This document shows, one piece after another, positions 1 through 64,000 of a stretch of DNA of 64,000 nucleotides (positions are counted from its first letter, which is position 1; every line of letters begins with the position of its first letter). The position numbers were made by a program, and so were the translations under genes. The notes beneath the pieces were generated by a model, which saw only the letters and a program-made list of their open reading frames with translations, made no database searches and had not been told where the DNA came from. This stretch comes from a virus, in the IMG/VR virus record IMGVR_UViG_3300021505_000001, positions 32,001 through 96,000 of that record; one strand, written 5' to 3'.

Positions 1-1
1 T

Positions 2-136
2 ATACAGTTGGTAAAAGTAAAGATTCAGGAAGCCAGAAAGCGTCTTGGTGAGGATGTAGTTTCTAATATTGGAATTGTGGAAGTAAAGAAGAAGCACAAA
101 GGTTCTTTCAAGAAATTGGAATCTGAGGATTCTTAA
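2..136 (+). CDS. 3' end of a gene entering from the left edge (...IQEARKRLGEDVVSNIGIVEVKKKHKGSFKKLESEDS*)
   Basis: Open frame from position 2 to TAA at 134-136, followed by a terminator. Confidence 0.6.
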   Translation: MQLVKVKIQEARKRLGEDVVSNIGIVEVKKKHKGSFKKLESEDS

Positions 137-140
137 ACAG

Positions 141-174
141 AAAAAGGAGTTGCTAATTAAGCAACTCCTTTTTT
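141..174. terminator. Bidirectional intrinsic terminator
   Basis: AAAAAGGAGTTGC-TAATTAA-GCAACTCCTTTTTT between convergent genes. Confidence 0.85.
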
Positions 175-186
175 ATTGTGTGTAAT

Positions 187-1179
187 TTATGCTGATTCAC
201 CAGTAAGAGCATGTATAAATTGATTTGTTGTGCTTGAACATCCCGCAGGAACAATTCTACGGAACCATATAGGTATAGCTGATGGATGAGTACTAAATAC
301 TATAGTGTCTCCTGAAGCCCATGTTCCACCCCATCCGGCTGATTCAAGTGTAAAATAAGGGTGTCCTGAAAAATCAGGATTATCAGGAGAAAAATCAGTT
401 GATATATCTCCTGAACCAATATTGCCCACGATATTGCCAGAGCAAATAAATTGAGTGGAGTTACTAAAAGTTATTGTCCATTCTTGTTCTATACAACCAA
501 TATTATCAAGAATTGGAGGATGTGTAGTTTCATCATAAGTTCCTGAAGTAGAAGTTTCAGTCCAATTATCCCAACTTGTGTGAATATTTCCAACAGATAA
601 AACACTACTTACAACTGAATCGGAATTGTAATTATTATTTACCATATCACCTGTTCCGTTATCAAGAGTAATAGTTACTTGATCTCCTGATACAGAGACA
701 GTAATATTTTCATGAAACTCTTCATTTACTCCATCTCCTATCCATATAGAATCCCCATTCTGAAATATTTCAGAGGCTATTGAAGCACTTTCAACAGTAA
801 TATCAAATGAAGTTGCTCCAGCAGCTACATTGTTTGTCATCCAACCATTACCATAATGTCTTTCAGTACCAGTTAAATCATCCTCAACATCTGTTTGAGT
901 TCCAAGAAAGCATGTAACATAATCTTCTCCATTTGTGAATTGTCTTATGTAAATTTTAGAATCAAATAAAGTTCCATTTTCAGCATCGGCTACTTTCCAA
1001 AAAACTTTTCTAAGTTTTGTACTTCCAGTTTGTCTTTCACTATCAGGAACATCAGGAAAAATATTGTTTTTAAGACCTGATAAAGAAGGGTTACTTGTCA
1101 TGATTCCACCGTTTAAGCTAGAATCATCTACCATATATTGTGATTTATAAACCAAAAGTTCTGAGCTTGTAATTGGCAT
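187..1179 (-). CDS. Putative virion (tail-associated) structural protein
   Basis: 330 aa, S/T/G/D-rich beta-type composition, AAGGAG RBS, TAAAACATT motif upstream. Confidence 0.6.
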   Translation of the reverse strand: MPITSSELLVYKSQYMVDDSSLNGGIMTSNPSLSGLKNNIFPDVPDSERQTGSTKLRKVFWKVADAENGTLFDSKIYIRQFTNGEDYVTCFLGTQTDVEDDLTGTERHYGNGWMTNNVAAGATSFDITVESASIASEIFQNGDSIWIGDGVNEEFHENITVSVSGDQVTITLDNGTGDMVNNNYNSDSVVSSVLSVGNIHTSWDNWTETSTSGTYDETTHPPILDNIGCIEQEWTITFSNSTQFICSGNIVGNIGSGDISTDFSPDNPDFSGHPYFTLESAGWGGTWASGDTIVFSTHPSAIPIWFRRIVPAGCSSTTNQFIHALTGESA

Positions 1180-1329
1180 TTTTGTTTTCTCCTTATGTTA
1201 CAAAATTTAGTTTGTTTTTAAAGGCTTTTTACTTATAATGTTTTAAGAGAAATCAATTGAAAATCAAGTATAGACTTGTAATTTGGTTTTTTATTTATAA
1301 ATAATTATATTCTATCTTATGGAAATGAT

Positions 1330-1358
1330 TTGCATATTTATAAATAATTTTGTATGAT
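1330..1358 (+). promoter_or_regulatory. Sigma70-type promoter for the sigma-factor gene
   Basis: TTGCAT-17 nt-TATGAT. Confidence 0.5.
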
Positions 1359-1418
1359 GATTATATGACTAAAGAAGGTTCAATAAATTTTTCAGTATTA
1401 TAGGAGGTTTACATTATT

Positions 1419-2513
1419 GTGTCACTACAATATCAAATTGATATTAAAGAACAAACTTCTAATAATCATGGTGATCAAAGGGGTATATTTGTACAGGGTA
1501 ACGTAAATAAAAGACGTAGAAAACGAAAAGGTAAGAAAAAATTTAAATCTAAAATTCCAACTATTGAAAGAGTAATTTATATTCTTGAAACAGGTAAATT
1601 AAAAGATTTTACACATCCAAAAGAGGTTGATCCTTATTGGGGGAATTTATATAAACAGTATGAATATTTATGTTACATGAATTTTTATATAAGAAAGGTA
1701 CTAAAGCTATCAAAAATAAATAATCCAACAGTGTATATATGTAAAGATATAGAAATATTATTGTTACAAGTTGAAAAAATAAAGCAACGCCTTTTTAAAC
1801 ATATGATAAATGCTATGTTTATCATGTATGGTTCTGTGATACAATCCCGTTTTTATGGATGGAAAAAATATTCTGATGAGTTTACATCAGCATTTAATGA
1901 AATATCTGCATCGAATATAAAAAATATTCGTTTTGATATTGATAGAACTCGTTGTTCTGTGTATTTCTATCAGGCATTTTGGCTTAATGGTTTATCTATT
2001 ATAAAGAAAATATCAGATAGGTTAAAAAAGCAGTATGAAGATAACGAACAGATTTTTGCTAATAAAGAAAAAGCTTCACAGGATTATGAGAAAGAGTTTA
2101 GTGATTATATAGAAAATGAGACATCCAAATTTATTGATAATTTTAATGCATTAGAGAACAATAAAAGAAAGCGTATTTCTGTAGATACTGAAATAGAAAT
2201 GATAAAAGCTGAAGTTAGAGGAGAGTTACCAACAGTAAAAGAAAATGAAACTGATACTGAAGAGGAGTTGCTTAATGTAAGTAATAATGACTCTCAAGAA
2301 ATGTCTCCTACACAAAAACAAATTCTGTGTGAAAATGTTTTAAAATCTCTTCTTGAAAAATTAAACATAGATATAGATTATATATATGGTAGTAATACTA
2401 AGAATCTTGAATCACTAGTGAGGTTTATACGAAAGAAGATACGGAAAAATGAAATTGAGGTTACAAAAGATATGTTAAAACTACAGAATTTGTTTAGAAA
2501 AACTACTTTTTAA
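1419..2513 (+). CDS. Putative phage late sigma factor (T4 gp55-like region 2)
   Basis: SRFYGWKKYSDEF...IRFDIDRTRCSVYFYQAFW resembles the gp55/sigma region 2 pattern (F.GY...DE...FD......YF.Q); GGAGG RBS before GTG. Confidence 0.5.
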   Translation: MSLQYQIDIKEQTSNNHGDQRGIFVQGNVNKRRRKRKGKKKFKSKIPTIERVIYILETGKLKDFTHPKEVDPYWGNLYKQYEYLCYMNFYIRKVLKLSKINNPTVYICKDIEILLLQVEKIKQRLFKHMINAMFIMYGSVIQSRFYGWKKYSDEFTSAFNEISASNIKNIRFDIDRTRCSVYFYQAFWLNGLSIIKKISDRLKKQYEDNEQIFANKEKASQDYEKEFSDYIENETSKFIDNFNALENNKRKRISVDTEIEMIKAEVRGELPTVKENETDTEEELLNVSNNDSQEMSPTQKQILCENVLKSLLEKLNIDIDYIYGSNTKNLESLVRFIRKKIRKNEIEVTKDMLKLQNLFRKTTF

Positions 2514-3546
2514 TCTTTTTAGAAGCCCTTAAATTATTTTCATGTAAATAAAAAATGGGGTTTTCAGATACATAAGTTCCTGCTATTTTATCATAACTAG
2601 GTGTTTTTTTGCCTTCCCTCAAATTTTTTAATGTTTCCTCAACTGCTTTCATAGTTGACCCAGTAGTACTTGAATCATCAAGCAGGAAGTATTTAGCCTT
2701 AGCTATATCAGTAAATTTATTGAAATCACCATTTAAATATTTTTCTGTGAATCTTTCTTGAATATAATTTTCACGTAAATGAAAAGGAAATTTTTTTATT
2801 TGAAATTCTTTTTCACCAAGAGTTACCACTTTAATATCATGTGAGATTCTTGCTTTTAGATCATGTAAAGCTTGATACTTTTTTGGGTATCTTTTTTTAT
2901 TGGTTTTTTCAATTTCATTATTTATTTTTTCTAATTGTTTTTTGCGCCAAGCATTTATGCTGTCAGATAAATTTTTAGCAGTTTTACCCAATAATGTATT
3001 TTTAGATGTTTTCCCTTTTGTAACAGGAGGTAGTATAATATAATGGGAATCTGTTAATAATTCATGGAACCTTGGGTTTTCAAAGAATCCTTTTAATAAT
3101 TTGTTTGTATAGAAGTCTGTTAGTTTTTTGGGGGGAGAATCTTTTTCACGAGCAAGGATTTTTGTAATACTTTTATCATATTTATTGATTGTAACAACAT
3201 AGCTGTTTTTTATTTTTGAAAAAGAATAGAAAGGATTTAGGTGGGTTCCTACCTTTCTGGTAGCATCTTCCATCATACTCTTAAAAGTAATATCCTCTAC
3301 TTTTTTGGAAGTTGTTTTCTTTTTAGGGAGTATTTTGTTTATAAATTCATTTGGTTTCACGAGAGTTTTTTGAAACCATACAGATTTTTTGTAGCGGGGG
3401 TCTTTTGCTATATGAGGTAAGATTTTAGGGACTAATCTTGTTTTATCCCCTTTTTTCTCAAGGAAACGACTATGAAGGAGAGATGGAATCAACAAATTTC
3501 TTCCAGTTGTTAAATACTTTTTCTTTGTCCAAATTTTCACTGTCAT
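2503..3546 (-). CDS. Type I phosphoribosyltransferase-fold protein
   Basis: PRPP-binding loop YFLLDDSSTTGSTM near the C-terminus; start uncertain (overlaps upstream ORF). Confidence 0.55.
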   Translation of the reverse strand: MTVKIWTKKKYLTTGRNLLIPSLLHSRFLEKKGDKTRLVPKILPHIAKDPRYKKSVWFQKTLVKPNEFINKILPKKKTTSKKVEDITFKSMMEDATRKVGTHLNPFYSFSKIKNSYVVTINKYDKSITKILAREKDSPPKKLTDFYTNKLLKGFFENPRFHELLTDSHYIILPPVTKGKTSKNTLLGKTAKNLSDSINAWRKKQLEKINNEIEKTNKKRYPKKYQALHDLKARISHDIKVVTLGEKEFQIKKFPFHLRENYIQERFTEKYLNGDFNKFTDIAKAKYFLLDDSSTTGSTMKAVEETLKNLREGKKTPSYDKIAGTYVSENPIFYLHENNLRASKKIKK

Positions 3547-3970
3547 TGTTTATAATAGCCCCCATAATAGGGATATTTTTTTTCTCTGCTTTTTTAATAG
3601 TATCCCAAGTTCCTGAACTCGAAGATTTTGGAAAAGCCACGATAACATCTGAAGTATCAACAATTTTTGTATTTCTAATTGGTCCAGCGGCTCTACCAAT
3701 GTTTTTCCAATCAGCATTTATTACATACATAGGTAATTTTATTTCAGAAGCCCATCTTTCAGCCATAGAATCCACACCTTTAGCTCCACCACTAACTATA
3801 GCTATATTTTCTTTGTCTAACATAAAAGCTTCCCTTACAGCTAAGTAAACAGCAGAAAGTATACTATCAAACTCTTTAAAATTATTCCAACTACGAGACC
3901 CTGAAACACCAATAAAGAAAAATTTATCTTTATCTTTAGGAACTTTATTGAGAAGCTCTATTTTTTTCAT
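3470..3970 (-). CDS. SLOG superfamily (DUF2493/YspA-like) protein
   Basis: GVSGSR, IVSGGAKGVD, W...GRAAGPIRN, VAF...S.GT motifs. Confidence 0.85.
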   Translation of the reverse strand: MKKIELLNKVPKDKDKFFFIGVSGSRSWNNFKEFDSILSAVYLAVREAFMLDKENIAIVSGGAKGVDSMAERWASEIKLPMYVINADWKNIGRAAGPIRNTKIVDTSDVIVAFPKSSSSGTWDTIKKAEKKNIPIMGAIINNDSENLDKEKVFNNWKKFVDSISPS

Positions 3971-4024
3971 AAGTAAACTCCTTTTTAGTATTTTAGATAA
4001 ATATACTATAAAGTTTTAAGTTTA

Positions 4025-7000
4025 TCAAGTAAGAAATTCAATAACAGTTTCAGGGACATTAAAGTATTTGTAAATCAATAATGGTGTTCCACCGAGAGAT
4101 TTTATGTCTACAAGACTAGTTATTCTGGAAGAGGGTGTTAATATATTTGAAGTTAATTCTCCATCAATTTGTAAATCATAAGAATTTCTTTCATAAGTTT
4201 CAAATAAAGCTTCTATTTCTCCATCACTTAAAGGACGGTTATAGAGTCTCATTTCATCAAATCTACCACGAAAAAAAGGCAATTCATTCCCAGTAGCATT
4301 TCCTTTTCCAATCCATAATGACGAAGATGAATTTCGTGTAAAGTAAGCATTTGTACTAATCTTTAATGTACCATCAATGTATAGATAAGTAGCATCATTG
4401 TTTACTTGTTTATATACAACATGATGCCATCCATCACCTTTAAATTCAGAAGATAATACATCATTATTCTGTATATTTTTTACAAGTAAGTTATAACCAT
4501 CAAAATCATTACCAAATTTAAATTCAAGACTATTATCAAAATAACAGATATGTCTTGGATGAGTTATATTCTCTGAAACATTTGTTATATTAAACCAAAA
4601 TGATATTGTGTAGTCTGTATTCCTGTTACCAAAGATATTCATAGGAATTTCAGCCCATGATGTATCCCCATCAAATGCTATAGCTTGATATGGATGATAA
4701 TTTTTATCTGCGCAAGACCATGTTCCATAAGAGGTTCCATGCATTTTATTTCCAGATGAATCTACCATACTACCATTTGAAAAATGATATAAACCATCTA
4801 ATCCAAAGTAAAGATAGTATTTTGGAAAAACAGTTTGTATATCTACATCACTAAAATTAGCTATTTTCAGATAAAGGATTTGCGGTTCTTCAGGAGGAAT
4901 ACTTGTAATTTTTACTTCTATATATTTTCCATCCCATTCATCTATACTTCTTGGGTAGGAGTTATCTGTATTAATGGGAATAGTTTCATACATTTCAAGA
5001 GTATTTTGATTAAATACTCTGAAAGGTATTTTAGAAAAAATAGATGTTACTTCTTCAACATCTATTTGTATTTCAGCATCTTCTATCACTTTGGAACTGA
5101 GATTGATAATTTTTAGTTTATACATAGGTATATTAAGTGGTAAATCATAACTACTTATAGAAGGAGATGGGTTTGAATCTTCATATAAAAATGTTCTAAC
5201 AGTACTATTTGGTGGTACAGTAGGAAGTTTTACAACGGTGAATGGAATATATGTAGGATTCACTTTATATACTGGTTCAATTGAAGCACCACTATTCCCT
5301 GTCATAGTTGATGGGTCGGTAAAGTTACCAACAGTTAAAGTAATTAATTCACTGCTATTTGCAGGTATATTGGGCACTATTAATCTGGCTTTATTTGTAT
5401 CCCAATCATCTATGGAATCTGTTAATTCACCATTAGATGTTATTCCAGCTATTTCAACAGTGTTGCTATTAGAATCAACAGCAGAATATTCTACACCAAC
5501 GTTAGCTATATTTACATCAACAATATAATTTGTTAAAGCTGATGAATTATCATTAAAAACTTCAATAGTAAAAGATTGATAATCAGTAACTATTTGATGA
5601 TTAGAGTTTATATCATGTCCTATATATGCCCAATCAAGTAAGTTTGTTTTTTCATAGTCGTTATAACAATTAAATTGGTTTTGTTTATCAGTATAATTTC
5701 TGTAAGTAGATAGAATTATTGATAAATTTTCATATAAATGGATTTCATCATTTTTGTAAGTATATACACTTCCATAAGTATCAAAATCAGGAATATTACC
5801 AGCAACATCCAAACAAAACATTATCAGTTCAGATGAACGTTTAATGTCACCAGGAAGATTGTAGGGTTTAAATACAGCAGGTATTGTTCCTATTAAATCA
5901 TATTTTCTAACGGTAACAGCTTCAGTTTCCTGAGAATGGGCAGGTACTAATTTACCTGTACTATCCATCATAGATACATTATTTGAAAGGGATAAAGTAG
6001 TATGTAAAGATGTAATAGCCCCCCATTTAGTTATTTTTTCATCGTCAAATATAGGATAGATTTGTATTTCTGAAACAATTAAAGGCTTTTTAAAAGAAAT
6101 AATAGTGGTTCCTTGTTTTTGTTTCTTTATAATAGTTGTTGAATTGCCAATATTTTCAAGAACATCAACATTAACAGAATTAGTTTCGTCAAAATATGTA
6201 GTTATTATTCTTTCAGAAGCATAAAAAAATCCATTGCCATCTTTTATAGTTAACACCAGTTTTGTAGGTAAGTTATCCTCAGTAAAATCATTACTAAGAA
6301 AAGAAGGATATTCAGTTATTTCAATACTATCAATTTGTCTATTATTATAAGTAAATGTTATATTTGAATAAATTGGGTAACTCGGATCATATTCAACTCC
6401 AAATAACTGATTAGAAGGATAAGGAAGTGTTTTATCATTAAGAAGATTATTGACATCATTGAATCCATTTAAGGCATTTTTACAAGTAACCATTTTGGGT
6501 TTAACATTGTAGTACATTTTTTTAAAATCAAAATCAAAAAGATTATTTCCTTGTCTAGCTAAAATTGCTACAGGAAGATAATAATTTAGAAATAATAAGG
6601 AGGTTTGTATATTTTCAATATTATCAGGAAAAACAACAAAGTTTTCTTCTGAGCTTATTTCTTCCACATTATTATATAATGATGTATAAGCTACCATAGA
6701 TAAATTGTTGACTATGTCATCAACAATTAAATTTGTCCAAGAATCTCCTTCATTGTGTTTTACATAACCTTTTACTCCATCACCACCTGTTGTTTCTTCA
6801 TGCCTTATTATAAGTGGATAGTAACCTTTTTCTAAATCGATTGAACCACTTGCAGGATTGCTTAGAAAGCCCCCACTACCATATTTAGATGCTACAACCT
6901 GTCCATTAACTTCTATTTCGCATGCATCATTTCCGTTTATACCAAAGTACCAAGTTCCTGATAAAGGAATATATATTATACAGAAAAACATAGTACAGTA

Positions 7001-7597
7001 ATTATCCATAAAATTTGTTGGGAAAATATGAGTGCTATCTGTAATACCCATGGTATAGATATTATTAAAATCGAAACATTCGAGCATTTCTGTATGATTG
7101 TTTGGATGATTTTCTAATTTATTATGGCATATTAATGCAAAAAATCCTTCAGGAGCAACAATCATATCTTTATAATATGATAAATCATTGAAATTAATAG
7201 AAAAATAATATTCACTTGTCCCAGCAGATAAATCATTGCCAGTAAGAGTTGTTATAGTTGAAAAGCGTCCAAGTGGTTTTCCAATTCTTTTGGATATAGG
7301 TTCAAGAGATTTTAAGTCAGGGGTAACAAATACTGATTGGATAAGACTATCTTCTTGACTTTCATATATTTGAACAAATGATGGGGAATCTTCTTTATCA
7401 GTTCCTTTTGTTTTATTGAGATGTTCTGTTTCTCTAATTGGGACTATAACTAAATCATGGTCAACTATATTTGGCATTTTAGCTATAATTTCGATATCGC
7501 ACAGATTTATTTGACGTGTATGACTTCTGATATCAATATCAAACCCTCTTAATTCTGAGATAGTTAATTTAATTCCAGAGCTATATATTATTGACAT
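4025..7597 (-). CDS. Large virion protein with PA14-like domain and C-terminal LamG/ConA-like domain
   Basis: GTWYFGINGNDACEIEVNG...LEKGYYPLIIRHEE (PA14-like); FDGDTSW...TISFWF...WHHVV...FRGRFDEMRLYNRPLS (LamG). Confidence 0.75.
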   Translation of the reverse strand: MSIIYSSGIKLTISELRGFDIDIRSHTRQINLCDIEIIAKMPNIVDHDLVIVPIRETEHLNKTKGTDKEDSPSFVQIYESQEDSLIQSVFVTPDLKSLEPISKRIGKPLGRFSTITTLTGNDLSAGTSEYYFSINFNDLSYYKDMIVAPEGFFALICHNKLENHPNNHTEMLECFDFNNIYTMGITDSTHIFPTNFMDNYCTMFFCIIYIPLSGTWYFGINGNDACEIEVNGQVVASKYGSGGFLSNPASGSIDLEKGYYPLIIRHEETTGGDGVKGYVKHNEGDSWTNLIVDDIVNNLSMVAYTSLYNNVEEISSEENFVVFPDNIENIQTSLLFLNYYLPVAILARQGNNLFDFDFKKMYYNVKPKMVTCKNALNGFNDVNNLLNDKTLPYPSNQLFGVEYDPSYPIYSNITFTYNNRQIDSIEITEYPSFLSNDFTEDNLPTKLVLTIKDGNGFFYASERIITTYFDETNSVNVDVLENIGNSTTIIKKQKQGTTIISFKKPLIVSEIQIYPIFDDEKITKWGAITSLHTTLSLSNNVSMMDSTGKLVPAHSQETEAVTVRKYDLIGTIPAVFKPYNLPGDIKRSSELIMFCLDVAGNIPDFDTYGSVYTYKNDEIHLYENLSIILSTYRNYTDKQNQFNCYNDYEKTNLLDWAYIGHDINSNHQIVTDYQSFTIEVFNDNSSALTNYIVDVNIANVGVEYSAVDSNSNTVEIAGITSNGELTDSIDDWDTNKARLIVPNIPANSSELITLTVGNFTDPSTMTGNSGASIEPVYKVNPTYIPFTVVKLPTVPPNSTVRTFLYEDSNPSPSISSYDLPLNIPMYKLKIINLSSKVIEDAEIQIDVEEVTSIFSKIPFRVFNQNTLEMYETIPINTDNSYPRSIDEWDGKYIEVKITSIPPEEPQILYLKIANFSDVDIQTVFPKYYLYFGLDGLYHFSNGSMVDSSGNKMHGTSYGTWSCADKNYHPYQAIAFDGDTSWAEIPMNIFGNRNTDYTISFWFNITNVSENITHPRHICYFDNSLEFKFGNDFDGYNLLVKNIQNNDVLSSEFKGDGWHHVVYKQVNNDATYLYIDGTLKISTNAYFTRNSSSSLWIGKGNATGNELPFFRGRFDEMRLYNRPLSDGEIEALFETYERNSYDLQIDGELTSNILTPSSRITSLVDIKSLGGTPLLIYKYFNVPETVIEFLT

Positions 7598-7602
7598 TAT
7601 GA

Positions 7603-8490
7603 TTATTCCTCACTATTTTCGTTTTCTTTATTATCAGCAGAGTACATTTCTTCTATATAATTACTGATAGATGTAGATTCCATTTCTGAGTGTACTAATC
7701 CATACACACCACCAACAAGATTTAGTGCCATAGTCAAATATTGGTTGTAATCATAATCTTCTGAAATACCTTCTACATATAAAGGTTCTGCCATTTCACC
7801 AACAATTGTATTAAAATACCTAACTTCTTGTTTTGTATAACCTGTTTTTTTACAAGTATATAAGATTTTATTCCATGAAGGTTTATCAGAAAAATTTACA
7901 TAGAAACTATTTCCAAAACGGTTAATGTTTACTCCAGGAAATGGAAATAATGTTTGTAGCATTGCTATGACAGGAGTTCCAGCTTTGACATTAAGTTCAT
8001 AGACATGGTAATTTAAAACAGCGGGTATTTCCACTTTAAGTTTTAATTCATCAAAAATTTCTTTTACTGTCCATCCTTCTGCTCCATAGACATCATCTGT
8101 AGGGCGTACTTTTATTTGTAAATCAGGTTCATTTATAGAAGGTATTATTGCTTTTGGCATTAGAATATGACTGTATACAGCTAAGAGTCCATTGGGAATA
8201 GATCGAAACGAAAAAGATTTATTAATACGAACATAACTATCCATTTCTGATTTAACGAGATAAGTAATGCTTTGTTTTGTTACTAAATCTTGTTCTGAAA
8301 CAATAGATACTTCATTTTCTCCACCATTTGGTAGTGAGTTTCCGTAGAATGGGAGAAGCCAATCAACTCCAGAACGTATTTCTTCATATAAGGATTCACC
8401 TTGAGCTAAAACAACTGTAATTTGAACAGAGCCATCCTGTCTTTTTGATAGTTTTAATTTTTGAATTCTTTCTTTGTCAAAAACAGCCAC
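7603..8490 (-). CDS. Putative tail/baseplate protein
   Basis: 295-aa ORF in the structural block; function from context only. Confidence 0.45.
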   Translation of the reverse strand: MAVFDKERIQKLKLSKRQDGSVQITVVLAQGESLYEEIRSGVDWLLPFYGNSLPNGGENEVSIVSEQDLVTKQSITYLVKSEMDSYVRINKSFSFRSIPNGLLAVYSHILMPKAIIPSINEPDLQIKVRPTDDVYGAEGWTVKEIFDELKLKVEIPAVLNYHVYELNVKAGTPVIAMLQTLFPFPGVNINRFGNSFYVNFSDKPSWNKILYTCKKTGYTKQEVRYFNTIVGEMAEPLYVEGISEDYDYNQYLTMALNLVGGVYGLVHSEMESTSISNYIEEMYSADNKENENSEE

Positions 8491-8506
8491 AAATCATTCC
8501 CCCTCT

Positions 8507-8866
8507 TTATTCTTTATCTACTTTTATTTTCCATAAACCGAATAGATTTTGTCTATTGGTTGGCTTATAACGAGTTTCATTAAATATAAATCTATCAGAC
8601 ATTTTGACTTCTGGTAAATCTGTATCTTGTATATAAAAGTACATTTGTTGTTGAGTAGTTATATTATTGTTAGAAGAAACAATTTCTGGTTGTTCGCTAT
8701 AAATGCATGGCACAACTATTTCTTCATTATAGTCCTCTTCTGTAACCGGATCAAATGGGTTAGTAGATTGTTGAGAATCTATACGTATTACAGTAACAAG
8801 TGGATTCTCCTCTATTGCTCTCAATTTTGGAAAAACTTTGTCTAAAATTGAACGAATACTTTGCAT
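8507..8866 (-). CDS. Putative head-closure/head-tail joining protein
   Basis: 119 aa; size and beta pattern (SDRFIFNETRY) typical of head-closure proteins. Confidence 0.45.
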   Translation of the reverse strand: MQSIRSILDKVFPKLRAIEENPLVTVIRIDSQQSTNPFDPVTEEDYNEEIVVPCIYSEQPEIVSSNNNITTQQQMYFYIQDTDLPEVKMSDRFIFNETRYKPTNRQNLFGLWKIKVDKE

Positions 8867-8922
8867 TTTTATTTTATTCCTTGTAAATGGTTTATTTTTT
8901 AAATGTTTTCATATAAAATAAA

Positions 8923-9005
8923 AAAACCCTACTATTCAGAGCTATAGATAGAGGGCAATCCCCCAAAGGGGGATTGTCATATCTACAGATAAATAGTAGG
9001 GTTTT
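8923..9005 (-). terminator. Long interrupted hairpin followed by a T-run on the minus strand
   Basis: AAAACCCTACTATT...GGCAATCCCC-CAAA-GGGGGATTGTC...AATAGTAGGGTTTT. Confidence 0.7.
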
Positions 9006-9084
9006 ATGGTGGACATATCCACCAGTAAAAATAATGAGGGACGTATCCTCCAGTAAAAGATGGGAGACGTATCTCCCAGTAAAA
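9006..9084. repeat. Three tandem 25-nt hairpin units ATG-NNN-GAC(A/G)TATC-NNN-CAGTAAAA
   Basis: Units at 9006-9030, 9034-9058 and 9060-9084. Confidence 0.9.
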
Positions 9085-9085
9085 A

Positions 9086-10162
9086 CTAAAAAAGTCCTAT
9101 AAATTCCACAATTCCTAAAAATTGGTCTTTTGTATTTCCTTTTTTATAGATAGAACCCCTTCTGTAAAAAATAGCTTCTTCAGAAAATTCAGTAACAATA
9201 TTTTTAGTAACATGTCTCATACGAGCTTTCCATGTTCCTCTAGTATAAGATAGAATACCAATATAAAATTGGTTAGATGCTGAAAGCTGTTTTGGGACAT
9301 TGCGGTATTTAACACCTAAAGTTTTATTTCTCTTATGTTTTCCGTAGTGCCATAATTCTACACACCAACCATTAGTTTGACTTAATTTAAAGTTGCCTAT
9401 ATTTATTACTTCAAATGCATTTGCATAGTATTTATTTACTGTAAATTGGTAAGTTCCATTGTAAGATTTATAAGTAATAGAATATGCATTATCTTCAGTG
9501 AGGTAAGATAAGGAATCTAAATATCCATTCCAAATAATATTATTATCATCATAATGAAAACGTCTGACTATTTTTGTATTATTAACAGGATGATTATCAT
9601 TTCTTGTTAATCCTAATGAAGGGACAAAATCATTTTTGTATTCATAGTAGTATACATCAAATACATCTGAAGAATTAAAAGAGGTAATAATTTCAAGGCT
9701 TTCTCTAACATAATCTGAGGTTCCTGCATAGTTGTGGTTTGGTTTTTTGTAATCTGTTCCAGGAGTAAGAAGAGTATTATTTTTGAATACAAATACAAAT
9801 GTGAATTCATCCAAACCAGTTATGTTTGGTGGAGTATAATAAAAGAAATCTAATTTTAAATAATATTTTTTTGCATTAGAATATTTTATATCAGCACCAG
9901 TTTGTTTTGAGTGATACCATTTTATATTTTCAGATTTAATCCAATTATCAGGGCTATTGGATGGTGAATTTGATAAATCTCCTTCATCTGTAGGATTTAT
10001 AGTTATCCCCGGTTTAACTTGGTAGCTTCTTCCATTCCATATAACTTCATCAAAGGCATTATAGGTTTTAGTCTCATCAAAGATACCTATAGGGGATGCC
10101 ATATTGGCTCCAGTAATATCATTTATACATATTTGTCTCCCACGAATTTGAGTTTTACCCAT
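9086..10162 (-). CDS. Putative tail fibre/receptor-binding protein
   Basis: N-terminal module FDETKTY...V.W.G..Y.VK.G shared with 10704..12179; adjacent to a chaperone-like gene. Confidence 0.55.
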   Translation of the reverse strand: MGKTQIRGRQICINDITGANMASPIGIFDETKTYNAFDEVIWNGRSYQVKPGITINPTDEGDLSNSPSNSPDNWIKSENIKWYHSKQTGADIKYSNAKKYYLKLDFFYYTPPNITGLDEFTFVFVFKNNTLLTPGTDYKKPNHNYAGTSDYVRESLEIITSFNSSDVFDVYYYEYKNDFVPSLGLTRNDNHPVNNTKIVRRFHYDDNNIIWNGYLDSLSYLTEDNAYSITYKSYNGTYQFTVNKYYANAFEVINIGNFKLSQTNGWCVELWHYGKHKRNKTLGVKYRNVPKQLSASNQFYIGILSYTRGTWKARMRHVTKNIVTEFSEEAIFYRRGSIYKKGNTKDQFLGIVEFIGLF

Positions 10163-10174
10163 TGTGTAAAAATC

Positions 10175-10693
10175 CTATATAATGTCATCTAAATCTTTTT
10201 TAGTTTTAGCATTTAATATTGCAAGGTATTTGGTTTTTGTTTCATTAAAAGTTATAACACCATATTCTATTATTTCATTTAATAGTGTTTCAATTTCATC
10301 AGCAGTCATTGTTAAGGTTTTTCCATCTTCATATAAAGAAATATCAAATGTTGCAATATTATTTGTTCTCATCCAACGAATAAGCTTTGTATAATCATCT
10401 AAATTTTCTCTTTGACAAGGGAAAGTATTATCAAATGTTTCAGAATAGTAACCTTCCTTATGTTTATTCTTACGGTAATAACGTAATAGATTCAGTTTAT
10501 GTTGGCGGTATTCTTCAATTTTGAACTTTAATTGTCCATCTGTTTTATCAACATAGTAAAAATCTGAACTGTCTGTTGTTATATCAGTGGTATCTTCAAC
10601 TTCTATTACATCCATTTCTTTGGCTAAATTTTCTGGTTCTGTACTAGATATATCAAATACCCTTCCATTATCTTTGTAGTATATTATAAACAT
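10175..10693 (-). CDS. Putative tail fibre assembly chaperone (DUF4376-like)
   Basis: Position between fibre genes; C-terminal MTADEIETLL...ILNAKTKKDLDDII pattern. Confidence 0.55.
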   Translation of the reverse strand: MFIIYYKDNGRVFDISSTEPENLAKEMDVIEVEDTTDITTDSSDFYYVDKTDGQLKFKIEEYRQHKLNLLRYYRKNKHKEGYYSETFDNTFPCQRENLDDYTKLIRWMRTNNIATFDISLYEDGKTLTMTADEIETLLNEIIEYGVITFNETKTKYLAILNAKTKKDLDDII

Positions 10694-10703
10694 ATTTTAT
10701 TTC

Positions 10704-12179
10704 CTACCGTAATATTTCAAATAAAATCCAACTTTGTTCTACACCAACATGAGGGCTTTGATAGTCATCACTACCCCGAAAGACAAGTTCTATGTAATCA
10801 TTTTGTGCTAATTGAATGTAAGTATATGGTATACAACTATTAGCATGTTTAGAATAAATGTAGCCTCTTGTATAAGCTCCAGACATAGTATAATTTAAGA
10901 TAGCACTGCCATTTAATCTTAAAGCAGCTTGCATTGTGTTTCTTGTATTATCACCTGAATCAAGATAATAGAAAATATTATAACATACTAAGCATTGTAA
11001 ATTAGAATTAGCATATAAACGATTGCCAGAACGAGTTATTTGAGAAGCAACAAGTATATTTTTATTAAGATTTAATACTTGCCATGTAGAATTTGATGTT
11101 ATAGTTTGGTCTCCAGATGCACCATACATTATGCGTGGTCTTTCAGTAAAAGAAACTGTAGCAATTCCTCCACCACTATCAGAAGCTTCTATTGGATATA
11201 TAAAATCTAAAGATGTATGAGGTGTGTTTGATATTAGTGAATTATCATCTCTAACTTGAATTGAACTTCCTGAACCGTCAGTACCTTTTTGAGACATTAA
11301 ATCCCAATAATTTGTGTCTGTTGGTGGTTGATAAGCTGTAGTGTTTTGTATACAAACATATGAGGAGCCTTGATATTCTACGGCTTGATTAGTTAAATAA
11401 TTTCTTGTAGAATTCCAAGTACCCTCCCATGTAATATCTCCATCTGCTCCTGGAGGACCTGGTGGTCCTTGTGCCCCAGGACCGCCTACTAATTCTACAA
11501 TTGTAAAAGAAAATGTTCCTGTACTATTGTCAGACATTGTTTTAATAGTTGAATTTCCAACATAACGTCTGGCTCTAACACGAAAACTCTCAATATTTTT
11601 ACAATCTATTATAAAAGAACATGCCCCACCAGTTTCACCTACATTATATTGTCTGTGATAAGTATAAATTAAGCTTCCAGGAACATTATTCCAATCTTGA
11701 CCATTATAATATTGAACAAAAGTCCTTGCACCGCTTCTTGATGTTCCAGAAGTACAATCATATAAAGGTGTTACGATTATTAAACATAATTTATCAGTGG
11801 AAATATTAATATTTCCACTGTTAGTATCTAAATTATCTATAATATTATCATTATAACCTATAGTATCAAAAATAATGGATACATCTGAAGAACCAAGTGT
11901 TGTTTGTGTTGCTTTTATATAACAATAGGCAGATTTAAAAGTAGTTTCATATGGTTCCCAAGCACTATCTGTTTCAGGATTATTTGTAAAAACTCCTTTG
12001 TTATTTGGTGTACTTGTATGTCCAGATTTAACAATATAAAGAAATCCTTTCCATAATACAATCTCTCCTGCAACATATGTTTTGGTTTCATCGAAGAGAC
12101 CATATCCAGGGAACATATCTGAGCCAAGATTATAATCTTTCATATTTTGGTTAGAGGCAGTATAAAAACTATTACTCAT
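10704..12179 (-). CDS. Tail fibre with short collagen Gly-X-Y stretch and CBM5/12-like modules
   Basis: GPGAQGPPGPPGADG; WNSTRNYLTNQAVEYQGSSYVC. Confidence 0.7.
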   Translation of the reverse strand: MSNSFYTASNQNMKDYNLGSDMFPGYGLFDETKTYVAGEIVLWKGFLYIVKSGHTSTPNNKGVFTNNPETDSAWEPYETTFKSAYCYIKATQTTLGSSDVSIIFDTIGYNDNIIDNLDTNSGNINISTDKLCLIIVTPLYDCTSGTSRSGARTFVQYYNGQDWNNVPGSLIYTYHRQYNVGETGGACSFIIDCKNIESFRVRARRYVGNSTIKTMSDNSTGTFSFTIVELVGGPGAQGPPGPPGADGDITWEGTWNSTRNYLTNQAVEYQGSSYVCIQNTTAYQPPTDTNYWDLMSQKGTDGSGSSIQVRDDNSLISNTPHTSLDFIYPIEASDSGGGIATVSFTERPRIMYGASGDQTITSNSTWQVLNLNKNILVASQITRSGNRLYANSNLQCLVCYNIFYYLDSGDNTRNTMQAALRLNGSAILNYTMSGAYTRGYIYSKHANSCIPYTYIQLAQNDYIELVFRGSDDYQSPHVGVEQSWILFEILR

Positions 12180-12258
12180 AATTCAATGTTCCCTGTATTC
12201 ATTAAAGAAGTATAGCTTTTGTTTTTTATGATATGTTTTAAAAATGATAAATTAATAA

Positions 12259-13005
12259 CTAGTTACTATAGTAGTATCTAACTATTAGTTTATCATTTTC
12301 TTGAAGTTGTGTTAGCCCAGAAGCAGTAAAATTTATATGGTTTCCTGAAATAGTATAATCTCCATCTGTAGCATCCTCATCTAATACAATACCATTCAAA
12401 ATAACAAAAACGTGTTTGTCAGAAGAAGGTGTTTGTGAAAGCACAACATATCCATTGTTTATATCTGTATTTGTAAGAATGAATCTATCTGTTTGTTTTG
12501 TAGGTTTTTCTGGAAAACCAAAAGTTCCTATATATCGATAAGCTTTTATTTTGAATGGGGGTGTCCACCCATAAGAGGAGGGATTGTTTTCAAAAATTAA
12601 AACACCTGTTTCATAAAAGAAAAACCAATTAGAAGCATCTGTTGTTGGTATTTCATTGTTATTACTATCAAAAATACGAACTGTGTAGTCTTGACCAAAT
12701 CTAGGGTGTATGAAATGTGTTAATTGCTGTGAACTTATATCACCAGGTGTCTGTTTTGCTTTCCAGCAACGTTCATTTATTACAGTATTATCGAGAGTTA
12801 ATGTTAAGGTATCATAAACTTCAATTACAGATGTTGATGAAGAAGGTGGTGTTGCTATTATATCATCAGTATAAATCTCCGAATTATGAAGATAGGTTGT
12901 AGTAAGAACAAATTCTTCATACCATTTCTTATTAATATCTGTTTCTTCATGTCCTAAAAGAGATTTAAATACCAAATCTAATTTTTGTTGATCAGTTAAT
13001 GGCAT
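12259..13005 (-). CDS. Virion structural protein, paralog of the N-terminus of 13072..16059
   Basis: Shared DLVFK, YEEF, FI.PRF.Q.YTVRIF, NWFF.YE.GVL.FEN.P and YRYIG blocks. Confidence 0.7.
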   Translation of the reverse strand: MPLTDQQKLDLVFKSLLGHEETDINKKWYEEFVLTTTYLHNSEIYTDDIIATPPSSSTSVIEVYDTLTLTLDNTVINERCWKAKQTPGDISSQQLTHFIHPRFGQDYTVRIFDSNNNEIPTTDASNWFFFYETGVLIFENNPSSYGWTPPFKIKAYRYIGTFGFPEKPTKQTDRFILTNTDINNGYVVLSQTPSSDKHVFVILNGIVLDEDATDGDYTISGNHINFTASGLTQLQENDKLIVRYYYSN

Positions 13006-13019
13006 TTGTTTTCTCTATT

Positions 13020-13050
13020 TAAATTGGGGGGTATAAAACCCCCCAATTTA
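13020..13050. terminator. Intergenic hairpin (terminator/attenuator)
   Basis: TAAATTGGGGGG-TATAAAA-CCCCCCAATTTA. Confidence 0.65.
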
Positions 13051-13071
13051 TTTACATATATTAACTTTTAA

Positions 13072-16059
13072 TTACCATCCAATTTCAGCAATCCTTGTAA
13101 TTGAATTTGAATTATTTGCAAGAGTAATTCTTACAAAGTAACGATACCCACTATTAGCAGTGGATAATGTTCCCGCTGTCCAATTTATAATTAAAGAGTT
13201 ACCTGATTGTGAATGACCTGTCATTGCTCCGTCACCATCGGTTCCAGAGAATATAGCGGCGTTATAATCTTTACCTAAATCGAGCCATCCACTTTGAGAA
13301 GGCAGTTTAATTTCAACTTTAACATTTCCATTTGAGATAGCACTCCATGTAATATTATCAAGCTGTAATTGCCCTGAATTATGGGGTGTACTAGCTTGAT
13401 ACATTGATCTATAGTATACCTGATCTCCAGAGAATGTAGAGTAATCTAAACTTGAATTTTGATCTGGATTAGGATAAGTTGAGCTATTCCCACTAGGATA
13501 TACTAATGAACCATTAAATACTTGAGCATCACCATTACTTAAAAGTGCTGTACTATCCCATTGGCCAGTTAAGCTTCCACTTGCATTATCAAAGTTATAA
13601 GAAGAAGGAAGTCTCCTATTTTCATCTTGAAAAATATCATTCAATTCTGTTGAAACATTTCCGTAAGTATTTATTAATCGTGTTTCTGCATTAATACTAC
13701 TAATTCCTTCTCCCCAAGGATCGTAAGGAGTTGTTTCAATACTACCATCGGTTGTTGATACATTACTTTGATTTAAAACTAGTGTTTTAGTTGCGGAAAA
13801 GAGGTCATCATATTGAGGTGGAATAGAAATATTTGCATCATCCCAAATATCTAAGGTAATTGTTCCACCAGGCATACTTATTTCTATTAAATCATTTTCA
13901 ATATATGTATATTCAAATAAGTAGTCAGCACTAACAGTAATATCAAATTCTGTGTTCAGTCCATAAAATTTGACACCTGAGAGGTACTTAAAATTAACTG
14001 TTGCACCTTCAACTGCATTAACATCACCTATTGAGGGTCTTGATGATTCATTATCAACAAATAATGTAGTAGTATTTGTAGCTTCACTTTCATGTTCAAG
14101 GCGTATTTGATGATCACCTACACTTAAGTTACTATTTCCATAGGTTGTTCCAAAACGAACTTCCGCATTACCTTTTTGCCACATTGGAAAGTCATTATAC
14201 TTACCAACGGATGTAACATTTATATACCCAGCCGAAGAAGCTGCTGGTGTATAAGATTGATTCCCGTCTCTTTCAGACTCATTAAAGTAGGACTCTAAAT
14301 CAAAATCATCCATTTGATTATCATCTAAGAAGATTGCCAAACTTCCGGTATCTGCTTGATGAAATTTTGTTGATGGATCGGGTGTAGTCCCTATAAAAGA
14401 AGTATCTCTTGTTATAAAAGAGGTAGAATCTCCTGGATTGAGGTATCCGTTTGTTGGTACACCATCAGAAATTTTACCTGATGTAAATGTAGTACTCCAA
14501 TTTATATCTCCTTCTAAAGGTTCAGCATCATCAGGGGCTAAGTATTTAAGAACTTCATTAATATCGTCAACAGCATCATTTACTTGTGTTGAAGAATTAA
14601 GTCCAAGAAGTCCATCAGTATAAGTACCGTCAGTTGGAACCCCAAGAGGTCCAAGTCCACCACCAAGTGAGAGTGTATAGATTGGACGAACATCTTCTAC
14701 TGTAGAAACGGTATTACTGGCATCTGTAGAAAATCTATATAATGCTTGTCCTGTAAGAGGAGCTGTTTGAGGTGATGCTCCAGAGCTATAGTTAATACTA
14801 CCATTGTTCAAATCAACATATACCATATAATAGGTACTTGCTGTTTGAGACATAGTAAGTGTAGTACTTGTTGTTTTATCACCATCTTTATTGTAAACAC
14901 CTGCACCTACAGTTAAATTGATATTAGTACCGTCAGCAGTGAAAGCTGTAAGCGCAAAATCAATACCTTTAACAGCTCTTGGATCGTCTGTTCGTACTGC
15001 TTCATTTGCAGATGTTTCATTATCTTCACCTAACTTTACTTTACCACCTTGAGTAGTGGTAGCATAAGGTATATCACCTACAATTTGATCAGATGGGAAT
15101 ACAGCATTATCATCAAAAGTTGGCCAATCATTAAATTCCAGAACTTCATAGTATCCCCATATAATATTTGTATTGCTAGGGAAGGCATAGTTTGTTTCGG
15201 TTCCATCTTCTTCAATATAGTAAAAATATAAAGTCCAAGTTCCACCTGATTCGGTAAGACGTCCAAAAACTTTATTTCCATCAGTAGTGAGTACTTCATC
15301 TCTATCAGGATATGTAAGAACAGGACACCTATTATATGGGGTTGTAGTAACAACACCTACAGTTGTTTCATTACCACCAGGTGTTTTTCCACTCATATCA
15401 GAAGTAACATCAACACTATTGTTTCCACCAGTTACAGCAACTGAATTAGCTTCCTTAAGGAAAGCCATTTTTTTGTCAACTGAGGCAGCTGAAGTTTCTA
15501 CTGTTTCACCAATGTAGCGGTAAACTCGTATATGGAACGGTGTTGTGAGTCCTGATGCTTCTGGATCATTTTCAAACATCAACACACCGTTTTCATAATC
15601 AAAGAACCAATTTGTAGGATGTGCTGTAGGAACTTCCTTATTTGTATCTATATTTCCTGAACCATCATCTTCAAATATACGTACAGTATAAGTTTGATCA
15701 AATCTTGGTGGTATGAAACCCTTTAACTGAGTTGAAATATCATTAGGAGTAGAACAAGCTAACCAACCTTTATGATCTGCAACAGTTATATCTTCTGTAA
15801 GTTTTAAATCTGCATAATACTGTACAACACTTGTAGTAACTCCTGGAGCAGGAGTTGGTACAGTTTCCGACCAAACTTCGCCTGCATGCAGGTAAGTTAA
15901 GGCACCAGGGAACTCCTCATAAAAAGCTTTATCTAAGCTAGTGACCCTGCGTCCCTTTATCTTTTTAAAGACAAGATCAGTTTTTGTTTGTTGTGATAAT
16001 GGCATTTCTAAATCCTCCTTATTATTGTTGTTTGAAGTAAATATAGTTAGTATAGGCAT
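13072..16059 (-). CDS. Large virion structural protein (alternative start at 16005)
   Basis: 995 aa; N-terminus paralogous to 12259..13005, C-terminal half paralogous to 16124..17752; SD sequences before both ATGs. Confidence 0.75.
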   Translation of the reverse strand: MPILTIFTSNNNNKEDLEMPLSQQTKTDLVFKKIKGRRVTSLDKAFYEEFPGALTYLHAGEVWSETVPTPAPGVTTSVVQYYADLKLTEDITVADHKGWLACSTPNDISTQLKGFIPPRFDQTYTVRIFEDDGSGNIDTNKEVPTAHPTNWFFDYENGVLMFENDPEASGLTTPFHIRVYRYIGETVETSAASVDKKMAFLKEANSVAVTGGNNSVDVTSDMSGKTPGGNETTVGVVTTTPYNRCPVLTYPDRDEVLTTDGNKVFGRLTESGGTWTLYFYYIEEDGTETNYAFPSNTNIIWGYYEVLEFNDWPTFDDNAVFPSDQIVGDIPYATTTQGGKVKLGEDNETSANEAVRTDDPRAVKGIDFALTAFTADGTNINLTVGAGVYNKDGDKTTSTTLTMSQTASTYYMVYVDLNNGSINYSSGASPQTAPLTGQALYRFSTDASNTVSTVEDVRPIYTLSLGGGLGPLGVPTDGTYTDGLLGLNSSTQVNDAVDDINEVLKYLAPDDAEPLEGDINWSTTFTSGKISDGVPTNGYLNPGDSTSFITRDTSFIGTTPDPSTKFHQADTGSLAIFLDDNQMDDFDLESYFNESERDGNQSYTPAASSAGYINVTSVGKYNDFPMWQKGNAEVRFGTTYGNSNLSVGDHQIRLEHESEATNTTTLFVDNESSRPSIGDVNAVEGATVNFKYLSGVKFYGLNTEFDITVSADYLFEYTYIENDLIEISMPGGTITLDIWDDANISIPPQYDDLFSATKTLVLNQSNVSTTDGSIETTPYDPWGEGISSINAETRLINTYGNVSTELNDIFQDENRRLPSSYNFDNASGSLTGQWDSTALLSNGDAQVFNGSLVYPSGNSSTYPNPDQNSSLDYSTFSGDQVYYRSMYQASTPHNSGQLQLDNITWSAISNGNVKVEIKLPSQSGWLDLGKDYNAAIFSGTDGDGAMTGHSQSGNSLIINWTAGTLSTANSGYRYFVRITLANNSNSITRIAEIGW

Positions 16060-16123
16060 TTTATATAACCTTCCTATTTATAAACATTTAAATTATTTAA
16101 ATGTTTTATTTGTAGAATGTTAA

Positions 16124-17752
16124 TTATTCGAAGTCCCATATTTCCGTAATATTTTTTGTTGAATTTATTAATGTTATTCTGAGAATATACATATTCCCTG
16201 AAGAGGCTGTTGAAAAAGTACCTGAAGTCCAATTTATAGTTAATACATCTCCTGATTGTGAATGACCTGTCATCGCACCGTCATCATCAGCTCCAGTAAA
16301 TATAGCAGCATTATAATCTTTACTTAAATCAAGCCATCCAGTCTGTGAAGGTAATTTCAGATGAATATTTAAATTACTCCCTAAATCACTCCATAAAATT
16401 CCTTTTATACGTAGTTGACCAGAATTATGAGGGTTTCCTGAATCACGAAAAGCTCTAAAATATAATTGATCACCAGTAAATGTAGAGTAGTTTGTTCCTG
16501 CTTGTTGTGGTGAAGGCTCCCATCCATTTGTAAAATCAATTGATGGATATACTAATCTATTTACATATACCTGAGCATTTCCGTTAACTAATACTTGAGA
16601 TGAATCCCATTGTCCTATTATAGAAGAAGGAATAGAGGAATAATCTCCATATGGGAGACGATAAGTTTCATCAACAAAATATTCATGAGTATCAGTTGAA
16701 ATACTGTTATAAGTATTCCATAAACAATAACTACGTGTTATTGAAGATGAAACCCCCCATCCTATTGGGTCCCGTGCTTGGGAAGTAAAAGTAATACTAT
16801 CTCCTGCTCCAATTCTATTACACTGTAAATTGTTTGTATAATTCCACGCATCATTATAATCTGGTGGTGTAGAATATCCACTGGAATGTGTATCATTCCA
16901 GGCTATATTCATATTGTTATGTACTGATGAATAGAATCTTACAGGCAAAGATACATAAGTTTTATCAAAAACTCCAACTACAGATATATCTATCCCCCAT
17001 GAAGTATTTATATCATAGTATTCAATTCCAGACATGAATATTGTACTTTCAGAATTAAGTGTTGCCATAAAACCATCTATTGAGGGTCTTCCTGAATCAT
17101 CAAAAAACAAATTATATGTTGGAGATGAATCATTAGTAGAATCATATGAATGATTTACTCTTATGGAATTCTCACCAACATTAATATCTCCTGATGTTAA
17201 GGAAAAAGAGGCGTTTCCTTTTTGATAAGCAGGAAAATTGTTAAACCAACCTACAGATGTAATAGTTATTCTATTCCCAGAAGATGAAGCTGGTGGATAG
17301 GATTGGTTTCCATTCTTTTCTGATTCATTAAAATGAGAAGCTAAATCAAAACTATCTATAGATGTTCCATTAGTATATACTTCTAAAATACCTTTATCTG
17401 CATTTGAAAAACGAATGTTTGGTTCTGATGTACTAAAATGTATATTTGCTGTAGTAACTATGGTATTTATATACTCCCCAGCACTAAAAGTATTTAAACT
17501 TGAGTGATTTGCTACATAACCACTATAAAATGTTGTTGAGAATGTAATATCATTTAAAGGAGAGGGTGGGTCTGGTAAGAGATAAGCAAGAGTTTCATTA
17601 AGTTTATCTAAAGCATCAGGATGTGAATCATTAGGAGAAATATTTGCAGCTCCATCCTCCCATGAACCATCAGAAGGGGTTCCTATATTTCCACTACTAG
17701 AACTTTCATAATAATCAGGCTTGCCTGTTAAAGGATTATATTTATAAGACAT
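16124..17752 (-). CDS. Virion structural protein, paralog of the C-terminal half of 13072..16059
   Basis: Shared G.P.DG...DG, GNQSY.PASS, QKGNA, KLPSQ.GWLDL.KDYNAAIF and GAMTGHSQSG blocks. Confidence 0.75.
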   Translation of the reverse strand: MSYKYNPLTGKPDYYESSSSGNIGTPSDGSWEDGAANISPNDSHPDALDKLNETLAYLLPDPPSPLNDITFSTTFYSGYVANHSSLNTFSAGEYINTIVTTANIHFSTSEPNIRFSNADKGILEVYTNGTSIDSFDLASHFNESEKNGNQSYPPASSSGNRITITSVGWFNNFPAYQKGNASFSLTSGDINVGENSIRVNHSYDSTNDSSPTYNLFFDDSGRPSIDGFMATLNSESTIFMSGIEYYDINTSWGIDISVVGVFDKTYVSLPVRFYSSVHNNMNIAWNDTHSSGYSTPPDYNDAWNYTNNLQCNRIGAGDSITFTSQARDPIGWGVSSSITRSYCLWNTYNSISTDTHEYFVDETYRLPYGDYSSIPSSIIGQWDSSQVLVNGNAQVYVNRLVYPSIDFTNGWEPSPQQAGTNYSTFTGDQLYFRAFRDSGNPHNSGQLRIKGILWSDLGSNLNIHLKLPSQTGWLDLSKDYNAAIFTGADDDGAMTGHSQSGDVLTINWTSGTFSTASSGNMYILRITLINSTKNITEIWDFE

Positions 17753-17848
17753 TATGAATCACACTCCATTTTATAGTTTATCTAATGTTTTTACAAAGGA
17801 TAAATTATAATTTAAAAGAATTAATTTATTTTTCTGTTTAAAAGAAAA

Positions 17849-17881
17849 AAAGGAATAGAATTAAATAAATTCTATTCCTTT
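17849..17881 (-). terminator. Intrinsic terminator
   Basis: AAGGAATAGAAT-loop-ATTCTATTCCTT with an A-run on its left side. Confidence 0.6.
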
Positions 17882-17919
17882 AAATTTATTCATCTTTAAA
17901 TTATGGATGAATTATGGTA

Positions 17920-18129
17920 TTATACTTCAAGTGATGTTTCACCATATTTAATTGATAAAGTATTATCATCTGTGATTGTTACACGAATATTTTGAGAACC
18001 ATCGAGAACATTTGCAAGGTCTGATGCATTATCTATATTAATTGGTTCTATTTCAAATATGTAACTCTCAGCATTTGGTGGATAATTAATAACTATTGTT
18101 CCTTTGGTTGGTCCATTTGTTCTTGCCAT
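17920..18129 (-). CDS. Small hypothetical (probably late) protein
   Basis: 69 aa, AAGGAGG RBS, TAAAACATT motif upstream. Confidence 0.7.
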   Translation of the reverse strand: MARTNGPTKGTIVINYPPNAESYIFEIEPINIDNASDLANVLDGSQNIRVTITDDNTLSIKYGETSLEV

Positions 18130-18272
18130 TCTATTTCCTCCTTAGATTTTTAAGTACTTATATGTTTCAATTTGCTTAATGTTTTAAGGTTGTAAAAAAT
18201 AATTCTTTAAATAATAATAAAAACATAGTATCCTTACTATAGAAATGTTTTGTTATAACATGGAGATTTAAT

Positions 18273-19211
18273 ATGGAAAAAAGATTGAATCGTTTATGGG
18301 GATGTATTGTTGGTGGAGCTATAGGTGATGCTCTTGGTATTTATAATGAATTTTCTAATATATATGATAGTTCATTTGAAAAAGTGGATACCTACAAAAG
18401 TGGTGGTAAACACAATGTTCCAGCAGGAACATGGTCTGATGATACATCGATGTCTTTATGTACTATACAAAGTCTCATTGAAAAGGAACGATTTGATCCA
18501 GAAGATATTAAAAACAAATTCTTACAATGGTATAGAAGGGGAGATTTTTCATGTAATGGAAAATGTTTTGATATTGGAGTAACTACTCGTAAAGCTATTC
18601 AGGAGTATGAATCTAACCATGTAATATTTAGTACAAAGGACAATATTCTTGAATCAGGTGATGGTTCTTTGATGAGAATTTATCCATTGGCTTTATTTTA
18701 TCATGATAAAGAAGATTTATTTGAGAAAGTTATAATTATGGGGTCTAAACTAACCCATAGTAGTCCATTAGCTGTATATGCCTGTGTTGTATTTTCATAT
18801 TATCTTAAAGCTATTCTTGAAGGGGTTCCTAAAGATATTATAGCGAAGCCATATTTTAAAACAAAAGATGTTAAATGGAAAAAAGGTGAACTCCCTCAAC
18901 AGATTGAAAATATTGTAAAAGGTGGTTGGCAAATAGGAGTAACCCTTAATAATGTGTCTCCTTATTGTGTAGATATATTATCTGTAGTGTTGTACGAATT
19001 CTTTACAAAGAATTCTTTTAAAGAAGGGATGGTATCAATTATAAATAAAGGTGGTGATACAGATACACTTGGGGCTATCTATGGAAATATAGCGGGTTGT
19101 TATTATGGACTTACGAGTATTCCTTCAGAATGGATATATGGTTTACGTAATACTAGAGATATACTGTTAACGGCTGTACCTTTTATAAGAATGATTGTTG
19201 GAGAGTTTTAA
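18273..19211 (+). CDS. ADP-ribosylglycohydrolase (DraG/ARH family)
   Basis: GGAIGDALG, GTWSDDT, CFDIG.TT, GDGSLMR, LTH, GGDTDT..AI.G motifs. Confidence 0.93.
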   Translation: MEKRLNRLWGCIVGGAIGDALGIYNEFSNIYDSSFEKVDTYKSGGKHNVPAGTWSDDTSMSLCTIQSLIEKERFDPEDIKNKFLQWYRRGDFSCNGKCFDIGVTTRKAIQEYESNHVIFSTKDNILESGDGSLMRIYPLALFYHDKEDLFEKVIIMGSKLTHSSPLAVYACVVFSYYLKAILEGVPKDIIAKPYFKTKDVKWKKGELPQQIENIVKGGWQIGVTLNNVSPYCVDILSVVLYEFFTKNSFKEGMVSIINKGGDTDTLGAIYGNIAGCYYGLTSIPSEWIYGLRNTRDILLTAVPFIRMIVGEF

Positions 19212-19212
19212 T

Positions 19213-20304
19213 ATGTTTAAAAAAATACAAATACAAAATTTTCAGGCTCATCAGAATACTATCATAGACCTCACAGATAATGTAAATGTTATATCAGGTC
19301 CTTCTGATTCAGGAAAATCAGCTATTATCAGAGCATTGAAATGGCTTTGTTTTAATAGAGCTAGGGGAGAGTATTTATCTGATTTTGTTGATAAATCAGC
19401 AACAGTATCTGTAAAGGTTTGGTTGGATTCAGGACAGATAATTGAACGCTTTAGAAATAAAAATAATAATGGATACCGAATATGGGATTCTGAAAAGTCT
19501 GATAAATATGAAGAATTTAAAGCCATAAGACAAGATGTTCCAAAAGAAGTAAGAAAATTGTTACAAATAGATGATGTAAACTTTCAGGAACAAATTTTGA
19601 ATCCTTATTTTATGTTGGAAGATACTCCAGGACAAATCACTAAACGTTTTAATAAATTAGGTGGTTTGGAAACAATGGATTTAGCCATTACAATGGCAAA
19701 TCGTTTGGTGTTAAAGAAACGCAAGAAACTTGAAGTATTAAGAGACGAGCTTGATTCTGTAAATCAAGATATAGAAAGAACTGAATGGGTACTGAAAATA
19801 AAAGATGAAATAGAAGAAGTTGAAAATTTAAGAAATGAGATTGATTCTATAGTTAAGATAATACAAACAGCAGAAATTTTATCCTCCCGTTTGGAAAGCA
19901 TTGAAAGTAAACTTTATAAACTGAAAGGCATCGATAAAATAAAAAAGGAGATTGAGGTAATAGATGAAATAAACTTTAAGGTGAACAAGTTTAATTCTAT
20001 AATAGAAAGAATAGATTATTTTATTTCAAGTTTAATAAAACTTACAGATAAAATAACACAGAATAAGAAATTTCTGAAAGTAAAGTCAAACATAGAAAAA
20101 CTAATTGAAACTTATAAAGAAATAAATGACTTAGAAGTTTCAATAGATAGGATATCAGGATATATCCAAAAGTTTAATGATGTACGTGGTAGGTTAAGAA
20201 CAACAAAGCAGGAACTTATTGGCAGAAGAAAGGAATATGAAAATCTATTAAATGTTATTGGGGTTTGTCCTTTATGTAATAGTGTTTTAACACAGAAAGG
20301 ATAG
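19213..20304 (+). CDS. SbcC/Rad50-like ATPase, N-terminal half ending at the CxxC hook
   Basis: IQNFQAH, Walker A GPSDSGKS, coiled coil, terminal CPLC; no Walker B. Confidence 0.85.
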   Translation: MFKKIQIQNFQAHQNTIIDLTDNVNVISGPSDSGKSAIIRALKWLCFNRARGEYLSDFVDKSATVSVKVWLDSGQIIERFRNKNNNGYRIWDSEKSDKYEEFKAIRQDVPKEVRKLLQIDDVNFQEQILNPYFMLEDTPGQITKRFNKLGGLETMDLAITMANRLVLKKRKKLEVLRDELDSVNQDIERTEWVLKIKDEIEEVENLRNEIDSIVKIIQTAEILSSRLESIESKLYKLKGIDKIKKEIEVIDEINFKVNKFNSIIERIDYFISSLIKLTDKITQNKKFLKVKSNIEKLIETYKEINDLEVSIDRISGYIQKFNDVRGRLRTTKQELIGRRKEYENLLNVIGVCPLCNSVLTQKG

Positions 20305-20311
20305 GTTTATT

Positions 20312-20827
20312 ATGAACAGTGTTGAATTTGTAACTAAATACATGATGTTAAGGCATCCTTATATTTTTCCATCAAAGATAAGTGTACTTGATTATCTTTT
20401 TATGTCAAATGGAAATGGTTGTGAATGGAAAAATGGTGAAATTCATCCATCTGAAGGGATTCCATCTGATTTGGATTTTGATAAATTAGCAGATTCTACT
20501 CGTAAAAAGATAGAAAGAAACAAGGATTATCCAGAAATCGTTAAGAGGCAATGTTATTTTATAATAGATAATGTGGATCTTTTGATTAAGAAAAACTATC
20601 CCTTCCAACCTTATCAAAATTATTATGGAATTTACAAGGATGTTTCCTTATGTACAAAAATACCTGATGATATTAAAGAGGATTGGCGTCGTGCCCTGCT
20701 TGGATTTATAAGATATTATAAACTTTATCTTAATGAGATGATGAAAGGCAAAGTTACCATTAGTGATACAAGTTATATTGAACAGATAACATATGTTGAA
20801 GCTATAATAAAACGTTGTGAAGAATAA
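20312..20827 (+). CDS. Hypothetical protein
   Basis: 171-aa ORF in operon. Confidence 0.7.
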   Translation: MNSVEFVTKYMMLRHPYIFPSKISVLDYLFMSNGNGCEWKNGEIHPSEGIPSDLDFDKLADSTRKKIERNKDYPEIVKRQCYFIIDNVDLLIKKNYPFQPYQNYYGIYKDVSLCTKIPDDIKEDWRRALLGFIRYYKLYLNEMMKGKVTISDTSYIEQITYVEAIIKRCEE

Positions 20828-20840
20828 AAGAGAGGCCATA

Positions 20841-23402
20841 ATGATACAGAGTATTCTTAAATTAAAAGACTTGAATTTTGAAAAGACATTTAAAGTAATG
20901 GGGGAGACTCTTCATTATTTTACAGTCAAGAATAAGAACTTAGGTATATATATTCTTGAGAGAGAAAAAGAAGAAGAGTTACGAATATGTGCTTGGAATA
21001 TTAGAAGTAGGCGTCCTTATATTAATTTTTTTACAACTCCAAAGGATAACTGTGTTAATACTATAAATACTCTTGTTCAGTCTAAATTGGATAGCTCTAA
21101 AGTACCAAACAGTTATATTCTTGCTATTCTTACAATACATACATTGAGGTGGCATAATGATTTTGCCTCTTCGTTACAAAAACAACTTATAAATACAGGA
21201 AGCTTAACTCGAAAACAGATAAGTTTTGTTCTTGGACTTACAAGTCCGAATGGAATGCCTACTTTGGAATCACAATGTTACCGTAAGGTTCCTTTAGAAG
21301 AAATAATATATATTTATTGTATAGGATATAATAAAAATCTTGAGAAACCAAAATCATCTACATTAAGAAAAAATAAAATCGTTAACTATAAGTATAAGAG
21401 TTTAGAACCTATATCACATGAATCTGTTGAATTAATACCTACTCAACAATACTCCTATTATAAGTATCCTTTTGAAAACTTTAATCCTATACAATCTGTA
21501 GTATATCCATATCAAGATGAGGATTGTAATATAGTCATAAGTGCTGCTACGAGTGCAGGAAAAACAATATGTGCTGAATTCTTTATAGATAAAGAACTTG
21601 AGAAGGGAAATAAAATTGTTTATTTATCCCCTCTTAAGTCTCTTACACAGGAAAAATATGATGATTGGAGTAAACGTTATGCAGATAAAGAAATTTGTAT
21701 AATGACAGGGGATTATGTTTTATCAAATGAAATGAAACGTAAGGCTATGAAAGCTGATATTATTGTTTTAACATCCGAAATGTTAGATAGCCGAACACGT
21801 AATATGTCTATTGAGAAAAATGAGTGGATTTATAAAGCAGGATTGTGTATTGTTGATGAATCTCATATTATAGGAACTGATAGAGGAAGTGCTGTTGAAG
21901 TTGGCTTAATGAGGTTTACAGATATTAATCCTACTGCTAGAATTGTACTTTTATCTGCTACAATGCCTAATGTTTATGATTTTAAAATTTGGTTAGAAAA
22001 TCTTAACCATAAAAAAACCAAAATTGTATATATGAAATGGCGTCCTGTTGAACTTGATGTTAGTTACATTGGACATATAAAAGGAACTTATCATGTTAAA
22101 GAAAAAGATAAAATTAATAAAGCGATTGAAGAGATACAAAAGAAACCGAAAGAAAAATTCCTTGTGTTCGTACATACAAAAGCAACGGGAAGAAAATTAA
22201 AAGATCGTCTTGAAGAAGAAGGAATAAAATGTGAATTTCATAATGCTGATTTATCCTTAAAGAATAGGTTATATATTGAAGATTCATTCTGTGATAGATC
22301 AGAAAGTTCTTTAAGAGTTATTATTGCTACTTCAACATTAGCTTGGGGTGTAAATTTACCTGCAAGGAATGTTATTATAGTAGGTGTTCATAGAGGTATT
22401 CAGGAAGTCGATGTTTTGGATATTATTCAGATGATGGGACGTGCAGGTAGGTTTGGGATAGATGATAAAGGATTTGTTAAACTTATTGTTCCAGAAAATA
22501 AAATAAAGTTGTGGAAACAATATATAGAGAAACAACGTCCAATCATGTCGAACCTTCTTGGAGTAGATGCTTTAACTTTTCATATACTTGCATCTATTTA
22601 TACTAATGATATACGTGTAAAGAATGATTTTAACAGATGGTATGAAAGATCATTTGCCAGAGTACAAGACCTCAATGTAAATAAAGATACTATTGATAAT
22701 ATTGTTAATAGTCTTTTAGAAATGAACATGATAAATATGGATGGAGATGTGATTCATTTAACTCCTTTAGGTAAGATAGCAGCATCTCTTTATTTTAGTC
22801 CTTTTGATATTTATGATTGGTATAAGAACTTCAACTATTTGTTTAGGAAAAAGGTGAAGTTAAATGATTCTACAATTGCTTGGGCGTTGTCGTCAGTATC
22901 CTCATATACTTTACCTTATGTTCCTTCTGATTTTGAAGGGTATTTACCTGATGTGCGTGTTACACTTACAAAGTGTGGTTTAAAAAAGTCTAATCTTAGT
23001 ATAAACATATTACACTATCTTGGATGTATAGCATCTTTAGATAATACTTTACATTTTCCGTCAGCTTTAAATCCTACTAAAAGGCTTTTTCAAACTGATT
23101 CAGGTAGGATTTGCACAGCTCTATCAATGATTGATTCTACTGTAGCTTTTTGGAACAAACAAAGTTTGTGGAAACAATTACCTATCAGAATGGAATTTGG
23201 AATACCATCATCTATGTTGGATTTGGTTAGGGTTCCTGGTATTGGTGGTAGAAGAGCACGTAGTTTATATGAAAAAGGGTTTTATTCTGTAAGTGATATA
23301 GCAAATGGGAATTTACATTTGATAATAGATGCTGTTAAATCAAAGAAAATAGCTGAAACTATTAAGAAAAATGCTATTAAGATATATAATAAAGAAAATT
23401 AA
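20841..23402 (+). CDS. Ski2-like (Hel308/Hjm-type) SF2 helicase with C-terminal HhH
   Basis: FNPIQ, AATSAGKT, PLKSL, DESH, LSAT, ATSTLAWGVNLPA, QMMGRAGR, VPGIGGRRA; ATG 20841 preferred over GTG 20817. Confidence 0.92.
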   Translation: MIQSILKLKDLNFEKTFKVMGETLHYFTVKNKNLGIYILEREKEEELRICAWNIRSRRPYINFFTTPKDNCVNTINTLVQSKLDSSKVPNSYILAILTIHTLRWHNDFASSLQKQLINTGSLTRKQISFVLGLTSPNGMPTLESQCYRKVPLEEIIYIYCIGYNKNLEKPKSSTLRKNKIVNYKYKSLEPISHESVELIPTQQYSYYKYPFENFNPIQSVVYPYQDEDCNIVISAATSAGKTICAEFFIDKELEKGNKIVYLSPLKSLTQEKYDDWSKRYADKEICIMTGDYVLSNEMKRKAMKADIIVLTSEMLDSRTRNMSIEKNEWIYKAGLCIVDESHIIGTDRGSAVEVGLMRFTDINPTARIVLLSATMPNVYDFKIWLENLNHKKTKIVYMKWRPVELDVSYIGHIKGTYHVKEKDKINKAIEEIQKKPKEKFLVFVHTKATGRKLKDRLEEEGIKCEFHNADLSLKNRLYIEDSFCDRSESSLRVIIATSTLAWGVNLPARNVIIVGVHRGIQEVDVLDIIQMMGRAGRFGIDDKGFVKLIVPENKIKLWKQYIEKQRPIMSNLLGVDALTFHILASIYTNDIRVKNDFNRWYERSFARVQDLNVNKDTIDNIVNSLLEMNMINMDGDVIHLTPLGKIAASLYFSPFDIYDWYKNFNYLFRKKVKLNDSTIAWALSSVSSYTLPYVPSDFEGYLPDVRVTLTKCGLKKSNLSINILHYLGCIASLDNTLHFPSALNPTKRLFQTDSGRICTALSMIDSTVAFWNKQSLWKQLPIRMEFGIPSSMLDLVRVPGIGGRRARSLYEKGFYSVSDIANGNLHLIIDAVKSKKIAETIKKNAIKIYNKEN

Positions 23403-23412
23403 AAATTCTGTT

Positions 23413-23440
23413 TTGAAAAATTTTATTTTTTGTGTATAAT
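23413..23440 (+). promoter_or_regulatory. Sigma70-type promoter
   Basis: TTGAAA-16 nt-TATAAT with TGTG immediately before the -10. Confidence 0.5.
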
Positions 23441-23467
23441 TATCTAAAAGTCATAAGAGGTATAGAT

Positions 23468-24058
23468 ATGAACACATACCATATTTGTGTAGATGGTAAA
23501 TGGTTTTGTGGTGAAGAAGATATTCAATCTTTACCAAAAGAGGATATACCTAATTTTATATATACCTATGGTGATTTTGCTATTAGAATGTCAGAGAGTG
23601 AAGAAGATGCAAAAGATGTGATTGGTAGAATAAATTTAATTAACAGTTTGAATAGAATACTAAATTGTATACAACCATCAGTAAAGATGGAAATTATTGA
23701 GAGAAGTAAAAATAGAAGTGTTGTAAGGTGGGCAAGTTTTAAAGAAACAAAAGGCATGCCTATTTCTATTAAAGGTTTTGATGGATGGTTTATTCAAGGT
23801 AAAAAAGGGCAACATTGGGAAAGTTATCTTGAAGCAATTGGTGAAAGTTTAATTCCATATGCAAATGCTATTCGTGAAAGTGTAATAAAAAATAATATTC
23901 GGTACAAAGGTTCTGAGCATATATATAGTGATAATGGAATTCCTGTCTTTGATAATAATACAATTGGAGTATTTTCATTTCATGCTTGGGGAGATATTAT
24001 GGCTGCTATATGGTCAGATATAGATAATAGAGATTATACCTATATAGATTTTATATAA
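23468..24058 (+). CDS. Hypothetical protein
   Basis: ATG at 23468 after AGAGG. Confidence 0.65.
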   Translation: MNTYHICVDGKWFCGEEDIQSLPKEDIPNFIYTYGDFAIRMSESEEDAKDVIGRINLINSLNRILNCIQPSVKMEIIERSKNRSVVRWASFKETKGMPISIKGFDGWFIQGKKGQHWESYLEAIGESLIPYANAIRESVIKNNIRYKGSEHIYSDNGIPVFDNNTIGVFSFHAWGDIMAAIWSDIDNRDYTYIDFI

Positions 24059-24083
24059 AGGCAAGTTATGTAGGAGGGTAATT

Positions 24084-24437
24084 ATGAATTTTTTACATCA
24101 ATTAAAGCCCGGTGATAAAGTTATAGTAAAGAGAGAAATTCCCACTACATCTATTCCTGTAATAGGTACAGTTAGTAGGTGTACAAAAAATTTGGTGGTA
24201 GTTTCCTTTAAAGGGAAAGAAGTATGGAAGTTTAAAAAGTCAAATGGACGTTTATATGGGGGAAGTGTTTATGAACCTTATTTTCTTATGGAAGCTACAC
24301 CAGAAAGAATTTCTGTGATAAAAGAGAGACAGAGACGTAAACGTCTGAAAGATAACATCAAAGATTTTGTTTTAAGTGATAAGTTGGATAAGTTAACAAG
24401 TGAAAAACTTGAAGCAATAGCAAAATTGTTAGTATAA
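24084..24437 (+). CDS. Hypothetical small beta-barrel (KOW/SH3-like) protein
   Basis: LKPGDKVIV...GTVSR; GGAGG RBS. Confidence 0.65.
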   Translation: MNFLHQLKPGDKVIVKREIPTTSIPVIGTVSRCTKNLVVVSFKGKEVWKFKKSNGRLYGGSVYEPYFLMEATPERISVIKERQRRKRLKDNIKDFVLSDKLDKLTSEKLEAIAKLLV

Positions 24438-24477
24438 TTAGTATATAAAGAAATTTATAGGTATAAGGAGATAACCG

Positions 24478-26523
24478 ATGAAAATTGTAATAAAGAAAGA
24501 TAGTGAGCTTTTTAATAATTTAAATACAGCTTTTGCAGATTTTCAAGAGAAGAACGAGAATCTTTTTTTTGTAGATATCTCAAACGATGAATTGAATTCG
24601 GTGTTTAAAAAACACGTTAAAAAAACACCTATTTTTAGGAAAAGTTTTGAGTGGGACTGCTCGTGTTGTAGGCATTCTATAAGAGATATAGCTAAAGTTG
24701 TAACTATACAAGATAATAAAAAAATACCTTTTTTGCAGTATGTTTTGGATAAGTATGATTTAAAATCTAATTACTCATTTCTTCATGAAATGTTTTTAGA
24801 TTATATAGATATGGCTCGCTTGGCAAATATAAAGGGTCTTTTTTATTATAGGTATCCAGTGATAGGAGTAAAACAAAGTCTTGAATCTTCATCTGGTTTT
24901 ATTTTCCATCATGTTTATTTTAATGTCGCTCTTAAGTATCAAAGGATTAAACAAGATGAAAATAATAATTTTTTGGGACTGAAAGCAACTGTTACAAAGT
25001 ATTATCCATATACTAACATCTTAAAAGATGTTCTCTTTTATATTAAAGAAGGATTTATTTATAGGGGTACAGAAAAACAGAAGTTAATAGAAGATACAAT
25101 AGACCTTTTAACAAACAAATTTAGTATTAAATATAATGTAGATTTGTTTGTATGGGAAAATATTTTTTCTAGGGTTGCGAATTTTAACAATGATGTTATA
25201 TCTACTCTTGTGGATGACTTAATCAAGGATAATAGAAACGTAGAAAAAGCAATTGATTCTTATAATAAGAAAGTATCTCCTATAAATTACAGGCAACCAA
25301 AAGCCACAATTATTTCACCATCACAAATCAAACAGTGTGAATTGGATTTAAAGAGACTTGGGTATGATAATTTTGTTGAAAACTTTTCTTTTGCAAATCC
25401 TTCAGATATTTCAATATTGGATATCTTGTGGACTAGTAGGAAAGTTTCAGGAGGCAGATTGTCAGATTTATTGGTTGATAACGTAAAACAGCCAACAGTA
25501 AATGATAAAAATGTTACAAAGATTACATTCGGTGATTTTATTGAACTTTTGAAAACCACTAAAAATATAGAAATTGATAGTTCTGTTTTGGAAAAAGTTG
25601 TTTTGATTAAAGACAACTTTCCTAAACCAGTGTTTGCTTGGGACAATCATATAAATTTCTGTTATCAGACAGGATTAGCTGATGTTAATGATATGATAAG
25701 TAAGAAAGTAAAAAACAAAGGAGGTGTTATTGACGCTGAGTTAAGGTTTTCCTTGTATTGGGAAAACTTAGATGATTTAGATTTACACCTGGAGGATAAA
25801 TCTGCAAATTGTCATATTTATTGGAATCATAAACATGATCCTTACATTTCTTTCAAGTTAGATGTAGATATGAATGTTGAGTTTCCTGTTGCAGGTGCGG
25901 TTGAAAATATTTTTACAAAAAGAATTGAAAGTAAAGATATTGCACGGGAATTTTTGGTTTACGTTAATAATTTTAAGAAAAGAGAGAGATCACAAAAATG
26001 TTTATTGAATGTTTACCACAATAATAAGATAATAAAACAGTATATGTTTAAAAATCCTCCAGATGATAATAAGATTAAATTATTCAAATTTAAGATAGAC
26101 AAAGAAAAGAATATAATTTTTACTTGGTCTAACAAACAAGCGGAAAGAAAAGTACAGCATGAAACAAAGTTTGTTAAAGTTGATACTGTTCTGCTTTCAC
26201 CTAATTATTGGTTGGAAAATGGAAAAGGAAATAAACATATCTTTTTCCTTAAGAAAGGGGAACCTATTAAATTGACAAATATAAGACCCTATAATATAGA
26301 ACAATTGTTGCCTGAACTGGTAAAACACAGAAAGGTGCTACAGTTGTTATCAAAAAGGATAGAACTTAAAGGAAAACCACAACTTACTGGTTGGGGGATT
26401 TCATTTGGTAAGAAAAGAGAATTTATAATTAAAGTGAATGGTAGACCTTATAAACTTGTAATAGACCCAACTTATGAGTTACAAAAGTCTAATGTAAAAC
26501 AATTAAAAGTAGCTAATGTATAA
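24478..26523 (+). CDS. Phage protein with CSCC motif and C-terminal YfaP-like (DLDLH) module
   Basis: WDCSCCRH; LRFSLYW..LDDLDLHL; LDVDMN...AVENI. Confidence 0.7.
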   Translation: MKIVIKKDSELFNNLNTAFADFQEKNENLFFVDISNDELNSVFKKHVKKTPIFRKSFEWDCSCCRHSIRDIAKVVTIQDNKKIPFLQYVLDKYDLKSNYSFLHEMFLDYIDMARLANIKGLFYYRYPVIGVKQSLESSSGFIFHHVYFNVALKYQRIKQDENNNFLGLKATVTKYYPYTNILKDVLFYIKEGFIYRGTEKQKLIEDTIDLLTNKFSIKYNVDLFVWENIFSRVANFNNDVISTLVDDLIKDNRNVEKAIDSYNKKVSPINYRQPKATIISPSQIKQCELDLKRLGYDNFVENFSFANPSDISILDILWTSRKVSGGRLSDLLVDNVKQPTVNDKNVTKITFGDFIELLKTTKNIEIDSSVLEKVVLIKDNFPKPVFAWDNHINFCYQTGLADVNDMISKKVKNKGGVIDAELRFSLYWENLDDLDLHLEDKSANCHIYWNHKHDPYISFKLDVDMNVEFPVAGAVENIFTKRIESKDIAREFLVYVNNFKKRERSQKCLLNVYHNNKIIKQYMFKNPPDDNKIKLFKFKIDKEKNIIFTWSNKQAERKVQHETKFVKVDTVLLSPNYWLENGKGNKHIFFLKKGEPIKLTNIRPYNIEQLLPELVKHRKVLQLLSKRIELKGKPQLTGWGISFGKKREFIIKVNGRPYKLVIDPTYELQKSNVKQLKVANV

Positions 26524-26532
26524 AAGGAGGTT

Positions 26533-26922
26533 ATGATGGATTATAAGAATTTTTTTAAAGCTTGTGAGAAGAATTTGTTTTTTGAGACTGAAAAAGGTGT
26601 TTTGTCTACGTATGATTTGTTTAGGCTGTCAACAGATAATTTGAAGAAAATTTATATCAAGCTTAAACAGAAGGCAATTGTAGATGATGACCCAATTCTT
26701 GCAGAAACACCTAATGAATATAAGAATGATTTGCTTCGATTTGAGATAGTGAAGGATGTTATACTGTACAGGCAAGAGAAGGCAAAAAGAAACGAACTGT
26801 TGGCTAAGAAGAAACAACTTGAAGATATGCTTAATCAAATTAAATTTAAACAATTGCAAGAAGATCCAACAGCAATTGAGAAGGAGTTGGATAAGATTAA
26901 AAAGTCTTTGGAAGAGGATTAA
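26533..26922 (+). CDS. Coiled-coil protein, probable partner of 24478..26523
   Basis: LFFETEKGVLSTYDLFRL; GGAGG RBS. Confidence 0.7.
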   Translation: MMDYKNFFKACEKNLFFETEKGVLSTYDLFRLSTDNLKKIYIKLKQKAIVDDDPILAETPNEYKNDLLRFEIVKDVILYRQEKAKRNELLAKKKQLEDMLNQIKFKQLQEDPTAIEKELDKIKKSLEED

Positions 26923-26938
26923 AAAGTCTTTGGAAGAA
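26895..26938 (+). repeat. 22-bp tandem duplication
   Basis: GATTAAAAAGTCTTTGGAAGA(G/A) x2. Confidence 0.9.
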
Positions 26939-26957
26939 GATTATAAGATTAAATAGC

Positions 26958-26997
26958 ACATTTTCCTGATAGATTTTAAAATCTATCAGGAAAATGT
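26958..26997. repeat. Perfect 40-bp palindrome (probable terminator)
   Basis: ACATTTTCCTGATAGATTTT|AAAATCTATCAGGAAAATGT. Confidence 0.9.
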
Positions 26998-27016
26998 TTT
27001 TTAAAAGAGGGAAAGA

Positions 27017-27673
27017 ATGATTACAGAATCAGTCTTAAAGAATTTTTTAGGTAAGGATTCTCTTCATGAAACACCTTATTATGACCATGAATTTACATAT
27101 TATACTGATGGCTTTGTAATATTAAGGATTCCTTCTACAGATAGTAAAACAGAGCTTACTACTGAGGAAAAAAGTATCATAAAACGAATTAAATCTTTGC
27201 CATGGCAGAATAATAAAGAGTTATTTCCAGAATGGGTTTCTTTACCAAAAGATGTAGAAATAAAACAGGAAATATGTTCTCGTTGTAATGGAACGGGAAA
27301 AGAGATGACATGTCCTGAATGTGAAGGTTTAGGTTATGTTAGTTGGGAAACAGAAAAGCATATATATGAAGCAGAATGTCTTGAGTGTAATGGCTTAGGT
27401 TATCTTTTACCAACTATAGTAGAAGATGATAGATTGCTAGAGTGTTCTGAATGTAAAGGTAAAGGAAAAATAGATAAGATAGAAATTGCATTAGAAGTAG
27501 CAGGTGTTTCTTTATCAAATGTCATGGTAAAAAAATTGTCTCTTTTACCTAATGTTAAGATTCTTGCAAAAGAGATAGGATATGAAATTTTATATTTTAG
27601 TTTTGATGATAACTGTGATGGATTAGTAATGGGTTATATACCAGGAAATTCTGTTAGTGCTGTTTCAAAGTGA
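27017..27673 (+). CDS. Protein with DnaJ-type CxxCxGxG zinc finger
   Basis: CSRCNGTG, CPECEGLG, CLECNGLG, CSECKGKG; no J-domain HPD. Confidence 0.8.
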   Translation: MITESVLKNFLGKDSLHETPYYDHEFTYYTDGFVILRIPSTDSKTELTTEEKSIIKRIKSLPWQNNKELFPEWVSLPKDVEIKQEICSRCNGTGKEMTCPECEGLGYVSWETEKHIYEAECLECNGLGYLLPTIVEDDRLLECSECKGKGKIDKIEIALEVAGVSLSNVMVKKLSLLPNVKILAKEIGYEILYFSFDDNCDGLVMGYIPGNSVSAVSK

Positions 27674-27849
27674 TAGTAGGATTACAAAAGAATTAGTTTT
27701 ACAGTACTTGTTTAAAGAGTTAGAAGATAAAGCAAAAACTTTTTTAAAGAATATGCCTACAATGGAAAGGAGGTGATGAAATATAAGTAAATATTAGGGT
27801 TATATGTAATAAATGAATTTTTAATTTTTAAAGAAAAAGGAGAAAATGT

Positions 27850-28719
27850 ATGAAGGAAAAAATGAATGTGAAAAGATTTATAGGTATCATCTTAATTTTG
27901 TTACTAATTGTCTGTACAAGTAAGTATGTTTGTGCTAGTCTTATAAAAATGTCTGATTGGGGGTTTGATCCTACTGGTACAGGTACAAATATAGTAACTC
28001 CTGTTGATGAAATTACATTACTTTCATTGACGTTGAACAATAGTTCGCCAACCTATTTTGGACATGGTACATTTAAAACGTTAAGTGCCATGCAGGCAGA
28101 ACATTTTCAAAACAATAACATAGCCATTACACCTACAAGCTTAGGTGTAATGTATGAGATAACAGGTGTTATGATTACGGAAGGATATTATAACCGTAAC
28201 TCAACTACAGGTTTAAATGATTTAACATTTACAAATGGAAGTTTGAATTTGTATATTGATAACACTTTAAATTATGGAACCGATAATGGTTTCTTTGGGG
28301 CTGATAATGGCAATCTGATTGCTTCTTTTGCATTGGATAGTGGGTCAGGAACTATGAATTATAATATACCATATCCTGATGGACGTACTGATCTGATTTG
28401 GAGGTCAACATATCTTGCCCCAGGTTATTGGTATGGTCCTAATCAGGTAGATATGTCAGGTGTAATGGAATTGGCAATTACCGATTCCAACAATACCATT
28501 ATTAGAAACCCTTCGATTATAGCTCAAAATGAGTTTACAGATAATACAGGCATGATATACACACAAGCTGGTGATGTAGCAGATATACAGAACTTTATTA
28601 GTTCTAATGGATCGCTGGCTCCAGCGGCTCCTGTTCCTGAACCTTGTACTTTATTATTGTTTGGTTCGGGTTTATGTTTTATAGGATTTGTAAGTAAGTC
28701 AAAAAGGATATTTGGATAA
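27850..28719 (+). CDS. PEP-CTERM sorting-domain surface protein (PepA-like)
   Basis: N-terminal signal peptide; C-terminal VPEP + hydrophobic helix + basic tail (VPEPCTLLLFGSGLCFIGFVSKSKR). Confidence 0.9.
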   Translation: MKEKMNVKRFIGIILILLLIVCTSKYVCASLIKMSDWGFDPTGTGTNIVTPVDEITLLSLTLNNSSPTYFGHGTFKTLSAMQAEHFQNNNIAITPTSLGVMYEITGVMITEGYYNRNSTTGLNDLTFTNGSLNLYIDNTLNYGTDNGFFGADNGNLIASFALDSGSGTMNYNIPYPDGRTDLIWRSTYLAPGYWYGPNQVDMSGVMELAITDSNNTIIRNPSIIAQNEFTDNTGMIYTQAGDVADIQNFISSNGSLAPAAPVPEPCTLLLFGSGLCFIGFVSKSKRIFG

Positions 28720-28729
28720 CATAATTGTT

Positions 28730-28758
28730 GCCCTTGATAGATTAATTCTATCAAGGGC
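28730..28758 (+). terminator. Hairpin terminator after the PEP-CTERM gene
   Basis: GCCCTTGATAGA-TTAAT-TCTATCAAGGGC. Confidence 0.7.
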
Positions 28759-28979
28759 TTACTTTAAATATTTCTTTTTGAATAGATAAAGTTTTTTGAA
28801 AGGAGTAATATTTGATGAAAACTTTCTTTTTTGAAATATTTGGATTTCTTTACAAAAAACTTTGGGTTGAAGCTATAGTTATTACGAACTCTTGTTGAAT
28901 TTGAATAAATACTTTTATAGTATCTTCCTTTTTTGATTATAAGAGAGAAGATGCTGTTTATATTGTATCTGAAGATAGG

Positions 28980-29546
28980 TTGATTTGCATTATGAATACT
29001 GAAGAATGGCTTAAACAAAATACCTTTAGGTGTCCTATAGGACGTGTGTCCTTAAAACAGTGTGAATCATTAAGGAAACGACCTGTCTTTGGTGAAAAAA
29101 TATCATTGAGCACACCAAATGATTATAATTTATACATGCCAAGGGTGTGTGAGAAGTGTACTGAATGGAAAAAATTTGCTGACTCTTATAGGAATGAGTC
29201 TATAAAAAAGAAAGAAAATCGTAAGGAGAAGAATCAAATGAAGGAAACAGTTATTTGTAAAGAATGTGGAGGAAAGTTTGAACCTTATAAGAATGGGAAA
29301 AATATAATAACAAGTTATTGTCCTGAATGTTTAAGAATTAAAAAACAAAAAGGAATTTTGAAACGTAAGGTGGAAAAGAATGCTGAAAAACTGCTTTTTT
29401 GTATTCGTTTAACAGGATTTCCTAACTTATATGATCAACTTATAAAATCAGCAAACAAAAACATAAGGACTCCTGAACACCAGGCAATAGCTTATCTTGT
29501 TGAGAGTTTAGAAGCTGATGGTTTTAAAATTGAGAGGGAATACTAA
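28980..29546 (+). CDS. Hypothetical Cys-rich (zinc ribbon) protein
   Basis: CEKC, CKECG, CPEC; start uncertain. Confidence 0.6.
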   Translation: MICIMNTEEWLKQNTFRCPIGRVSLKQCESLRKRPVFGEKISLSTPNDYNLYMPRVCEKCTEWKKFADSYRNESIKKKENRKEKNQMKETVICKECGGKFEPYKNGKNIITSYCPECLRIKKQKGILKRKVEKNAEKLLFCIRLTGFPNLYDQLIKSANKNIRTPEHQAIAYLVESLEADGFKIEREY

Positions 29547-29588
29547 TTAAGAATAAAATAAATTATTGAAAATACAGGAGATATTTAT

Positions 29589-29789
29589 ATGAGTGAAACA
29601 ACTTTATATTGTATAGGAGGTGTTGAAAAAACTCATAAAATACAATTTCTAAATCAACAAAAAGATTTATTATTATCTTGGGCTAAAGGAATGGTAGGGG
29701 TTTTGCCTGTTTTCAATAATCTAAAAGATGCTATAGAATATGTTGGGGATAGTGATTTGGAAATATATTCCATTAAAGTGGAAAAATAA
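29589..29789 (+). CDS. Hypothetical protein
   Basis: 66 aa, AGGAG RBS. Confidence 0.65.
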   Translation: MSETTLYCIGGVEKTHKIQFLNQQKDLLLSWAKGMVGVLPVFNNLKDAIEYVGDSDLEIYSIKVEK

Positions 29790-30025
29790 ATAGAAATTGT
29801 TATCTCTAACATATTCAAAAAACCATTATATAGAAAGAAAAGCCTTACTATGCTAAGTTCTGTTTTAAAAAATAACTTAGTCATTTGTATAAAACCATTT
29901 TTTAAGGAAGTAAAAACCTTGCAAGCAGTAAAGGTTTTTAGATATGTTGAAAGTAAATATAAACATCCGACCAATAGTAACCCACCTAAATTTCCATCCT
30001 GCATTGCATATTAAAGGAGTGATAA

Positions 30026-30202
30026 ATGATTACATCTATATCTTTTAAGTCTAAAAGACAAGAATCCCAATTAAATATATATTTTGAACAAGAAAATGTA
30101 ATAGTAGATATTAATGGTGAAGATATTGTTGAATTGGAATCTGAAGATGTTGTGTTGTTGCTTGACTTACTAAAAAGTTATGGGAAGAAAAGGGATATTT
30201 AA
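30026..30202 (+). CDS. Small hypothetical protein (58 aa, not in ORF track)
   Basis: AAGGAG RBS, MITSISFKSK...KRDI*. Confidence 0.6.
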   Translation: MITSISFKSKRQESQLNIYFEQENVIVDINGEDIVELESEDVVLLLDLLKSYGKKRDI

Positions 30203-30275
30203 AGATTTGTTTGTGGTGTAGTTTGTAAAACATCTTAATAGATATGTGATGATAAGTTGAGTAGAGGTTTGATAA

Positions 30276-30914
30276 ATGAAAGTTTCCATTTGTAAATGTA
30301 TATATTGTAAGTTTTTGGAGAGTATCAATAAAAAAGAGAATACTCTATCTTGTATACTTGAAAATGGTGAAACTTTATCTTTACCTATTTTAATAGATGC
30401 TGCTACTATTCAAAAGGTTGTGGATTGCCCAAGGGAAGATAATACTGTAAAGATTAAAGTAGTTAAAGATAATGATGGAATTGAAATGCCTTTTTATGCT
30501 ACTCCAAGTTCATCAGGGTTTGATTTAATTGCATCTGAAATGGTACTATTGAAACCAGATGAAAGAAAGTTAATACCTACAGGATTAAGATTTGAAATTC
30601 CTGATGGTTACGAACTTCAAATAAGACCACGTTCAGGAATATCTTTGAAAACTTCTATAATAATGCCTGATTCTCCTGGTACAATAGATGCTGATTATAG
30701 AGGTGAAATTCAAATAATACTTTGGAATACAAGTAATAAGGAGAGTTATACTGTTAATAAGGGAGATAGGATAGCTCAGGGTGTTTTGATTAAAATTGAA
30801 AGAGCTGAGTTTGTTGTGGTTGATGAACTTACAAAAACTATTAGACAAGAAGGTGGTTTTGGTCATACAGGATACTGTGTAAAAGAAGCAAATTTTTGTC
30901 AGAAAAGGGATTAA
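30276..30914 (+). CDS. dut: Trimeric dUTPase with N-terminal Cys-rich extension
   Basis: SSGFDL, IRPRSG, PGTIDADYRGE, GDRIAQ, RQEGGFGHTG (motifs I-V). Confidence 0.95.
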   Translation: MKVSICKCIYCKFLESINKKENTLSCILENGETLSLPILIDAATIQKVVDCPREDNTVKIKVVKDNDGIEMPFYATPSSSGFDLIASEMVLLKPDERKLIPTGLRFEIPDGYELQIRPRSGISLKTSIIMPDSPGTIDADYRGEIQIILWNTSNKESYTVNKGDRIAQGVLIKIERAEFVVVDELTKTIRQEGGFGHTGYCVKEANFCQKRD

Positions 30915-30917
30915 ACA

Positions 30918-32051
30918 ATGAAAAATGAAGAGATTGTTAAATTCCGTTTAGGCGAATTTTTCTGCGGTCCTGGAGGACTCGCAATGGGTGCAAAGCTCGC
31001 TTCTGTAAAAAAGGAAAATAAAGTTTATTGCATTGTACATGCATGGGCTACTGATTATGACCATGACAGTTGTGAAACGTATCGGACAAATATATGCCCA
31101 AATAAACCAGAAACTGTTATTTGTGAGGATATACATAAATTAAAAATCGATAAACTAAGAAGTATTTCAGAGATTGATGCTTTTGCTTTTGGTTTTCCGT
31201 GCAATGATTTTAGTATTATTGGAAAACAAAAAGGAATTAACGGTATATATGGTCCCCTTTACAAATATGGAGTAAAAGCTATTCGTTTATTTAAGCCTAA
31301 ATTTTTCTTAGCAGAAAATGTTGGGGGGCTTAGAAGTTGTAATAATGGCAAAACATTTTCATTAATACTTAATGAGTTATTTGATTCAGGATATTCTGTT
31401 TATCCGCATTTATACAGTTTTGATAAATATGGAGTTCCTCAGACTCGACAAAGAATAGTTATAGTAGGAATAAGACAGGATATTAATATAGTTTTTAAAG
31501 TTCCGTCTCCAAAACCATACCAATATATTGATGTAACATGCAGAAATGCTATTGAGAACCCCCCTATATCAAAAGATGCTCCGAATAATGAATTAACACG
31601 TCAATCGAAAACAGTTATAGAACGATTACGCTATATCAAGCCTGGGGAAAATGCGTTTACTGCAAACCTGCCAAAGCATTTACAGCTTAATGTTAGAGGC
31701 GCAAAAATGAGTCAAACTTATAAAAGATTAAATCCTGATAAACCCGCATATACGGTAACTGGAAGTGGCGGGGGTGGGACACACATGTATCATTGGAAAG
31801 AAAATCGTGCCTTAACAAATAGAGAAAGAGCAAGATTACAGACATTTCCAGATGATTTTGTTTTTATTGGTTCAAAAGGAAGCGTTAGGAAACAGATAGG
31901 AATGGCAGTCCCATGTATAGGAGCAAAAATAATCTTTGAATCAATTTTAAAATGTTTTGCAGGAATTTCATATCCGTATATTGTTCCAAATATGGAGCCA
32001 TTATTACATAAGGGGATGGTATCGCATTTTAATGATTTATATAATAAATAA
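30918..32051 (+). CDS. Orphan DNA cytosine-C5 methyltransferase
   Basis: F.GPGG, GFPC, AENV, Q.R.R, RERARLQTFPD, QIGMAV. Confidence 0.95.
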   Translation: MKNEEIVKFRLGEFFCGPGGLAMGAKLASVKKENKVYCIVHAWATDYDHDSCETYRTNICPNKPETVICEDIHKLKIDKLRSISEIDAFAFGFPCNDFSIIGKQKGINGIYGPLYKYGVKAIRLFKPKFFLAENVGGLRSCNNGKTFSLILNELFDSGYSVYPHLYSFDKYGVPQTRQRIVIVGIRQDINIVFKVPSPKPYQYIDVTCRNAIENPPISKDAPNNELTRQSKTVIERLRYIKPGENAFTANLPKHLQLNVRGAKMSQTYKRLNPDKPAYTVTGSGGGGTHMYHWKENRALTNRERARLQTFPDDFVFIGSKGSVRKQIGMAVPCIGAKIIFESILKCFAGISYPYIVPNMEPLLHKGMVSHFNDLYNK

Positions 32052-32120
32052 GTTTCTACTAACTATTTGTTATCTTTAAGGATAAGTGAATTTTTGATTG
32101 TTTTATATAAAAATAATATA

Positions 32121-32147
32121 ACCTACTCCTGAAAGAGTGGGTTTTTT
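32121..32147 (+). terminator. Intrinsic terminator
   Basis: ACCTACTC-CTGAAA-GAGTGGGT followed by a T-run. Confidence 0.6.
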
Positions 32148-32179
32148 CTTTTAAAAATTTTATAGGAGAAGAATAAGTT

Positions 32180-32806
32180 ATGTCTTCAATTTTTGAAAAT
32201 TTTTATGGAGTAAATTTGTCTACTTTTAATAACCATCCTACATTTTTCGGTGCTGTATTTTTTGTAGGTGGTTGTAACTTGAGATGTTCTTGGTGTCATA
32301 ACAAAAAAATTGTTCTTAAAAAAGGTGATCCTATAGATAAAGAAATATTACAGGACTTTATTAAAAGGTGTGCCTATTATCAAAAGAAATTTGGTGATTT
32401 TTCTTTAACAATAACAGGAGGTGAGCCTACTATTTATTCTGATTTACCTAATTTCCTTGATTTTATAAAAAATGATTTTCCATCAATAAAATTAGATTCT
32501 AATGGAATTAATTATAACATGTTAAAAGATATTTTAAAATATGATTTAGCTAATTTAATAGCTATAGATATTAAATATCCACCACAAAAGTATGCTCAAT
32601 ATTTAGATGTCTCAGGTGATTTTTTATATAATATATTTGATTTATCAACTAAGTATAAAAATAAATTTCTTTTTAGAACTACCTTAAATAATGAGTTATC
32701 TCTTAATGATACTGAAGAGATAGATCGGTTAATCAAAAGGTATAACTTACAACATAACTATCAAAAATTTATAGAACCTACAGAAACTTGGGAGGATTTG
32801 AAGTAA
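32180..32806 (+). CDS. nrdG: Anaerobic RNR activating radical-SAM enzyme
   Basis: GCNLRCSWCHN (CxxxCxxC), ITGGEPT; directly upstream of nrdD. Confidence 0.9.
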   Translation: MSSIFENFYGVNLSTFNNHPTFFGAVFFVGGCNLRCSWCHNKKIVLKKGDPIDKEILQDFIKRCAYYQKKFGDFSLTITGGEPTIYSDLPNFLDFIKNDFPSIKLDSNGINYNMLKDILKYDLANLIAIDIKYPPQKYAQYLDVSGDFLYNIFDLSTKYKNKFLFRTTLNNELSLNDTEEIDRLIKRYNLQHNYQKFIEPTETWEDLK

Positions 32807-34911
32807 TGGGAGATATAATTAACGTTAGAAAAAGGAATGGTCATTTGCAAGAATTTGATGGACAGAAGATTGAACAGGCTATAAAGAAAGCCTTTCTTGT
32901 CTCAAATTTGGAAAGTAAATTAGATATTGTTCCTAAAATCACACAAGATGTTATTAATAAGATAAATGAAAATGATGAAAAATATTCTACTTCCATTGGG
33001 AAAGTAATAGATTTAGAAGAAATTCAAGATTTAGTAGAGGAAAGCCTTGTAAAATATAATCTTTACAGAGTTGCTAAAAATTATATTCTGTATAGAGAAA
33101 AGAAAAATGCTTTGAGAGAAAAGAAGAATGTCTTTGTAGATATTGATTCTTTATTTGGAGATTATCTAACATTAGAAAATTGGAGAGTTAAAGAAAATGC
33201 TAATATGGGTTACTCATATCAGGGATTAGTTTTAACCGTTAATAGTCTATTACAAAGTCAATATTGGTTACATTTATATACCGAGGAGATAAAAAATGCT
33301 CATAAACAAGGGTTTATACATCTACATGACCTTTCACAGTTAAGTGGATATTGTTCTGGCTGGTCTCTTTATGATATAATTTTGGAAGGATTTAACTTGG
33401 AAGGTAATGGATGTTGTTCAGCGCCAGCTAAACATCTTGATTCTTTATTCGGCCAAATAGTTAACTTCATTGGAACACTACAGAATGAATGGGCAGGGGC
33501 ACAAGGTATTAATTCTTTTGATACATTATGTGCCCCTTTTGTTTATTATGATGACCTATCTTATAAAGAAGTAAAACAATATATACAAAGGTTTGTATAT
33601 AATTTAAATACTTCATCTCGATGGGGTGGACAGTGTCCTTTTTCTAATATAACATTTGATATTATACCATCATCTAATTTTGCAAATCAACCTGTTATTA
33701 TAGGAGGTAAACCACAAAATAAAACTTATAAAGAGTTTCAAAGAGAAATGTTAATGATTGTTAAGGCTTACTTTGAGATTCTTTTAGAAGGAGATGCTTT
33801 TGGCAATCCTTTTACATTCCCTATACCTACTATAAATATAACAAAGGACTTTCCATGGGATAGTGAGATTGGAGAACTTATTTTTAAAGTTACAGGTAAG
33901 TATGGTAGTCCATATTTTCAAAATTTTATTAATTCTGAAATTTCTCCTGAAGATGTTAGAAGTTTTTGTTGTCGTTTACAGTTGGATAAACGTCAAATTG
34001 AAGAAAAATTTAAGAAGTTAGAAAATAAAACAGGAGGTTTATTTGGGTCTGGTGATTTAACAGGGTCTATAGGTGTTGTTACTATTAATTTAGCAAAGTT
34101 GGCTTATATTGCTAAGGATACTATTGAATTTTTTACTTTGTTATCACATTATGCACGATTAGCTAAGGACTCATTGGAATTTAAAAGACAGTTTTTAACT
34201 GAACAGTATGATAAAGGATTATATCCATTTACTAAAAGGTACTTAGGCAAAAGAAAATTTGATACTTATTTTTCTACTATAGGTATTATTGGAGGGCACG
34301 AAGCATGTATTAATCTGTTAGGTAAAGGTATTGAAACTAAAGAAGGTGTAAACTTGATGAAAAAAACTCTCAATTATTTAAGAGAATTATTAATTGAATT
34401 TCAAAAAGAGACAGGTAATATGTATAATCTTGAAGCAGTTCCTGGTGAGGGGGCATCTTATCGACTTGCTAAAATAGATAAAGAAATGTATAAAGATATT
34501 TATACTTCAGGAACGGAGGAAACACCTTATTATACAAACTCTACACAGTTACCTGTTACTATTAATGATACCTGGTTTGCTTTATTACACCAAAATAATT
34601 TACAACCACTTTATACAGGCGGTACTGTATTTCACGTTTTTGTAGGTGAGGATTTGTCTAATACTGTTAGACCATTACAGAATTTTGTTAAAACAGTCTT
34701 TACTAAAACAAAGTTACCTTATTTAACTATTACACCTACATTCAGTGTTTGTAAAAAGCATGGATATATAGCGGGAGAGCATTTTAACTGTCCAATATGT
34801 GATAATGAATGTAATGTCTTTTCAAGAGTTGTTGGATACTATAGACCTATACAAAGATGGAATGAAGGTAAAAAAGAGGAATTTAAAGACCGTAACTACT
34901 TTGCTGTGTAG
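32806..34911 (+). CDS. nrdD: Class III anaerobic ribonucleoside-triphosphate reductase with ATP cone
   Basis: KRNG ATP cone, HLHDL, RSFCCRL, C-terminal SRVVGYYRP glycyl-radical motif; TAATG coupling with nrdG. Confidence 0.95.
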   Translation: MGDIINVRKRNGHLQEFDGQKIEQAIKKAFLVSNLESKLDIVPKITQDVINKINENDEKYSTSIGKVIDLEEIQDLVEESLVKYNLYRVAKNYILYREKKNALREKKNVFVDIDSLFGDYLTLENWRVKENANMGYSYQGLVLTVNSLLQSQYWLHLYTEEIKNAHKQGFIHLHDLSQLSGYCSGWSLYDIILEGFNLEGNGCCSAPAKHLDSLFGQIVNFIGTLQNEWAGAQGINSFDTLCAPFVYYDDLSYKEVKQYIQRFVYNLNTSSRWGGQCPFSNITFDIIPSSNFANQPVIIGGKPQNKTYKEFQREMLMIVKAYFEILLEGDAFGNPFTFPIPTINITKDFPWDSEIGELIFKVTGKYGSPYFQNFINSEISPEDVRSFCCRLQLDKRQIEEKFKKLENKTGGLFGSGDLTGSIGVVTINLAKLAYIAKDTIEFFTLLSHYARLAKDSLEFKRQFLTEQYDKGLYPFTKRYLGKRKFDTYFSTIGIIGGHEACINLLGKGIETKEGVNLMKKTLNYLRELLIEFQKETGNMYNLEAVPGEGASYRLAKIDKEMYKDIYTSGTEETPYYTNSTQLPVTINDTWFALLHQNNLQPLYTGGTVFHVFVGEDLSNTVRPLQNFVKTVFTKTKLPYLTITPTFSVCKKHGYIAGEHFNCPICDNECNVFSRVVGYYRPIQRWNEGKKEEFKDRNYFAV

Positions 34912-34922
34912 TAGGTTCAGCT

Positions 34923-35294
34923 ATGGATACGTGTCTTTATACTATAAAAGAAGGGAAAGCCTATGATGATAAGGGCAATGAAATAGATATTGGTTTAGTT
35001 TCTGATGGACACCATACATTTAATGAGTTATATGAACGACAATATTTATTGATCATTGCTTTAATGCAAGCTCATCCTAGGCTTTCCTGGAAGTCTAAGA
35101 AGGGAGAAAATGGTAGTCCTTTAGAAGGAGAGTTTGCTGTTGGTATGAATCTACCTGTAGGGCAGGTCACATTTTATATTCCCATAAAATTTTGGGATAT
35201 AACAGATGTACAGGAAATACCAAAAGCACTTGTATTTGATAGACACAATTCAAAGGATATAACAAATAGGTTAAGACAGTTTATTTCTATATAA
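34923..35294 (+). CDS. Phage protein, WDGH-domain-like
   Basis: SDGHHTFNELY...LPVGQVTFY...FDRH. Confidence 0.6.
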   Translation: MDTCLYTIKEGKAYDDKGNEIDIGLVSDGHHTFNELYERQYLLIIALMQAHPRLSWKSKKGENGSPLEGEFAVGMNLPVGQVTFYIPIKFWDITDVQEIPKALVFDRHNSKDITNRLRQFISI

Positions 35295-35317
35295 ATGTAG
35301 ATGATGTGGTTTATTTT

Positions 35318-35350
35318 AAAAGTCTCTTAGATTATTTCTAAGAGACTTTT
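35318..35350 (+). terminator. Intrinsic terminator
   Basis: AAAAGTCTCTTAGA-TTATT-TCTAAGAGACTTTT. Confidence 0.75.
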
Positions 35351-35492
35351 TTGTTGATATTTTTTTGAGGAACGTATATTATTAAGGAATAGAAACAATA
35401 ATTTTTCTTATATTTTTACTTGGCAAAGTCAGTAAATTATTATATATAATAGAAAAATTTGGGAAAACTAATTAATATAAGGAGAGTAGTTA

Positions 35493-35960
35493 ATGTATCC
35501 TAAAACAGCGATATTTGTTATTATTATGATGATTATAAATATCTTAGTTATAAATATCTTTTTACATAGAGAAAAGGAAATAATAAGAACCCAAAAGGCT
35601 AAAATGGAAGCCTTAAGTGCAAGATTAGAAAAAAAGTTAAATAAATTAACTGTTTACAAAGTAAATGTGACTTTTTATTCTTTAACTAAGAAAGAGTGTG
35701 ATAACAACCCCTTTGTTAATGCTCTTGGTCTTAAACCTATTGTTGGTAGAGACATAGCTGTTAGCAGAGATTTGATTCATTTACTAGGTAAATATGTATA
35801 TATTGAGGGTTATGGTGTAAGATATGTAACTGATTTGATGAATAAGAGATATAAAAAAAGTGTAGATATTTTAGTACCTAATTCAAAGTTAGCTTTGAAA
35901 TTGGGCAGAAAGGAAAATGTTAAATTAGTTGTGATAGGTAATAGATTAAGTAAAAAATAA
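35493..35960 (+). CDS. 3D-domain (MltA-like) cell-wall protein with N-terminal TM helix
   Basis: VTFY, IAVSRD, YIEGYG...D, VDI. Confidence 0.8.
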   Translation: MYPKTAIFVIIMMIINILVINIFLHREKEIIRTQKAKMEALSARLEKKLNKLTVYKVNVTFYSLTKKECDNNPFVNALGLKPIVGRDIAVSRDLIHLLGKYVYIEGYGVRYVTDLMNKRYKKSVDILVPNSKLALKLGRKENVKLVVIGNRLSKK

Positions 35961-36030
35961 TTTTATTTTTTTGTTTCTACAATGTATCTTTAAGTAAAGA
36001 TAATTTTTAACTTATAAAGGAGGTTTTTCA

Positions 36031-36228
36031 ATGTATGAAGTTATCACAAGAAGTGGAAAAATTGTAGCGGTTGGGTTTAAAAGCAGGGAAGAGGCAAAAC
36101 GGGTTAGAACAGATAAACAGTTTGTTATACGATCAGAGAATCATCCATTAGGCAGGTCTAAATTTAGGGCATTACGTTCTGAAGTAATTAGAGATAAGAA
36201 AGGAAGGAAAACAATAAGGATACAGTAG
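36031..36228 (+). CDS. Small basic hypothetical protein
   Basis: AGGAGG RBS, 65 aa. Confidence 0.7.
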   Translation: MYEVITRSGKIVAVGFKSREEAKRVRTDKQFVIRSENHPLGRSKFRALRSEVIRDKKGRKTIRIQ

Positions 36229-36323
36229 ATATTTTGTATTGTAAGTGCTTAGTTATATAAGAATATTAAACATATATAACTAAGTATTAAATTTTATACA
36301 AGTTTACAGGAGGATTTTTAATC

Positions 36324-36845
36324 ATGATGAGATATGTTTCTAAAACTAAGTATGATAACAAGGATTTTTATTTAACAAAAATTAAGACCAAAAGTGATTA
36401 TATCAATTTGTATCTTCCAATTGGTTTTGAACAAATTAAACGAATAAGAGATAAAGAAAGTAAAAAGTTTAAAAAGGTATTATTTTTTCCAGTTTATCAT
36501 ACATCTTTGAGAACACCTACTAAATATGGGTTGCCTATTAAAGGATATGTTGTAATAAACAATAAAATAGATTTGTTTGCTGTTAAAAAACAAAACCATC
36601 ATTTACTTCTACTAAAGAAGAATGATGATTCTACTAAAGTTGAATTGCCTGATGATGTTTCTATCGTTAATGAAATTAAAGCTGATAATTTGGTGCTATT
36701 AGAGGTTATTTCTGAAAAAACAACATTTGTTAAGATTCGGAAGAAAGACAAAACTTTTAATGTTAAACTCTACGGTAAAACAAAAGATAGTGATTTTGAA
36801 TCAGGTGAACTTAATACTATTTTTCGGTGGTATTCTATTAAATAA
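36324..36845 (+). CDS. Hypothetical protein
   Basis: AGGAGG RBS, 173 aa. Confidence 0.7.
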   Translation: MMRYVSKTKYDNKDFYLTKIKTKSDYINLYLPIGFEQIKRIRDKESKKFKKVLFFPVYHTSLRTPTKYGLPIKGYVVINNKIDLFAVKKQNHHLLLLKKNDDSTKVELPDDVSIVNEIKADNLVLLEVISEKTTFVKIRKKDKTFNVKLYGKTKDSDFESGELNTIFRWYSIK

Positions 36846-36867
36846 ACATTATGTGAGGAAAAATACA

Positions 36868-37056
36868 ATGAAAAATTTGGAAACAATTGAAGGATGTCTA
36901 TCTGTAGAGGAATTAGGAGTAGCGTTAAAGCGTCATGCTGAATTAATGGTAGATAATTCTACAGATGGTTTTGTAAACAGACTTCGTCTAGAAGGTATGC
37001 GTGCCCTTTGTGATTTGTACGAAAAATATAATAATAGACTAATCAAACATAATTAA
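36868..37056 (+). CDS. Hypothetical protein
   Basis: ATG 36868 after GAGG; non-overlapping part of track ORF 36727..37056. Confidence 0.55.
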   Translation: MKNLETIEGCLSVEELGVALKRHAELMVDNSTDGFVNRLRLEGMRALCDLYEKYNNRLIKHN

Positions 37057-37078
37057 AATCTTATTAACATAAAAGGAG

Positions 37079-37447
37079 GTGTACAAATTGTTCAAAAAAA
37101 TAACAATTATATCGATTGTACTGATGGCCTTAATGTTTTTTGTTGTTATCAATGTTCAAAAGAAACATATTACTATGGAAGATGAAATTATAAATTTGGT
37201 TAAAGAATATCAAGGTGTTTCAAAAATCACTATTATTCAGATTATGCTACGTAGGGGGTATAATTTGGATGATATTAGAGAAAAAATTGATATTCTTAAT
37301 ATTAATTGGAAACATCAAGCCCTTATGATGGGATGGAAGTTACTCCAATTTGATTTGAAGAAAGATGAGATGATAAAATGTTTGAAATTTCAAAAGTTTA
37401 CTGATGAAGAAGTAAACTATGCAATTAATCAAATATTTAAAAAGTAA
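37079..37447 (+). CDS. Hypothetical membrane-anchored protein
   Basis: N-terminal TM helix. Confidence 0.6.
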   Translation: MYKLFKKITIISIVLMALMFFVVINVQKKHITMEDEIINLVKEYQGVSKITIIQIMLRRGYNLDDIREKIDILNINWKHQALMMGWKLLQFDLKKDEMIKCLKFQKFTDEEVNYAINQIFKK

Positions 37448-37585
37448 ACTCAAAACAATAATAGACTTGTTATAGTTGTTTTGTAATTCATTCTAACCCT
37501 TACTTTGCAAGGTTGGTTTTGAATTGAACCTTTTCTATATTTTTCTATGGAATTGGGAAATATTATACAATAAAGGAGGTTTATT

Positions 37586-37816
37586 TTGTACGGTTGTATA
37601 AGAATTTCCTCTGCTGGTGAAGCAGGATGTTTACATAAACTAATAGTTTTTGATTGTTATAAAAAACACTTTCGGTTTTTTACTCTCTATTATTGTAGTA
37701 ATACTATTTTTGGCTGTTTATCCTTATGGTGGAATATAAAAAAACTGAAGAAAAGAGCTTATCTTGCTCATTGTTCAACTTGTGAACACCGTACAAAATG
37801 TTTTGATTTGATATAA
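37586..37816 (+). CDS. Hypothetical Cys-rich protein
   Basis: AAGGAGG RBS before TTG. Confidence 0.45.
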   Translation: MYGCIRISSAGEAGCLHKLIVFDCYKKHFRFFTLYYCSNTIFGCLSLWWNIKKLKKRAYLAHCSTCEHRTKCFDLI

Positions 37817-37870
37817 AGTAGAAAACCAAAAAATATTAATAATATCAGTGTAGTTAGGAGTAAATAAGAA

Positions 37871-38524
37871 ATGAAGCCAGAATTTATTGTTGCAAGAGAT
37901 TTACCTGATGCTTGGTTTCAATGTGTATACAGGTTACTTGAAATAGGACATGAGTACATTATAGATAGAGGAAGCTATAAGGGTCAAAAACGCCTTGAGT
38001 TTGATTATATAACTGTGCATATAAAATATCCTTCCACTCGTCCTTTACTTCCTGAAATTCCCCCTAATTTAAATATACCCAATCCTGTCTCGGAGGAGTA
38101 TCTTGAACAATATCTCCCATACCTTATGACGTCTGCAAAACAGCCTGATGAAGAGTATACGTATGGTCAATATCTTGAGCCACAGATCAATGAGGTTATA
38201 CGTATGTATAAAGAGGAGGGGCATGGTACAAATCAGGCTTATATGACTATAGGAGATCCTCAATCGATATATCTTGATAATCCACCTTGTTTGAGAGGTA
38301 TAGATACACGTATCAAGGATGGTAAACTACATTTTTTCGTTTATTTTCGTTCTAACGATTTGTGGAACGGATTTCCTGTAAATCTTGCTTCTATTCAGTT
38401 ATTAAAAGAGTATATGGCTTTAAGTATTGGTGTCAATGATGGGGAGGTAATTTATTCTTGTAAGGGGCTCCATCTGTACGACTATGTTTGGGAGCTTGCT
38501 AAAAAGAGAATAGGAAAAGAATAA
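37871..38524 (+). CDS. thyA: Thymidylate synthase (short ThyA type)
   Basis: PPCL, FRSND, GFPVN (Asn, dUMP-type), LHLY. Confidence 0.88.
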   Translation: MKPEFIVARDLPDAWFQCVYRLLEIGHEYIIDRGSYKGQKRLEFDYITVHIKYPSTRPLLPEIPPNLNIPNPVSEEYLEQYLPYLMTSAKQPDEEYTYGQYLEPQINEVIRMYKEEGHGTNQAYMTIGDPQSIYLDNPPCLRGIDTRIKDGKLHFFVYFRSNDLWNGFPVNLASIQLLKEYMALSIGVNDGEVIYSCKGLHLYDYVWELAKKRIGKE

Positions 38525-38555
38525 TTTACCGACTATAAAAGAGTAAAGTATTAAA

Positions 38556-39689
38556 ATGAACTTTTATAAAATTTTAAATAAAGAAGAAATTCATCACGGT
38601 TTAAAATATCATGATGGATTAAATATAGACCCATTACCTTTTAATCCTAACGGAGATTGTAAGCCTGGTGGTATTTATTTTTCAAGAGAAGATATTCTAG
38701 CTTTTTTAAATTATGGAATATGGATAAGGCAGGTTACTCTTCCAGAAGGAGAAACAATATATGAAAACCCAGGTTCTCCTAAAAAATGGAAAGCTAAGAA
38801 GGTTATTTTAGGAAAGCGAAAAAGAATCAATTTAAAAGTTATCAAAGGATTAATAAAAGAAGGTGCTAATATTCATGCAGGTCATGTTGATGCTTTAATG
38901 TGGTCAGCAGAGAAAGGTTACTTTGATATAGTTAAGTATCTGGTAGAGAATGGAGCTAATATACATGCAAACGATGATTATGCTTTAAGATTATCGGCAC
39001 AAAAAGGATATTTTAATATAGTTAAGTACTTAGTAGAAAATGGTGCTAATATCCACGCTAGGAATGATTATGCTTTAAGATTAGCAGCCGAAAATGGTCA
39101 TTTTAAAATAGTTAAGTACTTAGTGGAAAATGGTGCTGATATACATGCTAGAAATGATAATGCTTTAATATGGTCAGCAGAAAAAGGTCATTTTGAAGTA
39201 GTTAAATACTTAGTGGAAAATGGTGCTGATATACATGTAAGAGGTGATTATGCTTTAAGATTAGCAGCACGAAAAGGTCATCTTGATATAGTTAAGTATA
39301 TAGTAGAGAATGGTGCTAATATCCACGCTAGAAATGATTGTGCTTTAATATGGTCAGCAGAAAAAGGTCATTTTGAAGTAGTTAAGTATTTAATAGATAA
39401 AGGTGCTAATATCCACGCTAGAAATGATTGTGCTTTAATGTGGTCGGCACGAAAAGGTTACCTTGATATAGTTAAATATCTGGTAGAGAATGGAGCTAAT
39501 ATCCACGCTAGAAATGATTATGCTTTAATATTATCAGCCTATTATGGTCATTTTGAAGTAGTTAAGTACTTGGTAGAGAATGGAGCTAATATACATACGG
39601 ATGATGATTGTGCTTTAAGATTAGCAACTGAAAAAGGTCACCTTAATGTGGTTGAGTACTTAGAAGGAAAAGGAAAGGAGAAACTATAA
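38556..39689 (+). CDS. Ankyrin-repeat protein A (conserved N-domain + 9 x 30-aa repeats)
   Basis: GA(N/D)IHA..D.AL...A..G.....KYL.E repeats. Confidence 0.95.
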   Translation: MNFYKILNKEEIHHGLKYHDGLNIDPLPFNPNGDCKPGGIYFSREDILAFLNYGIWIRQVTLPEGETIYENPGSPKKWKAKKVILGKRKRINLKVIKGLIKEGANIHAGHVDALMWSAEKGYFDIVKYLVENGANIHANDDYALRLSAQKGYFNIVKYLVENGANIHARNDYALRLAAENGHFKIVKYLVENGADIHARNDNALIWSAEKGHFEVVKYLVENGADIHVRGDYALRLAARKGHLDIVKYIVENGANIHARNDCALIWSAEKGHFEVVKYLIDKGANIHARNDCALMWSARKGYLDIVKYLVENGANIHARNDYALILSAYYGHFEVVKYLVENGANIHTDDDCALRLATEKGHLNVVEYLEGKGKEKL

Positions 39690-39761
39690 ATAAAAAAGGG
39701 TTTTAACTATAATAAAATATGTTTGGGAACTTGCCAAAAAAAGAATAGGAAAAGTATTAAA

Positions 39762-40232
39762 ATGAACTTTTATAAAATTTTAAATGAAGAAGAAATTCAT
39801 TGTGGCTTAGAGTATCATGATGGACTAAATATAGACCCATTACCTTTTAACCCTGCTGGAGACTGTAGACCCGGTGGTATTTATTTTTCAAGAGAAGATA
39901 TTTTAGCTTTTTTAGGTTATGGGCCTTGGATAAGACAAGTAACGATTCCAAAAGGAGAACAAATATATGAAAACCCTGGTTTTCCTAAGAAATGGAAAGC
40001 TAAGAAGGTCATCTTAGGGAAGCGAAGAAGAATTAGTTTACAAGTTATTAAAGAATTAGTAAAAGAAGGTGCTAATATTCATGCAGGTAATGATAAAGCT
40101 TTAGTATGGTCAGCACAAAAAGGTTATCTTGAAGTAGTCAAGTTTTTAATAAAAAAAGGTGCTAATATACATGCAAGAGGTGATTATGCTTTAAGATTAT
40201 TAACACAAAATGGTCATTTTAAAAGTAGTTAA
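39762..40232 (+). CDS. Ankyrin-repeat protein B (N-domain + 2 repeats, last repeat frameshifted)
   Basis: Same N-domain; extra A in TTTAAAAGTAGTTAA gives FKSS* instead of FKVVKYLEG. Confidence 0.85.
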   Translation: MNFYKILNEEEIHCGLEYHDGLNIDPLPFNPAGDCRPGGIYFSREDILAFLGYGPWIRQVTIPKGEQIYENPGFPKKWKAKKVILGKRRRISLQVIKELVKEGANIHAGNDKALVWSAQKGYLEVVKFLIKKGANIHARGDYALRLLTQNGHFKSS

Positions 40233-40265
40233 ATATTTAGAAGGAAAAAAAGAAAGAAATAAAAT

Positions 40266-40349
40266 ATATTTTATAGCTATCCAAAATAATTTTTTCTTGA
40301 TATACTTTAATAAACAGTATATTTTTATTAAAAGGAGAAACTATAAATA
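40266..40349 (+). repeat. 84-bp intergenic direct repeat, copy 1
   Basis: 83/84 identical to 41764..41847. Confidence 0.9.
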
Positions 40350-40363
40350 GGAAAGGTATTAAA

Positions 40364-48609: not shown

Positions 48610-48876
48610 ATGTCTGTATTTAACTTTTTAAAGCGTTTTCATATACATAAGTGGAAATATGTATATGATGTGTTTGATGATAAATTCCTTGGGGAGACTT
48701 GTCCACAATTTGTTAAGAAGTTTAGAATCTGCGAAAAATGTGGTGTAGCTCAAGAATATCAAGTAGTTCCAAAAGAGGGTACTTATAATGAATTATCTAT
48801 ATTTAAGACTGTTATATTGAAACGGAAGATAGAGGATATGGGAGATTACTATGTTCTTAAAAGAAGTTTTAGATAG
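48610..48876 (+). CDS. HxHxW...CxxCG zinc-ribbon protein, paralog 2
   Basis: Tandem duplicate of 48337..48600. Confidence 0.7.
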   Translation: MSVFNFLKRFHIHKWKYVYDVFDDKFLGETCPQFVKKFRICEKCGVAQEYQVVPKEGTYNELSIFKTVILKRKIEDMGDYYVLKRSFR

Positions 48877-48943
48877 TTTAGAAAAGAAAAAATCCTATAA
48901 AAAGTGTTCCTAAAATACTTAATTATAAATAAGGAGTTGTTAT

Positions 48944-49786
48944 ATGTTTTGCTTACATCATAGAGATCATGATGGGTTTTGTTCTGCAGCAATAGTTAAC
49001 TATAAATATTCGAGATGCAGATTTAAGGATATTAACTATGGGGAGGAGATTGATTTTGAAAGTTTAATTAAACCAAACGAGATTACTTTTATAGTTGATT
49101 TTTCTTTAGAAACAGAGGAGAGTTGGAAACGACTATTAAAGGTAACCAAAAATGTAATTTGGATAGATCATCATAAGTCAATTTTAAAGTATAATGATGT
49201 GGCAGGTCATTTAGAGGGTGTACGTAAAGTCGGAAATTTAGTTTCGGCTTGTTTTTTAACTTGGAAGTTTTTATTTCCCGACCAAGAAGTACCTGAAATA
49301 GTTAAACTAATTAGTGATTTTGATACATGGACTTTCAAATATGGTGATAAGACTTGGCATTGTTTTTATGGATTATACACTGAGAATTATACAAATCCTA
49401 AAGCTAAAGTTTGGGAAATATGTTTTGATAGCAACGAGCCTATTAAGTCAATTATAGATAAAGGAAAAATAGCAAAACAAGCTATAGGGTCTTTATATAG
49501 AGAATGTTTATCTCCTAATAAGTTTTTTGTTAACTTAGAAGGGTATAAAGGTATCTGTATCAATTATATGAGGTGTAATTCAAGTATATTTAGTACTGCG
49601 AAAGAAGATTTTGATATTATGATACCTTTCTATTATAATGGAAGTAAATGGATTTTTTCTCTATATGCAGGAGATAAGGATATCGATGTCAGTAAGATAG
49701 CTGAAAAATTTGGTGGTGGAGGACACAAAGGAGCGGCTGGTTTCAAATTAGATAATATTCAAGACTTCTTAAAGTATAAAATTTAA
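48944..49786 (+). CDS. DHH/DHHA1 family phosphoesterase
   Basis: D.DG, VDFS, IDHH, GGGGHKGAAGF. Confidence 0.92.
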   Translation: MFCLHHRDHDGFCSAAIVNYKYSRCRFKDINYGEEIDFESLIKPNEITFIVDFSLETEESWKRLLKVTKNVIWIDHHKSILKYNDVAGHLEGVRKVGNLVSACFLTWKFLFPDQEVPEIVKLISDFDTWTFKYGDKTWHCFYGLYTENYTNPKAKVWEICFDSNEPIKSIIDKGKIAKQAIGSLYRECLSPNKFFVNLEGYKGICINYMRCNSSIFSTAKEDFDIMIPFYYNGSKWIFSLYAGDKDIDVSKIAEKFGGGGHKGAAGFKLDNIQDFLKYKI

Positions 49787-49798
49787 GAGGTAGAAACA

Positions 49799-49954
49799 AT
49801 GAAAAATAATCATATAGAATCAGAGTATCAAAAAATATCACATGAACAAATAGATATACTTTATCAGTTTGTATCAAATTTATTAAACAATATCAAAGAT
49901 TTAGATACAGATTTTTCTAAGACAGTAGATCAGAACTTTTGGAAGTTGATATAA
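49799..49954 (+). CDS. Small hypothetical protein (51 aa, not in track)
   Basis: GAGG RBS; MKNNH...NFWKLI*. Confidence 0.55.
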   Translation: MKNNHIESEYQKISHEQIDILYQFVSNLLNNIKDLDTDFSKTVDQNFWKLI

Positions 49955-49985
49955 AATTTTATTCGTAGGAGATTAAACAGAAAAG

Positions 49986-50714
49986 ATGGAAACTAAACAT
50001 TTTAAATGGATAGTTTTTGAAGGGTGTGAAGGTTCAGGAAAAACAACTTTAGCAAGAAAGCTTACTAAGTATATTATATCAGAGAATAAACAAAAATTTG
50101 TTCAATTAACATCGGAACCTTGTTTGGATGTAGATACTGAAATAGAGAAAGGAATACCAGAGGAAGCGGTTAGATTTCTTAATACAGGCTATAGAAAAAG
50201 GTTCCGAGAAATGATAAAATTTTCTGATGATTTAACTGCTATCAAAAGACTTTCATTATTTTTAGAGGATAGAACAGAGCTTTATTTTCTTTTTAAATCG
50301 TTTTCAAAAGATACTATAGTAATACAAGATAGATGTTATATATCTACTTTGGCATATCAACAGGTGTATCTTGGTTTTTCCCCTAAAGATTTAATAAAAA
50401 TTAATTTTAGGTTATTTAATGATACTTATAATATCAGGCCTGATTTGATCCTATACTTACATGCAAGTCCTGAAATAGCTATTAGTAGATTAAAGAATAG
50501 AGATAATGATTATATGGATAGAGAGGCAAAAAAATATATAAAAGCAATTTATAAGAATTACTACAAGTTTTTTATTAAGAATAAGATATTTAGTTTAGAC
50601 CCTTTTCTAAAAAATAATACTATAATTGAGGTTATAGATACAGATAAAAAAACTAAAGATGAGGTTTTTGATTTAGTTAAATCAAAAGTGGTTGCTAACA
50701 TTGAATGTAATTAA
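49986..50714 (+). CDS. tmk: Thymidylate kinase
   Basis: FEGCEGSGKTT, EP, DR..STLAYQ, PDL..YL. Confidence 0.9.
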   Translation: METKHFKWIVFEGCEGSGKTTLARKLTKYIISENKQKFVQLTSEPCLDVDTEIEKGIPEEAVRFLNTGYRKRFREMIKFSDDLTAIKRLSLFLEDRTELYFLFKSFSKDTIVIQDRCYISTLAYQQVYLGFSPKDLIKINFRLFNDTYNIRPDLILYLHASPEIAISRLKNRDNDYMDREAKKYIKAIYKNYYKFFIKNKIFSLDPFLKNNTIIEVIDTDKKTKDEVFDLVKSKVVANIECN

Positions 50715-50772
50715 CAAAGAAGAGTTTGTGTGTGAAATATAATTATATCTATATGCTTCTCTTGCCAACAAT

Positions 50773-50805
50773 AAAAAAAGGGTTACCATTTGGTAAACCC
50801 TTTTT
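50773..50805. terminator. Bidirectional terminator between convergent blocks
   Basis: AAAAAAGGGTTACCA-TT-TGGTAAACCCTTTTT. Confidence 0.75.
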
Positions 50806-50831
50806 AAAATGTTCCAATATAATAATCTTTA

Positions 50832-51467
50832 TTAAGATTTGAATTTTTTATCTGTAACTCCTTCGGTAAACTTCTCTATATGTCTTGATGCAAACCACCA
50901 CCCAATTACTACTAAAAATAACTGTAATATAACTGTTATTATAGTAGAAAATAATTCTTGAGCATATTCTGCTGTAAATATTTGTACTTTCATTGTTTCC
51001 ATAATATAATAACATTTATATGTCAACCAAGTTACTATAGCTAATTCAAATAGAGTAACTCCTGGCCTAATAAAAGCCTTTAAAAAATCGACAAAAGCAA
51101 ATAATACCAGTATTAGACAGGCTGTAGGTTTAGTTATATAAGACAAGCGTCCTTCAACATTCATAAGATACTTTATATAATTGGATTTAAATAAATAAGT
51201 GTCTGCTTGTTTGATAGATTCTTTAAAAGCTTCACTTTCTACTACCTGTTCTTGTCCATCATAGGTAGCTTGAGTTATTTTTAAATTAGCTTCAGCTTCT
51301 TTAAGCATGGCTTCAGCTTCTTTATCAACCATAGTTTCTTCGTGTTTAAATTTTAGCTTTTTTTCTTTAAGTTCTATTTTCTTCATTTTATAGTTAACAA
51401 TAGCAGTGGTTATACTTCCAGCTATACCTGAAACTATTGATATTATTCCAGAAATAGGCTCAAACAT
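50832..51467 (-). CDS. Putative holin (3TM-like)
   Basis: Several TM segments; IRP.VT and WWF.SR motifs; downstream of a DUF5675 gene. Confidence 0.55.
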   Translation of the reverse strand: MFEPISGIISIVSGIAGSITTAIVNYKMKKIELKEKKLKFKHEETMVDKEAEAMLKEAEANLKITQATYDGQEQVVESEAFKESIKQADTYLFKSNYIKYLMNVEGRLSYITKPTACLILVLFAFVDFLKAFIRPGVTLFELAIVTWLTYKCYYIMETMKVQIFTAEYAQELFSTIITVILQLFLVVIGWWFASRHIEKFTEGVTDKKFKS

Positions 51468-51479
51468 AATAAACTCCTT

Positions 51480-51824
51480 TTATAAATTTGTTGAAATTAT
51501 TGAATTTTTCCTACCAATATTGTGAAAGAAAGTCCAATCATAAAACTTCCATCTGACAGTTGGTAATAACAAACTTTGTTCCTTGTTTTCAATTATAATA
51601 AATCGTGGGCTGATAGATGTAATTACTCCTTCAAATTCGTTAACTGTAACTTTCCTTCCAAGACATACATATTTATTTGATCTAAATTCAAAATAAGCAA
51701 AGATGTTTTCTGTTAAAGTCTTGAAAACTAAACAGATAAATAATATAAGAATAATCTTTATAGTTAAAAACAATATAGCTGAATCTAATGAATTAACTAT
51801 CTGATTTATTTGGTTTATTGGCAT
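51480..51824 (-). CDS. Small membrane protein with MscS-like beta domain
   Basis: TM helix, then LGRKVTVNEFEGVITSI...LLPT. Confidence 0.55.
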   Translation of the reverse strand: MPINQINQIVNSLDSAILFLTIKIILILFICLVFKTLTENIFAYFEFRSNKYVCLGRKVTVNEFEGVITSISPRFIIIENKEQSLLLPTVRWKFYDWTFFHNIGRKNSIISTNL

Positions 51825-52269
51825 ACCAATCTCCATACTTCTCATAACCTGTTGAATCTAAAATATTTATCTCTTCTGCTTTCCATTGAGTAACTTCTAT
51901 TAATTTTCTAAGTGTTGGTGTAGAGGATAAGACAGCATTTTGTCCATACAATTTACCAAAATACTTACCTACCAAGATACATCCTTCTACATTAGTTTTA
52001 TAGCCTTTCCTGGTATCTCCTGCAAGGTTACCATTATGAATTAGTACCCACTTTCTATCAGGAACATCTAATAAGTGGTAACATTTTCTACGTCCTCTGA
52101 ATAAATGTCGTTCTAATTTATAGATACCTGGTGGTATACAAGAATAGTTTGGTTTGTTGTCATCCCAAGGTAGTTCTAAAGTATAACAAAAGAATCCATC
52201 ATTTATTAAAAGCAATCCTTTTGTTCCCTGTTCTGAACTTGAAAGTCTTATTAATTTTAATTTATACAT
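51793..52269 (-). CDS. DUF5675 family protein (candidate endolysin)
   Basis: T.G.L, CYTLELPW, SCIPPG.Y, VP.R..VLIH.GN, EGCILVG. Confidence 0.8.
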   Translation of the reverse strand: MYKLKLIRLSSSEQGTKGLLLINDGFFCYTLELPWDDNKPNYSCIPPGIYKLERHLFRGRRKCYHLLDVPDRKWVLIHNGNLAGDTRKGYKTNVEGCILVGKYFGKLYGQNAVLSSTPTLRKLIEVTQWKAEEINILDSTGYEKYGDWYANKPNKSDS

Positions 52270-52330
52270 AATATTTTCTCTCTTAAATTAGATTTTATTT
52301 TCTTTTATTTATATGTTTTATTATATATAC

Positions 52331-52359
52331 TTGTTAAAATTGAATATTATTTGTATATT
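52331..52359 (+). promoter_or_regulatory. Sigma70-type promoter for ligA
   Basis: TTGTTA-17 nt-TATATT. Confidence 0.4.
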
Positions 52360-52459
52360 TAATTTGAAAAGGAATTTTAACTATAATAATTGAATTTATT
52401 TAGTTATTACAGTTAATTATAATAATTACTTCATGTTTAAGTTTAACTAAATTGTTTAA

Positions 52460-54451
<1,992 letters not shown>

Positions 54452-54664
54452 ATGCTTAAAAATAAAAGGATTTTAGTTGCTTGTGAAAGAGTTGTTAATA
54501 TAGGTAATTATGAATCAGTTAGATTTAGGGCATCTGTTGAAGGAGAGATACCAGATAATTCTGATATTAAGAAGGAATTTGATAAGGGATGGCTTATTGT
54601 TGAGAATGAAATTAACAAGAAAGTTAAAGAGATAGAAAAAGAGATGGGGATAGATTATAGTTGA
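54452..54664 (+). CDS. Hypothetical protein
   Basis: AAGGAG RBS; NIGNYESVR. Confidence 0.7.
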   Translation: MLKNKRILVACERVVNIGNYESVRFRASVEGEIPDNSDIKKEFDKGWLIVENEINKKVKEIEKEMGIDYS

Positions 54665-54735
54665 AATAGGTTATATTAAAATAATAATTTTTTATACTGT
54701 TTAGAATAACTAATAATTGTTCTAAGCAGTATTTT

Positions 54736-56010
54736 TTATGCAGAAGAGTGTATTTTAAAGAGGGTAAATTCTTTGACAAGTTTTTCTTTTTTGTAGTATT
54801 CCAACCTTTCAATAGGAGAAACATCTATTTTTCCATATTCGGTGAATAACAATTCTGTTAATTCTCCCCATGATTTATCACCAATATAAATATATTGATT
54901 ATTTAACTGTTCTCCAAGAAAAAAATCAGAAAAATTTTTTATAAAAAACAAAGAGTTATATATATTATGTAAGATTTGTAGTTGAGATGCTATAAAACTA
55001 ATCCATTCAATGGTCTTTACTTCATTTATATAGATTAAGGAATAAGAACTAAGATGATGAGCTATTTTAGATAAGAAAGCATCCAAAAAAACCTTTAATC
55101 TTATATCTGATTCTGTCAGTTTATTTGGCACTACATTGTTTCCAAATCTAATCCATAAATAAAGTTTATCGTCATAATATATTCTACCGTAATATGGATT
55201 TTTGGCTTTTTCAACTAAAAACTTCCGTTTATTTGTCCATTTGTTAGGCATATCCTCTGAAATGCCCGCTGTTTTAGTAATAAGGTTTGCTATTTTGTTT
55301 TTATTTACTTTGTAGTATGGAAAATCATCTTCAGTAGATGGTTTGAAAGCAAAAATAAGGTATTTTAAGAATGTCAGTCGTTGGAGATCACTTAAATCTT
55401 CTTTAAAGATATAAGTTTTTATTTCATTCCATGAATATATATTAAAACGTTTAGGCGGAGTTTCTAAAGATTTCTTTATTTTGAGAATATATGATGGAAC
55501 TTTATTTTCATTATCAAAACTTTCAATGAATTTTTGAAGGCCTTGTAATTTCTCAGTGGCTTCTTCCTCACGGAGATTCTTTATCATATTAAAATATTCA
55601 GATGTTATAATATCCGTAGTAGAAGAATCTTTAGAGCTTGATATGTTAGGAATTTCTGTTTCCTTAATAGATACAAAGCTTTCATCTAAGTCATTAATAT
55701 CAATAAGATTTTTAAGAGGATTATATAACGAATCCTCTCCTTTAGGAAGTTTTTCAATTAGAGAACTTCCTGTAAATACACGAGTAGTAAAATCTTTGTT
55801 TTCCATGTCAGATGCTTCATAGAGCTTACATAGAACAAAGATTTGCCCTATATTAAGATAATGAAACTCTATTTGACGATAAGGGCATTGCTGTATATTA
55901 TCCACAAAAGTACAAGATGTTGCACATAAATTGCCACTTATCTTACATTTAAATGAGGACTTAGGAAAAACAAGGTATTTTATATCAATAGCACCAGATA
56001 CCAAAGCCAT
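54736..56010 (-). CDS. Hypothetical protein; probably the -1 frameshift extension of 56073..56588
   Basis: Its frame is open up to the slippery site at 56079-56085. Confidence 0.7.
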   Translation of the reverse strand: MALVSGAIDIKYLVFPKSSFKCKISGNLCATSCTFVDNIQQCPYRQIEFHYLNIGQIFVLCKLYEASDMENKDFTTRVFTGSSLIEKLPKGEDSLYNPLKNLIDINDLDESFVSIKETEIPNISSSKDSSTTDIITSEYFNMIKNLREEEATEKLQGLQKFIESFDNENKVPSYILKIKKSLETPPKRFNIYSWNEIKTYIFKEDLSDLQRLTFLKYLIFAFKPSTEDDFPYYKVNKNKIANLITKTAGISEDMPNKWTNKRKFLVEKAKNPYYGRIYYDDKLYLWIRFGNNVVPNKLTESDIRLKVFLDAFLSKIAHHLSSYSLIYINEVKTIEWISFIASQLQILHNIYNSLFFIKNFSDFFLGEQLNNQYIYIGDKSWGELTELLFTEYGKIDVSPIERLEYYKKEKLVKEFTLFKIHSSA

Positions 56011-56072
56011 TTTACATCCACGATAAACTATTGTGGCTATAAAACGAAGGAAATTAATATAGTATCTGGCGT

Positions 56073-56588
56073 TTAGTGGTTTTTTTCCGTTACCTCACCA
56101 TTAGGTGTCCCCATCATTTGTTGTGTTTGTGTTGCTATGGATGCTTTAAATGATTCTGGCAGGGTATCTACATTTACTTTTATTACTTTAGAAAATATGT
56201 CAAACAATTGTCCAATTGTCATAACTTCCATATCTTCTGGGGAAACCCCTGTAAGCACACATTCAAGTATTTGTTTTACAGAATTAGCTGTTTTTTCATC
56301 ACTTAATATATCTTGTATAGTTACAATTACTTCATCAGGTTTAAATTCATTTAGTTCCTCTTCAGATAATGAATCTCTTATTTTTTCAACTTTTATCTCT
56401 CGTGCCTGATTAAGAAGATTCATTAAATCTGATAACATTTCCATTAGCTGAATAGCAGGTGTTGGATATAGTTCATAAAAAGAATCACCTACAGAAATTA
56501 TTTCTTTATGAGAAGAAGTAACTAAAGCTCTTAAATCACCAAGAACATCTTGTGGAACATCGGCTACATTAATTTTATTTACAGGCAT
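56073..56588 (-). CDS. Putative tail assembly chaperone (lambda G-like)
   Basis: AGGAGG RBS; acidic helical protein ending in GAA AAA AAC CAC TAA; follows tail-completion-like genes. Confidence 0.6.
   Translation of the reverse strand: MPVNKINVADVPQDVLGDLRALVTSSHKEIISVGDSFYELYPTPAIQLMEMLSDLMNLLNQAREIKVEKIRDSLSEEELNEFKPDEVIVTIQDILSDEKTANSVKQILECVLTGVSPEDMEVMTIGQLFDIFSKVIKVNVDTLPESFKASIATQTQQMMGTPNGEVTEKNH
56079..56085 (-). other. Candidate programmed -1 ribosomal frameshift site A AAA AAC
   Basis: X XXY YYZ heptamer in the correct phase, one codon before the stop. Confidence 0.7.
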
Positions 56589-56602
56589 AAAAACCTCCTT
56601 AT

Positions 56603-57157
56603 TTAACAAGAACAATATCTTAAAATATGAGTTACTACACGTCTTAAGTAAACTGGACTATTTGTATTATATATTGGATTGGATATAGAATCAAGTTGTG
56701 CGTAAAGGTGTCTGTTTGTTGTTGGTAAAATAATTTGATTATTAATATCTTCTATCAAATCATAATGTCTATTTATATACCAATCAATTAATTTGATTGC
56801 TTTGACTGAATAGGGGTCATAATCTGGGTCTGTATTTACATCAAATACTACCATAACAGTTTGGCGGTATTCAACATTAGGAGTTATAGATACATTACCA
56901 AATTCTGGTACTATAAAGAATCCTATATCATTTTTATATCCTTCTGAACCCTCTGTAGCATCTACTGTAGAGTAGTATTTTTGAGCATTCCATACCAAAA
57001 TTCCTTTAAAATTATGAGATACATCATTTCTATAATCTGATATTGTTTCGTATATTGGGTATGGACATGTGGGGTCTGTTGTCAGAATATCTCTGATTTG
57101 TTGTCCATAACTTTCAAAAATCTGATAAAATTCATATGGTGGTGTAGCACAACTCAT
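56603..57157 (-). CDS. Putative tail completion/terminator-like protein
   Basis: 184 aa; context only. Confidence 0.4.
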   Translation of the reverse strand: MSCATPPYEFYQIFESYGQQIRDILTTDPTCPYPIYETISDYRNDVSHNFKGILVWNAQKYYSTVDATEGSEGYKNDIGFFIVPEFGNVSITPNVEYRQTVMVVFDVNTDPDYDPYSVKAIKLIDWYINRHYDLIEDINNQIILPTTNRHLYAQLDSISNPIYNTNSPVYLRRVVTHILRYCSC

Positions 57158-57906
57158 TATAATGTCCTATGTTCTGTTGGATACTCAATCCAAATTTCAT
57201 AATCAAGAGACTGTGTTAGATAGACATACATAAAAGCTACATTTAAAGGTTCTGAAGAATATAAGTTATCATAAAGAGCCAAAACATCCAGTTTGGCTCT
57301 TCCGGTTTCATCATGCATTGCCGATGAATGCAGATACCCCATTTTTGTTAAAGTTCTTGTTTGATGATTTAAGTTATTACTTATAATTTCATCATTTATA
57401 AAGAAATAGTATCCTCTGAATCTACCAACTATTGTTGGGGGAGCAAGATTGCGTATATCTAAATCTTCACCGGCATATATGTAATACTGATTACTATAAA
57501 CAAAGGAACCTTCTTTTATTCGATGGGATGTTACACAACCTCCATCTGTCCAATGCAAAAAACACCCATCAACAATACGATGTCCAGTCCATTTCAATAC
57601 ATTTGTAATAAACTTATGTAAATTACTACTAGCATAAAAAGGATTTATTTGTCCATCTGAATAATAGACAACTTTTATATATTTTCCATTCATAGTTGGC
57701 GATAGATAAACACCATTTCTATCTACGTCAATTGCAAACTGATTGGAAAATAAACTAGTGGAAAGAGTATACACTCTTTCCAGCTCATAAAGCTCTTGGT
57801 TTTGAGTAGTATCATACTCCCAAACCTTTACATTATCAGAAGTTATTATATAATGTAAATACTGGATTGGACTTGTTACTAGTATTACATCTTCTTTTCT
57901 ATACAT
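57157..57906 (-). CDS. Putative virion protein
   Basis: 249 aa; TAATG coupling to the next gene. Confidence 0.55.
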   Translation of the reverse strand: MYRKEDVILVTSPIQYLHYIITSDNVKVWEYDTTQNQELYELERVYTLSTSLFSNQFAIDVDRNGVYLSPTMNGKYIKVVYYSDGQINPFYASSNLHKFITNVLKWTGHRIVDGCFLHWTDGGCVTSHRIKEGSFVYSNQYYIYAGEDLDIRNLAPPTIVGRFRGYYFFINDEIISNNLNHQTRTLTKMGYLHSSAMHDETGRAKLDVLALYDNLYSSEPLNVAFMYVYLTQSLDYEIWIEYPTEHRTL

Positions 57907-57916
57907 GATATCTCAA

Positions 57917-58627
57917 TTATGAGTTAGCTATAAGATTATCAACAATAACACCTAATTCATTTGGTGTAGTTGTAGTATCGTAGTGTGTCTGTCCATAGGC
58001 TTCTTCACCACGTCCATTTTGCCAACTAAAATTAATTCTATAATTAGTTCTTTCTCCATTAGCCCGTGAACCAAATCCCTGATAAGAAACAGAACCACTT
58101 TGCCAATCAGTTGGGGATACGTTTACGTTAATATCTGAGAGTACCCACTGAAGTTGATTTAATACATCATTTTCAGGATGCGCTGTACCAACTGTTGTCA
58201 GTTTTGTTCTTGCAGTATTTATAATTTGATCACGTGAGTTGTTAATATCCTCAAAGTTAGCAACAACCCTAGCATTAATTTGTCCTTCTGTATGAGTATA
58301 TGTGGCTGCTGATGCTCCGCTACACTCTCCTGCCAGGGTAATAACATAACCAGATTCTAATGCTGTTGTTACACCATCTTTAGCAATCCAATTGACGATA
58401 TTTTGATCTTTCCAATTTGCACTGGCTGATTGCATACAAACATCCCCTGTATGAGCATCAGCAATATCTCCACAGATATAAAGTACTGTGTTCTTATCAA
58501 GAGATACGTTTGTAATAAACAGTTTGACACAATCTAATCCACAACGGAAGAGTTCTCTTCCTGTGTTGATGTTATACTCAGTTGCACCATCAGATGGAAT
58601 TCCATAATTTACTATTGGACAAGCCAT
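57917..58627 (-). CDS. Putative virion structural protein
   Basis: AAGGAGG RBS, TAAAACATT motif upstream. Confidence 0.6.
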   Translation of the reverse strand: MACPIVNYGIPSDGATEYNINTGRELFRCGLDCVKLFITNVSLDKNTVLYICGDIADAHTGDVCMQSASANWKDQNIVNWIAKDGVTTALESGYVITLAGECSGASAATYTHTEGQINARVVANFEDINNSRDQIINTARTKLTTVGTAHPENDVLNQLQWVLSDINVNVSPTDWQSGSVSYQGFGSRANGERTNYRINFSWQNGRGEEAYGQTHYDTTTTPNELGVIVDNLIANS

Positions 58628-58662
58628 TTTTTATTCCTCCTTAATAGGTTTTTTCTAATGTT

Positions 58663-60450
58663 TTACATAAATACAAGTAAACATTTATTTATTTTAAGTT
58701 CTGAATATGGATACGCCCATATAATTTCTATTAAACAATTAGCCTTATCTACAAGAGTACTAAGACACTGTACGTTAATATCTATTGGTATGTATTTTGG
58801 TAAATCAACTATGGTAACTTCTCCATAATTCATCTCCTCAGCACCAACCACAACCTTTAAATATCCATGTTGTCTAAGATATTCATAATAAGCCTTTTCA
58901 TCTCCATCATATTCTGATGGAATTTCCATAAATTTGTATCGTATTTTGCAGTACAATGGTTTACCTAATGGAATCAGCTTTCCATTGAAAATCTTAGTAT
59001 GAGTTGTATATGTCCTAATATTTTGTCTTGATAAGGATAATTTCCCAAGATTTGTAATAGAATTGTCATAGTTATCTATCAATATTAAATCAGTATTAAG
59101 AAACTTATCATCAATTGGAAATTGATAGTATTGCCCATTGTTATCTACAACAGGAACTGAAAATAACTGATTTCCTGATAGATTACTTATTGTAAAGTTA
59201 AAAGAAAAGTAATGAGGATTTACTGTAAAATTATATTTGGTATGGAAAACATCTGTAAATCCATATCTAATTGTTTCAAACTTATGTTTTTCAAATTGTC
59301 CCCATAAATAACGTTGATCTGCAAATACAGACTTTTCTTTAGCATGGGTTATACATATTCTATCACTTGGCCACCAATAGTTTGTAGTACACCATCTATA
59401 ATCATTATAGATACATAAAGTAAATCCTTTTCTTTCATCACCCAAATGAGCTATTTGACTACAAATACCTTTACGTTCATTATCTAATAATTTGTAGGAT
59501 ACTGTTTCACATTCACGTATGTTCTCATAAATAACATAGCTGTTTACATATAAACGTTTATCATTGTGTTCTGTATGATAAACTTCATAAAGAGTATTTC
59601 TATCATTTCCAATAATTTCTCTTTTAACGAAACAGTTTTTATTAGATGAAGTTACAATATAAATATCATAAGTTGAGCTTCTATCAGATGTAAAGGTATT
59701 ATAAAGATGTAAGTGAATTTGTCTATCATTAGAGATTGTTCCCCAACTATTCCAAAAGCCAAGCTCTCTTTCTGTTATACCCTGTATTCCTTCCTGAGCT
59801 ATATTATATTTGACTCTATGATATTGAACAGCAGTATCGGTTAATAGTATTAAATATACTGATTCTGAATCAGAATCAATTTTGTATCTTATAAGGTATT
59901 CTGAACTGTACTCTTTATAAGTTGTATTAGTTAGTTTTATATTATAGAAACTTTGATGTTTATTTCCTAAATGTATTGTATAACTAGAAACATTTGAGAC
60001 ATAAAAAAGTATATTGTATTTTGATTCATTTATTTTCGTTAAAGAATATCTTATGTAATAGTCAGATTTATGACTTGTTGATAGTCTAATGCTATAACTA
60101 ACTATATTTTCTGTGCCGAATCTATGTAATATGTAATAAGGGCTTTCAAATATGGATAAATAGATATCATAGTTTAGAATATTGTATTTGGAGACATGAT
60201 TGTTGATTAACCGTATTCCATAATTAGAAGCATGCAGTGTAGTAGCTTTAAATCGTTTAATATCATACTTAGAGCGATGATTATTATTTAATAATACCTT
60301 ATAAACAGAAGTATGTAATGTAGTAGCTTCAAATCGTTTAATATCATATTTAGAGCGATGAGTAGCTAATTCTCTAATACTATAAACACTATTGTGGATA
60401 GTAGTGATTGATGTGCGTGGTGTTTCTCTGAATATAGTTAGTATAGGCAT
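58663..60450 (-). CDS. Repeat-rich virion protein (HxSxY and D/E-R repeats)
   Basis: Periodic H.S.Y.I units, then (D/E)R units. Confidence 0.6.
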   Translation of the reverse strand: MPILTIFRETPRTSITTIHNSVYSIRELATHRSKYDIKRFEATTLHTSVYKVLLNNNHRSKYDIKRFKATTLHASNYGIRLINNHVSKYNILNYDIYLSIFESPYYILHRFGTENIVSYSIRLSTSHKSDYYIRYSLTKINESKYNILFYVSNVSSYTIHLGNKHQSFYNIKLTNTTYKEYSSEYLIRYKIDSDSESVYLILLTDTAVQYHRVKYNIAQEGIQGITERELGFWNSWGTISNDRQIHLHLYNTFTSDRSSTYDIYIVTSSNKNCFVKREIIGNDRNTLYEVYHTEHNDKRLYVNSYVIYENIRECETVSYKLLDNERKGICSQIAHLGDERKGFTLCIYNDYRWCTTNYWWPSDRICITHAKEKSVFADQRYLWGQFEKHKFETIRYGFTDVFHTKYNFTVNPHYFSFNFTISNLSGNQLFSVPVVDNNGQYYQFPIDDKFLNTDLILIDNYDNSITNLGKLSLSRQNIRTYTTHTKIFNGKLIPLGKPLYCKIRYKFMEIPSEYDGDEKAYYEYLRQHGYLKVVVGAEEMNYGEVTIVDLPKYIPIDINVQCLSTLVDKANCLIEIIWAYPYSELKINKCLLVFM

Positions 60451-60513
60451 TTAGAGATTATAGTCCTATCTTTTTTAAATGGTTAAGTTTTTTTGAATGT
60501 TTTACTTATAATA

Positions 60514-60549
60514 AAAAAGCCTCATATGATTTAACATATGAGGCTTTTT
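60514..60549 (-). terminator. Intrinsic terminator
   Basis: AAAAAGCCTCATATG-ATTTAA-CATATGAGGCTTTTT. Confidence 0.8.
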
Positions 60550-60572
60550 GGATTTCTTTATAGATTTTCTGC

Positions 60573-64000: not shown

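Follow-up and report, generated by a model that had tools for sequence, protein, structure and literature searches.

Particle-building genes of an uncultured giant phage and its relatives are closely preceded by a short DNA word, TAAAACATT and then a run of A. The most likely role of this word is that of a late-gene promoter belonging to the phage itself. The window analyzed here is a stretch of 64,000 nucleotides within a 155.7-kb contig (G000), which represents a genome that is ~60% complete. The word, hereafter the box, is enriched, oriented toward genes, placed close to start codons, specific to one class of genes and conserved in relatives. We favor, with a probability of about 0.62, the reading that the box is the clade's structural-gene promoter, a single −10-like element read via a phage-made factor, most likely a sigma factor. 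The original prediction had proposed a single-box late promoter unlike that of T4. Consistently, the box is enriched, strand-specific and structural-gene-specific, and the T4 box TATAAATA is not used.

The nine minus-strand sites and the one plus-strand site of that prediction are all present exactly at the claimed positions, and every gene start paired with them is the start of an open reading frame; the distance from motif to start measures 29-57 nt rather than the 30-58 nt claimed (Table 1). An eleventh site, at 30226, is a weaker variant without the A-run and was absent from the original list. At a matrix score of at least 14 there are 22 hits, 21 of which are non-coding and face a gene. 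Several boxes come directly after terminator-like hairpins, the box at 58657-58665 shares the last 3 nt of the preceding gene, and the box at 18178 lies within the divergent gap that marks the boundary between structural and replication genes. Among the downstream genes, 8507-8866 is the first of a unit that includes a 1190-aa protein, and 10704-12179 matches PHROG tail fibre and CBM_5_12 families. An FN3 domain was verified for 44908-45342, as labeled before, and the earlier "lysis cassette" label is plausible only: the DUF5675 gene is followed by two membrane-protein genes.

Table 1. Boxes, terminator-like hairpins and other features in the window (distance: nt from box to start of the downstream gene)
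Feature	Position	Strand	Downstream gene or context	Distance	Matrix score
TAAAACATT box	1237..1245	-	330-aa gene 187-1179 (tail-fibre-like C-terminus)	57	15.2
364-aa conserved protein	1419..2513	+	transcription factor proposed in the original prediction		
GAAAACATT box	8902..8910	-	gene 8507-8866	35	18.9
Terminator-like hairpin	9061-9078		8902..8910 box lies downstream of hairpin		
TAAAACATA box	12232..12240	-	tail-fibre gene 10704-12179	52	14.2
TAAAACATT box	16100..16108	-	995-aa gene 13072-16059	40	16.7
AAAAACATT box	17784..17792	-	542-aa gene 16124-17752	31	15.2
Terminator-like hairpin	17849..17881	-	between gene 17920-18129 and 17784 box; box after hairpin		
TAAAACATT box	18178..18186	-	69-aa gene 17920-18129	48	12.9
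TAAAACATC variant	30226..30234	+	dUTPase gene 30276-30914	42	12.2
Sigma-70-type promoter	40290..40335	+	T-tract and TTGATA, 17-nt spacer, TATTTT; before ankyrin gene		
Near-identical copy of the 40290..40335 promoter	~41788-41833				
TAAAACATT box	44608..44616	+	ORFs 44703/44908 (FN3 domain protein)		13.5
TAAAACATA box	52312..52320	-	DUF5675 gene 51793-52269	42	14.7
TAAAACATT box	58657..58665	-	gene 57917-58627	29	20.7
TAAAACATT box	60496..60504	-	595-aa gene 58663-60450	45	18.9
GC-rich terminator-like hairpin and T-run	60513..60549	-	8 nt upstream of 60496 box (terminator, then promoter)		

In the box, the C is invariant, TAAA forms the prefix, and AAAAA usually comes 2 nt after TAAAACATT. 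The sixth base is only A in the studied phage and one relative (G003), and is A or C in another relative whose genome is 97% complete (G004); the clade-wide form is TAAAAC(A/C)TT. The phiEco32 box tAATGTAtA resembles AATGTTTTA, the reverse complement, but this likeness was rejected because the strand test (below) fixes the sense orientation as TAAAACATT. A literal search of the literature for the motif returned primers only, and no close DNA or protein relatives were found among cultured phages.

The loose pattern DAAAACATW shows no excess across the whole window (26 matches; dinucleotide shuffles give 22.6 ± 4.5), and coding DNA contains 15 of these matches; placement tests were therefore used. 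The signal is one of placement, not of whole-window abundance. The word TAAAACAT has 13 matches in the window, nine of which are inside or bordering the 9% intergenic fraction, all facing a start codon. When only the window's upstream regions are counted, eight matches are observed and 1.6 expected (P = 2.6×10−4) under an order-3 Markov background built from the same AT-rich regions. The motif is thus enriched over an AT-matched background as well as strand-specific, as had been anticipated. In an unbiased search of the whole 155.7-kb contig, TAAAACAT ranked first among the 8-mers lying 5' of genes (21 vs. 3.75 expected, P = 6×10−10). Between co-directional genes, 16 sites are in sense and two in antisense orientation (P = 7×10−4). 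Box density falls from 5.9/kb in divergent gaps to 2.1/kb in co-directional and 0.46/kb in convergent gaps, box pairs in divergent gaps are always back-to-back, and for 25 of 28 sites the spacing to a start codon is 25-58 nt.

The genes behind the box belong predominantly to one class. Within the window, the box is found in 9/16 minus-strand (structural) upstream regions and 1/31 plus-strand ones (P = 7×10−5), which bears out the expected difference between structural and other genes. It precedes the operons of the gp23-type capsid (PF07068) and the gp20 portal (PF07230), both T4-type, as well as the head protease and tail fibres, and was not found before DNA polymerase, helicases, clamp loader, ligase or NrdD. 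A small number of sites stand before non-structural genes (HU-like, dUTPase).

At least seven related phages, all uncultured, share the box, and its positions are often orthologous. In G003, an independent search again returned TAAAACAT as the top upstream 8-mer (13 vs. 1.9), and the same word is enriched upstream in G004 (12 vs. 2.0); one relative uses TAAAACCTT besides the main box. Comparison of G000-G003 orthologs gave 9/12 against 3/12 (P = 0.02), and the box is kept before the G003 orthologs of genes 187-1179 and 57917-58627. Upstream of a 188-aa gene, exact TAAAAC(A/C)T is kept in 7 of 11 orthologous regions whose DNA is otherwise unalignable, and G004 carries a near variant there. Among metagenome relatives the box density ratio is 47-fold. 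Ortholog positions are not significantly conserved between G000 and G004 because their operons differ, and the box was not found in L037, the only other contig with a relative of the phage sigma protein (30% identity). Scanning viral contigs with a single portal or sigma protein returned no match; alignments were needed as queries. Portal homologs occur on long contigs.

No −35 element is shared among the boxes, as had been claimed: each position from −40 to −2 carries at most 0.25 bit. The information profile likewise shows no conserved separate −10 at a fixed distance downstream, and box regions lack the host sigma-70 arrangement (TTGACA-like −35, 16-18 nt, TATAAT-like −10). Sigma-70-type promoters do exist in the window (~40294, ~41792), as the original prediction held, and they stand before ankyrin genes, not before the replication genes to which it had assigned them. 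As a class they are not enriched (14 vs. 10.8 in shuffles), and in the structural region sigma-70-like matches equal shuffles. Box-bearing and sigma-70-type regions are almost disjoint (23 vs. 12, two with both). G004 has strong early promoters (TTGACA, 17-nt spacer, TATAAT), clustered in one region.

From the enrichment, orientation, position, gene-class specificity and conservation of the box we infer its promoter function, late timing and register. It would be a phage-specific promoter for structural genes (late, possibly middle and late), acting as a lone −10-like element that has no −35 partner, and a phage-made specificity factor would redirect the host RNA polymerase core to it. In a plausible register, AACATT would span −12 to −7 (A at −11, T at −7), TAAA would extend it upstream and the A-run would coincide with the start site. 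Searches for a phage RNA polymerase found neither PF00562 nor PF00940, the 97%-complete G004 included, the PF00940 search having been run without a positive control.

The specificity factor would most likely be the phage's only sigma-like protein. The gene, the sole one of its kind in G000, lies at contig 11495-12487, beyond the window. Its product is a sigma-70-family protein of 330 aa that combines regions 2 and 4 with a 135-aa N-terminal extension. It matches PF04542 at 32-35 bits and TIGR02937 at 53 bits (model positions 3-164 of 165), its region 2 aligns to SigA/RpoD chains, and its PHROG family is the generic phrog_351. In G000 the gene lies in an early operon behind an early-type promoter (TTGACA, 17-nt spacer, TACATT), and in G004, which also has one sigma-70-family gene, just outside the early-promoter cluster. 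Judged by sequence, this gene is the best candidate for the factor, ahead of the 364-aa protein at 1419-2513. A 203-kb assembly holds identical copies of both proteins. We assign the sigma protein as box reader tentatively, at somewhat less than even odds. Its region 4.2-like helix-turn-helix counts against reading a promoter that has no −35, since such a helix-turn-helix usually goes with a −35 element. Furthermore, G004 has two single-box classes and one detectable sigma, therefore at least one class needs another reader; if the nearest cultured jumbo phages are a guide, the RpoD-like sigma might act on a middle class.

The same promoter could instead be read in the manner of T4, by a gp55-like minimal sigma so divergent that sequence searches miss it, encoded either in the missing 40% of the genome or by the 364-aa gene itself. 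We consider this unlikely. The T4-type capsid and portal would fit such a factor, and the nearest cultured jumbo phages pair a gp55-like sigma with a single-box late promoter (PMC5259590, PMC7824862). The 364-aa family is conserved across the clade, and its most conserved block can be aligned to the gp55 core, where invariant F, E, FD, Y..Q and AF coincide. Against this, the alignment is suggestive and not significant (hhalign probability 0.5%, E = 0.11), the probability stays at 0.5% with a deeper 22-sequence profile, and the family does not hit T4 gp55 among PDB sequences. Nor is homology of the 364-aa protein to transcription proteins, the role first proposed for it, supported: it has no Pfam, PHROG or NCBIfam hit, and the Atlas gives a weak RecO-like lead below threshold. 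Two AlphaFold models were too poor for fold searches, with pLDDT of 45 (364-aa protein) and 57. Searches for gp55 itself were negative with phrog_234 and phrog_12791 in G000-G004, including the 97%-complete G004, and a custom profile at full sensitivity (HMM, --max) gave a best E of 0.14, with nothing below 0.1. A 171-aa ORF (20312-20827) beside a gp47-like exonuclease was rejected as gp55, not being gp55-like. The clamp gp45 (phrog_223) was not found in the ~60% complete G000 fragment; a clamp loader gene is present. The lack of TATAAATA enrichment (below) also argues against a gp55-like reader.

It is improbable that the host sigma holoenzyme, helped by a phage activator and no phage sigma, reads the box as an unusual extended −10-type promoter. 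Host sigma is appropriated in this way by T4 MotA/AsiA and the factors of Thermus phage P23-45, AACATT obeys the A(−11)/T(−7) rule, other genes of the phage are clearly driven by host sigma-70 promoters, and promoter classes outnumber sigmas in G004. Nevertheless, the invariant C and TAAA prefix are unlike any −10 or TGn consensus, the mutual exclusion of box and sigma-70-type promoters described above speaks against this reading, and no MotA/AsiA-like gene came to light in the course of the other searches.

Still less probably, the box is not a promoter core and serves as a binding site for a phage regulator or as a signal in RNA, acting in late-mRNA 5' leaders as a translational operator or processing site. 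Sense orientation within ~60 nt of start codons would also suit a leader element. However, divergent gaps of 62-103 bp contain no conserved element besides the back-to-back boxes, two boxes being the sole shared elements in the 73-bp and 62-bp gaps; promoters there would therefore otherwise have no signal. The distance to the Shine-Dalgarno and start varies by 30 nt, several boxes come right after terminators, and no other conserved −10 is seen at a fixed spacing downstream. A chance product of AT-rich intergenic DNA, with which the whole-window count of the degenerate pattern would agree, is refuted by strand specificity, by recurrence in independent phages and by enrichment over intergenic-derived backgrounds.

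In uncultured phages, transcription units and their timing are annotated chiefly by way of late-promoter boxes, and this one would define the late regulon of an environmental T4-superfamily giant-phage clade that has no cultured member. T4 late promoters, TATAAATA, have gp55 as their reader, together with gp33 and the gp45 clamp. The phage resembles T4 in having a lone −10-like box and no −35 before virion genes, a gp23 capsid and gp20 portal, and, as proposed here, reuse of the host polymerase. It differs from T4 in the invariant C, gp55 is undetectable even in the 97%-complete relative, and the only sigma-like gene of the phage is RpoD-like with region 4. Moreover, TATAAATA is not enriched (10 vs. 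5.2 in G000, 1 vs. 1.5 in G003, 4 vs. 3.8 in G004), and neither is ATAAATA. To our knowledge, the TATAAATA/gp55 system is shared by coliphages, cyanophages and cultured jumbo phages and is otherwise near-universal; the box suggests that it is not universal within the T4 superfamily. A bolder version, which we hold to be possible and rather doubtful, is that this clade dropped gp55 and TATAAATA, with TAAAAC(A/C)TT being read by an RpoD-like sigma that retains region 4 yet can do without a −35, or by a divergent gp55 of the 364-aa family. In that case the sixth box base (A or C) may change together with the −10-reading residues of the sigma. The box and one sigma gene, with a second candidate protein alongside, make a short, testable pairing.

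Among other phages, the gp36 sigma of phiEco32 reads single-element middle/late promoters, tAATGTAtA (PMC8948821, PMC12276001). The likeness lies in a sigma-70-family factor encoded by the phage, a lone conserved element around −10, expected starts a few bases beyond it, and reliance of early genes on host sigma-70; the lineage and box are unrelated, and here there is a region 4.2-like helix-turn-helix and a long N-terminal extension. The closest cultured relatives by capsid (25-31% identity) are the RaK2/GAP32/CBB-type ("group 2.2") jumbo phages, whose early RpoD-like promoters carry UP elements, which encode an RpoD-like sigma and whose late box is ATAAATA (PMC5259590, PMC7824862). These nearest cultured jumbo phages carry RpoD-like and gp55-like sigmas, the ATAAATA box of the latter driving structural genes (PMC5259590). 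A gp23-type capsid, a gp20 portal, a phage sigma and no phage RNA polymerase found place the present phage among the group 2 (gp23-type) jumbo phages, and the three-tier layout recurs in G004, with the differences that the box is TAAAAC(A/C)TT instead of ATAAATA and that a gp55-like sigma is undetectable. Because this kind of element is already known from T4 and phiEco32, and single-element promoters read by phage sigmas are no new principle, the novelty lies in the sequence of the box and in the clade that uses it.

The box, the word TAAAACAT upstream of genes, is a real, non-random and conserved motif, and its signal lies in its placement, not in its overall number. The looser pattern DAAAACATW shows no excess over the whole window (26 matches vs. 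22.6 ± 4.5 in shuffles). Among the 13 matches to TAAAACAT in the window, nine lie within or border intergenic DNA, which makes up 9% of the sequence, and all nine face a start codon at a distance of 29–86 nt. The ten sites of the original prediction were all recovered, each gene start assigned to them being the start of an ORF, and a weak variant was found before the dUTPase gene. Contig-wide (G000, the phage contig under study), there are 35 matches to TAAAACAT, ∼24 of them non-coding. An unbiased 8-mer search was performed on 99 upstream regions of G000, against an order-3 Markov background from the same AT-rich regions. The top-ranked words are TAAAACAT and AAAACATT (21 vs. 3.75 and 24 vs. 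4.95 expected; P ∼ 6×10−10), with Shine-Dalgarno words ranking below both. The enrichment over an AT-matched background, proposed as a check on the original prediction, is also present in the upstream regions of the window alone (8 vs. 1.6 expected, P = 2.6×10−4). The consensus is T-AAAACAT-T-NN-AAAAA. As originally noted, no −35 element is shared, the information being ≤0.25 bit at every position from −40 to −2. With a weight matrix, 21 of the 22 matches scoring ≥14 are non-coding and gene-facing. The sole strong match in coding DNA (GAAAACATTTAAAAATG, score 15.4) is antisense within the minus-strand gene 60573–60896 and could be a chance occurrence or an antisense promoter.

The boxes are oriented toward genes. 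Co-directional gaps hold 16 sense and 2 antisense boxes (P = 7×10−4), and the strand specificity on which the original prediction depended therefore holds. Box density is 5.9/kb in divergent, 2.1/kb in co-directional and 0.46/kb in convergent gaps. Every box in a divergent gap is directed at its own gene, including three closely spaced back-to-back pairs whose gaps are 62–103 bp long, and the 62- and 73-bp gaps have no sequence in common other than the boxes. The distance from box to start is 25–58 nt at 25 of 28 sites (median ∼40), with one seeming exception being a mis-called TTG start. Terminator-like hairpins lie immediately upstream of three window boxes. In two divergent promoter pairs, each of the four arms carries the same 16-mer, AAAACATTTGAAAAAC, which points to a recent duplication in this region or to a sub-class of particular strength. 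Downstream of the box at 44608, a strong Shine-Dalgarno sequence (AAAAAGGAGGG) precedes a mini-ORF of three codons (ATG GAT TAA), after which come FN3 ORFs with TTG starts that overlap one another.

Coordinates of features in G000 and in the related uncultured phage G004
Feature	Coordinates	Strand	Locus
364-aa protein gene	window 1419-2513	+	
Additional box before dUTPase gene	window 30226	+	
Antisense box in coding DNA	window 60867-60889	+	
Terminator-like hairpins	window 60513-60549; 17849-17881; 9061-9078		
Shine-Dalgarno and mini-ORF	window 44680-44692	+	
Sigma gene	contig 11495-12487		outside window
Kelch-repeat protein gene	contig 100676-106087		L004:4676-10087
Divergent pairs with AAAACATTTGAAAAAC	contig 128928-128975; 130996-131045		L005
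(A/T)ATAGTTA sites	contig 1846; 5434; 84401		
Tandem ATAGTTA heptamers	contig 155659-155702		L006 right end, outside window
Clamp loader, DnaB-like helicase, nicotinamide phosphoribosyltransferase	contig 2671-4560; 21224-22867; 152333-154696		L002, L003, L006
HNH homing endonucleases	contig 108304; 119931		
Near-identical early promoters	G004 contig 111-157 kb		L022-L024
AATACTAAA examples	G004 contig 49212; 99866/99885; 195964; 227190		within L017-L030

The units headed by a box comprise the tail-fibre genes, the portal operon, the head maturation protease, the 874-aa/gp23 capsid unit, a conserved 1803-aa Kelch-repeat protein and the majority of the large virion-region proteins of unknown function. 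In G000, no box was found ahead of the genes for DNA polymerase, DnaB, other helicases, clamp loader, ligase, NrdD, methyltransferase, phosphoesterases or sigma. Within the window, the box occurs upstream of 9/16 minus-strand vs. 1/31 plus-strand genes (P = 7×10−5). Two cases depart from the virion-gene rule: a pair of HU-like genes, which lies outside the window, and the weak dUTPase variant. A second promoter class (T-tract, TTGACA or TTGATA, 17-nt spacer, TATATT-like) precedes ankyrin genes, the sigma-containing operon and others; 12 upstream regions of G000 carry only the canonical type, 23 only the box and two both. Canonical promoters as a class are not enriched over shuffles in G000, and the TTGNNN-16/17-TATAAT-like promoters originally described for several plus-strand replication genes were not borne out. 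In every computable respect, the box behaves as a single-element promoter that is specific to the phage and serves the virion-gene class; we infer its promoter function, timing, register and reading factor.

G000 is a linear contig of 155.7 kb (∼60% complete by estimate, ∼30% G+C), of which the window covers positions 32001–96000. Its portal (PF07230, gp20) and major capsid protein (PF07068, Gp23) place it in the T4 superfamily. The top GenBank capsid matches are jumbo phages of the SCTP-2, Atu_ph07, CBB and GAP32 type (25–31% identity), and the best portal matches are 21–23% identical; judged by these proteins, the phage is distant from any cultured one. A 203,420-bp contig holds identical copies of the sigma and the 364-aa protein (P0041/P0042), thus a longer assembly of the phage exists. 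G000 terminates in at least six tandem ATAGTTA heptamers, which lie immediately upstream of the final gene on the minus strand; the assembly may have broken here at a repeat. Three genes each match their family in two stretches split by a foreign insert, which suggests inteins (Table), and the head genes are interspersed with two paralogous HNH homing endonucleases (588/610 aa).

Relatives were gathered via protein alignments, among them G003 (67 kb, portal 43% identical) and G004 (273.6 kb, 97% complete). The top upstream 8-mer of G003 is itself TAAAACAT (13 vs. 1.9 expected), and back-to-back box pairs are present there too, one directly before the portal gene. Among G000/G003 orthologs, G003 has a box for 9/12 box-positive vs. 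3/12 box-negative genes (P = 0.02). The Kelch protein, with multiple propellers, is 48–51% identical in G003 and G004, and a box lies 32–54 nt upstream of its gene in all three phages. The most conserved protein, of 188 aa (74–86% identity), has an exact TAAAAC(A/C)T 50–58 nt before the ATG in 7 of 11 orthologous regions and the near variant TAAAAACTT in G004, the surrounding DNA being otherwise unalignable among the 11. In newly gathered metagenome loci, the density of matrix matches in non-coding DNA is 47 times that in coding DNA. Owing to their different operons, G000 and G004 show no significant positional conservation.

Promoters of G004 fall into three tiers. The first is a strong early type (TTCAAA-AGTACTTGACA, 17-nt spacer, TATAAT or TATACT) clustered in a textbook host-takeover region, where ∼30 near-identical copies lie ahead of small genes, each with a conserved TTTAAGTGGTTGGGGA leader downstream. 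The second is a single box, AATACTAAA (18 vs. 3.0 expected), located 10–56 nt ahead of genes for replication and recombination; it resembles a distinct promoter class of the middle type, for which (A/T)ATAGTTA is a weakly supported candidate analog in G000. The third, AAAACAT(T) with the variant AAAACCT, lies upstream of structural genes. The T4 box TATAAATA/ATAAATA shows no enrichment in either G003 or G004; in G000, TATAAATA has a marginal excess (10 vs. 5.2, P = 0.04).

No gene for an RNA polymerase of the multisubunit or T7 type was found in the phage, which must therefore rely on that of the host. Searches for gp55, the T4 late sigma, were negative both with two PHROG profiles and with a custom profile built from six diverse gp55s and run unfiltered. 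A single sigma-70-family protein is encoded in each of G000 and G004, syntenic with an HU-like gene. The G000 sigma (330 aa) matches Sigma70_r2, and TIGR02937 matches over nearly its full length, which indicates that regions 2 and 4 follow a 135-aa N-terminal extension. Compared with solved SigA/RpoD chains, F427, Y430 and W434 are kept and W433, R436, Q437, T440 and R441 are replaced (E. coli numbering); these replacements would be consistent with a change in the upstream half of the −10 element. The promoter of the sigma operon (TTGACA, 17-nt spacer, TACATT) is of the kind to be expected if the gene is early and turns on a later class. The counter-argument to sigma as the reader of the box comes from CBB and GAP32-type phages, in which an RpoD-like sigma occurs alongside a gp55-like one and structural genes are served by an ATAAATA box (PMC5259590; PMC7824862), and from G004, in which single-box classes outnumber sigmas.

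The 364-aa protein, originally proposed as the transcription factor, is a weak lead, also as a gp55 relative. It has no Pfam, PHROG or NCBIfam match; its family includes at least 20 uncultured homologs. The most conserved block of the family can be aligned with the gp55 core, with several invariant residues in common; hhalign probability against gp55 is 0.4–0.5% even with 22 sequences, and T4 gp55 was not recovered among PDB sequences. Atlas leads are RecO-like (0.82–0.86, below the useful threshold), and the predicted structure model is unusable. One homolog (P0049), on a 2.7-kb contig labelled as a Candidatus Aenigmatarchaeota bin, is probably mis-binned phage DNA.

In its predicted function, the G000 box resembles T4 late promoters as a single-element promoter of virion genes, but it differs in sequence, and no gp55 was found; the difference in sequence supports the original prediction of a single-box promoter unlike that of T4. 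It is also predicted to work like the promoters of phiEco32 gp36, which reads the single element tAATGTAtA with starts 6–8 bp downstream (PMC8948821) and whose C-terminal domain nevertheless remains in contact with the −35 region (PMC12276001). The kind of element is already known from T4 and phiEco32, and the G000 box appears to be a variant of it that departs from T4 in sequence and in gp55.
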